A stretch of DNA of 64,000 nt from a virus (lineage: Duplodnaviria > Caudoviricetes), in the IMG/VR virus record IMGVR_UViG_2617270876_000003, positions 130,209 through 194,208 of that record; one strand, 5' to 3'. The notes beneath the pieces were generated by a model. The model worked only from the letters and a program-made list of their open reading frames with translations, was not told the origin of the DNA and searched no databases. The translations under genes were made by a program, and so were the position numbers. This document shows, one piece after another, positions 1 through 64,000 of this stretch (positions are counted from its first letter, which is position 1; every line of letters begins with the position of its first letter).

Positions 1-10
1 ATTTCACAAT

Positions 11-484
11 TTATCCCCAACTTTATCCACAGTTTCCTCACAACTTATTTTCGTCACTTTTCATCTATTTTCACCTAATTGTTATCGTAAATGTTATCGT
101 CCAACACGACACAAACCCTTATCCTATCTATACTTTTCACTCATCACTTTTTTACGTCATCACATATTTTTACCTTTTCCACCCCTGAAATCACTATAAA
201 ACCCTTGTCCCGTCTACACTTTTACGATGTCACCTGGACGATAACATAAATTTATATATCCATTCTTCAATTTCACCTCAATTTTCACCATACAATTCAG
301 TCAATTTTTCCTTATTTTATCTATGTTTTTTATACTTTTTATACTCAATTCATTCCACTTTTCATCATTTCAATCGAAAATGTTATCGTACCAAATTTTC
401 ATCACCGATAACAAAATTACATTCTCGATCCATCTTTCACGCATCATCAATGATCACTCAATCATCACTCACCTGTACCGGGGG
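11..484. promoter_or_regulatory. Strand-skewed non-coding region with DnaA box and repeated 9-mers (origin- or packaging-type control region)
   Basis: Perfect DnaA box TTATCCACA at 23-31 and a 1-mismatch box TTATCCCCA at 11-19. TGTTATCG(T/G) at 80, 92, 381 (+) and 238, 405 (-). 25-bp imperfect direct repeat at 113-137 and 199-223. Very few G on the + strand until TACCGGGGG at 476-484. Confidence 0.5.
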
Positions 485-496
485 ATAGTTTAACAT

Positions 497-533
497 AAAA
501 AAGGCAGCATCCATATTTGTATTGGATACTACC
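497..533 (-). terminator. Intrinsic terminator downstream of 592..855
   Basis: Minus strand reads GGTAGTATCCA-loop-TGGATGCTGCC followed by TTTTTT. Confidence 0.7.
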
Positions 534-591
534 CTGTAATTGACAATAAACCTTTTTCTTCTGTTTCATTAAATTATCTCATCTATTCTTA

Positions 592-855
592 CTACTCATT
601 CATGTTGGATCTCCATACTACCCAGCCATACTCTTCAAGTGGAAATACACTTTCACAACGTTCCCACTTCCACCAATTCTCACCCTTCATTTTTGCTGGT
701 TCTTTACCTTCAGTAGTTGCACAATAATAGTAATCACCAGCCGTAAACACTGGAATACTTGTGTGTCCATAGTGGTATCTATTATCCTTTACGTCATCTA
801 TATCCCAACCTAGTATATAGGCTATAGCCTCAGCAGAATTAAGTCTTTTCTTCAT
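592..855 (-). CDS. Hypothetical phage protein (87 aa)
   Basis: ORF with an AAGTGGTG RBS-like sequence upstream and a terminator downstream. Confidence 0.75.
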   Translation of the reverse strand: MKKRLNSAEAIAYILGWDIDDVKDNRYHYGHTSIPVFTAGDYYYCATTEGKEPAKMKGENWWKWERCESVFPLEEYGWVVWRSNMNE

Positions 856-1296
856 TTAATCACCACTTCTATCATTTTAGTTTAATGTTATCAAGTTTAT
901 ATTATAAAAGTAACCTGTAATTTAAACCAATTATGAATTTGAGAAGACGGTATATTTCATTCTTCAATTTTCAACTCTAATCTCTTATTAAATTACAATA
1001 AAGAAATAACCTATCCCCTTTACTCTTGCAATCATCCTACCTTAATCAGTAACGTTTAAATTCATTATTAATTAATAATAAAATCGACACTCAGAATTGA
1101 TGTCGATGCTTCAATTCCATTTTACTTCAACTTATATTTCAACTTTTCAATTTCAAACTCCAATTCTCAGCGTCAGCGTCTCGGTTCTAAATAATGGAGG
1201 AGAGCTGGCTCGACCCCTTTATAAATACTGAGTATAAGTATATGAAAGTATATATGTATATAGGGTTTTATGTTTATATTTATACAGTGTATTTTA

Positions 1297-1384
1297 TGCA
1301 GACATGTTTTACACTTTTGACTTGCATATTTTACACACCTGTCTTGCATAAATTCCACTTATGCCTTGCATGTCTTACACTTAG
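1297..1384. repeat. Four tandem 22-bp iteron-like repeats
   Basis: tgcagacatgttttacactttt / gacttgcatattttacacacct / gtcttgcataaattccacttat / gccttgcatgtcttacacttag, exact 22-bp period. Flanked by an AT-rich tract (about 1220-1296) and the perfect palindrome TAGGTTTAAACCTA (1382-1395). Confidence 0.75.
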
Positions 1385-1418
1385 GTTTAAACCTAGTAAC
1401 AACAATAAAAAAAAGAGG

Positions 1419-2042
1419 CTAGAGAATATTCTCCAACCTTACACTGTAATGGTTATTGTATTTGCTAAAGATGATCTTGTCATTTTCATCATATCTATAA
1501 TCTGTACCTAACTCATGTTTCTCAATACTAAGCAATTTTTCCTTTTTCAAGATTCCGTTGTATTTGATAATTGTTTTGCTGTTTAGACCAGTCTCTCTAG
1601 ATATTGTTGCTATCCCTGTATAACAGAATTGATTCAGTGTTATCTTTCTGTTTATATAACTCTCATAATAAAACAATAATCGAACACCATTAAATCCAAT
1701 CCTCGGTATGTGTTTAAGGATATCTACATACACATGTGTAAACTTATTTTTACTTTTTACTAACTGTTCATTTAAAAATATTTTCCCCTTTGAATGACTA
1801 TCAATTTTTACTGGTTCAAGTATGTATTGATTTCTGTTTAGGTTGTCAAAAGATTTTTTAATTGTCCGGTTATCATTTATATGCAACTGATCCTTAATGT
1901 GCTCTTTGCTACTAATAACAAACTCATTTGATCCATTTATGTATTGCAGTGTTTTGAGTTTAATCAAAATTGCAAAGTCTAATGATGACAACTCAGGATT
2001 CCTTATTATACTGTTTGGCATCTGTACATATTGCTTACCCAT
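1419..2042 (-). CDS. Putative replication initiator, duplicated winged helix-turn-helix protein
   Basis: Two similar halves (YVQMPNSII..LS..DF.IL..; FTHVYVDIL..G..LL.Y..FCY.GIATISRETGL..KTIIKY..IL) typical of HTH_36-like phage/plasmid Rep proteins. Lies directly beside the iterons. Confidence 0.6.
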   Translation of the reverse strand: MGKQYVQMPNSIIRNPELSSLDFAILIKLKTLQYINGSNEFVISSKEHIKDQLHINDNRTIKKSFDNLNRNQYILEPVKIDSHSKGKIFLNEQLVKSKNKFTHVYVDILKHIPRIGFNGVRLLFYYESYINRKITLNQFCYTGIATISRETGLNSKTIIKYNGILKKEKLLSIEKHELGTDYRYDENDKIIFSKYNNHYSVRLENIL

Positions 2043-2043
2043 T

Positions 2044-4317
2044 TTATCTAGCCTTCTTCAGCAAATCGCATAAATGTGTATTCCGTCTCATATTATCCAC
2101 TTTTCGTATGGCATAATTCAGTGTCTCGGCTTGAGTTAAGAATATGCACTTCTGCTTACTGCGAGTGATTGCCGTATAGATTAGATTAGCAGAAATTTGG
2201 AATTTATTGGATTTATCTACTATACACAAAGCAGCTTCAGACGAACTTCCTTGTGATTTGTGAATGGTATATGACCAACTGTGTAATAACTGAGTTGCTA
2301 ATCCAAAGTCTAATCTGACTAGATTATCATCAAATTGAACAATGATCCCCTTCTTATCTCTTTCAGTCATCTCTTCGTCTTTATTGCCTTTCTTGTCATC
2401 CTCAAACTTTAAATCAATTACATTCCCTGAGTCTCCATTAACTACATCTATTCCTTGCTCATCCATGTCGGCAATTCGGTACATATTTACGGTGTTCAAA
2501 ACGTAGTCTCCAACTCTTAAGATATTATCGAAACCATATTTATGTTCCTTCTTATTACCGTCTTGTGGATTAACAACTTCCTGTATATATTTATTTATTT
2601 CAATCGTTCCAAGCTTACCCTTCTTGGTTGGTGTTAGCACCATGATGTCTTCAGGAGTAAATGTCTCAAGGAAAGTTTTATAATATGTCTTATACCCTTT
2701 TTCCATATGTATTTGATCTACGCAATGCAAAAGAAAGTTATCGCCAAATAACTTCTTACCTTCAAAATCATTCTTAACAAATTGCTGTCCTTTTCTAATC
2801 TTTGTTGCAATATCTAATATCCCGCCATCACTCTGTCTAAAAACAATGTCAAGTTTAGTCATCGGTATGGTTCCACTTTCAATTACATCGTGAAGGAAAT
2901 TTCCAGCCTGAATACTCAATAACTGGAATGAATCGCCACAGAAGAGTAATCTAGTTTTTGGATTTTTTATTTTTGCTAATAAACTTGCAAGGATAAACAC
3001 ATCAGTCATCCCTGCTTCATCTATGATCACAAAGTCTTCCGCAATCTCGTACATATTTTCTTCATCTTTATCCATACCGTAACCAATTTTTCTATGTATA
3101 GTTTGTGCATCTACTCCTGTATACTTCTTTGTTACTTTAGCAGCTTTAGCTGATGGTGACATAAAAGTATATGTGAGACCAAGTTTATCAAGTAAAATAA
3201 CTAAGAATTTTTGCATCGCAGATTTCCCCGTACCAGCAAAGCCAACAAGAAGATTAACGGGATGCTTTTGAATATTTCTAAAGAAGTCTTTCTGTTGATG
3301 GGTTAGTCCATTTGGAATATCTTCTTTATATTCTTCTTCTATGTACTTAATAAATTCTTCTGAATCAAAATTAAGTTCGGTTCCATCGTCAAGCTTCTCT
3401 TTGAGTTTCTTAGATATGTAATATTCTGCATTGTATGTTCTGATTAATGAAATCTTATTGTCTATAAACTTTAACTCGTCAGTCTCATCGAGCATTTTAT
3501 CAATCAACTCAATCTCCAATTCCAACTTCTCTGAAGCACTTCTTAATAAATCTTCTCTGTACATAAAAGTATGTCCATGTTGCTGATTCTCGTCTATAGT
3601 GTACCGGATACCATACATTATTCTTTGCGGATTGTCATGAGCAATGCCCATCTGCTTGGCAACCTTATCTGCTCGTTTGAATCCCCAACCACTGATAGCG
3701 ACCAATTCGTATGGGCAGTCTTCAATCTTTTGTATCGCTAATTGTTTGCTGCCGAACTTTTCTTCAAGTTTTAAAATTACATCATAGGTGATACCATACT
3801 TACCTAATCGTCCAAGTATTTCTTTATAGGCCAGATTATCCATAATACGATTTCTAATACGTTTATAGACAACTGGCCCAAAGTTTCTTACTTTATCATA
3901 ATCGAATTTGTCGTCTATGATAAGTTGAACAATATCTTCATCTGGATAGGTTTTATAAACCTCTTTTAACTGTAATTCAGTCATAAGCGTCGAAAGAAAC
4001 GCTTGTTGCCCCTCCATTGTTTGTGGCACATCTTGATATATAGAGAGAACGTTATAACTTGCTCCAAATCTAGGGTCAACCTTATCTAATTCAATTTGAG
4101 CTTCGTATTCGACTCCTAATTCTAGCCGTTGCATTATACCCTTGATTGATAGTCTGTCAAAAGTATTCAGCATAATTTCATCATTTTTAGTGTTGCATGA
4201 ATAAATGCGAAAGTCATTCTTATTATCTGCCTCCCTCTTAGGAAACATCATTTTTTCAGGTGTCAACTTTAATTCAATAATATTACTCAAATTACTCTTC
4301 ATCCTCCTTATTCTCAA
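2044..4317 (-). CDS. recD2: RecD2-like ATP-dependent SF1B DNA helicase
   Basis: Walker A GFAGTGKS, Walker B IIDEAGM, GDSFQL, VFRQ, YTIHKSQG, LIYTAITR and HhH-like GWGFKRADKVA. True start may be the TTG at 4290. Confidence 0.9.
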   Translation of the reverse strand: MRIRRMKSNLSNIIELKLTPEKMMFPKREADNKNDFRIYSCNTKNDEIMLNTFDRLSIKGIMQRLELGVEYEAQIELDKVDPRFGASYNVLSIYQDVPQTMEGQQAFLSTLMTELQLKEVYKTYPDEDIVQLIIDDKFDYDKVRNFGPVVYKRIRNRIMDNLAYKEILGRLGKYGITYDVILKLEEKFGSKQLAIQKIEDCPYELVAISGWGFKRADKVAKQMGIAHDNPQRIMYGIRYTIDENQQHGHTFMYREDLLRSASEKLELEIELIDKMLDETDELKFIDNKISLIRTYNAEYYISKKLKEKLDDGTELNFDSEEFIKYIEEEYKEDIPNGLTHQQKDFFRNIQKHPVNLLVGFAGTGKSAMQKFLVILLDKLGLTYTFMSPSAKAAKVTKKYTGVDAQTIHRKIGYGMDKDEENMYEIAEDFVIIDEAGMTDVFILASLLAKIKNPKTRLLFCGDSFQLLSIQAGNFLHDVIESGTIPMTKLDIVFRQSDGGILDIATKIRKGQQFVKNDFEGKKLFGDNFLLHCVDQIHMEKGYKTYYKTFLETFTPEDIMVLTPTKKGKLGTIEINKYIQEVVNPQDGNKKEHKYGFDNILRVGDYVLNTVNMYRIADMDEQGIDVVNGDSGNVIDLKFEDDKKGNKDEEMTERDKKGIIVQFDDNLVRLDFGLATQLLHSWSYTIHKSQGSSSEAALCIVDKSNKFQISANLIYTAITRSKQKCIFLTQAETLNYAIRKVDNMRRNTHLCDLLKKAR

Positions 4318-5359
4318 TCATTTTTTTGGCGCTTAACTTTAACTGCATAAGCACCCCACCCTTTTGACTCATTATCAATTCCAGGAACTCTTCTCTATTC
4401 AATTCGTTAAAAATATCATTAGATATTTCATTCTCAAAGCGCAAACTTGGGCTGTTAGACAAATCTTTATGACTGTGTTGATAATGCTCAAAGTAAGTAT
4501 CAAAACTGGAATGTCCTAGTTGATCCTTAATTTCTTCAATCTTTCCACCACTCTCTTCAATCCAGCCAGCCATAACATTTCTCAAACTGTGGGGAACAAC
4601 TTTTTTACCACCATTGAATTCAAAATGCTCGTTTATATCGTCAAACATGTTCTGAATCGTAGTCTTACTTAAATGAAATACTTTGTTATCATTGTAGCGC
4701 CGATAATATTTCTGTTCTTTAATCTGAAGTAATTCATTATAAAACTCTTCGGAGATTGGTTGAACTCTTTCTTTGTCACCTTTATCAATTACGGTTACTT
4801 CGTAATAATCATGATAGGGATGTTTCTTAATATCATCCCACCCAATGTTTAATATGGCACTTTTACGGAATGAAGTTGTATACCCCATTCTAATAAAAGC
4901 AGCTTTCTCAAGTCCCTTACTCCGTGTGTTTTTAACAAAGTCACGAATCTCCTTAGCTTCCTGATCATTCATCTCACCATGTTTATTTGATTTCGCTTTG
5001 AGAAAATCAACCTTAACATGTTGGGCATTAATTGGATAACCGTTAACTTCAAGAAATTCATACAGGCTGAAAATTGCTGACAAATACTTATTGATTGTTC
5101 TAGGTGCGTAATTATATCCCGTTTCCAAGAAATCTTGATATCTAATAATTATAGAGTTTTTTACCTGGATGTCATCTTCAGTTAATTTATTAATGTCTTT
5201 GTCTTTATACCATCTAAAAAACATTTTTAGTCCGCGTTCGTAAACATCTGCCGTAGATTCATTTTTTTTCTTACATTTCAATAAGAAAGCTTGGATGTCT
5301 TCGTACACAGATCCTTTATGTAATCCAGTCACATTATACTTATTAATTGCTGCTTCCAT
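4292..5359 (-). CDS. Tyrosine recombinase/integrase (XerC/D-like)
   Basis: Catalytic set R (SFRKSA), K (DKG), HxxR (HSLR), H (LGH), Y (HYQH). GGGAT/AGG RBS-like sequence upstream. Confidence 0.9.
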   Translation of the reverse strand: MEAAINKYNVTGLHKGSVYEDIQAFLLKCKKKNESTADVYERGLKMFFRWYKDKDINKLTEDDIQVKNSIIIRYQDFLETGYNYAPRTINKYLSAIFSLYEFLEVNGYPINAQHVKVDFLKAKSNKHGEMNDQEAKEIRDFVKNTRSKGLEKAAFIRMGYTTSFRKSAILNIGWDDIKKHPYHDYYEVTVIDKGDKERVQPISEEFYNELLQIKEQKYYRRYNDNKVFHLSKTTIQNMFDDINEHFEFNGGKKVVPHSLRNVMAGWIEESGGKIEEIKDQLGHSSFDTYFEHYQHSHKDLSNSPSLRFENEISNDIFNELNREEFLELIMSQKGGVLMQLKLSAKKMIENKEDEE

Positions 5360-5418
5360 TACAAATCCCTCCTTTTAATTGATAGTTCTTATTAATCATT
5401 ATCCCTTTCGGTATCTTC

Positions 5419-5447
5419 ATTATACATCGTTGGATTAATAAAGTAAA
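5419..5447 (-). promoter_or_regulatory. SigA-type promoter for the recombinase-helicase-rep operon
   Basis: Minus strand TTTACT-17 bp-TATAAT. Confidence 0.65.
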
Positions 5448-5460
5448 TATAAATAGTTTC

Positions 5461-5490
5461 TTGACTTATTGAATAGTTGTGTGGTATATT
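5461..5490 (+). promoter_or_regulatory. SigA-type promoter for the RNA polymerase operon (divergent)
   Basis: TTGACT-18 bp-TATATT with extended TG. Confidence 0.65.
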
Positions 5491-5554
5491 TTAGATACAG
5501 AGATAAAGCATCTCTGAATAAAAAAATCTGAGAGGACGAAATGGTACATACATA

Positions 5555-5824
5555 ATGATCAATAACAAACTACAAAAGGAAAGACAGAAGCATCGTAGAA
5601 ATCTACAGGAACTATATTATGATGGAGAGGCTGAGTATATTGATGAAAGATATGTTTCACTGGAATTACTGCAAGGAGATGAGGATTGTGTTGAGTATTT
5701 AGATAGTAAATATACATATGATGATGAAATAATTCGGCTTAAGAATGGAGCCAATAAGGGGAAGTTTTATCGGGAACCATATAAATTAGAAAGCAATGCA
5801 TTTGAGAAAATCCCTAATAAGTAA
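5555..5824 (+). CDS. Hypothetical protein
   Basis: ORF downstream of a promoter, GAGG upstream, typical codon usage. Confidence 0.7.
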   Translation: MINNKLQKERQKHRRNLQELYYDGEAEYIDERYVSLELLQGDEDCVEYLDSKYTYDDEIIRLKNGANKGKFYREPYKLESNAFEKIPNK

Positions 5825-5851
5825 AAATACATATCAAAGGAATGATATTAA

Positions 5852-6160
5852 TTGAAAAATTTTAAAGTTTCGTCGTTAGAAGATGCACTAGTCGTATTGG
5901 AATATGCAAAAGAATATGATAAACAAGTAAGTTTGGCTGGTGGATATGATAATGAAACAGACGGTGAAGAATATGCTTTTTATATTCAGGAAAACTTCAT
6001 AAGTAAAGTCTATGAATTCTTTTATGGTCTAGAACAAATTACAGATGAAAGTATTTTTAAAGCAGACATCTTTACAATGACAATGTGGGACTACATCACA
6101 GATAGAATTAATCTAGAAGAACTATTGGTCTTTTTTAAGGAAGAAGAATTAATTAAATAA
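5852..6160 (+). CDS. Hypothetical acidic protein
   Basis: AAAGGA RBS and TTG start, in the operon with the polymerase. Confidence 0.75.
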   Translation: MKNFKVSSLEDALVVLEYAKEYDKQVSLAGGYDNETDGEEYAFYIQENFISKVYEFFYGLEQITDESIFKADIFTMTMWDYITDRINLEELLVFFKEEELIK

Positions 6161-6175
6161 GGAGGATATAGTTTA

Positions 6176-8953
6176 TTGACTAAGCATTCAACAAGTTTAA
6201 AATACATACTTAAAATTAATTCATCGACCCTACGTAAAGCCAAATGGGATTATAAAATAAGTTTAGAAGATGCTCTTGAAAATGATGAAATTGTCTCCCT
6301 TGCCGATAGTTCAGTGCTTCGTTTCATAAAGGAGATTGAGTACAAAGAATCTGAAGAAAAAAACAATATTGAAGATCAAATTGATGAACTAAAAAATTAT
6401 ATTAAAAAATTAAAGAAAAGCAATAATACACCTGAAAATAGAAAACAAATAAAGTCTCTATATTCAAAATTAAATAATCTAAAATATTTTCCAAAATACA
6501 TATGTGTAGTCATTGATAAAATTTCTGATTTTGACCGGATGAATAGAAAAAAGGGGTTTTACATCAATGGATTTAAATTCAAACGACTATTGGCAACAAC
6601 TGGAGGTGCAAAGAATAGTACAGTCGTATATATACAAGAAGACATATATGACGAGATAACCAAAAGAATTGATAATGGCAGAAACAAAGAAAAACCAATA
6701 GTTCCTGCAAAACTCGAAGCATATAAGGCTCTTGCTTGTAGCGCTAGCGTTCCAGTGTCTAATCCAAATGGAATTATAGTGATCGATGATTGTTTAACGG
6801 AATTTTACGAAGATGTTATTAGGATATATGACGAAAAAGATATCATCTATCCAAAAGTAGAGGAAGTAAAAAATTATAAACTAGAGAATAACGCAAGCGA
6901 TGGATTCGGTTTGGCTATGCCATCACTAACGTCGCGTTGGAACAAAGAACTTGGCAATAAATATATACCAAGTGGCTTATGTATAAGAGGAAGTTTCTTA
7001 AAGGGAATGGTTTTTACATTCGATTTTAAAAAATTCGCAGCACAAATAGCTGAAAAAGATACGGTAGTTGATATTTGGGGAACCCCAAGAAATATTAATG
7101 ATGCAGAATTGATACTAACATCTTCTATGCTCAAACTATGGAATTCCTATGAAAGTCTTGAACATTATTTGAGTTGCTGTGACGAAAATAAGTATACATT
7201 TAGTGTAACGAAGGTTTCTCCTGAACAATTGGAAAATCAGAGAAATTTAAACTATCAATTCATTCAATCGTTTGATCTTGATGATCAGCAGATTGATGAA
7301 TTGATTAAACCGACTGTAGATATGCTAAAAGACTCTCTAGGAAACGATCATATGAAGTCCCTTTTGTTTCTTAAAGGAAATCATCTAGCAGACAATAACA
7401 TCATGAGCGGGAAGTATGATTTTTCTATGGCTCTCATGGCTGATAAAAGAATGATAGATGATCCATTTGTGAAAAATCGAATTCATGACATGCTAGAAAA
7501 AAGAATTGACGATGCTAAAAAAGGAGATTTGATCGTAGACGGTAATTTCAGTATTGTATCTGGAGACCCCTACACCCTCTGTCAAAGCATGTTTGGACTT
7601 AAAAAAACAGGGTTGTTGAATAAAGGAGAATACTATAATAGTTATTGGAATAAAAAAGGAGTTAAGCAAGTAGTGGCATTTAGAGCACCAATGACATTAC
7701 ATAATAATATACGTGTATTGGATTTAGTTAATGAAGAATCAGTAAATGAATGGTATAAATATATGAATACAGTAACGATAATTAATTCATTTGACTCTAC
7801 AGCCAGTGCTCTAAACGGTATGGATTTCGATGCGGACATGGTATTAACTGTTAACAATCAGATAATTAAAGATTCTGTTAAGAGATTAAAGCCAATTATC
7901 TGTACTCAAAATGTCGCCGATAAAAAAGTTCCAACCGAAGCGGATTTAATTAAAGCAAATAAACTATCATTCGGCGATGAAATTGGTTCAGTTACAAACA
8001 GAGGAACGGCAATGTATGATGTTTTAGCAAAGTTTGATAAGAATAGTAAAGAATACGACGAGATAATGTATCGTATAACCTGTGTGCAACATTTTCAACA
8101 AAATGCTATTGATAAGACAAAGGGAATTGAAAGCAAGCCAATGCCAAAAGAGTGGTATGACGGTAAATTTAACACAAAATTAGAAGTGGCCGAGTCCATA
8201 AAAGGATTTAATAATTCTATATTGGCAGATAAGAAACCATATTTCTTCATATATATTTACCCTCATATCATGAAGAACTATAAGAGATATATTGCAAATA
8301 ACAACACAAATTGTAACTACAGATTTGGTATTTCTCTCAAACAATTGATTAATAAAAACAATAAATCTCAAGAAGAGGATTGTTTCATCCAGAATTATTT
8401 AGATAATATGCCTGTGTCAATGGCAAATTCAACAATGAATAAGATTTGCTGGAGAATAGAGGACGAATTTAAATTAAATTCTCGAAAAATAAAAAAAGAA
8501 CCATTCGATTACAAGATTATGAAGTCTAACAAGTTTTATGATAAGGATTCAAAGAGGAAAGTTTCAAATCTGTATCTCGAACATAATGAAAAAATACAAA
8601 TACATATGAGAAAAATTAAAAGTGACAGAGAAGACGAAGAGACAAAGGCGGAAAAAAGACAAAGATTTATAAGCGAGTTCAAGAAAAAAGCACTATCTAT
8701 TTGTAATGACATCGAAGAACTTACAAATATTATCTTAGATATTTGTTATAAAGATAATAGCAAAAGAACAAAACAGTTTGCATGGGATGTATGTGGAGAA
8801 CAGATAATTCGAAATCTTTTGAAAAATAATGGTGGCAAATTGATATATCCAGTTCAAGATGAATATGGAGATATTAATTATGGAGGATTGAAGTTTAAAG
8901 AAAGTGAAAAAATCTGCGAAGAGGATGATTTTATTGAATTTGGTTTTGAATGA
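6176..8953 (+). CDS. yonO: YonO-like single-subunit DNA-dependent RNA polymerase (two-barrel, RdRP-related)
   Basis: 925 aa. SDGFGL, IRGSFLKG, LNYQFIQS, FRAP, metal-binding MDFDAD and QNAIDKTK motifs. Upstream of HU/yonK and the head genes, as in SPbeta. TAAGGAGG RBS. Confidence 0.88.
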   Translation: MTKHSTSLKYILKINSSTLRKAKWDYKISLEDALENDEIVSLADSSVLRFIKEIEYKESEEKNNIEDQIDELKNYIKKLKKSNNTPENRKQIKSLYSKLNNLKYFPKYICVVIDKISDFDRMNRKKGFYINGFKFKRLLATTGGAKNSTVVYIQEDIYDEITKRIDNGRNKEKPIVPAKLEAYKALACSASVPVSNPNGIIVIDDCLTEFYEDVIRIYDEKDIIYPKVEEVKNYKLENNASDGFGLAMPSLTSRWNKELGNKYIPSGLCIRGSFLKGMVFTFDFKKFAAQIAEKDTVVDIWGTPRNINDAELILTSSMLKLWNSYESLEHYLSCCDENKYTFSVTKVSPEQLENQRNLNYQFIQSFDLDDQQIDELIKPTVDMLKDSLGNDHMKSLLFLKGNHLADNNIMSGKYDFSMALMADKRMIDDPFVKNRIHDMLEKRIDDAKKGDLIVDGNFSIVSGDPYTLCQSMFGLKKTGLLNKGEYYNSYWNKKGVKQVVAFRAPMTLHNNIRVLDLVNEESVNEWYKYMNTVTIINSFDSTASALNGMDFDADMVLTVNNQIIKDSVKRLKPIICTQNVADKKVPTEADLIKANKLSFGDEIGSVTNRGTAMYDVLAKFDKNSKEYDEIMYRITCVQHFQQNAIDKTKGIESKPMPKEWYDGKFNTKLEVAESIKGFNNSILADKKPYFFIYIYPHIMKNYKRYIANNNTNCNYRFGISLKQLINKNNKSQEEDCFIQNYLDNMPVSMANSTMNKICWRIEDEFKLNSRKIKKEPFDYKIMKSNKFYDKDSKRKVSNLYLEHNEKIQIHMRKIKSDREDEETKAEKRQRFISEFKKKALSICNDIEELTNIILDICYKDNSKRTKQFAWDVCGEQIIRNLLKNNGGKLIYPVQDEYGDINYGGLKFKESEKICEEDDFIEFGFE

Positions 8954-9725
8954 GAAAAAATACATAGAAGAAATTAGTAATGGAACGATTACGGATGATA
9001 TTTTAACTACAACAATTAGATGCTTAATCAAGAATTATGTAATTGAAGGAAAAAGTAAAAATGAAATTGTTTGTTTGGTTGAAGAATACCTTTCCAGTAG
9101 ACTAAAGCAAAAATACAAATCTAAAAAATGGGAGTCTTATATCACAAAGACAGTTGGTTCCGTTTTTAAACAAAAGAAAAGTTATGAAAAAGAAGAGAAA
9201 GAATTTCAATTAAATGAGATTGATTGTATTAAGGTCTCATTTTCTGAGTTAGAAAAAATCAAATTAATTGAAAATATAAGCGCAGAGAAAATTGCATTTG
9301 TTTTGCTGGTATGTGGGAGAATTAATCAGCAATTGAGCAAAGATAATAAAATCGGAACATATTGCAATAGAGAATTTTTTAAAGATTGCGGCCTCTCCTT
9401 CTCTAACGCAAATAGAAATCTAATAAACCATCTAAAACAATTAGGATATGCACAACCATCAAGCAATAATCAGTCTTCATTTGTTGAAATTCTTATTGCT
9501 GATATAGAATACGGAGATAATGAAGGAATTGTTGTTGATGATTTTAGAGACTTTGTATTGATTTATGAAAAATGGATTGGTGAAAAAATCGGGAAATGTG
9601 GATGTGGAGGTCTGATTAAACTAACAAGTGGCAACAAACGAATGTGTAATATATGTTGGAAAGAGCACCGAAAGGGAAAAAATAGAGAAAAAGCATTGAG
9701 ATATTATAATAAAAATAAGCATTAA
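8904..9725 (+). CDS. Hypothetical protein with C-terminal Zn ribbon, overlapping the polymerase gene
   Basis: KCGCGG...MCNIC plus a basic tail. Likely start at 8925 or 8934. Confidence 0.75.
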   Translation: MKKSAKRMILLNLVLNEKKYIEEISNGTITDDILTTTIRCLIKNYVIEGKSKNEIVCLVEEYLSSRLKQKYKSKKWESYITKTVGSVFKQKKSYEKEEKEFQLNEIDCIKVSFSELEKIKLIENISAEKIAFVLLVCGRINQQLSKDNKIGTYCNREFFKDCGLSFSNANRNLINHLKQLGYAQPSSNNQSSFVEILIADIEYGDNEGIVVDDFRDFVLIYEKWIGEKIGKCGCGGLIKLTSGNKRMCNICWKEHRKGKNREKALRYYNKNKH

Positions 9726-9873
9726 ATATAACTTTACCACTTTATTATGGTCAAAAAACCCTTATAAACATTGACTTTTTTAACGATTTTTTAAAAACGC
9801 TAATAGGGAAGAATAAAATAATTATTTTCCCCTATTTATCAATAAAAAACTAATCTAAGGGAGCAATTTAAAC

Positions 9874-10194
9874 ATGAATAAAACAGATCTTACAAATGAA
9901 GTTGTAACAAAAACAGGACTACAAAAGAAGGATGCTGAAGCAGCAGTAAATGCAGTATTTGAAACTATTGCTGGCGCTCTTGCTGAAGGCGATAAAGTTG
10001 CAATTTTTGGATTTGGAACCTTCGAAACTCGTGAACGTGCTGCTCGACCAGGTATCAACCCAAAACTTCTAGCACAACTAAAAGAGCAAGGTGTAGATGC
10101 TGAAACTGCAAAAGAACAAGCAACTATTCAAATCGATGCATCTAAGGCTCCTGCTTTCAAGCCAGCAAAAGCGCTGAAGAATGCAATTAAATAA
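9874..10194 (+). CDS. hup: HU family DNA-binding protein (YonN-like) with arm insertion
   Basis: MNKTDL..., [35 protein letters not shown]. Confidence 0.95.
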
Positions 10195-10320
10195 TCTAAT
10201 CAAACAATAATTTTATCGTAAATATACATATACCGAAACTCTATTAGCTTTAGCTAATCTGATGCCTGCATTACCGAGGGGATTACACTCCCCTCCCCAA
10301 CTCTACCTTGAAAGGTACAT

Positions 10321-10974
10321 ATGCCTATGCCATTACCGAAAGATAATTTATTATTTGGTTTTGCATCAAAATTGACTGACGAACAAAAGAAATATGTTGA
10401 TTCTATCTTTGACAATCTCCTTACAATAGTTAATGCGAAAAGTGGTACAGGCAAGACAACACTGGCCGTTGCTTGTTCATATCTCTTGAAGAAGCCATTA
10501 ATTTATATCTTTTCTCCAGTGATGGAAGGTTCTATGGGATTTCGACCGGGAACACAGGAAGAAAAGGAAATAGAATATATAACACCACTTAAAGATGCTT
10601 TGCTAAAGATTAATATGGACCCGAATAGAGCAATCTTTAGTGAGCTTAATCAGGATAACCGAAACAAAGAAGCGTGGGTGTTTCCGCGCTCTCATATCTT
10701 TGCAAGGGGAACAAATATTGAGGATTGTACAGTGATCATAGACGAGTGTCAGAATTTTACAAAATCCGAGATTCGCAAAATATTAACACGCATTCATGAC
10801 AATTGTACTGTAATTATGATTGGACATACTGGACAAATCGATCTTAAAAACCACAATGACAGTGGGTTTGCACCATACATAGAACATTTTAGAGATAAAG
10901 ATTATGCAGAGGTTTGTGAGTTAACTCATAATTTTAGAGGCAAATTGGCAAATGATGCAGATGAATTGATTTAA
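10321..10974 (+). CDS. phoH: PhoH family ATPase
   Basis: AKSGTGKT, GFRPGT.EEK, RGTN, IIDECQN, GHTGQID. Confidence 0.9.
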   Translation: MPMPLPKDNLLFGFASKLTDEQKKYVDSIFDNLLTIVNAKSGTGKTTLAVACSYLLKKPLIYIFSPVMEGSMGFRPGTQEEKEIEYITPLKDALLKINMDPNRAIFSELNQDNRNKEAWVFPRSHIFARGTNIEDCTVIIDECQNFTKSEIRKILTRIHDNCTVIMIGHTGQIDLKNHNDSGFAPYIEHFRDKDYAEVCELTHNFRGKLANDADELI

Positions 10975-11002
10975 CATATTATTAAAAGGAGCAAAAATAC
11001 AT

Positions 11003-11185
11003 ATGGCAAAACGGAATAATTCCATTCAATTTAAGGGACTACTTAATACCGAAGCAATGGAGATTCTTGAAGAGGATAAAAACGGTTCGGCAACATATGA
11101 TCTTCTTGAAGAGTTGAAGTTCTATGATGGAAAAAATGTAACAATCTCTATTAAAGAGGATCTGCCAGTCCTTCCGAAGGAGTGA
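11003..11185 (+). CDS. yonK: YonK family protein
   Basis: 60 aa, MAK...S..FKG.L...I.E..K....YDL..L..YDGK.V.ISIKE. Synteny with SPbeta. Confidence 0.75.
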   Translation: MAKRNNSIQFKGLLNTEAMEILEEDKNGSATYDLLEELKFYDGKNVTISIKEDLPVLPKE

Positions 11186-11189
11186 TTGA

Positions 11190-12410
11190 ATGAATCATTC
11201 CAATATAGAATTACAACGTAAATCATCCGAATCATTGGATGATTTTTTAATTCGCCTGGGAGATAATCTCGATGTTTATGATTTAACTTGGACTGAAGCT
11301 GCCGACATTCTAAATAAAGAATCCGATGAGGAGTATTCTGAATCACGTTGGCGCAAACGTTACAAAACTTATGTGGAGTTCAAACCAATCATTCTAGCCA
11401 AATACGCGAATAACGAAGTTGTTCAGGAAATTCAAGACTCAACATTGGAACAACGAAAAGAGCGTTATAAACTCCAGGCTGAAAAAGTTGAATACAACAA
11501 ACTTCTACGTGAACATGCTAGAGCAGATTTGCTTGAAGAAAAAATTGTTGAAGCCGTTGAGAAACGTCCAACAATTACTGTTCCACAAATACATATTAAG
11601 AAGAATAACTCAAAACGAAATTTCCTCCTCCCCATCACAGATATCCACGATGGCGTTCAGTTCTGTTTACGTGGTTGGGAAAATGAGATTCTTAATGAAT
11701 ACTCTCCCGAAATTATGGAAAAACGCATGTGGAAGTTGTTTGAGGCGTTTGTTTCTATCAATGACGAACTTAAAATCAACCACGTTACTTTACCAAATCT
11801 AGGCGATAGTGTTGATGGAATCCTCCGTATGAGCCAACTCATGGGATTGAAACTTGGTGTTGTTGATTCTTCTATCCACTTTGCTGAATTTATGAGTCAA
11901 TGGCTTAATGAATTGTCTAAATATTGCGTAGTTGATTATTACTCAATTTTCGGTAACCACGACCAACTTCGTCTACTCACTGGTAAACGCGATGAATTCC
12001 CAAATGAGAATGCTCAACGTTGGATCACTAAGTTAATCGAAGCCAACCTTCGTAATAACAAGAATGTGACAGTGAATAACTGTAATGAGTTTATGTATCT
12101 AGACATTCTAGGGACGAAAGTTCTTGGGGTTCATGGCGAAAACGAACGTAATCTTGAGCAAAGTATTAAGGATTACTCAATGATTTATGGTAAGAGAGTC
12201 GATCTGCTTATTTCGGGACATTATCATCATGCACATGAAAAAACTATTGGAATGTCTCAAGGAAAAGACATAGAACATGTACAACTACCCTCTATTATTG
12301 GTATCGATGATTATTCTCTAAAGATTAAGAAAACTGCCAATCCAGGATCTAAAGTTATGGTCATGGAAGAAGGAAAAGGTAGAACAATTACATATAACAT
12401 TAAACTATAA
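11190..12410 (+). CDS. YonJ-like calcineurin-type metallophosphoesterase
   Basis: DIH, LGDSVDG, GNHD, HG and GHYH motifs. Confidence 0.85.
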   Translation: MNHSNIELQRKSSESLDDFLIRLGDNLDVYDLTWTEAADILNKESDEEYSESRWRKRYKTYVEFKPIILAKYANNEVVQEIQDSTLEQRKERYKLQAEKVEYNKLLREHARADLLEEKIVEAVEKRPTITVPQIHIKKNNSKRNFLLPITDIHDGVQFCLRGWENEILNEYSPEIMEKRMWKLFEAFVSINDELKINHVTLPNLGDSVDGILRMSQLMGLKLGVVDSSIHFAEFMSQWLNELSKYCVVDYYSIFGNHDQLRLLTGKRDEFPNENAQRWITKLIEANLRNNKNVTVNNCNEFMYLDILGTKVLGVHGENERNLEQSIKDYSMIYGKRVDLLISGHYHHAHEKTIGMSQGKDIEHVQLPSIIGIDDYSLKIKKTANPGSKVMVMEEGKGRTITYNIKL

Positions 12411-12471
12411 ATAATGTTTCGGTAAGCACACTACAGAGTGGGCCACTGCCTCATTTAAGGAGGCGTTACAA

Positions 12472-12813
12472 CTGACATTTGAAGAATATTTAGAAGGCGA
12501 GCCAGAAGAGGAACGAGACATTCCCTCCTCTTTTCTTTCTGATGAAGATATTGCATCAGAGACAAATGTTGTTATCATTCCTAACCTAAAAATTGATTTA
12601 GAGTTACAACTCGACAACTATATTTCAATCATAGAAAAAATTAAAACAAAAAATGAACTCAAAGATATATTGAAAAAACTTTGGGAACATGCTTATACAC
12701 ATGGTTCAATAATGGAGCGTATTGATAGACTTCAAAGTGAAGTCGAAATGTTGCGATATGATTTAGGAGATATAGACTTTGAAATTGAATTTGTTGACGG
12801 TGAAGAAGATTAA
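12472..12813 (+). CDS. Acidic hypothetical protein (113 aa) with CTG start, absent from the ORF track
   Basis: AAGGAGG at 12457-12463, CTG 8 nt later, open frame (M)TFEEYLEGEPEEERD...EFVDGEED ending TAA at 12811-12813. Confidence 0.7.
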   Translation: MTFEEYLEGEPEEERDIPSSFLSDEDIASETNVVIIPNLKIDLELQLDNYISIIEKIKTKNELKDILKKLWEHAYTHGSIMERIDRLQSEVEMLRYDLGDIDFEIEFVDGEED

Positions 12814-13002
12814 GAAAATAAAAAGAACTTCTAAGGTGACTATTTATTCTAATCGCCTTTTTTCTTGTTTTTATTTTCATGGGGAGACTCTGCTGCAAGG
12901 GTCTTTAAACAGGTTACGACTCCCTCCTACCCCATGTATTTATTATCAAATAGGAGTTTTATCAAGAATTCAGGAAATGTTCTTCTATAAGAAGGTGAAA
13001 TA

Positions 13003-13920
13003 TTGGCTGTAAAAAAACAGGTAAATAAAACAGAAGACAACAAAATAAAGTGCCTAAATTGTGGAAAGTATAAAGCAGTAATATCATTTTATATGAATAC
13101 CAACCATTTATTTTCTTCAGATAAATTTGAAGTATGTAAAGACTGCCTAAAGAATTCTATAGGCGCAAAGGATTCAGATGGTTATTTAGATCGAGTAATG
13201 CAAGTGTTGGCAACTATGGATAAACCTTTTCTTCAAAATATATGGGAATCAAGCAATGAGGATTGGTCTAAATATATTATCCAAATATCATCACTATCTC
13301 AACACAAAGGCAAAAAATTCTCAGATAGCATTATAAGACAATCGAATTCCATTAGTTATGAATACCTTGACCAGATCAACGAAGAATTTGAACTCACTCA
13401 AGAAGAAATTTCTCAGTTACAGTTGAAGTGGGGAAAAAAAGGATTTGATGTTGAGGACTACATATTTTTAGAAAATGAATATCATACATGGATTAATTCT
13501 TATGAATGTGATTCATATGCTATGGAAATGCTATTTCAGGAAATTTCTCACAAACGTTTAGAAATTAAAAAACTTAGAGAATCTGGAAAGTCTACAGACA
13601 AAGAAATGAAAACACTTCAAGACTTATTGGGATCATCAAATATCAAGCCTGTTCAGGAGACAGGTGCAAATGCAACAGAACAAGCTACATTTGGGACATT
13701 AATAAAAAAGTATGAAAATGAACGTCCAATTCCTGAACCTGATCCAGTATGGAAAGATGTAGATGGAATTAAAAAATACATACAGGTATGGTTTTTTGGT
13801 CATTTATGTAAAATGCTTGGGATTAACAATGACTACTCTCAAATGTATGAAGATGAGTTAAAGAAATACACTGTTGATACACCAGATTTCACCTCAGAAA
13901 ATGAAGATGGTTCATTATGA
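13003..13920 (+). CDS. YonG-like protein (probable terminase small subunit), N-terminal Zn finger
   Basis: CLNC...CKDC and [17 protein letters not shown]. Overlaps the large terminase start (ATGA). Confidence 0.65.
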
Positions 13921-15689
13921 GTGGGTATAAAAACTTTCAAGTGTCTCGAAATAAAGCTCACAAAGGTAACAATATCTTTAATAAAAGCAGAAATTTTAAT
14001 AAAGGCCCAGATAAAAGTCAAAAATTAATGACTGGGATTGGAATATGGACAAGTTTTTATCGTTCAAACCCCCATCGCTTTGCAAAAGAGTATTTAGGTA
14101 TTAGTCTTAAGTTATTTCAAGTAATTCTGATTTTTATGATGAATTACTCCAACTATTTTATGTATCTCGCCAGCCGCGGCCAAGGAAAAACGTTTTTAAC
14201 TTCCATTTATTGTGTAATTCGTTGCATTTTATGGCCCGAAACTAAAATAGTTGTTGCATCAGGAAATATGAAGCAAGCTAGAGAAGTTATAGAGAAGATT
14301 GATGATTTAAAGAAAAATTCACCTAACCTATCAAGAGAAATAAGTGATTTGTCAACATCTTCTAATGACCCCAAGGTTGAATTTCATAATGGTAGTTGGA
14401 TTAAGGTTGTTGCCTCTAACGACGGGGCGAGAAGTAAAAGAGCCAACTGTATTATCGTTGATGAGTTTCGAATGGTTGATCTAAACATTATTAATAAGGT
14501 ACTCCGAAAGTTTCTAACCGCTCCACGCCAACCAAAATATTTAAATATCCCCGAATATGCTCATCTACAAGAAAGAAATAAAGAAATATATCTCTCCTCT
14601 GCGTGGTATCAATTTCATTGGTCTTGGACAAAACTTAAAGCTTTCGTAAAAGCAATGACAATTGGAAAAAACTATTTCATATGTGGCCTACCCTATCAAT
14701 TAGCAATTAAGGAAAGTCTGCTAATGAAGGATCAGGTGCTAGATGAGATGTCAGAGGATGACTTCGATGAAGTGGGATTTTATATGGAGATGGGATGTTT
14801 ATTCTTTGGTGAATCAGAAAAAGCATTCTATAAATTCGAAGATCTTGAAAAAAACAGAAGATTAGTTCAAGCTGTATACCCCAAGCCATACTATGGATTA
14901 ATTAAAGACGCTTCATTTAAATATACTCCAAAAAAAGAAGGAGAAATTCGACTTCTATGTTGTGATATTGCAACAATGGAAGGTAAGGAAAACGATGCGT
15001 CTGCATATACAATGATCAGATTAATACCAAATTCAAAAGGTTTAGATCGCTATATCTCATATATGGAAAGTATGACTGGAGGACATACTGTTACTCAGGC
15101 TGTTAGAATAAGACAGTTATTCGATGATCTAGATTGCGACTATTTGGTTCTGGATACTCAAAGTGCTGGTATGGGTATTTTTGATAATTTAGTGATACCT
15201 CTATCTGATAGAGAAAGAGGTATTGAATACGAGCCTTGGACCTGTATTAACGACGATAGAATGGCAGAAAGATGTACTTATTCATCTGCTCCAAAGATAA
15301 TATACAGTGTTAAGGCTGGTCAGCAGTTAAATAGCGAAGCGGCAATTGGACTAAGAGATAATTTAAAACGAGGAAAGGTTCGTTTATTAATTAACGACAA
15401 AGAAGCGCGAGATCATTTAAAAAGCCTTAAGGGCTACAGTTCTTTACCGATAGAAACGCAAGCGAGATTTGAAAACACGTTTATTCAAACAACTCTCTTA
15501 GTCAATGAGATGATTAACCTTGAAGGCGATAGGAATGATAATGGTACAGTAAAATTGAAGGAGCCTTCAGGTAAACGTAAGGATAGATATAGTTCTGTGT
15601 CATATGGAAACTATATTGCTTCACTTATTGAGCGCAAACTACAGTCAGTTGATGACTACGATGACGAAGATGAACTTGTATACTATTAA
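13917..15689 (+). CDS. terL: Terminase large subunit (YonF-like)
   Basis: Walker A ASRGQGKT, Walker B IIVDEF, nuclease motifs CCDIA...ND and KDRYSS. Confidence 0.92.
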
Positions 15690-15730
15690 TATAAATATTT
15701 TTGTTATAAATAATAACAATAAGTCTGGAG

Positions 15731-17281
15731 GTGATTTTATTTTTGGCAAATAACCAAATTAATACTAATACAAACGACCCAACTCTTGAACGAGAATTTA
15801 ATACATATGAAGAATACCTATCTACTTTTGTTGAAGGTTTTATGTCTCAAATTTTCTCAAGTGGAATCATAGACGAAATTGACATCAAGAAACTTCAATC
15901 ATACTTTGCAAATCCAGATAAGTATCAAAATGAGTTAGAAAAAATAGCTCAATACTTTTATATTGCTAGTGCTGAAGTGTTTCAATTGTTTGAATTAGTA
16001 AAAATACTTCCTACACTCAACCACAAGATTAATGTTTTTGATAAAAATAAAAATTATGAAAAGAATCTTTCAATTTGTAATAAATTTTTATATAAAATCA
16101 AACATAAAACTTTGACTAGAGATATTTTAATGCAAGAGATTACTGCGGGAACTCTAGTTGGTATGTGGTTGGGTGAAAAGAAAAGGTTCCACCCATATAT
16201 TTTTGATGATTTAAAATACATCTTCCCCGCCTATCGTAAAAACGGTGATTGGATAGCAGTAATAGATTTGGAATGGTTCACATCTATGAAGGAAGATGAA
16301 AGAAAAATCCAATTTGAAAATTTAAAGCCATATGTAACTGAGGCAATGTATGAAAATTTCTTAACAGACAAAAGTAATACTGATCTAAAGTATATTGAAT
16401 TGCCTCAAGAAAGAACATTTATTTTAAGAACTCATACAACTAAAAGAAATCAGCGTCTTGGTATTAACTGGTCTACAACTGGACTATTTGATTTGATTCA
16501 TAAATCAAAACTTAAAAATATGGAAAAGTCGGTTGCTAATAAAATTATCAATGCTATTGCTGTTCTTACAATAGGGAGTTCAGATAATAATGGTGAAAAT
16601 TCAAACTTAAAGCTCAAGCCAACAATTAAGAAAAAGATACATAACGGAGTTAAGGCGGCTCTTGAAAAAAATCAATCCAGTGGAGTAACGGTTGTATCTG
16701 TTCCTGACTATGCCAGTATTGATTTTCCAGATATGAAATCGGAGGCACTAGATCCTAAAAAGTTTGAATCTGTAAATAATGACATTCAGTCTTCTTATGG
16801 TCTATCGTCTGCTGTTTTGAATGGTGCCGGAGGAAACTTTGCTTCTGCAAAATTAAATCTAGAAACTATGTATAAACGAATCGCAGTATTACTTGAAGAT
16901 ATTGAACAAGAGGTTTATGGAAAACTATTTAATTTAATCTTGTCAAGTGCCGATTCAGATAATTACGTCATGGAATATGATAAGCAAATGCCTATATCTG
17001 GAGATAAAAGACTTGATGCTCTCTTTAAATTGCATTCAGAAGGTTTCGCTGTTAAGCATATTGTTGATTCTTTGGATGGTATTCAATTCGATGATTTCAT
17101 CAACCAAAGTTTATACGAATCTGAAGTCATGAAATTAATAGAAAAGATTAAGCCATATCAAACAAGTTATACAACTAATAGTAATACAAATGGAAGAGAT
17201 GCAATTGATGACTCTAGTCTAGAAAATGAAAACACCATAAAATCTAGAACGACTGACGCGAATAATACCCCAGAGTCCTAG
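15731..17281 (+). CDS. Portal protein (YonE-like)
   Basis: About 510 aa, directly after terL, helical, LNGAGGNFASAKLN motif. Confidence 0.75.
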   Translation: MILFLANNQINTNTNDPTLEREFNTYEEYLSTFVEGFMSQIFSSGIIDEIDIKKLQSYFANPDKYQNELEKIAQYFYIASAEVFQLFELVKILPTLNHKINVFDKNKNYEKNLSICNKFLYKIKHKTLTRDILMQEITAGTLVGMWLGEKKRFHPYIFDDLKYIFPAYRKNGDWIAVIDLEWFTSMKEDERKIQFENLKPYVTEAMYENFLTDKSNTDLKYIELPQERTFILRTHTTKRNQRLGINWSTTGLFDLIHKSKLKNMEKSVANKIINAIAVLTIGSSDNNGENSNLKLKPTIKKKIHNGVKAALEKNQSSGVTVVSVPDYASIDFPDMKSEALDPKKFESVNNDIQSSYGLSSAVLNGAGGNFASAKLNLETMYKRIAVLLEDIEQEVYGKLFNLILSSADSDNYVMEYDKQMPISGDKRLDALFKLHSEGFAVKHIVDSLDGIQFDDFINQSLYESEVMKLIEKIKPYQTSYTTNSNTNGRDAIDDSSLENENTIKSRTTDANNTPES

Positions 17282-17295
17282 AAAGGAGGTGAAAA

Positions 17296-18765
17296 ATGAA
17301 CAAAAAACAAGAATTAAATCTTAAACTCAATTCATTTGTAAAGACAGATGACCCCACATTACTAAAAGCAACTTATATTATTCTAGATTTTGATAAATCA
17401 TGGAATAACTCCGTTGTTAGTAAAGAAGTTGCACTAGAATTAGGGGAAACAATTATCAACAAACCTCTTGTTGCTAGATACATTCCCGTTGAAGAACCAA
17501 ACACTAACACGGACAACTTTACTGGACACGAGGCAAAAATAAGCACAAACAAGTATGGTGATAAAACAGTCATCACTGATACTGTTCCGATTGGAGTTTT
17601 TACTACAAAAGGATATCTTCTTACCGTTGAAGAAAATGGTGAAGATAAAGAAGTGTTGGCTGCTGATGCTGTACTGTGGCGCTCTCGTTTCAGCGATGCA
17701 TGTGATTTGCTTTTAGAGTGGTATAACAGAGGGATAAATATAAATACAAGTTGTGAATTCTTATATTCTAATTTCTCCGTTCAAGATGGTGTTGAATATA
17801 TTAATTCTCCCGTTTATTTTGAGGGGCATTGTCATCTTGCTGCCGAAGAACGTGGTGAACAAGGTGTTGTACTCCCTGCTTACGATTCTTCTAAATTGTT
17901 GAGTTTTAATGAGTTTAATATGTTTAATAAACTGATTGCAGAATCACTTTTGCAATCTAAAAATAATATTGATGAACTAGAAGGTGAAAAGGTGTTATTT
18001 AAAAAAGTATTCGAATTGTCGCATAGCGATATTAGAAGTAAGATTTATCAAGTTCTTGACCCCACTCTTCCAGATGGCACTTATTCATATATCATTGACA
18101 CCTATGACAATCATTTTGTTGTAGAACTAGATGATGCAGATGGATACAAATACTATGATTTTGCCTATTCTAAAACCGAAGATGATCAAGTTGTAATTGA
18201 TTTTGATTCTAAAGCGGAAGTAGTGGAAAAACGCGAATGGGTAAAACTGGATACAACTGTTGCCCTACAAACTCAACTGAATGAGTCTAAAAATACTATT
18301 AAAGATTTAGAAATTAAACTTTCGGAAGCTAATGGTTCAATTAAGGCTCTTACAACCGAGAAAACATCTTTGAATGAAGCTAATACTTCTTTTAGTAATG
18401 AGATTACCACTCTCCGTGCTGAGGTTGAAACTTTAAAACCATATAAAGAAAATTATGAAGCAGAAGAACTAAATAAATCAATTAATGAAATGTCTAGTTT
18501 TTACTCTGCAAAATTCAGTGCTGTGTCTGCTATTGAAAAATTTGAGTCTGAAGAAGTTCAGAATCTTATTAAGAATTCTGTTTATGATAGCGAAGTTGGC
18601 ACAGAAGCAAAATTCAAGCTCAATAATATGCTTGTAGAATTAATGCAAGTAGAAACTGAAACACCAAAACCATCTGTTGCGACTCCTGTACCAATCAGAG
18701 AGTTTTCAAGTCGTATGGAAAATCTGATTCCTGCGTCGAATGATTTTGATAGTAAATATAAATAA
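17296..18765 (+). CDS. Prohead protease/scaffold fusion (YonD-like)
   Basis: N-terminal HK97-protease-like GHE...SCE and C-terminal coiled coil. Synteny. Confidence 0.65.
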   Translation: MNKKQELNLKLNSFVKTDDPTLLKATYIILDFDKSWNNSVVSKEVALELGETIINKPLVARYIPVEEPNTNTDNFTGHEAKISTNKYGDKTVITDTVPIGVFTTKGYLLTVEENGEDKEVLAADAVLWRSRFSDACDLLLEWYNRGININTSCEFLYSNFSVQDGVEYINSPVYFEGHCHLAAEERGEQGVVLPAYDSSKLLSFNEFNMFNKLIAESLLQSKNNIDELEGEKVLFKKVFELSHSDIRSKIYQVLDPTLPDGTYSYIIDTYDNHFVVELDDADGYKYYDFAYSKTEDDQVVIDFDSKAEVVEKREWVKLDTTVALQTQLNESKNTIKDLEIKLSEANGSIKALTTEKTSLNEANTSFSNEITTLRAEVETLKPYKENYEAEELNKSINEMSSFYSAKFSAVSAIEKFESEEVQNLIKNSVYDSEVGTEAKFKLNNMLVELMQVETETPKPSVATPVPIREFSSRMENLIPASNDFDSKYK

Positions 18766-18783
18766 TTTGGAGGTATTTTATAA

Positions 18784-19311
18784 ATGGCAACTCAACGTTT
18801 TAATGCATTAACCCAACAAGGAACTCATCATGTAGGAACTCTTTCCAGTTGGAAAGTCAAAGATATCGCTAATGGTGCGATTGTTACTTCAACCCCAGTA
18901 GACAACTATACTATCGTAGAGCTAGATTTTGATGTTGACGGTAATCGGACATGTAAACAACTTTCTGCCGTAACTAAAAAGCAGTATCTCATTGCTGCTG
19001 TAGAGCGCCGTTATCTAGGTGAGTCTCTTTCTGAGTTCTATAATGCCGTAGGAGAACCTGCGCGAATTGTTGTTCTTGAGCAAGGGCTTAGATTTGAAAC
19101 TTCTGCCTTTACGCTGAATACTGGAGTGACTGATGTGGTCAAAGGGCTTGTTGCTCACTTTGATCCAGCTAGTAAAACATATATCTTGTCTACTGTTGGT
19201 GCCCCTCACGCTGATTATGCAAATGCATCTACAAAATTTATTGTTGCGGCTGACGATGAGGATACGGCCCTCAACCTGGGAAAAGAAACTATTAGACTGG
19301 AAGTACAATAA
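18784..19311 (+). CDS. Head decoration/cement protein (YonC-like)
   Basis: Beta-rich, between scaffold and capsid genes. Confidence 0.55.
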   Translation: MATQRFNALTQQGTHHVGTLSSWKVKDIANGAIVTSTPVDNYTIVELDFDVDGNRTCKQLSAVTKKQYLIAAVERRYLGESLSEFYNAVGEPARIVVLEQGLRFETSAFTLNTGVTDVVKGLVAHFDPASKTYILSTVGAPHADYANASTKFIVAADDEDTALNLGKETIRLEVQ

Positions 19312-19343
19312 TTAAGTACATATCATTAGGAGGAAAATAATAA

Positions 19344-20360
19344 ATGCTATACGACGATCAAAAAATTAAAGGGCTTTTTAGCCGAGTACTTGATACAAAA
19401 AATACATCTAACGATGACGCAGAAGATATCAAAGCCTACTGTTCTAAAGTTTTTGGTGATGGTTCTAAAACACCCGACCCTTCTATGCTACATCAATTTA
19501 ACAATCTGATTGTTGAAGAAGCCGATAAAATTGTTAAACCAAAAGCAACAAAAGTGCTCGATCTGTTGGCTGCGTTTGTCCCTCGCAATCGTGGAGATAT
19601 TTATCAGTACAATATTTCGAAAGAACATAAAGCAAAAGTTGTTTGGGCCGCACTTGGAACTGGAGTAGACCTTATTCGCGTTGACGGTAAGAAGTCCAAA
19701 GTGGCTACACCAGCAAGCTTCCAAACTGGTTTTTCTTATGAGCCACTTGACTTGGTAAATGACTCCATTGAAAACTTCCGTAAGTTGGTTGACGATGTTG
19801 GAGAAGCAAAGATTCGTCTATACATGCAGCAAGTTAGCAAACTCATGCAAGCAGCTATTTCTGCTGGAGATATTCCTGCCGCCAATGTGAAGACTGGTTC
19901 AAACCTTGGGCTTGCAGATTACAACAAAGTAGCTTCTACTCTACAAAGATATGGTGGTCGTCCGGTATTTGTGGCCGATACTCTTCTTATCGATTATTTT
20001 GCTCAACAAGCTACGGGTGCAGGATATAAAGATCTTCTCACTGACGATCTTCGTACAGAACTGCGCACCGCTCTCAATCCGACATCCATCGGTCGAACCA
20101 CTGCTGTTAATCTTGTTAATCCTTTCACGGACGAAACAAACAGCAAAGTTGAAATTCCTGTTAATGAAGGGTATATGATGGCTGGAGCAGTTAATCAGAA
20201 GCCATTCATTATTGTTGAATATGGTGGTATGAGACAATACACCGAGCAAGATCCTAGTGACGAAAGAATTAAACTAAAAATCACTCAAGAGGCAGCCATC
20301 GAATTGCTCTATGGCGAAGCTATTGGTTACATCAAAGAAGATGCGGCAGTAAATCTATAG
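19344..20360 (+). CDS. Major capsid protein (YonB-like)
   Basis: 338 aa, strong AGGAGG RBS, codon usage suggesting high expression, followed by a stable hairpin. Synteny. Confidence 0.75.
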   Translation: MLYDDQKIKGLFSRVLDTKNTSNDDAEDIKAYCSKVFGDGSKTPDPSMLHQFNNLIVEEADKIVKPKATKVLDLLAAFVPRNRGDIYQYNISKEHKAKVVWAALGTGVDLIRVDGKKSKVATPASFQTGFSYEPLDLVNDSIENFRKLVDDVGEAKIRLYMQQVSKLMQAAISAGDIPAANVKTGSNLGLADYNKVASTLQRYGGRPVFVADTLLIDYFAQQATGAGYKDLLTDDLRTELRTALNPTSIGRTTAVNLVNPFTDETNSKVEIPVNEGYMMAGAVNQKPFIIVEYGGMRQYTEQDPSDERIKLKITQEAAIELLYGEAIGYIKEDAAVNL

Positions 20361-20373
20361 TTTAAAATTAACT

Positions 20374-20406
20374 TAGGTAGGAGATAAAATAACTATCTCC
20401 TACCTA
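20374..20406 (+). terminator. Stem-loop after the capsid gene (terminator or mRNA stabiliser)
   Basis: TAGGTAGGAGATA / TATCTCCTACCTA perfect 13-bp stem with no U-tract. Confidence 0.55.
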
Positions 20407-20429
20407 TCAAACTAATAAGGGGAGTCAGT

Positions 20430-20897
20430 ATGGAAAAAATTATTAAAGTGGCGAGATATAGAAATACTCCATATGTCTTTAATTTTATTGGCAATGGCGG
20501 AACCAAAAGATATGAGTGGTCGGGTAGTAAGGGGAATAAATTTGATACAAAACAATTGCCCGAGGAAGCAGTTGATTGGCTTATGATGAATAGCGAATGT
20601 TTTAGAAAAGGCGAGCTTGTTATTATCGAAGATAGTGAAGAATCCAAGGAAATTATCGAAAATTTGGGTGGAGATTTAGATGAATATAAAAGTAATATCC
20701 ACACAAAAGAAGAAATCTTAAAGATTCTTCAAGGTAATTATATGAAGATGCAAAAAGAACTTTTTGAAATTACGGTAGCCTCTGAGAAGAAATTTGTTAT
20801 TGATATTGCCAAAGAAATTGGAGATGACCTATCTGGCGGTAAACTAAAATTTTTAGCTGAATGGATGGATATCCCGCAAGACGTTTTGTTCGGTTAA
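20430..20897 (+). CDS. YonA-like virion morphogenesis protein
   Basis: Synteny, GGGGAG RBS. Confidence 0.55.
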   Translation: MEKIIKVARYRNTPYVFNFIGNGGTKRYEWSGSKGNKFDTKQLPEEAVDWLMMNSECFRKGELVIIEDSEESKEIIENLGGDLDEYKSNIHTKEEILKILQGNYMKMQKELFEITVASEKKFVIDIAKEIGDDLSGGKLKFLAEWMDIPQDVLFG

Positions 20898-20911
20898 TTG
20901 TAGGTGATTAA

Positions 20912-21307
20912 GTGACAACATATGATGAGTTATATGAATCCTTTTTGTCAAAATGCAAAGTTGATGATATTGACCTTCCATCCGATAATTCAAAGATATA
21001 TACATTTATCAAAAGTTCAATTAGTGACTACAACAACAGATTGAGAGACAACATCGTCTGTAACGATGATACTGAGTCTATTGACAGAGCATTGAATGAT
21101 GATGAACTTTTATTAATCACAAAATATATGAGATGGAACTTACTTAAAAACCAACTTACATACTTTGCTAGTGTATGGCAACCATTTAGTAAAGATTTAG
21201 GTTTGAAAAATTATCAATCGCAAATCAAAGCTCTTGAAGGTTTGGTAAATAACGAAAAAAATGAAATAGAACAAGTAATCATTAACACTATCGATGACTT
21301 TATGTGA
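20912..21307 (+). CDS. Head-tail adaptor (YomZ-like)
   Basis: MTTYDELYESFLSK, helical, 131 aa. Synteny. Confidence 0.55.
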   Translation: MTTYDELYESFLSKCKVDDIDLPSDNSKIYTFIKSSISDYNNRLRDNIVCNDDTESIDRALNDDELLLITKYMRWNLLKNQLTYFASVWQPFSKDLGLKNYQSQIKALEGLVNNEKNEIEQVIINTIDDFM

Positions 21308-21319
21308 GCAGGTGTTAAG

Positions 21320-22513
21320 ATGAAAAATTATTCTAATTATCATGGAAAAAAAATAGACAAGTTAAGAGATAATGCTCAAAGACTCATTCAATCATCTATA
21401 ATGGACAGCTTAGATTCCCAAGACGTACTCGTTAATGGTGAAAATAAGCGACTAATAATAAATGATAAGTATTCTGCTTCTCAACAACTAAAATATATGA
21501 TAGGTGAAACTATTGATTCACTTTATTATGGTGATGTTGTTGAACTACAGAATGGTGAAAATTGGATAATATGCAGTTATGAAACTGAAAATCAATTCTA
21601 TAAAAAATGGATAGCTACTTTGTGCAACTTCAATTTAAAATGGATAGATGAAAATGGCATAATTCAATCTTATCTATCTGTACTAACAAGCACTAGATCG
21701 AGTAATGGTATTGAAGAAGATAATATTATGACACTTCCTATTGGACGTAGACATGTCATTGTTCAGTTGAATGAGCATACCAAAAAGCTAGACAGAGGAA
21801 GACGATTTATCATTGGCGGAGAAGCTTTCAAGGTTGTAGATATTGATCATATGAGTGTTAAAGGTCTCGTTAATCTAAGCTTACAATCGTCTGGAGACTT
21901 AAATCCCGCAAAGGATAATCTAGAATTAGAAATTGCAGATTATTATGGCAATGTTGCTAATTATAAGATTGAAATTCTTAATGGTTATTTTTCAACAATA
22001 AGTGAAGATCAGTCTTTGCAACTAAATGTTGCCGTGACTAATAATAACATTCCTATCCTCTCCCCTACCCTATTTTATACTTCAAGCGATGAGTCTATTG
22101 CGGAAGTGAATCCCCAAGGGGTTATTGTTCCCAAGACAAATGGCACAGTCACCATTAGAGCAAGTTTTAAAGATGTGTCTTCTGAGATTGAGATTAGCGT
22201 AACTGAATCAACTGCTTATAGTTATACTTGTGAAATTATCGGAAGCAGCGAAATTAAAATTGGAAGAACTCAAACCTATACTGCAAAGTTTTATCGTAAT
22301 GGGGTTGAATATCCTGATGAAAGTAGATTTTCATTAAGTGCTGATGATGGTGTGTCTGATACAAATTTCGCTACAATTTCAACTCAAGATAATTCTGCTC
22401 ATATATGCTCGATTCTTGCAGGAGATAATATTGGTTATTTCTGGTTGCATGTAAAAAACCAAAATGGACTCTCTGAGTCAAAAATAAGAATTAAAATTAA
22501 ACCGTTATATTAA
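21320..22513 (+). CDS. Head closure/stopper-like protein with C-terminal Ig-like domain
   Basis: YTSSDESIAEVNPQGVIVPKTNGTVTIRA is a Big_2-type Ig motif. Confidence 0.65.
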   Translation: MKNYSNYHGKKIDKLRDNAQRLIQSSIMDSLDSQDVLVNGENKRLIINDKYSASQQLKYMIGETIDSLYYGDVVELQNGENWIICSYETENQFYKKWIATLCNFNLKWIDENGIIQSYLSVLTSTRSSNGIEEDNIMTLPIGRRHVIVQLNEHTKKLDRGRRFIIGGEAFKVVDIDHMSVKGLVNLSLQSSGDLNPAKDNLELEIADYYGNVANYKIEILNGYFSTISEDQSLQLNVAVTNNNIPILSPTLFYTSSDESIAEVNPQGVIVPKTNGTVTIRASFKDVSSEIEISVTESTAYSYTCEIIGSSEIKIGRTQTYTAKFYRNGVEYPDESRFSLSADDGVSDTNFATISTQDNSAHICSILAGDNIGYFWLHVKNQNGLSESKIRIKIKPLY

Positions 22514-22525
22514 GGAGCGTGAAAC

Positions 22526-23038
22526 ATGAGTTCAGCAATTGTTCGCTTCGGTGAGCTTAAAGTTGATTCATTTGTACAAGGAGTCGTAAATAATTGGCTA
22601 GTTTATAGTCCTCTCCCCTACTCTAAGCAACATTCAAGCGGACTAGATGGAGACATTGTTATTAGTGCTACTCCAACGGTAGAGATTATTGATGCAGATT
22701 TGGATGTTGCTATTGATCCGCAATATGCTTATGCGTATTCCATTGCAACAGATAATAAATTGAAGATTGTATTCGATAAAGTGAAACACCCTGATAAGGG
22801 CAGCGCACTTGAAGCGCTGAAATGTATTAGTGTTTCATATGAATTGGGACATCTTACTCCTAATGGTGGGCTATATATTGCCATCTTTAGAAATTCTCTA
22901 GGAGAAGAAATTCATCGTACAACACCTATGTCGTTGACTCAATGTACAACTGTCATTTCAACATTTAATGATACCAGACAAGTTGATACAGGTGGCTATT
23001 TGAAGTGTGAGGTAGTACCAGACTTCGTTGTTAGTTGA
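22526..23038 (+). CDS. Hypothetical virion protein
   Basis: AAGGAG RBS, within the neck gene cluster. Confidence 0.7.
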   Translation: MSSAIVRFGELKVDSFVQGVVNNWLVYSPLPYSKQHSSGLDGDIVISATPTVEIIDADLDVAIDPQYAYAYSIATDNKLKIVFDKVKHPDKGSALEALKCISVSYELGHLTPNGGLYIAIFRNSLGEEIHRTTPMSLTQCTTVISTFNDTRQVDTGGYLKCEVVPDFVVS

Positions 23039-23049
23039 GGTGATTATGA

Positions 23050-23523
23050 TTGTCATTTCTCAAAGAGATAACTGAATACAAAAAAACTGTCATTAAAAGG
23101 CTAATCAATGATAATGGCTTGTGCAAGGCAATATTCTATAACGACGAGGATTTTCTTGATCGTGAGGATGTAATTCATACTGATGATTTAATTTATAACA
23201 ATGTCTACCCTCATCGTTTTATCCCCGAGGTAACTTCCACAGCTAAAACATACATTACTGTCTCCTGTACAGATTATAGGCCATCTGGAAACAGTTTTAA
23301 AAACGGCATGTTGAATATTTATATGTTCACACATCGCGACTTATTTAAGACAGACTATGGATATACTCGTATGGATTATGTGATGACTAAAGTTGAAGAA
23401 TTGATAAATGGTGAAAGAGGAATTGGAGTTGGCGAATTAGGATTCGGTGGTCTGAATGAATACATAGTTAATGAAAAGTTTCAAGGATATGTTCTTACCT
23501 ACAGACTAGTGGATTTTAATTGA
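23050..23523 (+). CDS. Tail terminator/completion protein (YomW-like)
   Basis: Position before the tail tube, RMDYVM.KVEELING motif. Confidence 0.55.
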   Translation: MSFLKEITEYKKTVIKRLINDNGLCKAIFYNDEDFLDREDVIHTDDLIYNNVYPHRFIPEVTSTAKTYITVSCTDYRPSGNSFKNGMLNIYMFTHRDLFKTDYGYTRMDYVMTKVEELINGERGIGVGELGFGGLNEYIVNEKFQGYVLTYRLVDFN

Positions 23524-24248
23524 TGGTTGAAGCAGTTGAAGGCATTGAAGACATTGAACTAAAACTCTTGCTCGGTCAGCCTGTTTTCATTAATAATATC
23601 TATATCTTTTCTCCTTTGTTAAAAGATGTGATAGAAAATGGATACACAGCCTACAATCAAGCCCTCTCCTCTCTTCTGTTTGATAAAAATAAATTCCCTG
23701 AGTTGAAAAATTTAGAGCAATCTAATTTAGACTTCATAATCTATTTTTTTGAAAAAGATATTAGATTCAGGGAATCATTTAAACTTGGTTCAAAACTGAT
23801 GTTTAAAGAGGATGTTTTTGTAGATATCATTGATGATTACCCATCTCTTCGTATAGGGGAACATCAAATTTCAGATGAGACAATCGAATCAATTCAGAAA
23901 ATAGTGAAGTTTGCAAATAAAGTTCCTGATAAGAGCGAGGAAGAATTTAACCCCGCAAACTCCAAGGCTGAAGAGTTTATTAAAAAGATTATGGGTGATA
24001 GAGCAAAGAAACCTCAGAAGAAACCTATCAATAATTTACATAGTCTTATATCTGGTTTAGCTTGGAAATCACATAATATATCCATTTTAGATATGGAAAA
24101 ATTAACAATATATCAATTTTATGATGGATATTTCAGATTAGAAAATATCGATCACTACAACAACATAATGATGGGAATATATTCTGGCAATATTGATTCA
24201 ACAAAAATAAAAATCCAAGAAAATACTTGGACTAAAATAATTAGATAA
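23520..24248 (+). CDS. YomV-like tail assembly protein
   Basis: FNPANSKAEE and LTIYQFYD.YFRL...D.Y motifs. Synteny. Confidence 0.55.
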   Translation: MMVEAVEGIEDIELKLLLGQPVFINNIYIFSPLLKDVIENGYTAYNQALSSLLFDKNKFPELKNLEQSNLDFIIYFFEKDIRFRESFKLGSKLMFKEDVFVDIIDDYPSLRIGEHQISDETIESIQKIVKFANKVPDKSEEEFNPANSKAEEFIKKIMGDRAKKPQKKPINNLHSLISGLAWKSHNISILDMEKLTIYQFYDGYFRLENIDHYNNIMMGIYSGNIDSTKIKIQENTWTKIIR

Positions 24249-24264
24249 TGGAGGAAGTTAATAA

Positions 24265-25059
24265 ATGGCAGTAACAAATCGGTGGGCAATTCGTGATGTC
24301 GCAACGGCATCATTTTTTGATCAAGTTACAAAAAAACTGAGAGCACGGCTTGACAGTCTAAAGCAATCTGGCTTAGAAAATAGCGCTGACGTAGTATACA
24401 GTAACGGAGGAAGCGGCAACCCTAAATTAGTGGGATTTTCTGGAAATAAAGCAGCGAGATTCACTCTTCAAGATGCTTTGTTTACAAATGAGCTTATCGC
24501 TATGCTGCTTGGTACAGAAGTTATTACGGCAGCTACTCCTGTCACTACAAATGATATTTTGACAGTAAGTGCAGGAAGTGTAAATCTCGAACACACTCCT
24601 TCATCAACTGGCGCACTTGTTAGTGTAAGCAAATATCTTCCTGATGGCACTATTGGAGAAGGTTTTGATTATAATTCTTCCGCTCCATCTACTGGTGAAT
24701 ATGGTGTTGCTAACAAAACAGTAACTTTTGCTACTGGTGATGTTGTAGATGGCGAGAAAGTTATTGTTTATTACAAAACAATGGCTGGTTCTGATACTAA
24801 GCAAATCAAGGCACAAACCGATAAATTTGCTGGTAGTTTTGAACTTGTTCTTGATGTTCTTGTTCGTGATGTGCTTACTAAGAAGGATTATGCGGCACAA
24901 ATCACTATTCCATCAGCTAAGATTGAAGATAACTGGAGTATGGCTATGGCCCCTGATGGCGATCCTGCTGTTCAAGATATTGCAATGGAAGCTCTCGCAG
25001 TACCTGGTTCTAAAGATCTATATACAATGTACATTTTTGATGAAGACGACTTTGTTTAA
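24265..25059 (+). CDS. Major tail tube protein (YomU-like)
   Basis: GGSGNPKLVGF...LQDALF and TIPSAKI...MAPDGDP motifs. Strong RBS, followed by a terminator. Confidence 0.75.
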   Translation: MAVTNRWAIRDVATASFFDQVTKKLRARLDSLKQSGLENSADVVYSNGGSGNPKLVGFSGNKAARFTLQDALFTNELIAMLLGTEVITAATPVTTNDILTVSAGSVNLEHTPSSTGALVSVSKYLPDGTIGEGFDYNSSAPSTGEYGVANKTVTFATGDVVDGEKVIVYYKTMAGSDTKQIKAQTDKFAGSFELVLDVLVRDVLTKKDYAAQITIPSAKIEDNWSMAMAPDGDPAVQDIAMEALAVPGSKDLYTMYIFDEDDFV

Positions 25060-25076
25060 TCAACGACATGGCATAT

Positions 25077-25117
25077 ATGCGGTTGGGCACTAATATGCCT
25101 AACCGCATTTTTATTTT
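25077..25117 (+). terminator. Intrinsic terminator
   Basis: ATGCGGTTGGGCA / TGCCTAACCGCAT followed by a T-tract. Confidence 0.75.
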
Positions 25118-25132
25118 AAAAGGGAGAATACA

Positions 25133-25864
25133 ATGAATGAATTACCAACAATCACACTCGCAGCACCCATTCAAAACAGAGATTTTGTTTTAAATCAGTA
25201 CCTCGATCATATCTATAAGATTGATTACCCCAAAAATAGGTTAGAATTACTCTTTGTCCTCAACAATTCGTCTGATCATAGTGAAGAAATATTAAGAATA
25301 TTCAAGAAAAAACATAATGATGAATATAAATGTATTACTATTGACACCTACAATCGAGACGTTCCACAAGATACTCGAAAAACAAGTATAAGAAATGAGT
25401 ACATCTATCAACATTTGAGTATATTAAAAAATTACATTATGTTTAAAGTAAAGACCGAAAAACTTATGTTTATTGATTCTGATATTTTAGTCCCTGATAG
25501 TGTAATTAATAATCTACTTAAATCTAAAAAAAATATAGTTTCGGGACTAATATATAATGGCTATTTAGTTGACCCAGAACAACCTTATAAGTATCCAAAC
25601 GTGATGAGATTAAATGAGCATAATTGCTATGAACATATTTCAAATAGTTATATACGAAATGCTCCACAACTTAAAGAACAACAATTAATAAAAGTTGACT
25701 TAACAGGTGCAGTATTCATGCTTGATAAACAAGTATATAAGAAAATTAAATTTGGGTATCATCCTCAAGGGGAAGATGCCTATTTTTGTGCAATGGCACA
25801 GAGAAATGGTTTTGAAATTTGGTGTGACGTTGGCACATTTTGCACTCATGTAATGGAAAAATAA
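25133..25864 (+). CDS. GT-A fold glycosyltransferase (GT2/Anp1-like)
   Basis: APIQNR, LNNSSD, DxD motif FIDSDI, DLTGAV, GED.YFC. Confidence 0.85.
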   Translation: MNELPTITLAAPIQNRDFVLNQYLDHIYKIDYPKNRLELLFVLNNSSDHSEEILRIFKKKHNDEYKCITIDTYNRDVPQDTRKTSIRNEYIYQHLSILKNYIMFKVKTEKLMFIDSDILVPDSVINNLLKSKKNIVSGLIYNGYLVDPEQPYKYPNVMRLNEHNCYEHISNSYIRNAPQLKEQQLIKVDLTGAVFMLDKQVYKKIKFGYHPQGEDAYFCAMAQRNGFEIWCDVGTFCTHVMEK

Positions 25865-25881
25865 AAATTAGGGAGTTAACT

Positions 25882-26883
25882 ATGAAACAAAAAACCATAT
25901 TATATCCATGTACTTTGGATTATTCATTTCTCTTCCAGCGTCCTCAACAAATAATGAGACAGTTTGCGCGTAACGGGTATAGGGTAATCTTCTGCAATAA
26001 TACTCAGACAAATGAACCGCCAGAAGAAGTTGAACCGAATCTTTTTGTGTATCATAATTGGCAAGATGTAATTAATAAGATCAAGTACAAACAACTAAAA
26101 ATTGATATTTATTATTATACTTGGGCAAAATCAGCACAGTTTATTGATGATGTCAAAGCGAAGTTGAATATCTATGACAGCGTAGACAGCTTCCCTAGTT
26201 GGTATGAATATGAAGATAACGCGGTTAGTAGTGCCAATATTGTGCTAACATCCAGTCAATTTCTATATGAACTTAGAAGCAAGAATCATAACAACGTACA
26301 TCTTGTTAGAAATGCGTGTCCAGAATCATACATCAACAAAAAATCAATTATTCCAGAAGAATATAAACACATAGATAAACCTATTGTTTTGTTTTCTGGC
26401 GCAATAGGATCATGGGTATCTACACATCTGCTAAAAAAAGTTGCTGATAAGTATGCTGTTGTACTAGTTGGGAAAGAATTCGGGAAGAGTTGTCCTTCCA
26501 ACGTCATTAATCTAGGGACAAGGGATCACGAAGAACTGTACAATTATTATGCTCATGCCGATGTATGCCTCCTACCATTCGATACAACTCAAGAAGTTAC
26601 GCAAGCAGCATGTGCCATTAAACTATTCGAACATATGGCTGCTGGAAAAATTACTGTTGCTACTGATTGGAATGAAACGAATATCTATCCTGACTCTGTA
26701 TTTACAGGAAAAACAGATGAAGAATTTTTGGAGCAAGTAGATCGAGCTATTCAATTAAGCAGTTCGGATTATCATAAAAATAAGTCATTGGAATATGCAA
26801 AGCAGAACACTTGGGAAAGTAGATTTAATGATATTGCAGAAATCATTGAGAATTATTATTCCAAGGAAGGTGTTTTTGTTTGA
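25882..26883 (+). CDS. GT-B fold glycosyltransferase (GT4, TuaH-like)
   Basis: QRPQQIMRQFARNG, YDSVD, GAIGSWV, DVCLLPF, IKLFEHMAAG, NTWESR. Confidence 0.88.
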   Translation: MKQKTILYPCTLDYSFLFQRPQQIMRQFARNGYRVIFCNNTQTNEPPEEVEPNLFVYHNWQDVINKIKYKQLKIDIYYYTWAKSAQFIDDVKAKLNIYDSVDSFPSWYEYEDNAVSSANIVLTSSQFLYELRSKNHNNVHLVRNACPESYINKKSIIPEEYKHIDKPIVLFSGAIGSWVSTHLLKKVADKYAVVLVGKEFGKSCPSNVINLGTRDHEELYNYYAHADVCLLPFDTTQEVTQAACAIKLFEHMAAGKITVATDWNETNIYPDSVFTGKTDEEFLEQVDRAIQLSSSDYHKNKSLEYAKQNTWESRFNDIAEIIENYYSKEGVFV

Positions 26884-27851
26884 GTGAGAAACTAAAAATA
26901 CTTTTTACAAATAATGCTCCTTTAATTAAGCATGGTATTGCTCAGGGTTTTAAGAATTTGGGATATGATATTTTTATTATGGATAAAAACTATCAATTAT
27001 GGGACAAAAGCAAAGAACGACAAGTTGAAATATTTAAACGGGCTGTCGAAGAATTTCACCCGTCAATTGTGTTTTCAGAATGCTTCGCTAATTTTGCAGA
27101 AGGTATATTTGAACACACTAAAGAAAAAGGTATATTTCATGTGTTTTTTTCAATAGAAGATACTCCTTACGATCACTGGATAGGTGATTATTGGTCTGAT
27201 TATGCAGATCATATTTTCACCACCACTGCTGAATGTCTCCCCAACTATTGGAACAAAGGTAGGCAAGCAGAGTTGATGTTATTTGGCTGCAACCCTTCTT
27301 TTCACAAGTCAGTAAAAACAGATATTACTAAAGATATTGTTTTGGTCGCCAATAACTATGAACGTAGATTTCAGCAAACAAAGGATTATATTATTCCTTT
27401 GGTGGAGCAAAATTATAACATCGAGATTTATGGAAATGAATGGTGGACTGATTCATCAAAGGAAGTCAATCTATGTAATTCTAATGCTTACAAGGGGTAT
27501 ATGGCTTATGAAAATCTTCCCCTCCTCTACTCATCATCAAAAATTGCATTAGGACAAAACTTAGATGGAAATTCAGTTACACAATCCTCTATGCGCATGG
27601 CGGAAGTTATGGGAATTGGGGGAGCTTTGCTTGTTTCTCCATATACAAAAAGTCAGGAATTTCTATTCAACGATCATATTTATCTTCCTAAAACTGGACA
27701 AGAAATGATTGACATGGTTGATGAGATATTGAGCATGACAGACAAGCAAAGACAGTTGAAGGCAAAAAAAGCACAAAAATATGTTTACAAATATCACAAC
27801 TATGATATTAGGGCTAAACAAGTAATTGATGCTTATTATGGTTTGAAATAA
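26880..27851 (+). CDS. CgeB-like glycosyltransferase (spore-maturation family)
   Basis: IEDTP, FGCNPSFH, LYSSSKIALG, SMRMAEVMG, HNYDIRA. Confidence 0.85.
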   Translation: MSEKLKILFTNNAPLIKHGIAQGFKNLGYDIFIMDKNYQLWDKSKERQVEIFKRAVEEFHPSIVFSECFANFAEGIFEHTKEKGIFHVFFSIEDTPYDHWIGDYWSDYADHIFTTTAECLPNYWNKGRQAELMLFGCNPSFHKSVKTDITKDIVLVANNYERRFQQTKDYIIPLVEQNYNIEIYGNEWWTDSSKEVNLCNSNAYKGYMAYENLPLLYSSSKIALGQNLDGNSVTQSSMRMAEVMGIGGALLVSPYTKSQEFLFNDHIYLPKTGQEMIDMVDEILSMTDKQRQLKAKKAQKYVYKYHNYDIRAKQVIDAYYGLK

Positions 27852-27881
27852 AAAAATGATTTAATGGGAGTGAATCGTTTA

Positions 27882-28394
27882 ATGGCAAAAAAACTTACTG
27901 CGGCAACAATGAATAAAATGATTAAAGAATTGGATAAGAAAAAGAAAATTTATATCCTTGATGATCATGAAGTCAATATTGACATCACCTTTAAAGATTC
28001 TTCAATTAATAGTATCATTGTTGACTATTTAACTATTTTTGAAAAAGTTCAGAAAAAAGAAACCGATGTGACTGAAGATGAACTATTAAAAGCAATGGAT
28101 GGAGTTTTAGGTGCTCTTCTTCTCCGTGAGTTTTCAGATGTCCCACTTATTCCAAAAGACATTAGTGATATCAGAAAAATAATTAACATTACTAACGCTT
28201 TGCTTAACACAAAAATCATGGAAAATATTCTACCTCAATTTGATCCAAAAGAAATCGAGCGAGTAAAAGAGAAGATCGAATTGGCAAGTAAGAATATTGG
28301 ACAATTTATGGGTGAGTATGCCGTTAAAATGGCGATTGATGAAAATAAACTTAGCGATAATAAAGAAGAAGTTGAGACTGATGCCACAGTTTAA
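27882..28394 (+). CDS. Putative tail assembly chaperone (YomO-like)
   Basis: GGGAGTG RBS, helical, between tail tube and tape measure genes. Confidence 0.5.
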   Translation: MAKKLTAATMNKMIKELDKKKKIYILDDHEVNIDITFKDSSINSIIVDYLTIFEKVQKKETDVTEDELLKAMDGVLGALLLREFSDVPLIPKDISDIRKIINITNALLNTKIMENILPQFDPKEIERVKEKIELASKNIGQFMGEYAVKMAIDENKLSDNKEEVETDATV

Positions 28395-28866
28395 TAACTT
28401 AAGTGAACTAGAGAAGTATCTTAACACTGGTAAAGGACAACAAACTGTATTTGGTCAAAGAGATGTTCGTAAAGCACTAAATGAAGCTGCTAAATTACTT
28501 GAGAAAATAATGCATGAAGAACTTGAAGCTTATTATGCTTCTTATACTCCAGTTGATGGCGGTTATGAACGTACATATGGATTATTAAATTCACTCCGCA
28601 TATCCCCCATTACTCAAGTTGGAAATGAATTGCATATTAATGTTTATTTTGATCGTGAAAGTGCTACTCATCCATCTATTTTTGGCGGTGAGGACGGATA
28701 CGTAGCAAAGTTGATCAATGATGGTTGGAGTTGGTCAAACACTTCAGTTAATATCTATCACCTTTCTCATTATGAAGGGTTTCATTTCGTAGAAAAGGCG
28801 TTGCAGCGCTTCTCTTCTGAAAACAAGTGGGGATTCAGAATCAGTAAGAATAATGTTGCTAAGTAA
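28381..28866 (+). CDS. YomN-like / HK97-gp10-like tail protein
   Basis: FNNLSELEKYL...YY.SYTP..YERT..L.NS motif. Confidence 0.55.
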   Translation: MPQFNNLSELEKYLNTGKGQQTVFGQRDVRKALNEAAKLLEKIMHEELEAYYASYTPVDGGYERTYGLLNSLRISPITQVGNELHINVYFDRESATHPSIFGGEDGYVAKLINDGWSWSNTSVNIYHLSHYEGFHFVEKALQRFSSENKWGFRISKNNVAK

Positions 28867-28871
28867 ATATT

Positions 28872-28889
28872 GTAAAAGAGTTATTTTAT
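28872..28889. repeat. Dispersed palindrome A (RTRAAA-N6-TTTYAY)
   Basis: GTAAAA-GAGTTA-TTTTAT, immediately upstream of the second recombinase. Confidence 0.6.
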
Positions 28890-28917
28890 AAGAAAATCAA
28901 TAAATAGAAAGTGTGGT

Positions 28918-29973
28918 TTGATGGCTTCCAAAATTACAAAAGTTAAATATTTCACACCTGAAAAGAAGGCACTTATCTCTCCTGCAAACAAAAAATTATA
29001 TGAGAAATACCTTAACAGCAGCATTATTAAAAACAGAGATGTTAAGGAAACTACATATAAAACATATGAAAATTACTTTACTCAATTCCTAGTCTTTCTT
29101 GCTGAAAAGTACGACAATATTGGATTATATAGCGAAGAATTCTTTGAAGATGCGGTAGAGATTATGGAATCTTTTATTTCTTTTTGTCAGGAGACTTTAA
29201 AGAATAATAAGAAAGTAATCAATACGAAAATTTCATCTGTTAGTACTTTCTATCTCTGGAGCATGAAGAGAAAATTAGTTGATAGGCATCCATTCGATAA
29301 ACAGTTGGAACGAATGAAAGGTGCGAGTGAAGAAAAGATCATAAACTCTTATTTCCTTAATGATGAGGAAGTAGAAATTATTAAATATGGACTTAATGAA
29401 GAAGGCAGCAGATTTGACATTCAAGATAAAATTATATGGGAAGTAATGCTTGAATCTGCCAACCGAATCGGAGCTATCTCCAAACTGACTCTCTCCTCAC
29501 TTGATATTGAAAATATGATTTTCACTGATATCCGCGAAAAACGTGGATATAAAGTTGAAGTTGTGTTTGGTGAAGAAGGGCGAGATCTAATCAAGCAATG
29601 GCTTGAGATGCGAAAAGAAATGGATAATTTAGCTGTAGATTCCCTATTTATCACAAAATACAGAAACGAGTATAAACCAATGGATAAGGGAACAATTCAA
29701 GAACGAATTAAGAAAATCGGAGCAATAATTGGCCTTGATGACTTTCACGCCCACTGTATTCGTAAGACACAACTAAACTCTGTTTACGAGAAAACCGGGG
29801 ATTTGTCATTGGCAGCGGAACTTGCTAACCACAAAAGCATTGAAACTACTAGGCAATCGTACATTAAACCTCAATCTAAAGCCGAAGTTCGAGATAAAAT
29901 TAATAAAATGAAAGAAAAAATGAAAAGAGAAAAGGAAATAGCTGAGAAAAAGGAGTCAAATAATGAAAGTTAA
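28918..29973 (+). CDS. Tyrosine recombinase (YomM-like) within the tail module
   Basis: R (NRIGA), K (EKR), HxxR (HCIR), H (ANH), Y (QSY). Confidence 0.88.
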   Translation: MMASKITKVKYFTPEKKALISPANKKLYEKYLNSSIIKNRDVKETTYKTYENYFTQFLVFLAEKYDNIGLYSEEFFEDAVEIMESFISFCQETLKNNKKVINTKISSVSTFYLWSMKRKLVDRHPFDKQLERMKGASEEKIINSYFLNDEEVEIIKYGLNEEGSRFDIQDKIIWEVMLESANRIGAISKLTLSSLDIENMIFTDIREKRGYKVEVVFGEEGRDLIKQWLEMRKEMDNLAVDSLFITKYRNEYKPMDKGTIQERIKKIGAIIGLDDFHAHCIRKTQLNSVYEKTGDLSLAAELANHKSIETTRQSYIKPQSKAEVRDKINKMKEKMKREKEIAEKKESNNES

Positions 29974-30211
29974 AATCAGCGGCATTGAAGTTGAAGGTAC
30001 GCCAGAGGAAATTGCAAAGTTAAAAGAATTGCTTGCTGAATTGACTGTCGACAAATTTCCTGAGTGGGATTATGTAAGTCCATATACTTACCCTGTCTCT
30101 CCCATTATTCCAACCCCACTCTATACAAATCCAATTTGGTGTGGAGGATATAGTTCTAGCGCAAATACTCAACATAGTAAGAAAGATTTAAGTATCCAAA
30201 CATGGAACTAA
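29963..30211 (+). CDS. Small hypothetical protein
   Basis: AAGGAG RBS, I..EGTPEEI motif. Confidence 0.7.
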   Translation: MKVKISGIEVEGTPEEIAKLKELLAELTVDKFPEWDYVSPYTYPVSPIIPTPLYTNPIWCGGYSSSANTQHSKKDLSIQTWN

Positions 30212-30220
30212 ATCAATTTG

Positions 30221-30279
30221 ATAAAACTATCCTTTCATCATAAAAATACATATTAAAACCCCTTTATTATCAAGGGTTT
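30221..30279. repeat. Bipartite palindromic element (A + 17 bp + B)
   Basis: ATAAAA-CTATCC-TTTCAT, 17 bp, AAACCCCTTTATTATCAAGGGTTT. Confidence 0.65.
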
Positions 30280-30295
30280 AAGGGAGTCAAAATAA

Positions 30296-30712
30296 ATGAA
30301 AATTAAAAAATATGAACTTGAACCGTTTATCACTTACCTTCACTCTCTCAAACTTGATCGTGCAGATAGCCGTTTGAGAACTCGTTTCAAAAAAATTCTG
30401 CTTGATAAGTATCAACAATTTACAGAAGAGTTGGAAGAAATCAATCAAAACTACGCTATTAAAAATGAACAAGGCGAAGTTGTTGTTCAAGATAATAAAC
30501 TAACTTTTGAAAATAACGATGAACGACTAAAAGAAATCCATGACTTGAGCATAGAAGTTATCATTATTGAACAAAATGAAGAGAATAAAAAGATGCTCCT
30601 ATCAGTTAAAGAGTCCGTTCTTTATCGCGGACCAGAAAAATTCGAAGAAAAAGATGCAGATATTTATGATTGCTTGGCAGAAATTGTAGAGCAAATTAAT
30701 TATGAAAATTAA
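30296..30712 (+). CDS. DUF1617-like phage protein
   Basis: L..LKL...DSRLRTRF...L motif and DIYDCLAE end. Confidence 0.6.
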   Translation: MKIKKYELEPFITYLHSLKLDRADSRLRTRFKKILLDKYQQFTEELEEINQNYAIKNEQGEVVVQDNKLTFENNDERLKEIHDLSIEVIIIEQNEENKKMLLSVKESVLYRGPEKFEEKDADIYDCLAEIVEQINYEN

Positions 30713-30789
30713 TATTTGTAGTTAAATAGTCAACATCTATTTTAGGTGTTGATTCTTTTGATTATGAATATTAATACATATGCAAAAGT

Positions 30790-30822
30790 AAGAAGCGACT
30801 AATTGGGTTCGCTTCTTTTTTA
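30790..30822 (+). terminator. Intrinsic terminator upstream of the tape measure gene
   Basis: AAGAAGCGA...TCGCTTCTT followed by a T-tract. Confidence 0.65.
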
Positions 30823-30845
30823 TTATAAAAAGGAGTGAATTTTAA

Positions 30846-33800
30846 ATGGCAAATGAACTGGGAATATTATTGACAGCAAGCCTTAATCAAGGTGCAAGTG
30901 TCAAATCCGTCAACGAGAGTATCAAAGCATTAAGCTCTCATCCTTCTCTACAAAAGTTAAATGTAAAAATAAATGTTGACCAATCATTTGTAAAATCAAT
31001 TAGTTCATTTATTGATGCAACAAAAAAGCTCAACAGTAATCTCGAAGCACAAAATAGAGTTGTTAAAGAAACTATTACTGAGTTTAAAAATCTTGATGGT
31101 TCCATAACTAAGACTACTCAACAGATTCTTGCAAATGGCGAACTTATTGAGAAATCAAGGACTAAACATGATGCCAACAAGAAAGCAATAAATGAAGAAT
31201 CTAAGGCTTACGACGAACAGAGAAAAACACTATCACAGTTAGAAGCAGAAATGAATGGATACATTAAAGCTTCTGAAAAAGTAAATCGTAATAAAGCTGG
31301 ACAAATAAATAGCATTACCAATACATATAAAAATGCTGATACTGGCAAAACAGTAACGGTCAATACCGATTCTGAAGGAAATGTTAACAATTATTCTAAG
31401 GTATCGAATTATTTAAAAGCTGAACAAGATGCTCTGAAGGCCGAACAAGAAATAAATAGGCAGCGGGAGCAAATAGCCAAAGAAGAATACAACACTAGGA
31501 AGGCTTTGGCTGATAAAAATTTAAGAGAAGAAGAACAAAGAAATAAAGAATTTATTGCTGCACTTAAAGAGAGATATAGCCAAGAACAAGCAATATTAAA
31601 AAATCAAGAAGAAATGGAGAAAATCCATTATCTCGCTCTTCAACAAAATCAAAAACGCGAAGAACAATATGCTAAATCTGTTGCAGACACTCAGCAAAAA
31701 ATTAATGACGCTAGAAATAAATATGGCAATAATAATCATGTAGTTTCCAGTCTTAATGAACTTGAGAGTAAATTAAAATCAATCAGTAATATCGGTGATT
31801 TTAAGTCTCCCCTCTCCTCCCTTAATAATGATTTAAAGAGAACAATAAGCCACTTAGATGAAGGATCTCATCATTCGCGATCATTTGGTGATTCACTTAA
31901 ACATGCATTCAGTAATATTGCGCTATATGGCGGACTCGGTTCTGTATTAATGGGAGTTCAACAATTTTTCAAAGAAGGCATCTCTTACGTTAATGAATTA
32001 AATAAGTCTCTGACCGAATTATCTATTGTTTACATGCAAGGACAAGATGAAGTAGAAAAATACGCAGAGAAATTTCATGAATTAGGCATGCAGATGAGCA
32101 TCACAAGTTCAGAGCTTGCTAAGGGGGCTGTTGAATTTGCGAGACAGGGTTTATCCCAAGAAGAGACATTCTCTAGAATGGAAACAGCAGTTAAGTATGC
32201 CAAGATCAGTAATTTAGATTTTACTACAAGTGCAAAAATCCTAACTGCTACTGTCAACAGTATGGGGATTAGTATTGAAAGGGCAAGCGATGTATTTTCT
32301 TATTTGGGCGATGCTACAGCGACAGATGCTTCAGAAGTTGGAGAGGCATTTCAACGTGTAGGAGGTACTGCGGGTGCAATTGGTGTTGAATTTGAAAAAG
32401 TTGCTTCATGGATTGCGACCATTTCTTCAAATACAAGAGAGTCGGCTTCTACTATTGGTAATAGCGTAAAATCTATCCTTGCGAGAATGGAGTCTCTCAG
32501 AGAAAAGGGCTTCGACGAAGAAGATGGAACTAAAGTCAACGATGTGGCAAAAGCCTTAGCGACAATCGGAGTAAAATTAATAGATACCCAAGGTAATTTC
32601 AGAGATTTTGGTACTGTTATGGATGAGATTGGGGCAAAATGGTCCACTCTATCAAATAGACAGCAGGCGTATATTTCAACCGCAACAGCAGGAAGCTATC
32701 AGAGTGCGCGGTTCCTTTCACTTATGAGTGACTACCAGCAATCTATGGACTTGTATAGGGGCGCTTTAGATAGTGCTGGTACATCAACAGAAAAATTTGG
32801 TTTATATCAACAAGGTACCGAAGCCCATATCGATAAAATGAAGACTGCTCTTGAAGGTTTATGGTCTAGTATGTTTAAGTCTGATGGTATCAGAAGTGTC
32901 GTAGATATGTTGACTGGGCTTTTTACTGTTTTAGATAGGGTAACAAAAACATTTGGTGGATTGCAAACAATTATGGGTACAGCAACAATTGCATTTTTGT
33001 TGTTTAACCGTAATATTCCAAATGTTGCATTAGGAGTAATGGGAATTAATTTAAAAGCTGTAGCCCTGTCAATGAAAATCTTTACAGGATCTACGATAGC
33101 AGCAAGAGCAGCCGTTATTGGCCTTCAAGCTGCCATGAGTCTTGGTCTTACTGTTGCAATTATGGGAGTCACTACACTAATATCAAAACTTGTTTCTGCT
33201 AACCAGAAAGCAAAAGAAGAGCAAGAAGCACTTGCTGCTCAACAAAAAACAATTGCAACTAATTGGTCTGAACAGAAAGGTAGTATCATTGGCTTAATTG
33301 CCGAATATCAGAATCTTAACGAAGTAACTAAGGGCGGTACAGTATTTTCAGACACCGAACAAGAGCAAAAATATAGAGATCTTATCGACCAAATTAGTGG
33401 CCTTATGCCCAACCTCGTCGCAAGTATTGATGACAAGGGCGAAAAACATCTAAAGAATGCTGATGCAATCAAGCAAGAACTTGACTATACCGAAAAGTTA
33501 ACCAAAGCACAGCAAGAACAAACTGTAATCGATGCAGGTAAAAATTTCGACAAACAGATCGACGAAATCGAAGATTACAATAAGCAAATCAAAAACTTGC
33601 AAGCTAAGATGGCTTTGGGTGGTTCGTATATAACGGATGGTATGGGTGGGGCAACATTCTTGCCGTTTACAGATTCAGAACTAAATAAATTTAAGATTCA
33701 ATTATTAACTTTACAAAGTAAAGTGGCATCCAGCAGTAGTGTCATGCGAGATGACTTAGGAAGTATTACAAAGAACATCTTGACCATAAATGGAACTAAA

Positions 33801-36800
33801 ATTGACGACAATGTATCAAAACAGATTGAACAAATCACTAAGTCATTAAGTTTGAATGGATTGACAGGAGAAGATTTAAAGAATAAGGCTCATGATATAA
33901 GTAAATTTGTCAGCGATTTAAATGCGCTTAAGGGAGTTTCGGCTGACACAACAAATTATCAAGCACTTATTGCCGAGATATCACTAATTGGTAAATCGCT
34001 GGGTATGACAGATTTCGATATACAAAAATTCATCGACAGCCTTAAAGAATCTAATAATGCTCTCACTACCATAACATCTCATACTGATGAAGTAAAATCT
34101 GCTCTGAACGACCTTTCAAAATCATTTAAGGATACTTCTGATACAGTAAGTCCATTGAATTCAGCTATTCAGAAACTACGACAAGGGAAAAGTTTGACTG
34201 CTGATGAAATAGCTAACCTAATTGAAAAAGTTGATGGATTCTCTTCTGCTGTTACAACAGAGAATGGAGTTCTAAAAGTCAATCTTAAAGCCGTGACTGC
34301 CCTTAGAGATAAATCAGTTCAAAGTTTTGAAGATATGATCAAGTCTAAAGAGGCACAGATTAAATCTTTAAGAGATCAGACTAATTCAGAACTCGAACAA
34401 TATGGTATACAAATTGAAGGAATTAAAAGTGTAGCAGAAGCATTGCAAGCATTGGCTCAAAAAAAGACCGAAGTTTCCCAAGACATGTCTGCCATCTTGC
34501 ATGATCCTGAAGGCAATGACGAATCTGGTCAAGCATATAAAAACAGCCTACAGGAGCAGCAAGCAAATATGGCAGCAACAGAGGAATCGCTGAAGGCCAT
34601 TGGTGATGCACAAAATACAATCAACGAACTAAGAGGAACAGGAACTACAATTCTCAATCATGTTGGAGAATCAACAGATGATGCCAACGACTCTAATAAT
34701 AAACTTACCGACTCCTACTCTGACACTGTTGAGGTTCTTACTGATCTTCAAAAAGCTTTAATATCCATTCAGAAATTGCAAGACGAAGAAGAAAATAAGC
34801 GCAACAGAATGAGAAGAAGTTCTAAGGAATATCAAGAGTCACTAAAAAAGACTCTCGATCTTAGAAAGCAAGAACTTGCTCTACTTGAAAAAGGCGCAAA
34901 AGACCCTTCTCAACTTGTTTCAACTAAAATAACAACTACTACAAAAACAACTGGCAGCGATAACTCTTCCTCTTCTTATTCTGGAAACAATTCAAGCACT
35001 GGCGATTATTCTGACATCATTAATAAGAATGCTTCCGCGAACAAAGTCGATGCCAATCTGATTAAAGCTATCATAGCTCAAGAAAGTAGTTTTAATCCTA
35101 ATTCCACTTCACATTCTGGTGCCAAAGGGCTTATGCAGCTTATGGATGGTACGGCTAGAGGTTTGGGTGTAACCAATAGTTATGACCCAGAACAGAATGT
35201 TGCTGGAGGAACCAAATATTTTGCTGGCCTACTGAAAAAATATAATGGTGATGCAGAACTTGCATTAATGGCTTACAACGGTGGTCCCGGAAGAATTGAT
35301 AAATGGTTAAAGTCTGGAAAGTCCATCTCCCTACCTAAAGAAACAAAAGAGTATGCTTCCAAGGTTCTCAGTTATTATAACTCTTATTCTGGAACGTCAT
35401 CTTCGACCTCTGATAATAATGGAGTCGCTAAAACTACTGTTAAGACTGGTGATACATCCACCACTGTTAAAACCGATGGCCCAACCGCAAAAGAAATTAA
35501 AGACGCTGCTGAAAAAAATGCACAGGATATTCTTAAGGCTCAAAACGATGTAAATAGTGCGCAAATTGATATTTTAGAAGAAATTAAATATATAGCCGAT
35601 AATGACGTTGAAGAACAAGAACGTCTAATTGCTGCCTCTCAAAAGAGACAGGAGAAACTAGATCCTACAGGTGCTGAGTTTAAAAAAGAAAATGATGTAC
35701 AAGTTAATATTCAGTCTAAAATTCAAAATATAAGAAATCAAGAATCCTTAAATTTACAAAAAAAGCTAAAAGAGTACGGCATTGAATCTGATGAATATGA
35801 CAAGTTAATTAAACAGTTACAAACAGAACGTGTTGACATTCAGTCAGATAAGTATAAAAAGCTTGTTGAGAATATTAATATTGGTATTGATGCAACCAAA
35901 GAAGGCATATCTAATTTAGATAACTTAATCACTCAATCTCAAAATAAAATGGCTCAATATGCTCAAGGTACTCCTGAATATAATAAAGAGTTAAATTATC
36001 AAATTGAACTGAAGAAGAAACAAAAAAAAGAAAATGACGATCTCATCTCTTCTCTTGATAGTTTGATTAAGAGTGAAAATCTTGATGCTGCTACAAAAAA
36101 GAATCTAAAGGCAATTCTAGATGAATTGAATCTTAAAGATTATACGGCAGACATTAAAGACCTGAACGCTCAATTGATTGCCTCTAAATCGATTCCTCTT
36201 GAGAACAAACTTTCCGATTTGAATTATCAGTTAGAATTGTCACAAGCAAAAATGAAGGGCTATATTGAAGGTTCTAAAGAGTACAATCAGGAGATCAAAA
36301 ATCAGATTTCGATTCAAAATGAAAAAATTGCGGTTACTAAAGAATTGATTGCATATGAGGAAACGCAATCTAAAAATGAAGAATTAACTGCTGAAGCACG
36401 AGAAGAGCATAAGAAAAGAGTTCAAGAATTAACTTTAAGTCTCTACGATTACTCTGACGCAATTAAATCTTTACGTGAAGATTATGCTGATAAGATTATT
36501 GATGAATTAAAAAAAGTAATCGAACAAGAAAGAGATTTGAAACTTGAAGCAATTGATGATCAAATTAAGGCAGAAGATGAACGTCACAATGCTCGTGTTA
36601 AAAATATTGAAGATGAACAAAAGCAGTTCGAAGATTATATCAATGCTCAACAAAAATCTTTAAGCAGACAAGATGCTTCCGATGATTATGAAGGTGACTT
36701 ACAGAAAAAGTTAGAAGAAAGACAGAAGATTATTTCGCGGCTAGGTGTTTTATCGACTGATAATTCTATGAGTGCAAAAGCAAAACGCACAGATCTAAAC

Positions 36801-37835
36801 GAACAGCTTGCATCAATTGATGAAGAAATAGGGAAGTTTAAATTAGATCGTGAACGAACTGTTCGCGACGAAAGTCTTCAAGACCAATTGGATGATCGTT
36901 CAGAATACACAGATAAAATCAAAGAGATTGAAGATGATTTAACTGATACCGTTAAAAAGAATCTTGATAAACAAAAAGAAGCAATTGAGCAGGAATATGA
37001 CGACAGATTGAATAATGAGAAGTATTTCTATGATCTAAAACAGAGATTGCTAAGTGATGATTCTGCAATATCAAAAGCGGCGATTGCTGAAATACAAACT
37101 GCATATGGAATTTACTTTACTACTTTGCAAAATCATGCATTTGAGACGACTCAAGCATTCAATAACCTCAATGATGCATTAATAAAAATGCAAAATAATT
37201 TATCTGGGTTCCCAACAAGTGATTATTCGGGTATTTCTTCTGTCAGTCCCCCTCCGACGACTCCTGGTGGTAATTCATCTAATTCACCAACGCCTAATTC
37301 AAAAGATACTTCAGCAGCACGTTCAGCGTGGCAAGCATATCTATCCAATAAGCAACAAGCAGAACTTATTCGCAAAGATATGGAAAAGAGTAAGAAAGAT
37401 AAGGCTAAATATACTAAGTTAGAGAATGATTTTAATGCTCTTAAGGGTAAAAATGATGTAATCCGTAGTCAATATACTTGGTTTCCTGAAGGTAGTTATG
37501 ATGAGTTAAAAAATAAGGATATATTTTCTGCTGAAACTGGCGGCATGACTCCAGGTTGGGGTTCTGGAGGCAAATTGCTTTTAGCTCATGAAAAAGAGTT
37601 AATTCTTAATAAATTTGATACCTCAAACCTTTTGAAAATTGTTGATGTAGCAAGAAACATAATTACACAAACAAGAAATGGATTAAATAATATATCTTTT
37701 ACACCTTCTGTGGCAGGAGCAACGAACAATACTAGCACAATTGGAGATATTTACATCTATGCAAATAACAAAGACGATGCGGAATCCATCTCTGATAAGG
37801 TTGTTAAAAAATTGCAAAAGTTTAAAAAATTCTGA
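30846..37835 (+). CDS. Tail tape measure protein with lytic transglycosylase (SLT) domain (YomI/CwlP-like)
   Basis: 2329 aa coiled coil. TP901-type TMP core (RESASTIGNS.KSI.AR). SLT motif IAQESSFNP...GAKGLMQLM...AYNGGPG at about 35001-35390. Confidence 0.93.
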   Translation: MANELGILLTASLNQGASVKSVNESIKALSSHPSLQKLNVKINVDQSFVKSISSFIDATKKLNSNLEAQNRVVKETITEFKNLDGSITKTTQQILANGELIEKSRTKHDANKKAINEESKAYDEQRKTLSQLEAEMNGYIKASEKVNRNKAGQINSITNTYKNADTGKTVTVNTDSEGNVNNYSKVSNYLKAEQDALKAEQEINRQREQIAKEEYNTRKALADKNLREEEQRNKEFIAALKERYSQEQAILKNQEEMEKIHYLALQQNQKREEQYAKSVADTQQKINDARNKYGNNNHVVSSLNELESKLKSISNIGDFKSPLSSLNNDLKRTISHLDEGSHHSRSFGDSLKHAFSNIALYGGLGSVLMGVQQFFKEGISYVNELNKSLTELSIVYMQGQDEVEKYAEKFHELGMQMSITSSELAKGAVEFARQGLSQEETFSRMETAVKYAKISNLDFTTSAKILTATVNSMGISIERASDVFSYLGDATATDASEVGEAFQRVGGTAGAIGVEFEKVASWIATISSNTRESASTIGNSVKSILARMESLREKGFDEEDGTKVNDVAKALATIGVKLIDTQGNFRDFGTVMDEIGAKWSTLSNRQQAYISTATAGSYQSARFLSLMSDYQQSMDLYRGALDSAGTSTEKFGLYQQGTEAHIDKMKTALEGLWSSMFKSDGIRSVVDMLTGLFTVLDRVTKTFGGLQTIMGTATIAFLLFNRNIPNVALGVMGINLKAVALSMKIFTGSTIAARAAVIGLQAAMSLGLTVAIMGVTTLISKLVSANQKAKEEQEALAAQQKTIATNWSEQKGSIIGLIAEYQNLNEVTKGGTVFSDTEQEQKYRDLIDQISGLMPNLVASIDDKGEKHLKNADAIKQELDYTEKLTKAQQEQTVIDAGKNFDKQIDEIEDYNKQIKNLQAKMALGGSYITDGMGGATFLPFTDSELNKFKIQLLTLQSKVASSSSVMRDDLGSITKNILTINGTKIDDNVSKQIEQITKSLSLNGLTGEDLKNKAHDISKFVSDLNALKGVSADTTNYQALIAEISLIGKSLGMTDFDIQKFIDSLKESNNALTTITSHTDEVKSALNDLSKSFKDTSDTVSPLNSAIQKLRQGKSLTADEIANLIEKVDGFSSAVTTENGVLKVNLKAVTALRDKSVQSFEDMIKSKEAQIKSLRDQTNSELEQYGIQIEGIKSVAEALQALAQKKTEVSQDMSAILHDPEGNDESGQAYKNSLQEQQANMAATEESLKAIGDAQNTINELRGTGTTILNHVGESTDDANDSNNKLTDSYSDTVEVLTDLQKALISIQKLQDEEENKRNRMRRSSKEYQESLKKTLDLRKQELALLEKGAKDPSQLVSTKITTTTKTTGSDNSSSSYSGNNSSTGDYSDIINKNASANKVDANLIKAIIAQESSFNPNSTSHSGAKGLMQLMDGTARGLGVTNSYDPEQNVAGGTKYFAGLLKKYNGDAELALMAYNGGPGRIDKWLKSGKSISLPKETKEYASKVLSYYNSYSGTSSSTSDNNGVAKTTVKTGDTSTTVKTDGPTAKEIKDAAEKNAQDILKAQNDVNSAQIDILEEIKYIADNDVEEQERLIAASQKRQEKLDPTGAEFKKENDVQVNIQSKIQNIRNQESLNLQKKLKEYGIESDEYDKLIKQLQTERVDIQSDKYKKLVENINIGIDATKEGISNLDNLITQSQNKMAQYAQGTPEYNKELNYQIELKKKQKKENDDLISSLDSLIKSENLDAATKKNLKAILDELNLKDYTADIKDLNAQLIASKSIPLENKLSDLNYQLELSQAKMKGYIEGSKEYNQEIKNQISIQNEKIAVTKELIAYEETQSKNEELTAEAREEHKKRVQELTLSLYDYSDAIKSLREDYADKIIDELKKVIEQERDLKLEAIDDQIKAEDERHNARVKNIEDEQKQFEDYINAQQKSLSRQDASDDYEGDLQKKLEERQKIISRLGVLSTDNSMSAKAKRTDLNEQLASIDEEIGKFKLDRERTVRDESLQDQLDDRSEYTDKIKEIEDDLTDTVKKNLDKQKEAIEQEYDDRLNNEKYFYDLKQRLLSDDSAISKAAIAEIQTAYGIYFTTLQNHAFETTQAFNNLNDALIKMQNNLSGFPTSDYSGISSVSPPPTTPGGNSSNSPTPNSKDTSAARSAWQAYLSNKQQAELIRKDMEKSKKDKAKYTKLENDFNALKGKNDVIRSQYTWFPEGSYDELKNKDIFSAETGGMTPGWGSGGKLLLAHEKELILNKFDTSNLLKIVDVARNIITQTRNGLNNISFTPSVAGATNNTSTIGDIYIYANNKDDAESISDKVVKKLQKFKKF

Positions 37836-37858
37836 GAGGGGCCACTCCCCTCTTTTTT
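37835..37858 (+). terminator. Intrinsic terminator/attenuator
   Basis: GAGGGG-loop-CCCCTC followed by TTTTTT. Confidence 0.6.
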
Positions 37859-37868
37859 ATGTTAAGAG

Positions 37869-40800
37869 GTGATCCACATACTAGGAGATATCGACTACAA
37901 TCTAAAACCTATTAAGCCCCAAATGTTTTTGACAAGACCGAATCGCGAGATAATTAGTAAACTAAGCGAAGCCTACAATGTTTCTATCGAAACTAAGATA
38001 AATGATGTATATACATTAACTTTTTCTCTCCCGTTCTATATCGACATCAACCATCGTTTGGAGCGTAATAAAAATGTTGACTTACTTCGTGAAAAATATT
38101 GGGTTAAAGTCGTTTTGGGAAGTAAAATAGAGTGGTTTATTATTAATGAAATTAATAATACTGTTGGTAATGACTCAGAGTCAAAAACCGTAAAGTGTTT
38201 TGCTGGATATCATGAATTAACCAATAGAAATATTGAAGAATATTCAGTGGAATCTTATAATGCCGAACAAGTTTTAACAGATGTCTTAGCTCCTAGTTTA
38301 TGGACTATAGATTATTTGGATGCTGACTTTAAATTAACCTACCGTGCTTTTGATTTTCCAGAAAACAATATTCTAGATTGTGTGTTCTCTGTTGCTGAAA
38401 CGTATAATGCAATTGTTAGTTTTAATACTGATTCAAGAACAATCAGTATGACTAAACCAGAATTAACAGGTGTTAATAGAGGACTTACTTTCTCATATGG
38501 TAAGTATATGAAGTCTATGGATCATACCATAAAAACAGATGAAATCGTCACAAGAATGTCCGCATCTGGTCAAGATGGATTAGGAATTCAAAGAGTTAAT
38601 CCCACTGGACAAAACTATATTGAGAATTATGGATATTGGATATACCCGTTTGAAAGAGATGCGCAGGGAAACATTGTTCAATCAAGTTATTTTATGAGTG
38701 ACAGTTTATGTTCTGCCCTACTCGACTATGAAATATTGGTCGAAAATAATGCGGGATTGTTCTCGGGATATCTAGATTATCTTGAAACATATGAAACAGA
38801 CTTAAGTACATTAAATGTTGAAATGAACGTGTTACAGAATGAAGAAGCAGCGGTTCAACAAGTGGAACTAGCTCAACAATTTGATGGTAAAATGTTTAAA
38901 GAGAAATATGAACATATTGACAATACTCAAAGAACTTTTTCTTTAAATGCTTCTTATGCGTATGCCGTTATGATCAAGATTGCAAATAACAATGGGTTAA
39001 GTGTTTATCTTGATGGGCAAATTAAACCAACCGTTATAGGTCAGTGGGTTGTACTAGGTAAGGTGAACAATATCTCTCTTACCAGCGTTTCAATTTCTGG
39101 AGGAAACTCAGAAGTATTTATTGAAGTTGCAAATATTAGTATTTCTGAAAATGAAACTTCAGGAAACGAAGAAGCAATCATTAATAGATATTGTTTAGAT
39201 CACAAACAAGATCAAATTACAACAAAGCAAAATGAAATTAACATTAAGACAAATGATATCAATACTGTTAAAACTCAAATTACCTCTCTTCAATCGCTTC
39301 TGTCTGCTGAAAATAACTTCACTACTGAACAATTGCGCGAATTGAACTTATTCATGTATGAACGTAAATATAATGATGAAAATATTATTGATGCACAAGA
39401 TTTATATGATGCCACTAAAGAAAAGTTCAATGAGTTACAACAGCCTCAATTAGATATATCTATAGACATTGTTAACTTTCTAGAAGTTATTGAAGAACAA
39501 GCAAATTGGAATAAACTTAATCTTGGTGATTTTGTAAATGTAAAATACGAACCGACCAATACCAATATAACAGCTAGAATCACACAGATTGATTATGACT
39601 ACGAAGAGTTTAAAATTAAATTGGTTCTGTCTAATGCAAAAAATGCAAATGATGAAGAAAAACGTTTAGAGAAATTTCTTAAGAATACACAAAATACCAA
39701 TATCACAGTCGATATAAATAAGAACCCTTGGGGAAAAGCAGTTATAGATACATCGGAAATGAGCCAATTATTCGAAAATTTCTGGAACAAAATTACCAAT
39801 GAAATTAATATGGCTTCAAATGAATATGTAACTCTTGATCGTACAGGATTGACAATCGTTGATCCAAATGACCCATTGAGATTCCTGAGGGCAACACATG
39901 GAGTTTTGGCATTGACCGATAACGGCGGACTACTGTATCGAACTGCAATTTCCGCAAGTGGCATCATAGCAGAGCAAGTACTGGGCAAAATAATTTTGGG
40001 TCAGCGCGTCGTCATAGGCACAAATGACGGTATTTGGATGACTGAAGGGCCACAGACAACAATTACTGACAGGTATGGTCGTATCGCAATGAAATTTGGC
40101 CTGTATGAAGAAAACCCAGACTTGTATGGAATAGTAGTCAATCGATACGATGGATATCTTCCAGATTCCGCACTTATAAACAGAATAATCATTAATTCCG
40201 AGGACGGATTCAAAATCCAGCGATGGACAGGAGCAGCGTTTGAAGACAAGCTATACGCTGATTATCAGGGCTATCTCTTCTCTGAAGATATGACAACAAA
40301 ACGTCTCAAAATTGTATCCGATACAGATGAATTGATGTTGGACAGCTATACAAAATTTATGGACATCGGGAAATTTGATAATATTCTAACGGATGGGAAA
40401 TTAACTTCACTAGAAAAATTACAGGTTCTTGGTGAACGTACAAGAATAATGAGTGAGTATGTTAAGTTGCTTGCTCAAGCCAATGATTATAAGACTACCA
40501 CAAGAGATTCAACTATTAGAATTGACCCTTCTAATTTAACAAATACTTATAATACATTAATTGATTACCTCTCCCCCCTACTCGACGATATGAATGCTAC
40601 AACATCTGTTGATCGAAGCGAGTTTATCCAGAGGTTTAAAGATTACTACGATGAAGTTACAAATATCATCAATGCTATCAATGATTCGATTCGGTACTCA
40701 TCTGTGCAACTTGGAACATATTATAACAATGTGGTCATGACAAGCGAAGACGGTATTTTAGTTACTCGTAGTGATACTATGTACCGTACAGTGATGAATG

Positions 40801-41903
40801 CAATTAAAGGATTCGCCATACAAAGAAATACAAATACCGCCGAAGATCCAATATGGCAAGATTTGTTCTGGGCCGATACGAACGGATGGATTACAGCAGA
40901 AGGATTAAGAATTAATAATTCATTCTTTACCGAAGGCGATATTACAGCGGCTAATATTAATGGATCTTCTATTACATTACGCTCTCCAGATGGTGGAGTG
41001 ATGAAACTATTCCCAGGATTAAACAAGGGGTTTTGGGCTGGCATAAATGCCGAAAATCCAGAAGATGCTCCTACATGGATTAAAATGGATGGTACAGCAA
41101 TTTTCAAGAAGTTAATTGTTACCAATGGTAATAATGAATTAATGATAGATAGTGAAAACAATCTAATTAATTTCAATAACTGGAGTGCGACAGGAATCGC
41201 GGCTCTTGATGCTCAATTGATTAGTGCAAACATGGTTAGTGCGGAACTGGGATATATTTCGGATATTGTTGCTAAGTCACTATCTACAATGACTAGGGCA
41301 GCAATTGCAGGTTGGTCTAACTTTATTGAGATTCAAGGAAAAACTATCGATTGGGTTACAGGACATGTTGTTCAGGGAGAACAAATTACCGTAAACGGAA
41401 AACCTATGTACTGGGTCAGTTCTTCTCAAACAGGATTAATGACTACTGATGTCACACCGTGGCCCGTTTATAAGTACAGTTCTGATGACAATAATAAATT
41501 GGTCAAAATGAGAGCTGGATTTGACGGCGATGGCAACGATGCAAATCCTTTTATCGATATGGGTATTGGTGACGGATCACCAAACGGAGCCAAAGCAAGA
41601 ATTTATAAGTACAATGGTGGCTGGAAAGTTAGTTATGGTAGTAGTAACTATGGCAAAGATAGAAGTATTGATTTACGAGATGACGGTATAACTATCTTAA
41701 GTGACGGAAGTAATTTTAATGCTAAAAGCAAGGATTTTAACTTCATTGTTGATTCTGGCATATATAAAATTTCTTTATCTAATGGCTCAACTTTTGAAAT
41801 ATCACCAACTAATGGACTAAGTGGGAACATCGTTGGTCCAATTAATTTAACTTCTTCTGGCCCTATGAATTTTAAAGCTCCATCTTATAATTTTGATAAC
41901 TAA
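37869..41903 (+). CDS. Tail-associated hub/spike protein (Tal, YomG-like) with coiled coil and beta-rich C-terminus
   Basis: Prophage tail-hub-like N-terminus (GQDGLGI..VNPTGQNYIE), LGDFVNV OB-like segment, AIS..GI.AE motif, short beta-strand repeats at the C-terminus. Confidence 0.8.
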   Translation: MIHILGDIDYNLKPIKPQMFLTRPNREIISKLSEAYNVSIETKINDVYTLTFSLPFYIDINHRLERNKNVDLLREKYWVKVVLGSKIEWFIINEINNTVGNDSESKTVKCFAGYHELTNRNIEEYSVESYNAEQVLTDVLAPSLWTIDYLDADFKLTYRAFDFPENNILDCVFSVAETYNAIVSFNTDSRTISMTKPELTGVNRGLTFSYGKYMKSMDHTIKTDEIVTRMSASGQDGLGIQRVNPTGQNYIENYGYWIYPFERDAQGNIVQSSYFMSDSLCSALLDYEILVENNAGLFSGYLDYLETYETDLSTLNVEMNVLQNEEAAVQQVELAQQFDGKMFKEKYEHIDNTQRTFSLNASYAYAVMIKIANNNGLSVYLDGQIKPTVIGQWVVLGKVNNISLTSVSISGGNSEVFIEVANISISENETSGNEEAIINRYCLDHKQDQITTKQNEINIKTNDINTVKTQITSLQSLLSAENNFTTEQLRELNLFMYERKYNDENIIDAQDLYDATKEKFNELQQPQLDISIDIVNFLEVIEEQANWNKLNLGDFVNVKYEPTNTNITARITQIDYDYEEFKIKLVLSNAKNANDEEKRLEKFLKNTQNTNITVDINKNPWGKAVIDTSEMSQLFENFWNKITNEINMASNEYVTLDRTGLTIVDPNDPLRFLRATHGVLALTDNGGLLYRTAISASGIIAEQVLGKIILGQRVVIGTNDGIWMTEGPQTTITDRYGRIAMKFGLYEENPDLYGIVVNRYDGYLPDSALINRIIINSEDGFKIQRWTGAAFEDKLYADYQGYLFSEDMTTKRLKIVSDTDELMLDSYTKFMDIGKFDNILTDGKLTSLEKLQVLGERTRIMSEYVKLLAQANDYKTTTRDSTIRIDPSNLTNTYNTLIDYLSPLLDDMNATTSVDRSEFIQRFKDYYDEVTNIINAINDSIRYSSVQLGTYYNNVVMTSEDGILVTRSDTMYRTVMNAIKGFAIQRNTNTAEDPIWQDLFWADTNGWITAEGLRINNSFFTEGDITAANINGSSITLRSPDGGVMKLFPGLNKGFWAGINAENPEDAPTWIKMDGTAIFKKLIVTNGNNELMIDSENNLINFNNWSATGIAALDAQLISANMVSAELGYISDIVAKSLSTMTRAAIAGWSNFIEIQGKTIDWVTGHVVQGEQITVNGKPMYWVSSSQTGLMTTDVTPWPVYKYSSDDNNKLVKMRAGFDGDGNDANPFIDMGIGDGSPNGAKARIYKYNGGWKVSYGSSNYGKDRSIDLRDDGITILSDGSNFNAKSKDFNFIVDSGIYKISLSNGSTFEISPTNGLSGNIVGPINLTSSGPMNFKAPSYNFDN

Positions 41904-41980
41904 ACAATCTAATACTAAGTGCCGATATATATGGTATATACTGTAATTCGGCATATACCATATAATTATCGGAGGTACTT

Positions 41981-42694
41981 ATGAAAAAAATATCTACATT
42001 CATCCTGGGTGCTGTTGTTGGAGTGACTCTTACTGCTGGAACAGCCGCAACAGCAGCGACATTTCTCAAGGCAACACCAAAAACAGTCAAAATTGTAGTG
42101 GGTAGCAATCAAAAGGCAGTAGAAGCTATGAACGTAAACAATAAACTGTATGTTTCAGTTCGTGACGCAGGAAATTCATTCGGATACTCAGTTAGCGGGG
42201 TAACAACTTCTACAGTTGCATTCAAAGAAGGAGTGACTACCAGTTCGGGAAGTACCCAAACTTCTGGAACAAGCACAGGAAGCGCAACATCAACTAAAGA
42301 GGGAGGGGAATATGTGGAGGGGCTACACGACAAGTATTCCACTGATGGAAAATTAGATGCTGATAAAATTAAGGCTGCAATTGCAGCGGGGGAAATTACG
42401 GTTAATGCGCAGGATAAAGAAACCGGAAATAGCATTTTGCACTACGTTGTTTTAGAAGATAATTTCGCTGTGTATTCAGTGATTAAAGTAAATGCTTTGA
42501 ATGTTAATATTCAGAATAAAGATGGTCAAACACCATTACATTTGGCTGTAATAAATGAAAGAATTTTTTACTTGGCGGAACTTAAGGATTATAAAGCAGA
42601 TGCAAAAATTAAAGACAATGCAGAAAAACGTCCGATAGATTATGCCGTCAAAAACTCGTCTACCTATATCAGTCTTGAAGTATATATGTTGTAA
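41981..42694 (+). CDS. Secreted ankyrin-repeat protein
   Basis: Signal peptide MKKISTFILGAVVGVTLTAG. Ankyrin motifs VNAQDKETGNSILH, VNIQNKDGQTPLHLAV, KDNAEKRPIDYA. Confidence 0.85.
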   Translation: MKKISTFILGAVVGVTLTAGTAATAATFLKATPKTVKIVVGSNQKAVEAMNVNNKLYVSVRDAGNSFGYSVSGVTTSTVAFKEGVTTSSGSTQTSGTSTGSATSTKEGGEYVEGLHDKYSTDGKLDADKIKAAIAAGEITVNAQDKETGNSILHYVVLEDNFAVYSVIKVNALNVNIQNKDGQTPLHLAVINERIFYLAELKDYKADAKIKDNAEKRPIDYAVKNSSTYISLEVYML

Positions 42695-42706
42695 TAAAAT
42701 ATCATC

Positions 42707-42751
42707 ATAATAAAAAAGACCAACTGTGATAAGTCGGTCTTTTTTATTATG
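42707..42751. terminator. Bidirectional terminator between convergent genes
   Basis: CATAATAAAAAAGACC...GGTCTTTTTTATTATG inverted repeat. Confidence 0.8.
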
Positions 42752-42752
42752 T

Positions 42753-43022
42753 CTATTTATTTACGTTTGGAGAATAATACACCCCATTCTTCCCTGCTTC
42801 TATATACACATCGTTCGGAATCCATGCAAGTTTATAGTTTAATACTTCTGCTATCTCTTTAATTTCAGAAAATTTTATGGTTCCACGTGTCAATTTGTTG
42901 TTTAGATTTTGTATAGTATCTTCTCTACCATATTTTTTATTAAGACTTGATACTAGCTGAGACATAGTTATGTCATTTTGTATTAATAACATTTGAATTT
43001 CTTTTTTTATGTAAGAAGACAT
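42753..43022 (-). CDS. Small XRE-like helix-turn-helix regulator
   Basis: ITMSQLV..LN.......QNLNNKL.RGTIKFSEI..IAEVL.Y. GGAGGTG RBS. Confidence 0.75.
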   Translation of the reverse strand: MSSYIKKEIQMLLIQNDITMSQLVSSLNKKYGREDTIQNLNNKLTRGTIKFSEIKEIAEVLNYKLAWIPNDVYIEAGKNGVYYSPNVNK

Positions 43023-43095
43023 TATTTGATCACCTCCACCCTAATTATAAAGTAAAAATAAATAATTTCAATAGTAAAAATTTCCAAAATATTTG

Positions 43096-43140
43096 TTGCA
43101 TTATTATACTTCATAATGTAATATTACACTATAAAGTATA
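43096..43140 (+). promoter_or_regulatory. SigA promoter overlapped by a 36-bp palindromic operator
   Basis: TTGCAT-17-TAATAT. TATACTTCATAATGTAAT|ATTACACTATAAAGTATA at 43105-43140. A related half site ATTATAAAGTA lies near 43044. Confidence 0.65.
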
Positions 43141-43154
43141 AGGAGATGGTTCAA

Positions 43155-43541
43155 ATGCAAACCAAAGTCCAATTCATTACCAATTTACATGAAGGCATCA
43201 ACATCTACTACGTCTTAGATCAATTTGGTCGCACATGGCACACTGTGGCCTCATCCCCATCAGAAGCAAAAAATAACATCAAGTTTGGTGAGGATGCTCT
43301 GACGTATAAATTATACACTACCGAGAAATTTGGTGAAAGTCTTCCCCAATATGATTTCAAAAATCTGATTCTAGATATACTGGAGCAAATGGGATTGCAA
43401 GATACATATGAGTATGAGGAGGTTGTGGGTTGGGACAATTGGGAGTGCTTTAAATTCATGAAACGATCATCCCTTCATCCTTGTGAATTACTTTTAGAAA
43501 TTCAAAAATCAAACATGAACTTTGATCATTGTGCGGGATAA
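43155..43541 (+). CDS. Hypothetical protein
   Basis: AGGAG RBS, first gene after the operator. Confidence 0.7.
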   Translation: MQTKVQFITNLHEGINIYYVLDQFGRTWHTVASSPSEAKNNIKFGEDALTYKLYTTEKFGESLPQYDFKNLILDILEQMGLQDTYEYEEVVGWDNWECFKFMKRSSLHPCELLLEIQKSNMNFDHCAG

Positions 43542-43688
43542 TCATCTGAATTGTTTCCCCGGTGGAAAAAAGTTACTCATTTACATAGACGAGCTTAGTT
43601 GAGTTGATATGAGAACTATGAATCGCCCAAACAGGTTGAAGACGATTAGTTGACTCATACATAAAACTATGATAAGGGATGATTTTTA

Positions 43689-44423
43689 ATGATTAAGACT
43701 TTTGAGCACGAACTATTTGGACAGATTAGAACGACTGTGAAAGACGATGAAGTGTATTTCAATTTGTATGATACTGGCTTGGCATTGGGTTATACAAAAA
43801 AGAATGGTATTGGCACTGTATATCTATTTAAAGATAGATTGGCAAAAATTTGCGAATCCTTTGATATTACTGGTGTGTACGGCACGTACACAGATGAAAA
43901 AGCCATGATTACCAAAGAAAGTGATTTTGAGAATTTGTATATTATCGAAGAGAACATTTACGATTTGATTTTTGAGTCTCAGGCAAAAAATGCTCGATCA
44001 TTCCGTAAATGGGTTACAAGTGATGTCCTCCCTGCTATTCGTAGAGACGGAATGTATGTTTCCGAAGACGCTACACACGAACAAGTAAAATTCAATCCAG
44101 ATGTATTCATGTCTAATCTTGATGATTATAATATTACAAAGCTTTATGATTTGATTGAGGCATTTCTTTCTTTCCACAGAGAGAAGAAAACGAGACTTCC
44201 TTTTAAACGCAAAAGTGCCAAGCATCACGGAAATAAGAAATTCAAAGATCATATCGACAGTATGGAAGAAATTCGAGATCAATTGATGAGTTTTCTTGAG
44301 GCAAAAATACATCAATTTAATGATTCCAATCAAGCTGGATTGGCACAAGAATATGTACGGATTAAGGGCATGGTTCACTGGAAAGTTGAAAACATGAGAT
44401 ATCGGACTGCTGCTTGCAAATAA
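43689..44423 (+). CDS. BRO-N domain antirepressor-like protein
   Basis: FEHELFGQIRT...GLALGY...IYDLIFES....ARSFRKWVTSDVLPAIRRDGMY. Confidence 0.88.
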   Translation: MIKTFEHELFGQIRTTVKDDEVYFNLYDTGLALGYTKKNGIGTVYLFKDRLAKICESFDITGVYGTYTDEKAMITKESDFENLYIIEENIYDLIFESQAKNARSFRKWVTSDVLPAIRRDGMYVSEDATHEQVKFNPDVFMSNLDDYNITKLYDLIEAFLSFHREKKTRLPFKRKSAKHHGNKKFKDHIDSMEEIRDQLMSFLEAKIHQFNDSNQAGLAQEYVRIKGMVHWKVENMRYRTAACK

Positions 44424-44663
44424 TTCTAATAAAGAAAGTGTCTCTGCTTACTTGAGACACTTTTAGTTTGTCTCGCCAACAACATCCCTCTCATCCGTAT
44501 CCCATATTGGGATTATGATCGTATCGAGGAAATATTGGACAAAGAGTTGTCTAAATTAGGACTAATATCACACAAGACTACTGTAAGCATTCAATAGATT
44601 ATAGACCTATAGACATGTGAGTGGTAAAATATTACTACAAAATGTCTATAGGAGGAAATAATT

Positions 44664-45242
44664 TTGAAAAAATTATCATTCATTGTTTTGTCGGTTTTGA
44701 TCTTAATATTATCTGTTCCATCATTGTCTTCTGCTGCAACAAAGTCTTCTTCTCCAAAATCAACAACTAAACCAAAACCTACTATCGTTGCATCTGGAAA
44801 ACTCAAAGGAACGATAACTTGGCAGTACAATGATTATGTTGGTACAAAGCCAGACGTAGGTGCAGAAATATATTTGATTCCAGTTAAATTAAAGAAGAAC
44901 TCGCTTGCTATTTCTGATTTTGTAAAGGTTGCCGATAAAAAAATAACTGCGAAATCAGTAGGTATTTATTATACTGTTGCAAATGGATATGGAAATTTTG
45001 AAATCAACAATATTCCAGTCGGCGATTATGTTATTTATGTCGTTTCAATGAAGACTTTAAGAGATGTGTTAACGCCTTATAACGACGAAACTGCTAACAA
45101 GCTACTGAAACCATACATTAAAAATTGGAATGACTTTTTAAAAGGCAGTATTCAAGCATCCAAGAGTGTAATTGATACAATGACAGTCGAAAAAAATCAA
45201 ACAATAGATTTTAGTTTTGATTTTGGAAACACAGTATACTAA
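44664..45242 (+). CDS. Secreted protein with beta-sandwich (carboxypeptidase-regulatory-like) domain
   Basis: Signal peptide, Ser/Lys/Pro linker, TWQYN.YVGTKPDVGA and ANGYGNFEINNIPVGDY. Has its own terminator at 45259-45284. Confidence 0.75.
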   Translation: MKKLSFIVLSVLILILSVPSLSSAATKSSSPKSTTKPKPTIVASGKLKGTITWQYNDYVGTKPDVGAEIYLIPVKLKKNSLAISDFVKVADKKITAKSVGIYYTVANGYGNFEINNIPVGDYVIYVVSMKTLRDVLTPYNDETANKLLKPYIKNWNDFLKGSIQASKSVIDTMTVEKNQTIDFSFDFGNTVY

Positions 45243-45460
45243 TTTATATAACTTCTCTAAGCGCCTCCCATAAGGCGCTTTTTTGATATCATAACGATTA
45301 GTACTATCCCCAATTCGGGTAATAATATATATCGAGTGTGAACATTTTATGCACCAAGCCTTACATGGTATCATATTTATTTAGTTCAATCAACAAAAAT
45401 TTGCTGTCAAGACGTATCTTTTCACCATGTTTTGTGGCATAATAATAAATACAGGGTGAC

Positions 45461-45474
45461 AGAACACCCGTTCG
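45461..45474. promoter_or_regulatory. LexA (SOS/Cheo) box
   Basis: AGAAC-ACCC-GTTCG matches the Bacillota consensus CGAAC-N4-GTTCG. Lies downstream of the extended -10 TGgCATAAT (45435-45443). Confidence 0.65.
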
Positions 45475-45532
45475 TAAAAGATATGTGTTTGATTTGACAA
45501 TTTGCATATCTTGTGTTAAAGGAGGGATATTG

Positions 45533-46186
45533 ATGGACGTAATTGATGTTGCGAAATGGTTTATAAAGAACGATTACGATGAGCCAAGAAACACAATTGA
45601 TGGCAATATGAAATTACAAAAATTGCTATACTTTTCTCAGTTAGTGCATCTAGCTAAGTATGGAGACAAATTATTTGATGAACCAATTAATGCATTTGTA
45701 AATGGTTCAGTTGTTGAAAAAGTTAGATTAAAATATCGTGATGATCATAGACAATTTGTGCAAGAATCAAAGTCATTTGAAGATGATTTAGATGAAACCA
45801 TACAATATACGTTATCTGTCGTAAAAGATGTGTTTGGTGATGTTGATGCAAGGGAACTTTCTAATTTAAATCATCTTCATGTTGGATGGAAAGAAGCCTT
45901 AGAAAAATCCGAGATAAGTAAGGGGAAATATTATAAGCCTCTAAGTATTATCTCATATGATACAATCATGGAACATGATATCGAAAGCATTAAAAAGGTT
46001 TTGGATGCTCATGAATCAACTATAGATTCAGGAAAAACTTTTGAATTAATAAACGGCGTTAAGTTTTATTATGATCCAGAAGAGATTAGTTTTGATGATG
46101 ACCTCCTAGAACAACTCGCATCATTCCAAGGAGAGGAATCCGCCTATATTGTTCATATGGACGAGGACGGTCTGGTATTTTATTAA
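45533..46186 (+). CDS. Panacea-domain (DUF4065/SocA-like) antitoxin
   Basis: DVAKWFI...MKLQKLLYFSQ.VHL...LFDEPI.AF.NG.VV...ELS.LNH....W. GGAGG RBS. Confidence 0.85.
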   Translation: MDVIDVAKWFIKNDYDEPRNTIDGNMKLQKLLYFSQLVHLAKYGDKLFDEPINAFVNGSVVEKVRLKYRDDHRQFVQESKSFEDDLDETIQYTLSVVKDVFGDVDARELSNLNHLHVGWKEALEKSEISKGKYYKPLSIISYDTIMEHDIESIKKVLDAHESTIDSGKTFELINGVKFYYDPEEISFDDDLLEQLASFQGEESAYIVHMDEDGLVFY

Positions 46187-46192
46187 TTAATT

Positions 46193-46609
46193 ATGGATAT
46201 TCAATGTGGCAATGGACTGTGGCTAAAATGTTTCTTCGCTAATGGCAATGAATGTGGTTATCCAAGGCCATTTTTAGTTATTTCCTGTAATGAGACCACT
46301 GGAACCATTCAATTATTGAATGTTTCATCAGTTTTGGGTAAAGAAAGAAAATTATTAATGGACTCAAACTTGCAAATTATGAGACATAATCCACCATTTC
46401 CAGATGCGTCTTTTGTTAAGCTTGATGAAGTTTATGGGTTAGACTATTTTCCGAAATTAATTAATTCAATAAAGAACCAAAATTTACTTCTTGAGGATGA
46501 GTTAAATAAAATAACGGAGGAATTTAGATCATATAAAGCAACCAATACTGTACTAAAGGTATCTTTTTCTTATCAAGACCTTATTTCTAGAAATAATAAA
46601 TTAAGATAA
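46193..46609 (+). CDS. Putative PemK/MazF-like toxin
   Basis: F......YPRPFLVIS...LLNVSS...SFVKLDEVY pattern, directly downstream of the Panacea gene. Confidence 0.6.
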   Translation: MDIQCGNGLWLKCFFANGNECGYPRPFLVISCNETTGTIQLLNVSSVLGKERKLLMDSNLQIMRHNPPFPDASFVKLDEVYGLDYFPKLINSIKNQNLLLEDELNKITEEFRSYKATNTVLKVSFSYQDLISRNNKLR

Positions 46610-46623
46610 GAGAGTAGTCACTC

Positions 46624-46651
46624 CCACTCCCCTCAAAAGGAGTGGTTTTTT
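46624..46651 (+). terminator. Intrinsic terminator of the toxin-antitoxin operon
   Basis: CCACTCC...GGAGTGG followed by TTTTTT. Confidence 0.75.
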
Positions 46652-46670
46652 GTTATGTAAAAACAATCTC

Positions 46671-46729
46671 ATGAAAGTCATGTTTTATAAGAAAATAGTT
46701 CTCTCAAAGCCCTTATAAATCAAGGGTTT
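46671..46729. repeat. Bipartite palindromic element (A + 17 bp + B)
   Basis: ATGAAA-GTCATG-TTTTAT, 17 bp, AAAGCCCTTATAAATCAAGGGTTT. Confidence 0.65.
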
Positions 46730-46752
46730 TTTATTATGTCTTTTTTAAGGAA

Positions 46753-47208
46753 GTGATAACTATCGCAAATGTTGCAATAAATGGATCAAAAATAACGGAG
46801 TCTATTAAATCTGGGCATGTTACCTACAATATTTACTATTGGCAAGACGGCGATGAATTTACAAGTGGACATTGGAGTTATTCGGGGCCGGGATCAACTG
46901 GGGCAAAAATTACAGGAACAGTTACTGCTACATCTACAATGAAAGTTAATGGAGTAAGTGTGGCAGTTGTTGGCGATGTTACAAATGAAACATGGATAGC
47001 AGATCCTCCTATCCCATCTGATGATGGATATAATAAATACGTTGCAACATCTCCGACATCTGGTAGTGGTCAAGGTTCGATTACTGGTGGAAACAGTAAG
47101 AATGTAAAACTAAATGGAAGTCTTATCGCTATAGTTGGTTCAGAAGTAACAACGTGTTTGGGTAATACCACGACTATTGAGGACGGAAGTTCATTATTTA
47201 ATATGTAA
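46753..47208 (+). CDS. PAAR-like spike tip protein
   Basis: Three pseudo-repeats: VAINGS, MKVNGVSVAVVGD, VKLNGSLIAIVGS...TTC....IEDGS. Confidence 0.6.
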   Translation: MITIANVAINGSKITESIKSGHVTYNIYYWQDGDEFTSGHWSYSGPGSTGAKITGTVTATSTMKVNGVSVAVVGDVTNETWIADPPIPSDDGYNKYVATSPTSGSGQGSITGGNSKNVKLNGSLIAIVGSEVTTCLGNTTTIEDGSSLFNM

Positions 47209-47222
47209 AGCGAGGTGAATAA

Positions 47223-47843
47223 ATGACAATACGCGACTCCCTCTACTTTTCTTATGCTGGAAAAAAATCTGTCGATTATGGAATTTATAATGTAAATATA
47301 AATGGCGGAATGCAAGAGGAACCATTTGCGGCTTCACGAGAAATCCAAGAAGAAAAAATAAAAGGTCGTGATCGCCCCTATTTCCAAAGTGTTGAAAAGC
47401 AGCCACTTCAATTTTCAGTTTCATTTGCTTTTGAAGATGCTTGGGACACACAAAAACTTAGAGAAGTAACAAGATGGCTGACAGAGCACGATTATTATCA
47501 AGAACTATATTTCACTAATGAACTTGGAGTGAACCCAGAAAAGGTTTACTATGCGTTGGCGGTTGATGATTCAACTATAGTCCATAATTGTCTTCGACAA
47601 GGATACGTAAATCTCACCTTTCGCTGTGACGGAGCATATGCTTATTCGCCTATCACAACTTCACCACTGTATAAATGGAGAGAAAGTACATATTCAAATA
47701 ATATTACTGATTTTTCTTCTGGTGAAAAAAAGTCAGTTATTGAAGATGTTGAAGGAAATTTAGTTTTGAATCCTCATCGCACTAAATGGAGTGACTTTTC
47801 GCCTACAATGAAGTGGTATGAATTAGATCAACTTTATACATAA
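47223..47843 (+). CDS. Distal tail protein (Dit, YomH-like), N-terminal part
   Basis: FSYAGKKS.DYGI, E.I.GRD.PYF, RWL, GYV.LTFRC...AYS. Confidence 0.75.
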   Translation: MTIRDSLYFSYAGKKSVDYGIYNVNINGGMQEEPFAASREIQEEKIKGRDRPYFQSVEKQPLQFSVSFAFEDAWDTQKLREVTRWLTEHDYYQELYFTNELGVNPEKVYYALAVDDSTIVHNCLRQGYVNLTFRCDGAYAYSPITTSPLYKWRESTYSNNITDFSSGEKKSVIEDVEGNLVLNPHRTKWSDFSPTMKWYELDQLYT

Positions 47844-47875
47844 GAGGTGACCATATTTTAAGAAAGGAGTAAAAA

Positions 47876-48514
47876 ATGTCAACAACCACTACAAAATTAG
47901 GACTTATTAAGCCAGATTATGCAACAGACGAATTAGAATCAACACTGAATGCTCTTGCCTCTAATTTTCAGAAAATTGATGATGTATCAACTGATTATGC
48001 CGATTCGCCGCCCACTTCTGGCACATGGAATTCAAAACATGTAATTCATGCAAATCTATTATCTATTGGCGGATATGTTGGATGGATTAATCTTCGCACT
48101 GGAGTAGCTGCCCCAAAATGGGGCGGTATACAATCGCATTCTAACGGAGATCATGCAGTTCCAACGAACGATAATGGTCATTATTACACATGCATTCAAA
48201 CTGGCTATTCTGGAATTACAGAACCAATCTTCCCTGTTTCAAATGGCGGAGAGGTTCAAGATACACGAGGAGGCAATACCTGGCTAACAAATCATCTGTA
48301 TAGCGTTAACGATATTGCACTTCCCACTATCAATAATGGAAGATTCTATGTTTGTATCCAACCTGGTGAGTCTGGTGATGTTGAACCAAGCTGGTCAACA
48401 ATAGACGGATCAACAACTTATGACAATAATGCTGTTTGGCATAGTTATAAAATTGCCAGATGGAAAGAGTCTGGAACTGCTGCACTTTTTAGACCATTTG
48501 GAAAGATAGAGTGA
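47876..48514 (+). CDS. Virion protein with two carbohydrate-binding (CBM5/12-like) repeats
   Basis: W...H....D...PT.DNGHYYTCIQTG.SG..EP and W...H.Y.V.D...PT.NNG.FY.CIQPG.SG..EP.W. N-terminus T.KLGL.KP. Confidence 0.65.
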   Translation: MSTTTTKLGLIKPDYATDELESTLNALASNFQKIDDVSTDYADSPPTSGTWNSKHVIHANLLSIGGYVGWINLRTGVAAPKWGGIQSHSNGDHAVPTNDNGHYYTCIQTGYSGITEPIFPVSNGGEVQDTRGGNTWLTNHLYSVNDIALPTINNGRFYVCIQPGESGDVEPSWSTIDGSTTYDNNAVWHSYKIARWKESGTAALFRPFGKIE

Positions 48515-48518
48515 TTAT

Positions 48519-49154
48519 ATGAGCAGATGGATACAATTAATAAATTTAAGCGGAATATATACCTCTCCCCCATTTTCAATTCCTATTGAAGCAGATGGAG
48601 TTATAAGTAAAGTTTCATGGGATGCTGATACACCAGAAGGAAGTTCTATTGTTGTTCAAACACGATATACAACAGACGGTTACAATTGGTCTGAATGGCG
48701 AAACTGCACAAACAATGGACAAATCCCCGAAGTTAATGAAGATATGAGTTTGTATAACTTACAACTTGTCTTCAGAGTTTTATTTAATTCAAGTTCATAT
48801 GACACATCCCCAAAGTTCAAGAATATTGCTTTTGATTTTGAGCCTGTCATAGTGTTTAACAATGATGGTGATAAAATTTGTAACCCTGAAATATGGATTA
48901 CAAAAGTTGAAAATGGCGATTTTAGTATCGTTAATTTATCGCATAACAATGATGAGTTTAAATTTGCATCGCTAGTCAATAATGAAACGGTTTATGTTAA
49001 CAACGAAACACAAGATATTCAGACAAGTCTAGCAGTTACATATCGATATAAAGATTTTAATGATAATTATCTATCCTTTCCAATAGGTAAGAATGTTTTG
49101 AAAATTAATGGAAAAGCAGATATTAAGTTTCGTTATCAATTTAAATTTGCATAG
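48519..49154 (+). CDS. Distal tail protein C-terminal part
   Basis: NNDGD....PEIWI, L..NETVYVN, FN..YL.FP.GKN.L.I.G...IKFRYQ (Sipho-tail C-terminal pattern). Confidence 0.65.
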   Translation: MSRWIQLINLSGIYTSPPFSIPIEADGVISKVSWDADTPEGSSIVVQTRYTTDGYNWSEWRNCTNNGQIPEVNEDMSLYNLQLVFRVLFNSSSYDTSPKFKNIAFDFEPVIVFNNDGDKICNPEIWITKVENGDFSIVNLSHNNDEFKFASLVNNETVYVNNETQDIQTSLAVTYRYKDFNDNYLSFPIGKNVLKINGKADIKFRYQFKFA

Positions 49155-49169
49155 TAAGGAGGTGATTAT

Positions 49170-50321
49170 TTGCCAGATTTAATTACTCAACTACAATATA
49201 ACGATCCGCTAGTTATTGTTGCTCGAAAAGGAACAACTGGAGATCCGTTTAAAGAAAGAACGGATTCTTTGCCTATTATTAATGGGATTATTACTTTGTG
49301 GGAAATTCCATCAATAACTGAACGTGTAACCATTGCTGGGATGATTGAAATTGATCAGGAAATTTTTGAACAAAGAAAAGTAATCGCTGAGAATGAATTT
49401 CTCGTCCATTACTCAACTGGCGTAGTACAATTTCATTCATCGCTTGAAGGAACAACTAAGTTATGTCGGTATAAGGGTCGCGGCTTAATTATGTATCCTG
49501 CTTCCAGAATCTACGCGATGATTAGCCGTAATCCAGATGTTGTTACTACCCTACAGGATTATATTACTGAAATTGAAATAAAGCTTGCTGAAAATACTGA
49601 CTTAATTAACAGAGTTGAAAGCTTATTATTAGAAACCAGATTGGTGATTGATGAATCAAGATTGTCAACCGATAATGCTAATACTGCTGCGCAAGCTGCA
49701 AATAACGCTGCTGATTTAGCATTAGATGCCTATAATACTACTCGTCTAGTGTTTAAAAATCCTGTCGCAAGAGAGCAAGACTTACATACTACATACCCCT
49801 TTCCGTCTGTTGGTTGGACGGTACAAACATATACGAATGGTAAAAGGTATCGGTTTGACGGTAATGACTGGATTGAAATTGATGTATTTGGCTCTAATCT
49901 ACAGGCGGTTAATGAGTTTAAAGATGGATTGATGACTATTGCAGATTATTTAAAACTAAAGTCATACCCAGATTCTATGAAAGATAGAATCATATCATTT
50001 TCTCTCCCCGATGCAGTTCAGGGTGTAATTGAGAACTTTATACCCTTTCCATTTAATGGACAACTGATTGAAATGACTGGATATTGTGAAATTGCTGGAG
50101 AGATGGTAACAGAAATATCTTTAGAGAGATCGAGAAACTTGTTGAATTGGACAGAAATTACTAGCCGAAGATTGAGATTCCAACCGAATCAACATTTTGA
50201 TGATAAGTTAGTCACTTTTAATAACAACACCATTGAATCTGGAGATATTTTTCGGATTAATATGAACACTCAAGGATTAGGAATTTATAACATAACTATT
50301 AATTTGAAAATACGAATATAA
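49170..50321 (+). CDS. Baseplate/tail fibre anchor protein
   Basis: NEF.V.Y..G.V.F motif, coiled coil ANTAAQAANNAA, DGLM...DY.KL fibre motif. Confidence 0.6.
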   Translation: MPDLITQLQYNDPLVIVARKGTTGDPFKERTDSLPIINGIITLWEIPSITERVTIAGMIEIDQEIFEQRKVIAENEFLVHYSTGVVQFHSSLEGTTKLCRYKGRGLIMYPASRIYAMISRNPDVVTTLQDYITEIEIKLAENTDLINRVESLLLETRLVIDESRLSTDNANTAAQAANNAADLALDAYNTTRLVFKNPVAREQDLHTTYPFPSVGWTVQTYTNGKRYRFDGNDWIEIDVFGSNLQAVNEFKDGLMTIADYLKLKSYPDSMKDRIISFSLPDAVQGVIENFIPFPFNGQLIEMTGYCEIAGEMVTEISLERSRNLLNWTEITSRRLRFQPNQHFDDKLVTFNNNTIESGDIFRINMNTQGLGIYNITINLKIRI

Positions 50322-50341
50322 ATAAAGGAGAAAATACATAT

Positions 50342-50881
50342 ATGAATCCAATTGTGAGCTGGTATAACGCGACAAACGCTGCACCTGTAACAACACCTTT
50401 TAATTTTGGGGTTATCGATGCAGATGACCTATCCACCGTTTTTACTTTTAATATTTGGAATAATAAAGGTGGAGCAACCGATGTCTCTAAGATGGAAGAC
50501 TGCACAATTACCACTCGTGACATGAGTGGTGGTTTGGGAAATACAGTTGGAAGTGAAATCGAAGTAGTTAAGAATAACTGGTTTCACTGCCAAGTTGACT
50601 CCCTTGGTGAAACCGATCTTACACAAGAATCTAGCCGTATTGGTAAAGATTATTCAAAACCGATTGGTACTACAGGTTCTACAACCAAGGATAACTCAGG
50701 AGCAAGTTACCCAACTCCAATTACTCCTGCCGCAAGAGAGATTTTAGGAGTGAAAAATAATGGAGTTCCAATTGACGCCGCTGGTAACTTTGTAACAGTA
50801 AGTCTGCAAGCCGATGTGCCTCTTGAAGCTAAGAGTGGACAGCAAGCGTTTAAAATTCGGGTTTCTTACCGTTACGTTTAA
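50342..50881 (+). CDS. Virion structural protein
   Basis: FG.IDA...F.IWNN.GG motif. AAAGGAG RBS and a terminator at 50908-50933. Confidence 0.65.
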   Translation: MNPIVSWYNATNAAPVTTPFNFGVIDADDLSTVFTFNIWNNKGGATDVSKMEDCTITTRDMSGGLGNTVGSEIEVVKNNWFHCQVDSLGETDLTQESSRIGKDYSKPIGTTGSTTKDNSGASYPTPITPAAREILGVKNNGVPIDAAGNFVTVSLQADVPLEAKSGQQAFKIRVSYRYV

Positions 50882-50970
50882 GAAATAAAAAATACATAAT
50901 TTACATTAGAGACACATTTATTTGTGTCTCTTTAGTTTTTAAAATCTCACAATACAATGGGAGGAAGTTT

Positions 50971-51594
50971 ATGATTTTAGGAAATTCACAGTACAGGTAT
51001 TCTCCTGTGAAAGAAGCACAAAATTTTGTTTGGGTTGCGGACTATATGGATGGCACATATTTGTCTGAATATAACTTGGACGACAGAATAAAGAACGACT
51101 ACTATCAAATAGATAAACATAAGCTAATTAGGTTTGGATTAATAGGTATGGGATCACAAATCTATTTCGATGTTGCAAATGGAATATTCAATGTAAATAA
51201 AAACCGAATACAGGTATCCTACGTTGCTAATGGTGTTGAATATCCATTAACAGGTAGGGCATTTTTATATAATGACATTACCCAATATAAGAGAGCTTGG
51301 GGTGATGGCAAACTCTTATCAAAAACCGCTAGTGGTAGAATCAGAAACAATATCATTGAACATGTTATTGGCTACAAAAAAGCAATGGACTTAGCTAATG
51401 TTAATATTAATTTTAAAAACTTACTGCATATCCCTCAAAATAAAAATACGCCTCCTTTTTTAGAAATAAAAATATCCGTAGATAAGGAATTAGATGGTGA
51501 ATTGATTTTTAGAGTCAATGGCTTAATTGCAAACAAACTACATGCACCTTTACTAAAAAATCGTGCAGGAGTTTATAATTGGGAACTAATTTAA
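50971..51594 (+). CDS. Hypothetical tail-module protein
   Basis: GGGAGG RBS, within the structural operon. Confidence 0.7.
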   Translation: MILGNSQYRYSPVKEAQNFVWVADYMDGTYLSEYNLDDRIKNDYYQIDKHKLIRFGLIGMGSQIYFDVANGIFNVNKNRIQVSYVANGVEYPLTGRAFLYNDITQYKRAWGDGKLLSKTASGRIRNNIIEHVIGYKKAMDLANVNINFKNLLHIPQNKNTPPFLEIKISVDKELDGELIFRVNGLIANKLHAPLLKNRAGVYNWELI

Positions 51595-51613
51595 CTCAAA
51601 GGAATGATATATA

Positions 51614-51964
51614 ATGGAAGGATTTTATACGGATGCATATGGGCGAGTTTGGGGAAACAAGACAGTTGATGAAACGGTTGTAATCACTTCATCTAACAAT
51701 GAAATTACTATTTCATCTGCTGAAGATACATATACTTTTAGCGTTCCAACGGGAATATATAAATCCATGTATGTTACAAGTAGTTCAGAACTTGTAGACG
51801 CGATACACACAACTATACAGTCAAACTCCTACCCTATTGATGTCTTTTTGGGTGGACTCCACAATGATGTAAAATACAATTCTATTGTTTTTAGACTCTC
51901 TGACGGTACGGAAATTACCAGTATTAGCGGAACATTCTTTGATAACTTCTTCAACTCCATATAA
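51614..51964 (+). CDS. Hypothetical tail-module protein
   Basis: AAAGGA RBS. Confidence 0.7.
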   Translation: MEGFYTDAYGRVWGNKTVDETVVITSSNNEITISSAEDTYTFSVPTGIYKSMYVTSSSELVDAIHTTIQSNSYPIDVFLGGLHNDVKYNSIVFRLSDGTEITSISGTFFDNFFNSI

Positions 51965-51978
51965 AGGTTGGTGAATAA

Positions 51979-52554
51979 ATGGCTACACAAGAAATAGGGA
52001 TACCGATTGATTTAAGCAAAGGGATATTCAATAATACGGTATTTCTTAATGGAAAATTGCAGTTAATTGAACTCGCTAAAGATGATAATGATGTTCCAAT
52101 TTATCCACCTGAAGGTTATTGGATATCAGAATCTATTAGAGTTGCCGACAAGGTTACATCTTTTAAGTATATTGCAAAAAGCATCACTGGATCAGGAAGT
52201 TATAAAATTTATACCCAATCATCACCCAACGGATTTACTTGGTCTGAGTGGCAAGAGATTAATTATACTAACGGAAGCATACTTACGCCTGTTGGATATT
52301 ATGCAAAAATAAAAATATTTATATATGCGGGAAACACTAACGTGACTTTTACTATTGATGATTTTGCCGTAGTGGATAAATATATAAATCCATATATCAA
52401 CTCATCTTACGGAGTTTTGGAACTGAAAAAATCATACACCTCTCCCCTAGTCATTGATGGGTCATGGGCAGATGATGGAGTTTTAATGAAAAGCTCTGTA
52501 ATACAAAAAACGAATTATAAAAAGATAGATAAAATAGAAATTTCTACCCAGTAG
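51979..52554 (+). CDS. Tail appendage/adaptor protein
   Basis: DLSKG.F.NT...NGKLQL...GYW.S..I domain, WSEW motif. Confidence 0.6.
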   Translation: MATQEIGIPIDLSKGIFNNTVFLNGKLQLIELAKDDNDVPIYPPEGYWISESIRVADKVTSFKYIAKSITGSGSYKIYTQSSPNGFTWSEWQEINYTNGSILTPVGYYAKIKIFIYAGNTNVTFTIDDFAVVDKYINPYINSSYGVLELKKSYTSPLVIDGSWADDGVLMKSSVIQKTNYKKIDKIEISTQ

Positions 52555-52575
52555 GAGAAAATAGAGGTGATATAG

Positions 52576-53685
52576 ATGGCGATTCCGGCAAGCACAGGTC
52601 AACTTCGAACAAAAATAAGTAATATGGAGATTGGCGATTATATTATTTGCAAATATGTCGCTTCAAGCGGTGTAGTAGGAACCTTCAGCGAATTAGGAAC
52701 TAGTGTAGCTGCTGAGATTTCGACTTCTGCCGCAGCCGCGCCGAACGGGGCTTTTTATTTTGTGAAAATTGATAAAGGTTTGCTTTGTAGTGATCGTGTA
52801 ATTCAACATACAATTTCATGGGATACGCTTAATGCAGCCAAAGTCATTCAAGGTTTGCCCTGGGCTGCTGACAATTTAATCCCAACCATGACAAGCAATA
52901 CTACCCCCAGCGGTATAGTGAGCGCAAGTAGTTTTTGGACCAATGATCCGAGGTATGATGCATGGAAAGCTTTTGAGCCACTTACTAGCGCTGATTATGC
53001 ATGGTATTCAGGTGCGATGCCTACAGTTGGTTCTCCGCAAGATATAGCATATGATTTTGGTTCGCCTAAAAAAATTGGAATGTTCAGGATTACTGCGCCC
53101 ACCAATACAAACGCAAGCCCCAAAACATTTACGTTTGAAGGATGGGATGGATCGCAATGGATAGTGATCCAGAGTTATTCGTTAGGGACTTCGTGGTCGG
53201 CTGGGGAAAAGAAAACGTTCTATGCAAACAACTCGGAATTCTTTAACAAATATCGCATTAATATAACTGCAAATGACGGAAATACTTCTTACACAGGTAT
53301 AAGTTATCTTGAAATGTCAGAAACAGGAGGAAACATCCGTTCTTTTTCGGGTGGGGTAGCACCACTAGATACAAACCAGGGAGCATCGACTTCTGGTGAC
53401 AAAGGATTGGGTGGGTGGCCCATCAATAACGAATGGGATCGCTTTGTCGCGAACTTCCCTTCTGCAAAAATTCAGTCAGGAAAAACATTAGATGACGTTT
53501 TTCATTGGAAGAATATATATACATGGTCACAAGAAACTCCAATTCTGGCGTGGGGCGCAAATACTTTACGCATTCTTCGCGGTGGTGGAACAGCAACAGA
53601 AAAAGCTATAGCCAGCACTGCATCTTCAGTGGCAAGTACTAGCTATGGCTTTCGACCATTTTTGGAATATAAGGAGGTGTACTAG
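52576..53685 (+). CDS. Adhesin: C-lectin-like (GFRP) domain with inserted discoidin/F5-8 domain
   Basis: GLL..DRVIQ..ISWD.LN, IPTMTSNT.PSG..SASS, PK.FTFEG.DG..W, NEWD, TWSQE...GFRP. Confidence 0.7.
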   Translation: MAIPASTGQLRTKISNMEIGDYIICKYVASSGVVGTFSELGTSVAAEISTSAAAAPNGAFYFVKIDKGLLCSDRVIQHTISWDTLNAAKVIQGLPWAADNLIPTMTSNTTPSGIVSASSFWTNDPRYDAWKAFEPLTSADYAWYSGAMPTVGSPQDIAYDFGSPKKIGMFRITAPTNTNASPKTFTFEGWDGSQWIVIQSYSLGTSWSAGEKKTFYANNSEFFNKYRINITANDGNTSYTGISYLEMSETGGNIRSFSGGVAPLDTNQGASTSGDKGLGGWPINNEWDRFVANFPSAKIQSGKTLDDVFHWKNIYTWSQETPILAWGANTLRILRGGGTATEKAIASTASSVASTSYGFRPFLEYKEVY

Positions 53686-55413
53686 ATGGCTACAATTGGA
53701 CAAGCTTTAACTACACCCGAAGCTGGTTGGAAACGATATGAGGAAACAAGTGCTTCATTCAAGTATTTTGGGTCGTCTTGGGTGACTAGTACGTCTGCAA
53801 ATTACTCAGGAGGAGCGAGTAAGTATACAACAACGGCAAGCTTGCATTCTGTATCATTTAAATTTACAGGGCCTAAGTTGAGAATCGTATCCTATAGAGG
53901 CACAGACCGCAACCCCGCTATTAACCTCGTTATTGATGGTGTATCGTACACATACTCTGCTCAAGGAGTCGCAGGTAGTATGATACTATTATTTGATAAG
54001 ACTGACTTGACAAATGGGACACATACAGTTGTTGTTTCCGCTAATGATGCATCTGCTACTAAGATATTTGAGTGGGATGCTATTGATATAGACTCAACAG
54101 GTCGCCTTTATCATCCAGACGAAGTAACTGATCCAAAAGATTTGGTGGTTGGCAAACGAATCCGCTGCCATTATTCGGCTTCTTCTAATGTAGTGGGTGC
54201 ATTTAGCGGGTTAGGACAAGAAACATCGGATTTTATTCCTGTTGCAAGTTCTGCGACACCTAATGGCGATTTCTACTATATTATGTGTGAAGATTTTAAT
54301 AAAAATAAGATTTTAGTTGCAGATAGAAATGTCCAAAGCAATATATCATGGGATGTATTGAACTCAGCGGGAATTGCTTCGGGTAGTGGAATACAAAATA
54401 TTTTAAATGCCATACCAAATATAACATCTGATACTAGTTCTCTCGGTATAGTTACTTCTGATAGTTTATATGCTAATACATCATGGGCACGGTGGAAAGC
54501 TTTTGACGGTAATGGGGCTGTTGCTAATCATTATGGATGGTGCGGGGCAGTAATAAATAGTGGGTGGCTCGCTTATGATTTCATAGTTCCTAAAATAATT
54601 AATTCGTATAGTTTATTGCCAAGTCAAGCGTCACCTTCAGTAAACAACGGATGTATGCCTAAAAACTGGACATTCGAAGGTTGGAATGGAAGTCAATGGA
54701 TTGTTCTCCATCAGGTAACAAATGAACCATCATGGGGAACTGCGGCTGTAACAACGACGAGGGTTTATAATTTTAATAATACAACCCCGTATTCAAAATA
54801 TAGAATCAACATATCAGCAACTATTAGCGGAACTTATGAGCCTGTTATTGGACAAATGGGAATGTTTGAGAATACAAACTACTCCAATACAACTCGTCTT
54901 CTTACAGGTGGCATAACATCTACTGATAAAGATAATGAATGGGATAAATATATTGTCAACTCAACGTTGGGCGGTACAATCACGGCAGGAGATAACAACG
55001 TATGGAGCTGGAGTGGAATATACAGTTGGGCATCTACAACAACCGCTGCTGGTGGTTATAGAGTAATAAGAGGTAGCGGTTTGGCTAATAGCTATTCGAA
55101 TCTAGCAACAAGTTCTACTGCTGGATTCCGTCCAGTTCTTATCATTGAATCTAACCCACAAACCAGATTTTTAATTAAAGATCAAAACGAATATAAAACT
55201 TTTGAAACATCATGGAACACGATATCAACAACTTTACCTTCAAAAGATACTTTTATTAGTGATGGCATAACAGACTTAGCAATTTTAAATCGAAAAGCGA
55301 CAATAATCCATCAAGTAATGTCTAATAATGGAACGTTAGGTAACGGCAAGACTTTTAAGACAACAATTGATTTAAATAAATATTTTGAAATTCAGAAATT
55401 AAATATGAAGTAG
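53686..55413 (+). CDS. Adhesin: beta-sandwich plus C-lectin-like domain with inserted discoidin domain
   Basis: ADRNVQ..ISWD.LN, MPKNWTFEG, NEWD, YSW.ST...GFRPVL. Confidence 0.7.
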   Translation: MATIGQALTTPEAGWKRYEETSASFKYFGSSWVTSTSANYSGGASKYTTTASLHSVSFKFTGPKLRIVSYRGTDRNPAINLVIDGVSYTYSAQGVAGSMILLFDKTDLTNGTHTVVVSANDASATKIFEWDAIDIDSTGRLYHPDEVTDPKDLVVGKRIRCHYSASSNVVGAFSGLGQETSDFIPVASSATPNGDFYYIMCEDFNKNKILVADRNVQSNISWDVLNSAGIASGSGIQNILNAIPNITSDTSSLGIVTSDSLYANTSWARWKAFDGNGAVANHYGWCGAVINSGWLAYDFIVPKIINSYSLLPSQASPSVNNGCMPKNWTFEGWNGSQWIVLHQVTNEPSWGTAAVTTTRVYNFNNTTPYSKYRINISATISGTYEPVIGQMGMFENTNYSNTTRLLTGGITSTDKDNEWDKYIVNSTLGGTITAGDNNVWSWSGIYSWASTTTAAGGYRVIRGSGLANSYSNLATSSTAGFRPVLIIESNPQTRFLIKDQNEYKTFETSWNTISTTLPSKDTFISDGITDLAILNRKATIIHQVMSNNGTLGNGKTFKTTIDLNKYFEIQKLNMK

Positions 55414-55440
55414 GGCGAAACGCTCTACTTCTTTTATTTT
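55407..55440 (+). terminator. Intrinsic terminator
   Basis: GAAGTAGGGCG-AAA-CGCTCTACTTC followed by TTTT. Confidence 0.75.
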
Positions 55441-55441
55441 G

Positions 55442-55500
55442 CTAAAATAACGATTTTACTTTGAAATAGACAGTTTAAAACCTAGTTGTAACAAGGTTTT
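55442..55500. repeat. Bipartite palindromic element (A + 17 bp + B)
   Basis: CTAAAA-TAACGA-TTTTAC, 17 bp, AAAACCTAGTTGTAACAAGGTTTT. Confidence 0.6.
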
Positions 55501-55522
55501 AAAGAGATAGGAGAGTGAGAGA

Positions 55523-56863
55523 ATGGGTAGTTTTGGTGTAAATTTAATACCACAAATGACTTCAATGACTGCCCCAGGCGGTGTGGTTACTGCAAGTACG
55601 CAATCAAATACTAATACAGCTTGGAATGCCTTTAATAGAGATACAGCAGATATAGGATGGAACACCGCAAGCGGAACACTCATAGGATGGTTAGCATATG
55701 AATTTTCAACAGCAACAGTGATAGATGCTTATGTTAACTACGGATATACTGATAATAGATCGCCTAAAAACTGGACTTTTGAAGGTAGTCAAGATGGTAC
55801 TACTTGGGTTGTGTTAGATACAAGGACGAACGTTACTTCTTATGCTACACCACAGGAGTTTACTTTTACAAATACAGTTGCTTATAAAAGATATAGAATC
55901 AACGTAACCGCGAACAATGGTAGCACAACTTTTTTAGGAATTAAAGAGTTAACAATGCACAAACAGTATCTAAATAAAATCTTACTTTCGTCCGAAAATA
56001 ATGTAAAGTCAATAAATACTGAAAAAAATATGGTCGTGAATACTGGGTCTAGCGTGGCATTTAACAATAAAGTAGTAACTGCAAGAAATCTTGCACAGAC
56101 AGTTATGTTTAAGGTGAAAGTAGATAATTTACCATCAGGAACAATGGATATAATCAGCCATATAAACTCAGGCAATGTTAGTAAATTTAAAGCATCTATA
56201 AGTACCATTGGAACAGTAGTTATATATTCCGCATACACATCTTCATTAGCTTCAATTAATCTACAAACCAACTCTCCTTTACTAAATATTTGTGATGGTA
56301 AATGGCACGACATAGCGTATACTTGGGACGGTACAACGAATAGCGGTGCAGCTAAATTGTATGTCGATAATATGACTACGCCCTATACGACTCAAACTGT
56401 TTCGAATATTCAAACTACTGAAACTACGGGATATTTAACCGTTGGTAATGGGACTTTTGGCAGTTTTAATATAAAAGATTTTGCTTCGATCACCAGAGTT
56501 GCTACTACACAAGAATTATCGGATTTTAAGGCAGGAAGCTTATCGCTATCTACAGCGAACATGAATGCTTATTTTAAATTTCAAGATAGCAAAAATGGTA
56601 CAGTAGACAATTTGGTTACTGGAACAACGATAAGTGGCGTTGCCAATAATGTTGATTTTGTTTTCCCAAAGATAATAGACTTAAAATCATCTAGCGAACA
56701 CAACTTTCTAAGTTATGGTTTAGACAACTCTCTTTTGGTTCCAGATGAAATCGAAGGAATTACCGATATCAATGATGCATCAGTTAATTTAGGTACAGGA
56801 AAAACATTTTCGCACACAATTGATTTATCGAAGAGGAAAATAAATAAGATATTATTTCAGTAA
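55523..56863 (+). CDS. Adhesin: discoidin plus LamG/concanavalin-like domain
   Basis: PKNWTFEGSQDG..W..LD and DGKWHDIAYTWDG......KLYVD. Confidence 0.75.
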   Translation: MGSFGVNLIPQMTSMTAPGGVVTASTQSNTNTAWNAFNRDTADIGWNTASGTLIGWLAYEFSTATVIDAYVNYGYTDNRSPKNWTFEGSQDGTTWVVLDTRTNVTSYATPQEFTFTNTVAYKRYRINVTANNGSTTFLGIKELTMHKQYLNKILLSSENNVKSINTEKNMVVNTGSSVAFNNKVVTARNLAQTVMFKVKVDNLPSGTMDIISHINSGNVSKFKASISTIGTVVIYSAYTSSLASINLQTNSPLLNICDGKWHDIAYTWDGTTNSGAAKLYVDNMTTPYTTQTVSNIQTTETTGYLTVGNGTFGSFNIKDFASITRVATTQELSDFKAGSLSLSTANMNAYFKFQDSKNGTVDNLVTGTTISGVANNVDFVFPKIIDLKSSSEHNFLSYGLDNSLLVPDEIEGITDINDASVNLGTGKTFSHTIDLSKRKINKILFQ

Positions 56864-56949
56864 GAAGTGGGGTTAAATGCTCTACTTCTTTTTGTTTTGT
56901 TTAAATGAAATGTTTTATTTAGTAATGAATTAGATGGGAAGGCGAGAAA

Positions 56950-58161
56950 ATGCCAACATATAGTGCAAATATAGTTCCGCAAATGACAGCTAGTAACGCA
57001 CCAACACCATACGTGATATCTGCATCATCACAAATAGATGCAACCAGCTATCCAGCATGGAAAGCATTTAATAGGAGTGTTACAGGTAATTTTCAATCAT
57101 GGTTAACTCCTGCTGGTACGTTGACAGGATGGTTGAGAATTGATTTAGGCGTTGCTAGAATTGTTGGGAAATACTCCCTTCAATTGAGCAACGAAAGTGG
57201 ATTGGATATATGTATGCCTAAAAACTGGACTTTTGAAGGAAGTAATGACACTTCAAACTGGACTGTTTTAGATACAAGAAGTAATGAACCTTCATGGACT
57301 GCCAACGCAAGGAGAGAATACACATTTAGCAATAATACTGCTTACCGATATTATAGAATCAATGTAACCGCAAATCAAGGAAGTATCAATTATCTTGCAA
57401 TATCCGAAATGGAATTGATGGAAGTTTCAATTTTAAATAAATTCTTGATTTCATCAGGTAACGAGTATTATGCTGCTCGTCCAAAGACAAAGGGAGCAGA
57501 AAAAATAATACCAGTTATGACCACATACACTTCAAATGGAGTAACTGTTACTGGCGATACTGATGGTTCATCCTTTCAGGCTTGGAAGTTATTCGATGGG
57601 GTAACTTCGAGCTTATGGTTGTCGAACAACATTTCTTCTTCAGCGAAGGTTGAGATTGATTTGGGTAGCAACAAACAGATTCCTTTCTCTTACACTCTAA
57701 CAGGAAGTGCTGATACAATTCCTCTATCACCTCAAACGTGGAAAGTTTATGGGAGCAACGGTGATGGTTGGGAAGAATTAGATTCACAAACAGGAATTAA
57801 AAATTGGATATTGGGAGAAACCAAGGAATTCACTCTTAAAACGACAAACTCATATAACAAGTATAGGCTGGAAATAATCTCCTCTGTGTCTGATGGGGCA
57901 AACAGGAAGTCGGCAAATGAGTTTAATCTAATTGCATGTAAAGAAGGATATGATGGAACAGGGTTAATCATCGAACCCGTGGCAGTAGAAGGCAGTTTCA
58001 TTAAGAACGGAATGGATAAAAATACTATTGTAAATTTGGATACTGCTTTTAGTAGAAAGTCATTTGTAAATAGAGGGGATACGGCCATTGGTTCTGGTAA
58101 AGTATTTAAACAGTCTATCGACTCAACTAAAATACCAATTAAGAATGTGACAATTACATAG
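56950..58161 (+). CDS. Adhesin with two discoidin/F5-8 domains
   Basis: AWKAF...PKNWTFEGSND..W..LD and AWKLFDG...PQTWKVYGSN...W..LD. Confidence 0.75.
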   Translation: MPTYSANIVPQMTASNAPTPYVISASSQIDATSYPAWKAFNRSVTGNFQSWLTPAGTLTGWLRIDLGVARIVGKYSLQLSNESGLDICMPKNWTFEGSNDTSNWTVLDTRSNEPSWTANARREYTFSNNTAYRYYRINVTANQGSINYLAISEMELMEVSILNKFLISSGNEYYAARPKTKGAEKIIPVMTTYTSNGVTVTGDTDGSSFQAWKLFDGVTSSLWLSNNISSSAKVEIDLGSNKQIPFSYTLTGSADTIPLSPQTWKVYGSNGDGWEELDSQTGIKNWILGETKEFTLKTTNSYNKYRLEIISSVSDGANRKSANEFNLIACKEGYDGTGLIIEPVAVEGSFIKNGMDKNTIVNLDTAFSRKSFVNRGDTAIGSGKVFKQSIDSTKIPIKNVTIT

Positions 58162-58164
58162 AAC

Positions 58165-58182
58165 ATAAAATGATTGTTTTAT
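58165..58182. repeat. Dispersed palindrome A
   Basis: ATAAAA-TGATTG-TTTTAT(AAG) between adhesin genes. Confidence 0.6.
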
Positions 58183-58203
58183 AAGGAAGGAGAGTGAGAT
58201 AGT

Positions 58204-60231
58204 ATGCCTTACACAAATGTTATTCCTACCATGACAAGCAATACAGCACCTAGCGGTGTTGCAAGCGTGAGTGCTTCCCATGCTTCTTATCCTGCGTGGA
58301 AAGCTTTTGATGATGTACTCACTGATGGTTGGGTTCTTGATACCTTTACAGGAACAGCTTGGCTTCAATATCAATTTCCAACAGCGAAAAAGATTAGCAA
58401 ATATACATTGATGCCACAAACAGGCGCATTAACCAGATCACCAAAGACTTTCAGTTTTAAAGGAAGTAATGACGGTTCTTCTTGGGTCACTCTTGACACA
58501 AGAACAAATGAGACAGGTTGGGCTACAAGTACAAAAAGAGAATATACATTCAGCAATTCAACCGCCTATACACACTATAGGCTTGATATAACTGCAAACG
58601 ATGGTGCAGGAGCATGGGTTTCTGTTGCTGAAATGGAAATGATGGAGTTAATAAACAATAAAACGTTGGTCTTCCATAGTGGTATGTACAAAAAATACGC
58701 TTCAAACGTATGGGAAAATGTTTCTTCTTCTCCGACAGAAGCAGACTATCTTGGTGGAATGGACGATATATCAACTATACCTCAATCAGCATGGCAACAA
58801 TTAACTGGAGCAGTCGAATTATGCTACTACACAGACGACTCAACAAAAACAGAAGCACAATTCAGCATTGAAACTACTCCCTTCACTCTTGCCGAAGAAT
58901 GGGAAGATCAAATAATTCAAATAATTGAATATACGGACAATGCTTCTCAAACTGAATCAGCAGTTACGACAGAGACGGAAGTATTCACTCTTTACGATGA
59001 ATTTGGTTCTAGCGTTGATGTTTTATATTATACAGATGATGCGACTAAATCATCGGCAAGCGTTGATATTACTGCAAACTATACACCGTTAGATGAAATA
59101 GATGGAGATTTTGAAGTTGTTGCATGGACAGATAATGAAAGTATTGTTGTTGGTAACGAACCAAGTCTCACGTATGAGGCATTACCATTCGAGCAGTTGA
59201 TAGTCCATCCAACTGATATTAACTCATATGGGACAATTAAATCATTGATTGCAAGTAAGATACCTCAGACTGTTGAAGGAACATTGAGATTTATCGTATC
59301 ATTTGATTCTGGACTAACGTGGAAGACATATAAATTTGATAAGTGGCGCACAATCTCGATTGCAGATAAAAGCATTATTAAAAAACAAGGAATTAGTATT
59401 GAAGTGCTTAATACCATACCAGAAAGTTACTTAGTAGGAGTTAATAAAGTTGGATATTATTTAGATAATAGCATTCATAATAGTGCCGAAAATGTACAAT
59501 TAGATTATTTAAAAGTAGTATCTAGTGCTCCCACTAATGATGTTAAATTTGATAATTTGGCATTTTATCTGCTAAATACAACGGCTACTATACAGGTGTC
59601 GCTACGGGGCAATAAAATTGTTGGAACATTGGACGATGTTGATGCTGGCAAGGTTCAATATAGAGTTATTTTAAATAATACTCCCTATTATCCGTCTTCT
59701 GGAGATTTTTCTCCTCTCCTCCCCTCCCCTCTCAACATACAACTCAATCTTTCCGAAAGCAACATTGTATTTGGACAGGAAAATACATTAAGAGTAGAGT
59801 TTCAAGATTATTGGGGTCAAACCGATTTCTGGGAAACAACTTTCATTGGAACTTATTCGGGCATCATGTTTAAAGATGAAAGTGGAAATTATTATTCTAA
59901 CTCTTTAGGTGAAATCTTAAAACACTTGGATTTTGGAGATTTAATTGCTGGTCAGACAACGCTTGAACAAAAAGTTATCGCAAAGAATCAATTAGGCGTA
60001 CAATTACAAAATCTAATTCTTGAAGTTCAAAAAGAAAATTTACCAGAAGGCGTAACGATTGAACTGTCCCGGTCAAACTTTCCTTTTTCTCCTGAAGACC
60101 CCCTACTATTTAATATGTTTTTTAACGAAAACGATGAGTTTGAGTTTTTTGTAAGGATAGTCACACAATTAACAGCAACAGCAACACCAAATGGGCAGTT
60201 TGAGATTAGAGCAAAAGCAGATCCAGTATAA
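58204..60231 (+). CDS. Tail protein with N-terminal discoidin domain and acidic repeats
   Basis: IPTMTSNTAPSG, PKTFSFKGSNDG..W. Repeated YTDD...F/YTL.E/DE modules. Confidence 0.7.
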   Translation: MPYTNVIPTMTSNTAPSGVASVSASHASYPAWKAFDDVLTDGWVLDTFTGTAWLQYQFPTAKKISKYTLMPQTGALTRSPKTFSFKGSNDGSSWVTLDTRTNETGWATSTKREYTFSNSTAYTHYRLDITANDGAGAWVSVAEMEMMELINNKTLVFHSGMYKKYASNVWENVSSSPTEADYLGGMDDISTIPQSAWQQLTGAVELCYYTDDSTKTEAQFSIETTPFTLAEEWEDQIIQIIEYTDNASQTESAVTTETEVFTLYDEFGSSVDVLYYTDDATKSSASVDITANYTPLDEIDGDFEVVAWTDNESIVVGNEPSLTYEALPFEQLIVHPTDINSYGTIKSLIASKIPQTVEGTLRFIVSFDSGLTWKTYKFDKWRTISIADKSIIKKQGISIEVLNTIPESYLVGVNKVGYYLDNSIHNSAENVQLDYLKVVSSAPTNDVKFDNLAFYLLNTTATIQVSLRGNKIVGTLDDVDAGKVQYRVILNNTPYYPSSGDFSPLLPSPLNIQLNLSESNIVFGQENTLRVEFQDYWGQTDFWETTFIGTYSGIMFKDESGNYYSNSLGEILKHLDFGDLIAGQTTLEQKVIAKNQLGVQLQNLILEVQKENLPEGVTIELSRSNFPFSPEDPLLFNMFFNENDEFEFFVRIVTQLTATATPNGQFEIRAKADPV

Positions 60232-60265
60232 TCGATCTCAATACAATGAGATAGGAAGTGTGTAA

Positions 60266-62086
60266 GTGGATGAGTTAGATGAAATAAGTAGTATTATTAC
60301 GGTAAAAAACAGGCTATCTAATCAAATGCAAGGTAGCTTTACTCTTTATCGTCAAGAGGATAACGATTTAGATAGTAGTATTGTAATAAAGCAAAGTAAT
60401 GGTGATGATTTACGATCCACCATTACTGTTAAAGTAAGTAAAGATAATGATATAAACTCAGTTATCGATGTTGTGTACACCAAAAACAGTGATATTGACG
60501 GTGAAATTGAAGCTGTTGCCGTACAGTACTTGGAATCATACATAGAAGTTAGACCGCATAATCAAATGTTTGGCAAGTTTGAGTTGATGAGCGCACCAAA
60601 GGTTACAAAAGTCCTCTCTCCCATTGCAGATGCAACAACTAGAAGCAGAGAAGATTTACATACAATAAACTATGGCGATACACGTAGTATGTTGACTGGT
60701 CAAAGCATTGATGAGGAATTTGGAGCGTTTGTACAATTTGCAGACTTCACAGAATCGATTCCTGATCTAAAGTTTATTGAGAGTGCAAAGCTAAGGTTGT
60801 ACTATACTAATGTTACAAGTGGGGCTAACATTGAGCTACACCAACCAAATACGATTTGGCGTGAAATGGGTGTAACTGATGCAAACAAGCCATTTTCAAC
60901 AGAGCTTCTTAGCGACACTTTTACAATTAACACTATCCAAAGATATGTTGAGTTTGATGTTAAAGACATAGCCAAGAGATGGCAAGATGGTACTCTAAAT
61001 AACTATGGTTTTATTATTTTAACACCTGATGATACTCGATATACATTCTTTACACGCGAATCAGATTACCATCCTCAGCTAATTGTAGAATACATAACCT
61101 CTCAAATATATAGCATTGGTCGAAGCGAGTTAGAATCCAGCATATTTGTATATGGTAAAGGTAGCAGTGATATATCTGCAAAATTAACCGTAGATAGTGA
61201 TGTGGGAATAAATAACTTAGAGTCTTATTTATATGTGCATAAACAACAAGACTTTATGTATGGCGATATGATTGCCAATATTCAAATTTCTAAACCAGAC
61301 TTGTTTTCGACAATGACCATCCAAAGAAGAGAATTTAGTGATTTAGATTCAAGTATCACAGTGGGCGTTCGAAGTATAACAGAAGTTAATTCAGCAATTG
61401 GTATCAGTAATCCATATATGGACTCATGGTTAACCGTTGATCCAAATATGTCTATGCCAAGTATTATTACAGTTGCCAAGCCAACCAGTGAATTTTTGGA
61501 AGGTAATATAACGGTTAATTGCCCAGATTTTGGCGTCATTCTCTCTGTTTCAGACTATACTAAAGTTCAAAGCAACATTGATGGAAAACTAACCGTAAGA
61601 ACTTCTGAAGTAGAGGAAACTATTGATTCGTTTATCACCACGTCTCAACCAGACATGAATGCATACTTGGTAATCAGGGCAATTGGTGATAGCGGTGTAG
61701 ATAGTCAAATCGAAGTTCCTTACTATGATAATATTGATTCTAAGATTGGCTATTCAAGACCTCAAATTGATGCAACCTTAACTGTTAAATATACTACGGA
61801 AGCCGAAGGTTATATTTATGTAAAAGACAAAGAATATTTAGATTCTATAATCGATGTTAAGAACATTAGTGAGATGTCTGGTATCTTGATGGTTAAAGCC
61901 GTTAATCAGATTGATGGCGAATTGACCGTTAATAACCCTGAATTATTTGGGCATTTATCTCCAAGAGTTTCAGGAGATAATGAATTAACAGCAGAGATTC
62001 TAATTAAGAAACGTAATGTTGGTGACTTAAACAGTTACATTAGCGTTAGAGGACAAGGAAACAGAAATTTTGTAATTATATTTTAA
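60266..62086 (+). CDS. Tail fibre-like protein with DNRLRE (CBM96-like) domain and short beta repeats
   Basis: ADA...NYG...F......I.SAKLRLY...W.E..FDV..I...W.DG..NNYGF...E...P.L.VEY, flanked by 12-13 aa (D/E)(L/I)xSx(I/L)xV repeats. Confidence 0.7.
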   Translation: MDELDEISSIITVKNRLSNQMQGSFTLYRQEDNDLDSSIVIKQSNGDDLRSTITVKVSKDNDINSVIDVVYTKNSDIDGEIEAVAVQYLESYIEVRPHNQMFGKFELMSAPKVTKVLSPIADATTRSREDLHTINYGDTRSMLTGQSIDEEFGAFVQFADFTESIPDLKFIESAKLRLYYTNVTSGANIELHQPNTIWREMGVTDANKPFSTELLSDTFTINTIQRYVEFDVKDIAKRWQDGTLNNYGFIILTPDDTRYTFFTRESDYHPQLIVEYITSQIYSIGRSELESSIFVYGKGSSDISAKLTVDSDVGINNLESYLYVHKQQDFMYGDMIANIQISKPDLFSTMTIQRREFSDLDSSITVGVRSITEVNSAIGISNPYMDSWLTVDPNMSMPSIITVAKPTSEFLEGNITVNCPDFGVILSVSDYTKVQSNIDGKLTVRTSEVEETIDSFITTSQPDMNAYLVIRAIGDSGVDSQIEVPYYDNIDSKIGYSRPQIDATLTVKYTTEAEGYIYVKDKEYLDSIIDVKNISEMSGILMVKAVNQIDGELTVNNPELFGHLSPRVSGDNELTAEILIKKRNVGDLNSYISVRGQGNRNFVIIF

Positions 62087-62102
62087 TATCAAACTTATCA
62101 TG

Positions 62103-62137
62103 AAAGAGGGGTTTTATTGACTCCTCTTTTTTATTTT
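62103..62137 (+). terminator. Intrinsic terminator
   Basis: AAAGAGGGGT...ACTCCTCTTT followed by a T-tract. Confidence 0.7.
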
Positions 62138-62154
62138 GACTTGGGGGAAATAAA

Positions 62155-62712
62155 TTGTATTGGAGACAAGTAGCAGTAGATACATATCAACATTTAAGAT
62201 ATTACTTTACGGATGTGGGATCAACTATTTGGGGATCAATTGTTGGTCTCTTTTTATTTATGATTGGAGAACCGAACTTAGCGTTTTATGCAATATTTAC
62301 CCTATTTATTTTAGATATTGTTACTAGGGTGTTTGCTAATGCGCGTAAATATGGAGGATATATTAATGCCACAAAAACGGGGAAAATTCGTTCTAGACTG
62401 GCTGTGCAAGGCATGGTCTCAAAACTTTTTACTTATTTTGTGGTGTTAAGTATCGCAAGAATGATTACATATGTTATTCCAATTTCACTATTAAGCGAAG
62501 GATTGTCGTCAATGATCCTATCTGTGCTTTTAGTGGTTGAGATACAATCACTATTTGAAAATTTGCTTGATGCGAAACCAGATAAAAACACTAGGATGTT
62601 ACTCAATATACTCTTGTTGAAATTCAGGAAAGAAATAAATAAAGTTTCCGATGTTACAGATGAAGAAATTGCATCAATGGATAGAAATAATGACCAAACT
62701 AAAACAATTTAA
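62155..62712 (+). CDS. Holin (Phage_holin_4_1-like)
   Basis: Several TM segments, LDIVT, I.S.....G...KL, E..S..EN motif. Precedes the endolysin. Confidence 0.8.
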   Translation: MYWRQVAVDTYQHLRYYFTDVGSTIWGSIVGLFLFMIGEPNLAFYAIFTLFILDIVTRVFANARKYGGYINATKTGKIRSRLAVQGMVSKLFTYFVVLSIARMITYVIPISLLSEGLSSMILSVLLVVEIQSLFENLLDAKPDKNTRMLLNILLLKFRKEINKVSDVTDEEIASMDRNNDQTKTI

Positions 62713-62808
62713 AAGACGATAAAATTTATCAGCCCTACCACCTAGAGCATTAATAAATAATATCGTCTCTACTAAAATTATATCACAAGATTTGAAAGGA
62801 GCAACCAC

Positions 62809-63516
62809 ATGTTAACACTTGAACAAGTTATTTCAAAAAATGAATCCATGTTCAAAAATCTGAATCCAGCAATTGAATTTGCTGCCCGTAAACTTATCGA
62901 AAAGTCCTTTAACCGAGGAGTGCTTATTAAAATTGTCCAAGGTTATAGAACAAAACAAGAACAAGATGATTTGTACGCACAAGGAAGAACTAAACAGGGA
63001 ACAATTGTAACCAAAGTTAAGGGTGGTATGAGTTACCACAACTACGGAATTGCTATTGATTTTGCAATTCTGATTAATGATGGTAAAGATGTTTCGTGGA
63101 ATTGTGAAGCCGATTTTGATAATGATAAGATGGCTGACTGGATGGAAGTCGTAGAAGAGGCTAAGAAGTTAGGATTTCTTTGGGGTGGTGATTGGAGAAA
63201 CTTTAAAGATCGTCCTCATTTTGAAATGCCATTTGGATTAGATGAGAAAGATTATTTTAATGGTAAGAGACCATCCGATAAGCAAATTCAAGCACAAATT
63301 GAATACATAAAGAGTTTGGATATTGGCGAGGTAAAGAAAGATGAGAAAAAGGATAATGATGAAGTGCAAACTGTAAAAATTATTCGTACCAAAGATAACA
63401 CTGTACTTGAAGGATTCTTAAAAGATGGCAAGGGTTATTTTCCTGTTGACCTTTTAATCGAAAATGGAATTAAAGTATCTTGGGATAATGCAAACAAGAA
63501 ATATTATATTAGCTAA
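62809..63516 (+). CDS. Endolysin, M15 L-Ala-D-Glu peptidase (CwlK/Ply500-like)
   Basis: GYRT..EQD.LYAQGRT, S.HNYG.AID, WGGDW..FKD.PHFE. Confidence 0.92.
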   Translation: MLTLEQVISKNESMFKNLNPAIEFAARKLIEKSFNRGVLIKIVQGYRTKQEQDDLYAQGRTKQGTIVTKVKGGMSYHNYGIAIDFAILINDGKDVSWNCEADFDNDKMADWMEVVEEAKKLGFLWGGDWRNFKDRPHFEMPFGLDEKDYFNGKRPSDKQIQAQIEYIKSLDIGEVKKDEKKDNDEVQTVKIIRTKDNTVLEGFLKDGKGYFPVDLLIENGIKVSWDNANKKYYIS

Positions 63517-63565
63517 CCCACTCAAAAGTAAATATATTTAATAATACATAGGAGGATTTATAAAA

Positions 63566-64000
63566 ATGGAAAATTTCTATATCGCTATCGGGCTTGCCCT
63601 TCTCGTGTTTGTAGTTGGTTTTATTGCTCTTCCCTTCGCTAAGTCTAAAGGATGGATTAACAAAAATATTGCAATTGATATTGCTGAAAAGGTTGATACT
63701 GGTATCGATATTGTTAATGCAGTTGTCAAAGCAATTGAAGTCGAAAGTGTAAATGTCAAAGCTGTAAACTCTGTGCTAGACATTGCTGATATTGCAACAG
63801 ACTATGTTGTGGATTTGATTGATACGGATAATAAAGAAGATAAAGTTAATTTGTCTCTCGATGTGGTTGATAAGGTATTTAAAGAAATTGGCCTCTCCCC
63901 TACTGAATCACAGAAAAACCTGATCGATATTGTTATCCGTCAAGGCGTAGATTTCTTAGAAGAAAAGAAAAAGACGGTTGCCGCTACTCCAACAATGTAA
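63566..64000 (+). CDS. Putative second holin (LL-H-like, single N-terminal TM)
   Basis: N-terminal TM followed by an amphipathic helical body. AGGAGG RBS, TAA at the window end. Confidence 0.55.
   Translation: MENFYIAIGLALLVFVVGFIALPFAKSKGWINKNIAIDIAEKVDTGIDIVNAVVKAIEVESVNVKAVNSVLDIADIATDYVVDLIDTDNKEDKVNLSLDVVDKVFKEIGLSPTESQKNLIDIVIRQGVDFLEEKKKTVAATPTM

Follow-up and report, generated by a model that had tools for sequence, protein, structure and literature searches.

A dispersed 18-bp dyad as a probable junction element of modular gene exchange in SPbeta-like phages

We found that dyad A (RTRAAA-N6-TTTYAY), present in 57 strict copies in a ~191.5 kb SPbeta-like prophage, lies at the places where related phages have swapped or lost modules, and thus marks modular gene exchange. 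In our estimate, the probability is about 75% that A is a junction element in the DNA at which phages exchange modules, and A may also be a driver of this exchange. The window analyzed was a stretch of 64,000 nucleotides; the prophage extends from about -127 kb to +64.2 kb in window coordinates, and A reaches beyond the interval 28872-58182 in which it was noticed. The original prediction, which had offered either an integron/Xer-cassette-like system or an operator, was partly supported.

The frequency of A was far above background. When the prophage DNA was simulated with Markov models of order 1 and order 3, the expected count was 2.1-2.3 and the maximum 8. For arm spacings of 3 to 10, the counts in the prophage were 2, 3, 6, 57, 0, 5, 2, and 2, the enrichment being restricted to the 6-bp spacing, and the everted and direct arrangements of the arms gave 6 and 3. 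Eight matches were found in the window against 0.50 expected (at least 8 in 0 of 100 shuffles); those at 5643, 22317, and 51699 were intragenic. The whole 5.87 Mb genome contained 78 strict copies, and 8 of the 21 outside the prophage belonged to a second prophage of the YopP/YonO type. Each copy is composed of two inverted 6-bp arms, weakly extended to ~9 bp, around a free 6-bp spacer, and the spacer sequences are unrelated from copy to copy. The dyad is conserved in four phage lineages: SPbeta carried 34 copies of TAAAA-N6-TTTTA (2.3 expected), and 54 and 37 strict copies were present in the genomes G069 and G109, respectively, within 220 kb fetched around one syntenic prophage each. The element in genome G023 carries orthologous genes for tail and fibre proteins, together with YopQ/YopR-like genes, but no YopP-like or YonO-like gene, and no strict copy was present in the 160 kb read. 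The copies named in the original prediction were all recovered, strict or with the mismatches given in table 1. The family membership of the match at 62100 is uncertain, and the site at 12945 is uncertain because it lies inside a small called ORF. A strict copy occurs in G109 at the spot matching the site at 10199.

Table 1. Dyad sites and candidate reader genes (window coordinates)
Feature	Position	Strand	Remark
YopR/MrpR-like gene	-43770..-42766		
YopP-like Xer-family tyrosine recombinase	4292..5359	-	integrase domain and SAM-like N-terminal domain; R, HxxR, H, Y present
YonO-like single-chain RNA polymerase	6176..8953	+	divergent from YopP-like gene
A-like, one mismatch, intergenic	9813..9830	.	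43 nt before YonN (HU)-like gene 9874-10194
A-like, one mismatch, intergenic	10199..10216	.	just past YonN-like stop codon
A-like, one mismatch	12945..12962	.	40 nt before YonG-like gene at 13003
A-like, one mismatch	27848..27865	.	intergenic; overlaps stop of ORF 26880-27851, abuts start of ORF 27864-28394
Dyad A, strict	28872..28889	.	starts 6 nt past upstream stop, ends 28 nt before YomM-like start
YomM-like tyrosine recombinase	28918..29973	+	R, HxxR, H, Y present; an A copy on either side
Dyad A, strict, opens composite A-17-B	30221..30238	.	after small ORF 29963-30211
Dyad/hairpin B (AAACCCCTT-N-AAGGGTTT)	30256..30279	.	17 bp past A; fold z -1.0, weak hairpin
Dyad A, strict	46671..46688	.	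after strong terminator 46624-46645 closing accessory island
Dyad/hairpin B	46706..46730	.	17 bp past A; z -3.2
Dyad A, one mismatch (C at position 1)	55442..55459	.	after terminator 55407-55431
Dyad/hairpin B	55477..55500	.	17 bp past A; z -3.7
Weak A-like site, two mismatches	56905..56922	.	between terminator 56862-56890 and gene 56950-58161
Dyad A, strict	58165..58182	.	starts 4 nt past upstream stop, ends 21 nt before gene 58204-60231
Strict pattern match	62100..62117	.	overlaps stem of intrinsic terminator 62102-62130

The majority of the strict copies (51 of 57) were intergenic, in a region that is 84% coding. They follow the stop codon of the upstream gene and precede the Shine-Dalgarno sequence of the next one; A mostly ends 17-30 nt before the start codon, and positions 2-4 of A were the upstream stop codon itself at 10 of 33 oriented sites in this prophage, 6 of 12 in SPbeta, 13 of 37 in G069, and 8 of 24 in G109. 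A subset of the sites is accompanied by a second dyad, B, with 9-bp arms and a 7-nt centre. The noted spacing of exactly 17 bp was confirmed at all three window composites, and the register was exact and gapless in every one of the 12 composites, of which 8 lie in this prophage, 3 in G109, and 1 in G069. B always lies on one genomic side of A, which in the early region is the far side. In 8 of the 12 composites it folded better than mononucleotide shuffles (z <= -2.0), and we read it as an accessory site or a weak bidirectional terminator. The copy at 46706 was also terminator-like in the scan, with 9 pairs followed by a T run. Those at 30256 and 55477 directly precede the ribosome-binding sites of gene 30296-30712 and of the discoidin-domain fibre gene 55523-56863, respectively, and an orthologous composite is retained in G109 for the one opening at 30221.

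The position of A in transcribed intercistronic space beside the Shine-Dalgarno sequence, together with the folding of B, would suit an RNA-level intercistronic element, that is, an AU-rich hairpin or motif guiding how the following cistron is processed, stabilized, or translated. However, pair 3/16, read in gene orientation, was A.C in 15, A-T in 13, G-C in 7, and G.T in 6 of 41 sites, and no covariation between the arms was found in these sites. A stem of six A-U pairs would have little stability, symmetry without pairing is sensible only in duplex DNA, and a comparison of the window with Rfam gave no family match, so that an RNA element appears very unlikely. Because the arms vary independently, A is better understood as a double-stranded DNA site for a dimer than as an RNA hairpin.

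Neither inspection nor the scans found a sigma-A -35/-10 pair at fitting distances around A. The flank on the gene side is asymmetric: position +20 is adenine in 48 of 74 sites, and position +23 is a conserved purine, usually adenine, in 57 of 74. This asymmetry would also be explained by a role in gene expression. A phage-specific promoter, starting ~5-8 nt downstream of A and served by a YonO-type or modified host polymerase, would accommodate the conserved purine, and B would then act in the late region as a 5' stabilizing hairpin and in the early region as a terminator. The promoter of YonO has no definition in the literature, a YonO-like gene stands beside the YopP-like gene in every A-rich element examined, and three late-region copies of A come after strong terminators; under this hypothesis, the YonO-like polymerase is the alternative candidate reader. 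Nevertheless, the SPbeta yonK-yonN interval, where the YonO start was mapped, contains no A with up to one mismatch, and only 37 late genes depend on YonO, yet 29 of 36 SPbeta core sites are in the early arm. Moreover, the independently varying halves of the dyad are unlike the known promoters of single-chain polymerases, and the far-side position of B in the early region does not fit. A promoter is thus unlikely.

The dyad mostly adjoins variable genes, and its predicted place at their boundaries was borne out. With at most one mismatch allowed in this prophage, A occurred at none of the 24 junctions of genes conserved and adjacent in G069 versus 97 of 302 others (p=2.5e-4), and at 2 of 23 versus 95 of 303 when G109 was used (p=0.03). 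Among the ortholog pairs shared with G069, 42 of 50 had no A upstream in either phage. When a 20-kb variable region of SPbeta (81.5-101.5 kb) was compared with five relatives, 28 of 74 match ends fell within 15 nt of an A centre (random 1.8%), and a breakpoint was present in 10 of 10 A-bearing gaps versus 11 of 27 other gaps (p=0.0017), but only 9 of the 27 unique clusters of breakpoints there were at most 20 nt from A. Over the whole genomes of SPbeta and phi3T, 6 of 62 match ends were within 12 nt of an A centre (random 0.6%), and breakpoints were found in 14 of 31 gaps with A versus 27 of 162 without (odds ratio 4.1, p=0.0012), an association that is inflated because A-bearing gaps are longer (median 88 vs 52 nt) and located in variable regions. 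One A copy ends at 116431, and in 7 of 23 records this base is where homology to SPbeta stops. Blocks of 99.97-100% identity (83687-86899 in phi3T and 86073-86907 in Goe13) have A at both ends and unrelated outer flanks, and in two deletions an arm of one A is joined to the spacer of a second copy (87598 x 88399 in phi3T; 95128 x 95562 in SPbetaL1). The expectation that breakpoints fall on the motif therefore held for this set of breakpoints and the two deletion junctions, but 54 of the 62 SPbeta-phi3T breakpoints were more than 20 nt from any A. All 31 SPbeta-phi3T matches were colinear, so that no cassette was seen at a permuted position, and the suggested insertion of cassettes was not supported on this point.

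The main rival explanation is a regulatory junction motif resembling the promoter-early stem-loops (PeSLs) of T4-type phages, namely an operator, roadblock, or other expression element that recombines passively and is read by a non-recombinase phage dimer, for example, HU-like YonN, ParB-like YopQ, or an HTH protein. Since A stands before many variable genes, it would supply microhomology for ordinary or annealing-protein recombination that shuffles modules, as PeSLs do in T4-type phages, and a Sak4-like annealing protein (a YorG homologue, 65% identical) is encoded in these phages. The anatomy agrees with that of PeSLs (~50 copies per genome, mostly before ORFans, a variable stem-loop position, and indel or replacement junctions at the motif). 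The tight setting of A before the Shine-Dalgarno sequence, its asymmetric flank, and the colinearity of the modules also fit, as does the published description of lab-evolved phi3Ts-SPbeta hybrids, which places 15 of 16 recombination sites in ordinary homologous regions. Microhomology plus selection could give the same picture, because surviving breakpoints would be intergenic anyway and A fills the short intergenic space. On the other hand, A is unlike a sigma-A promoter, the MrpR peaks lie only at SPBRE, the MrpR operator, any reader is putative, and an operator or roadblock leaves the lack of A at conserved gene pairs (0/24) unexplained. Moreover, exchange driven by homology would have very little to work with in 18 bp, of which only 12 positions are fixed, yet blocks of 100% identity stop in A at both ends and have unrelated flanks beyond. 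We regard this explanation as possible but doubtful.

As our preferred explanation for the exchange at A, we tentatively hypothesized a module-junction recombination site used by an Xer-family recombinase. The arms and 6-bp spacer fit the core geometry of tyrosine recombinases, as the original prediction assumed, and both the YopP-like and YomM-like proteins retain R, HxxR, H, and Y when compared with XerD/XerA. The double-stranded dyad would be bound by a protein dimer, a phage Xer-family tyrosine recombinase, preferably the YopP-like one, would act on both arms, and strands would be exchanged at the arm/spacer borders. Two co-infecting relatives would swap a module between two matching A sites, rare recombination of two sites within one genome would delete the DNA between them, and differing spacers would block most intragenomic pairs. 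We infer a recombinase as the reader and an exchange that is site-specific, not microhomology-driven. Against a recombinase, the informative arms of A (6-9 positions) are shorter than those of Xer, Cre, and Flp sites (roughly 11-13 bp), and most tyrosine recombinases are intolerant of unrelated spacers.

Judged from gene content, the YopP-like protein is the best candidate reader, and it is more likely than the neighboring YomM-like one. A YopP-like recombinase occurs in every dyad-rich element examined. G069, despite its many copies of A, has no YomM-like match at E<=1e-10, so the YomM-like recombinase is not required for the abundance of A, and the supposed special link of A to this adjacent gene was lost. 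Of 116 genomes of the genus, 5 gave YopP-like matches (E<=1e-20), and these 5 were all among the 7 genomes whose A count was at least twice the control; this correlation is confounded, as any gene of A-rich prophages would correlate, the adjoining YonO-like gene included, and the groups were defined by the same feature that was later counted. We further considered A as the operator of an MrpR-type master repressor, equivalent to the SPbeta repeat SPBRE. A YopR/MrpR-like gene is present (table 1), and the published SPbeta work provides a precedent for a recombinase-fold repressor on inverted arms. However, the ten ChAP-seq peaks reported there are all at SPBRE promoters, versus 36 core sites of A, and YopQ-like genes occur without an excess of A in G023, G034, G125, and G007 (a YopR-like gene beside them being confirmed in G023 and G125 only). 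The identity of A with SPBRE was rejected, since the sequences differ (SPBRE is ACAAAnAATATGTAT, as derived here) and SPbeta holds both; the analogy drawn in the original prediction fell with it, and an MrpR-type operator is highly improbable.

Several known systems share features with A. Integron attC sites are structured single-strand substrates of 57-141 bp with conserved R/L boxes. Like A, they are imperfect palindromes separating promoterless, co-oriented small genes, and their exchange enzyme is a tyrosine recombinase, as is proposed for A, but neither an IntI-type integrase nor an attI/Pc platform was identified here, and no cassette permutation was seen between SPbeta and phi3T. In Cluster A mycobacteriophages, the immunity repressor binds stoperators, which are asymmetric and 13-14 bp long. 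They likewise occupy short intergenic spaces throughout a temperate phage genome in many copies, with an orientation biased relative to transcription. A differs from them as a dyad that avoids conserved gene pairs, and we know of no report of stoperators as mosaic junctions. SPBRE (Kohm et al. 2023, PMC10516654), to which MrpR binds in SPbeta, is a repeated inverted-arm element of the same phage family read by a recombinase-fold protein, but it differs from A in sequence and has about 10 copies, which lie inside early sigma-A promoters; no SPBRE-like repeat was found in this prophage. PeSLs (Arbiol et al. 2010, PMC2839356; Comeau et al. 2014, PMC4122927) resemble A in that they are described as numbering tens per genome and as standing after a stop codon and ahead of the Shine-Dalgarno sequence, for the most part upstream of ORFans in variable regions and seldom within core modules, with a stem-loop possible on either side and with insertions, deletions, and replacements between close relatives terminating in the motif. 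In contrast to A, they are reported to hold consensus sigma-70 promoters and strong terminators whose function was shown by reporters, and their exchange is attributed to homologous recombination. The 18-bp dyad A has no sigma-A hexamers, and hairpin B accompanies it in only 12 composites, always at 17 bp and on one genomic side. PeSLs are ~50-60 bp in size. Xer/dif-type core sites and the pdif modules of Acinetobacter plasmids have inverted arms, a 6-bp central region, and A/T-rich inner arms. A has much shorter arms, spacers that all differ, sites numbering from dozens to more than a hundred in a single phage genome, and no visible XerC/XerD-type arm asymmetry, and recombination at A is only proposed. 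Nevertheless, A shares with these sites the inverted arms, the 6-bp centre, and the A/T-rich inner arm positions, and in both cases Xer-family recombinases are encoded nearby and the sites bound discrete gene modules.

The window is part of a large prophage in a single-contig genome of 5.87 Mb, and the G+C content of this prophage (33.5%) differs from that of the rest of the genome (50.8%). Using local tblastn against SPbeta, homologues of YonO (24% identity), YonN, YonK, YonJ, YonG, terminase, portal, the tape-measure protein YomI, YopP, YopQ, YopR/MrpR, YorF/G, and more were found, and by this protein homology the prophage is a distant relative of Bacillus phage SPbeta. The phage collection contained no near-identical match to the window. 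The early arm consists of minus-strand genes to the left of about position 5400 and reaches about -127 kb, while the late arm consists of plus-strand genes running rightward and ends near +64.3 kb, at the onset of G+C-rich DNA.

Coordinates of the features (positions without a prefix are those of the window)
Feature	Position	Strand	Remarks
YopP-like gene	4292-5359	-	
A, strict	5643-5660		inside ORF 5555-5824, which is small, conserved, and located between the YopP-like gene and the YonO-like gene; same spacer kept; likewise in G109; could be due to chance in coding sequence or be a genuine control-region site of this gene pair
YonO-like RNA polymerase gene	6176-8953	+	
Motif ATACATATACCGAAAC	10224-10240		8 nt beyond the A-like site downstream of the YonN-like gene; near-copy 4 nt after the orthologous A in G109, looser version in G069; could be the start of a late-operon leader or a YonO-type promoter
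8-mer ATACATAT, examples	10997, 30246, 50334		90 occurrences in the prophage vs 10 expected by a genome-wide rate that is biased by the prophage's low G+C; almost always sense-strand, often the spacer running into the ATG start codon
A, strict	22317		intragenic
A, strict	28872		
YomM-like gene	28918-29973	+	
A-17-B	A 30221, B 30256		T runs of B only 3-4; two or three G-C pairs
Accessory island	41981-46609		between tail genes and baseplate/fibre block
Gene of the island	42753-43022	-	the one minus-strand gene; strong bidirectional terminator
SocA/Panacea antitoxin-domain protein	45485-46186		encoded in the island
A-17-B	A 46671, B 46706-46730		B scored terminator-like on the + strand, the only one in the terminator scan
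PAAR-like protein	46753-47208		after the island
A, strict	51699		intragenic
Fibre/adhesin genes	52576-62086		run of paralogues; N-terminal discoidin (F5/8 type C) domains in three, CBM96 domain in one
Gene of 369 aa	52576-53685		matches at five further places within the fibre/adhesin block
A-17-B	A 55442, B 55477		A with one mismatch; T runs of B only 3-4; two or three G-C pairs
A, weak	56905		two mismatches
A, strict	58165		
A, strict	62100		within a terminator stem
A-17-B composites, n=12	this prophage 8, G109 3, G069 1		gap-free alignment
Second, smaller prophage	G000:C1 about 3,235,000-3,310,000		same genome; divergent YopP-like/YonO-like pair; tail genes 26-88% identical to the window's; 8 strict A
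34-kb element	G023:C3 about 34,700-68,700		tape-measure, baseplate, and fibre genes orthologous to those of the window; YopQ/YopR-like genes
Gene-free stretch, yonN to yonK	SPbeta 59153-60833 (locus 9153-10833)		1.7 kb

The 18-bp dyad A (RTRAAA-N6-TTTYAY) matched 8 times in the window against 0.5 expected. The four strict copies listed in the original prediction (28872, 30221, 46671, and 58165) were correct, 55442 has one mismatch, and 56905 has two; three intragenic matches, the copy in the terminator stem, and several one-mismatch copies had been missed. Because G109 and G071, two other genomes of the host genus, also have the matches at 5643 and 22317 within the orthologous genes, the three intragenic matches were taken as by-products of coding sequence. 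The whole genome contained 78 strict copies, 57 of them between window positions -127138 and +64154; among the 21 outside this main prophage, 8 cluster in a second YopP/YonO-type prophage at about 3.25-3.31 Mb. Chance occurrence in AT-rich DNA, which the original prediction had named as the result that would speak against it, does not account for these numbers, as Markov simulations on the prophage's own composition gave 2.1-2.3 copies vs the 57 observed. Only the spacing of 6 was enriched (57 vs 0-6 at other spacings within 3-10), and only the inverted arrangement of half-sites (57), everted (6) and direct (3) arrangements not being enriched. Copies with one mismatch numbered 82 in the prophage vs 276 in the other 97% of the genome; from the strict and one-mismatch counts inside and outside, the true family therefore comprises roughly 100-130 sites. 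The information content is limited to 6 positions in each arm, with weak flanks in addition (T at -1/-2 and A at +20/+21). If A acted as an RNA hairpin, the bases at positions 3 and 16 should pair; among 41 sites we counted 15 A.C, 13 A-T, 7 G-C, and 6 G.T, so that the two arms vary independently. On these counts the hairpin was rejected, and the symmetry of A therefore belongs to duplex DNA read by a putative dimer, not to an RNA stem. Rfam at gathering thresholds gave 0 matches in the window.

By crude gene calls, 51 of the 57 strict copies were intergenic, although 84% of the region is coding, and in 38 of 57 the end of A lay within 45 nt of a called start, mostly at 17-30 nt. Read in the direction of the gene, the elements follow each other as stop codon, A, 5-12 nt rich in purines, Shine-Dalgarno sequence, and start codon. 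The T-R-A at positions 2-4 of A itself serves as stop codon of the upstream gene in roughly one of three oriented sites (10/33 in this prophage, 6/12 in SPbeta, 13/37 in G069, and 8/24 in G109, the last two being further genomes of the host genus). We surveyed 326 gene junctions of this prophage. Copies of A with at most one mismatch were found at none of 24 junctions between genes both conserved and adjacent in G069, vs 97 of 302 others (p=2.5e-4); the same test against G109 gave 2 of 23 vs 95 of 303 (p=0.03). In addition, 42 of 50 ortholog pairs with G069 had no A upstream in either phage. Thus, A accompanies variable genes.

The dyad is not restricted to this prophage. In SPbeta, the top-scoring dyad was TAAAA-N6-TTTTA (34 copies vs 2.3 expected), and strict A occurred 15 times vs 1.8 in simulations, in the same intercistronic position. 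Within the host genus, matches to A reached at least twice the reversed-pattern control in 7 of 116 genomes. Among them are G069 and G109, each with a syntenic SPbeta-like prophage; the 220 kb examined per genome contained 54 and 37 strict copies, respectively. G109 showed 9 short nucleotide matches at 70-78% identity and is too diverged for nucleotide-level breakpoints. The YonO-type prophage of G071 is only about 50 kb long, is without a comparable early arm, has 5 strict copies in 220 kb, and was of little use for mapping junctions. By these sequence comparisons, the conservation of A reaches from phages of Bacillus subtilis to prophages in another genus. The 34-kb element of G023 contains zero copies of A, and the queries used found no head, YonO-like, or YopP-like gene in it; it may be a tailocin-like remnant. 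The 1999 genome paper of Lazarevic and colleagues on SPbeta is the one that reportedly defined SPBRE, the MrpR operator of that phage. In the literature searched, which included neither that paper nor one preprint supplement, dyad A is not described, and no repeated element of SPbeta except SPBRE is mentioned; a search of the Kohm preprint for palindromes or repeats of this kind gave no hit.

The original prediction had proposed to look for gene gain or loss breakpoints within the spacer of A, and SPbeta 81.5-101.5 kb was compared with five Spbetaviruses. In this region, 28 of 74 match ends lay within 15 nt of an A centre vs 1.8% of random positions; after merging shared ends, 9 of 27 clusters lay within 20 nt. 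Breakpoints occurred in 10 of 10 A-bearing gaps vs 11 of 27 gaps without A (p=0.0017). Genome-wide between SPbeta and phi3T, 6 of 62 ends lay within 12 nt of an A centre vs 0.6% of random positions, and breakpoints fell in 14 of 31 A gaps vs 27 of 162 others (odds ratio 4.1, confounded in that A gaps are longer and lie in variable regions). In the alignments, homology begins at the first base of A or stops just past its last base. Blocks of 99.97-100% identity bounded by A on both sides, with unrelated DNA beyond, were found at SPbeta 83687-86899 (phi3T) and 86073-86907 (Goe13), and 7 of 23 records cease to match SPbeta at 116431, which is the final base of an A copy. Two natural deletions have joined an arm from one A site with the spacer and distal arm from a second; the arms at these junctions are identical, so that the crossover point is ambiguous relative to the 6-bp central region. 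The comparison gave partial support: breakpoints were enriched at A, and two A-to-A deletions exist, but most breakpoints lie elsewhere. This last point speaks against a picture of mobile cassettes, as does the colinearity of all SPbeta-phi3T matches, among which no permuted cassette was seen. For laboratory hybrids, the Dragos preprint reports a single "nonhomologous" junction, near yosA; we did not find it in Hyb2 or Hyb3, both of which are 100% SPbeta across 115900-117000. Several SPbetaL records begin their numbering about 185 nt before SPbeta 115900, beside a dyad-bearing junction. Taken together, A is real, abundant, and conserved, and we consider it about 75% probable that it is a DNA-level junction element of SPbeta-like phages, where modules are exchanged and deleted.

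Some copies of A are accompanied by the second palindrome, B. The distance of exactly 17 bp was confirmed at all three places originally proposed, and this register extends beyond the window, the twelve composites aligning without gaps. B is a dyad of AAAAnCCYT, about 7 nt, and ARGGnTTTT, in which A and T runs flank B. A composite regular expression gave 6 hits in the whole genome, all in the prophage and all with the same sidedness; visual inspection added two more members. B always lies on the same genomic side of A, so that the leftward early genes have it upstream of A, and the late genes have it between A and their ribosome-binding site. G109 retains, in the orthologous position, the composite that follows the YomM-like gene, and the composites close to the right-hand ends of the G069 and G109 prophages are almost identical to each other. 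The folding z score of B was -2 or lower in 8 of 12 composites (mononucleotide shuffles), with weak stems of -6 to -10 kcal/mol. An intrinsic terminator has a stem rich in G+C and a U run after it; B at 46706-46730 passed the terminator scan, and the B copies at 30256 and 55477 have short T runs (3-4) and two or three G-C pairs. The fixed register and side may reflect an accessory recombination site or a bidirectional attenuator.

As to which protein reads A, an MrpR-type operator had been part of the original prediction, yet SPBRE as derived from ten published MrpR target promoters is ACAAAnAATATGTAT, lies between -35 and -10 of early promoters, and differs from A; the ten published MrpR peaks are all at SPBRE promoters (PMC10516654), making MrpR an unlikely reader. 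No repeat within 3 mismatches of SPBRE was found in this prophage. YopQ-like genes occur in four genomes without A excess, the adjacent YopR-like gene being confirmed only in G023 and G125, and the G125 contig ends just past these genes, which makes it uninformative. A as a promoter used by YonO, the single-chain RNA polymerase, is disfavoured: most copies lie in the YonO-independent early arm, and there is no A in the SPbeta stretch in which, from gene order, we presume the published YonO start to lie. The gene-free stretch between yonN and yonK corresponds to the place of a published "unannotated non-coding RNA". A sigma-A promoter in A or B was rejected, consistent hexamers being absent; promoter-like consensus sites showed no excess over shuffles (70 vs a shuffle mean of 79, and 94 vs 74). 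Promoter, RNA element, and MrpR operator all trail the two readings set out below.

Of the two recombinases, the YopP-like one is the better candidate. In alignments to XerD, XerA, and XerC-like chains, the R, HxxR, H, and Y residues were present in both the YopP-like and YomM-like proteins; Pfam found Phage_integrase in both and SAM-like N-terminal domains only in the YopP-like one. The YomM-like gene was convincing only in G000 (the genome with the window) and G109 (E<=1e-10), not in A-rich G069, so that the neighbouring YomM-like recombinase is not needed for A. The YopP-like protein was present at E<=1e-20 in exactly 5 of 116 genomes, all 5 with A excess; SPbeta and the two small prophages with A have it as well. 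The G023 element, in which neither a YopP-like nor a YonO-like gene was found although its fibre genes are orthologous, has no A. Such a distribution is no more than suggestive, because the genomes are kin, the groups are defined by the feature counted, and the YonO-like gene travels with the YopP-like one. We therefore favour, tentatively and at somewhat less than even odds, site-specific exchange at A through the YopP-type recombinase, whose binding and cleavage are predicted. A lesser but serious possibility is that A is a regulatory motif that recombines passively, like PeSL, the promoter-early stem-loop of T4-type phages.

The fullest form of the recombinase reading, which we regard as doubtful, is that SPbeta-like phages including SPbeta run a cassette exchange, with a YopP-type Xer-family recombinase acting on dozens to >100 spacer-addressed 18-bp intergenic sites. 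Each site's own 6-bp spacer would be its address, allowing precise swaps of single genes or gene blocks between co-infecting relatives while the genome itself stays stable, and A-17-B composites would be directional versions bearing an accessory site. If true, a virus would harbour a system akin to integrons or pdif modules. The classical model phage SPbeta encodes two tyrosine recombinases that are apparently intact, YopP and YomM, and the literature examined gives no function for either; integration of the phage is handled by a serine recombinase. That A marks places of module swapping and tracks with one orphan recombinase offers a testable explanation for how phages of 130-190 kb shuffle their numerous small accessory genes, among them those for anti-defence and receptor binding. 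Even the weaker, PeSL-like reading would carry the principle of a repeated junction motif mediating modular shuffling beyond the lytic T4-type phages to temperate phages of Firmicutes, where the motif is a very different one.

Among known systems, SPBRE is a 15-bp sequence at MrpR ChAP-seq peaks that does not match A. Integrons have attC sites of 57-141 bp with R/L boxes, plus IntI and attI/Pc; A has only 18 bp, and no cassette permutation was seen. PeSL resembles A in lying between stop codon and Shine-Dalgarno sequence, before variable ORFs, with mosaic junctions at the motif. In contrast, PeSL contains a sigma-70-type -35/-10 promoter, while the aligned A sites have no hexamer pair at fitting distances. 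PeSL also has an associated stem-loop terminator; next to A, only the 12 composites carry B, whose stems are weak and of which one scored as terminator-like. Core sites of Xer-type tyrosine recombinases have specifically recognised arms of about 11-13 bp, and the 6 informative positions per arm of A fall short of this. Nevertheless, A shares with them inverted arms around a central region of 6-8 bp (6 in A), as well as candidate cognate recombinases in the phage with the catalytic R...HxxR...H/W...Y residues.
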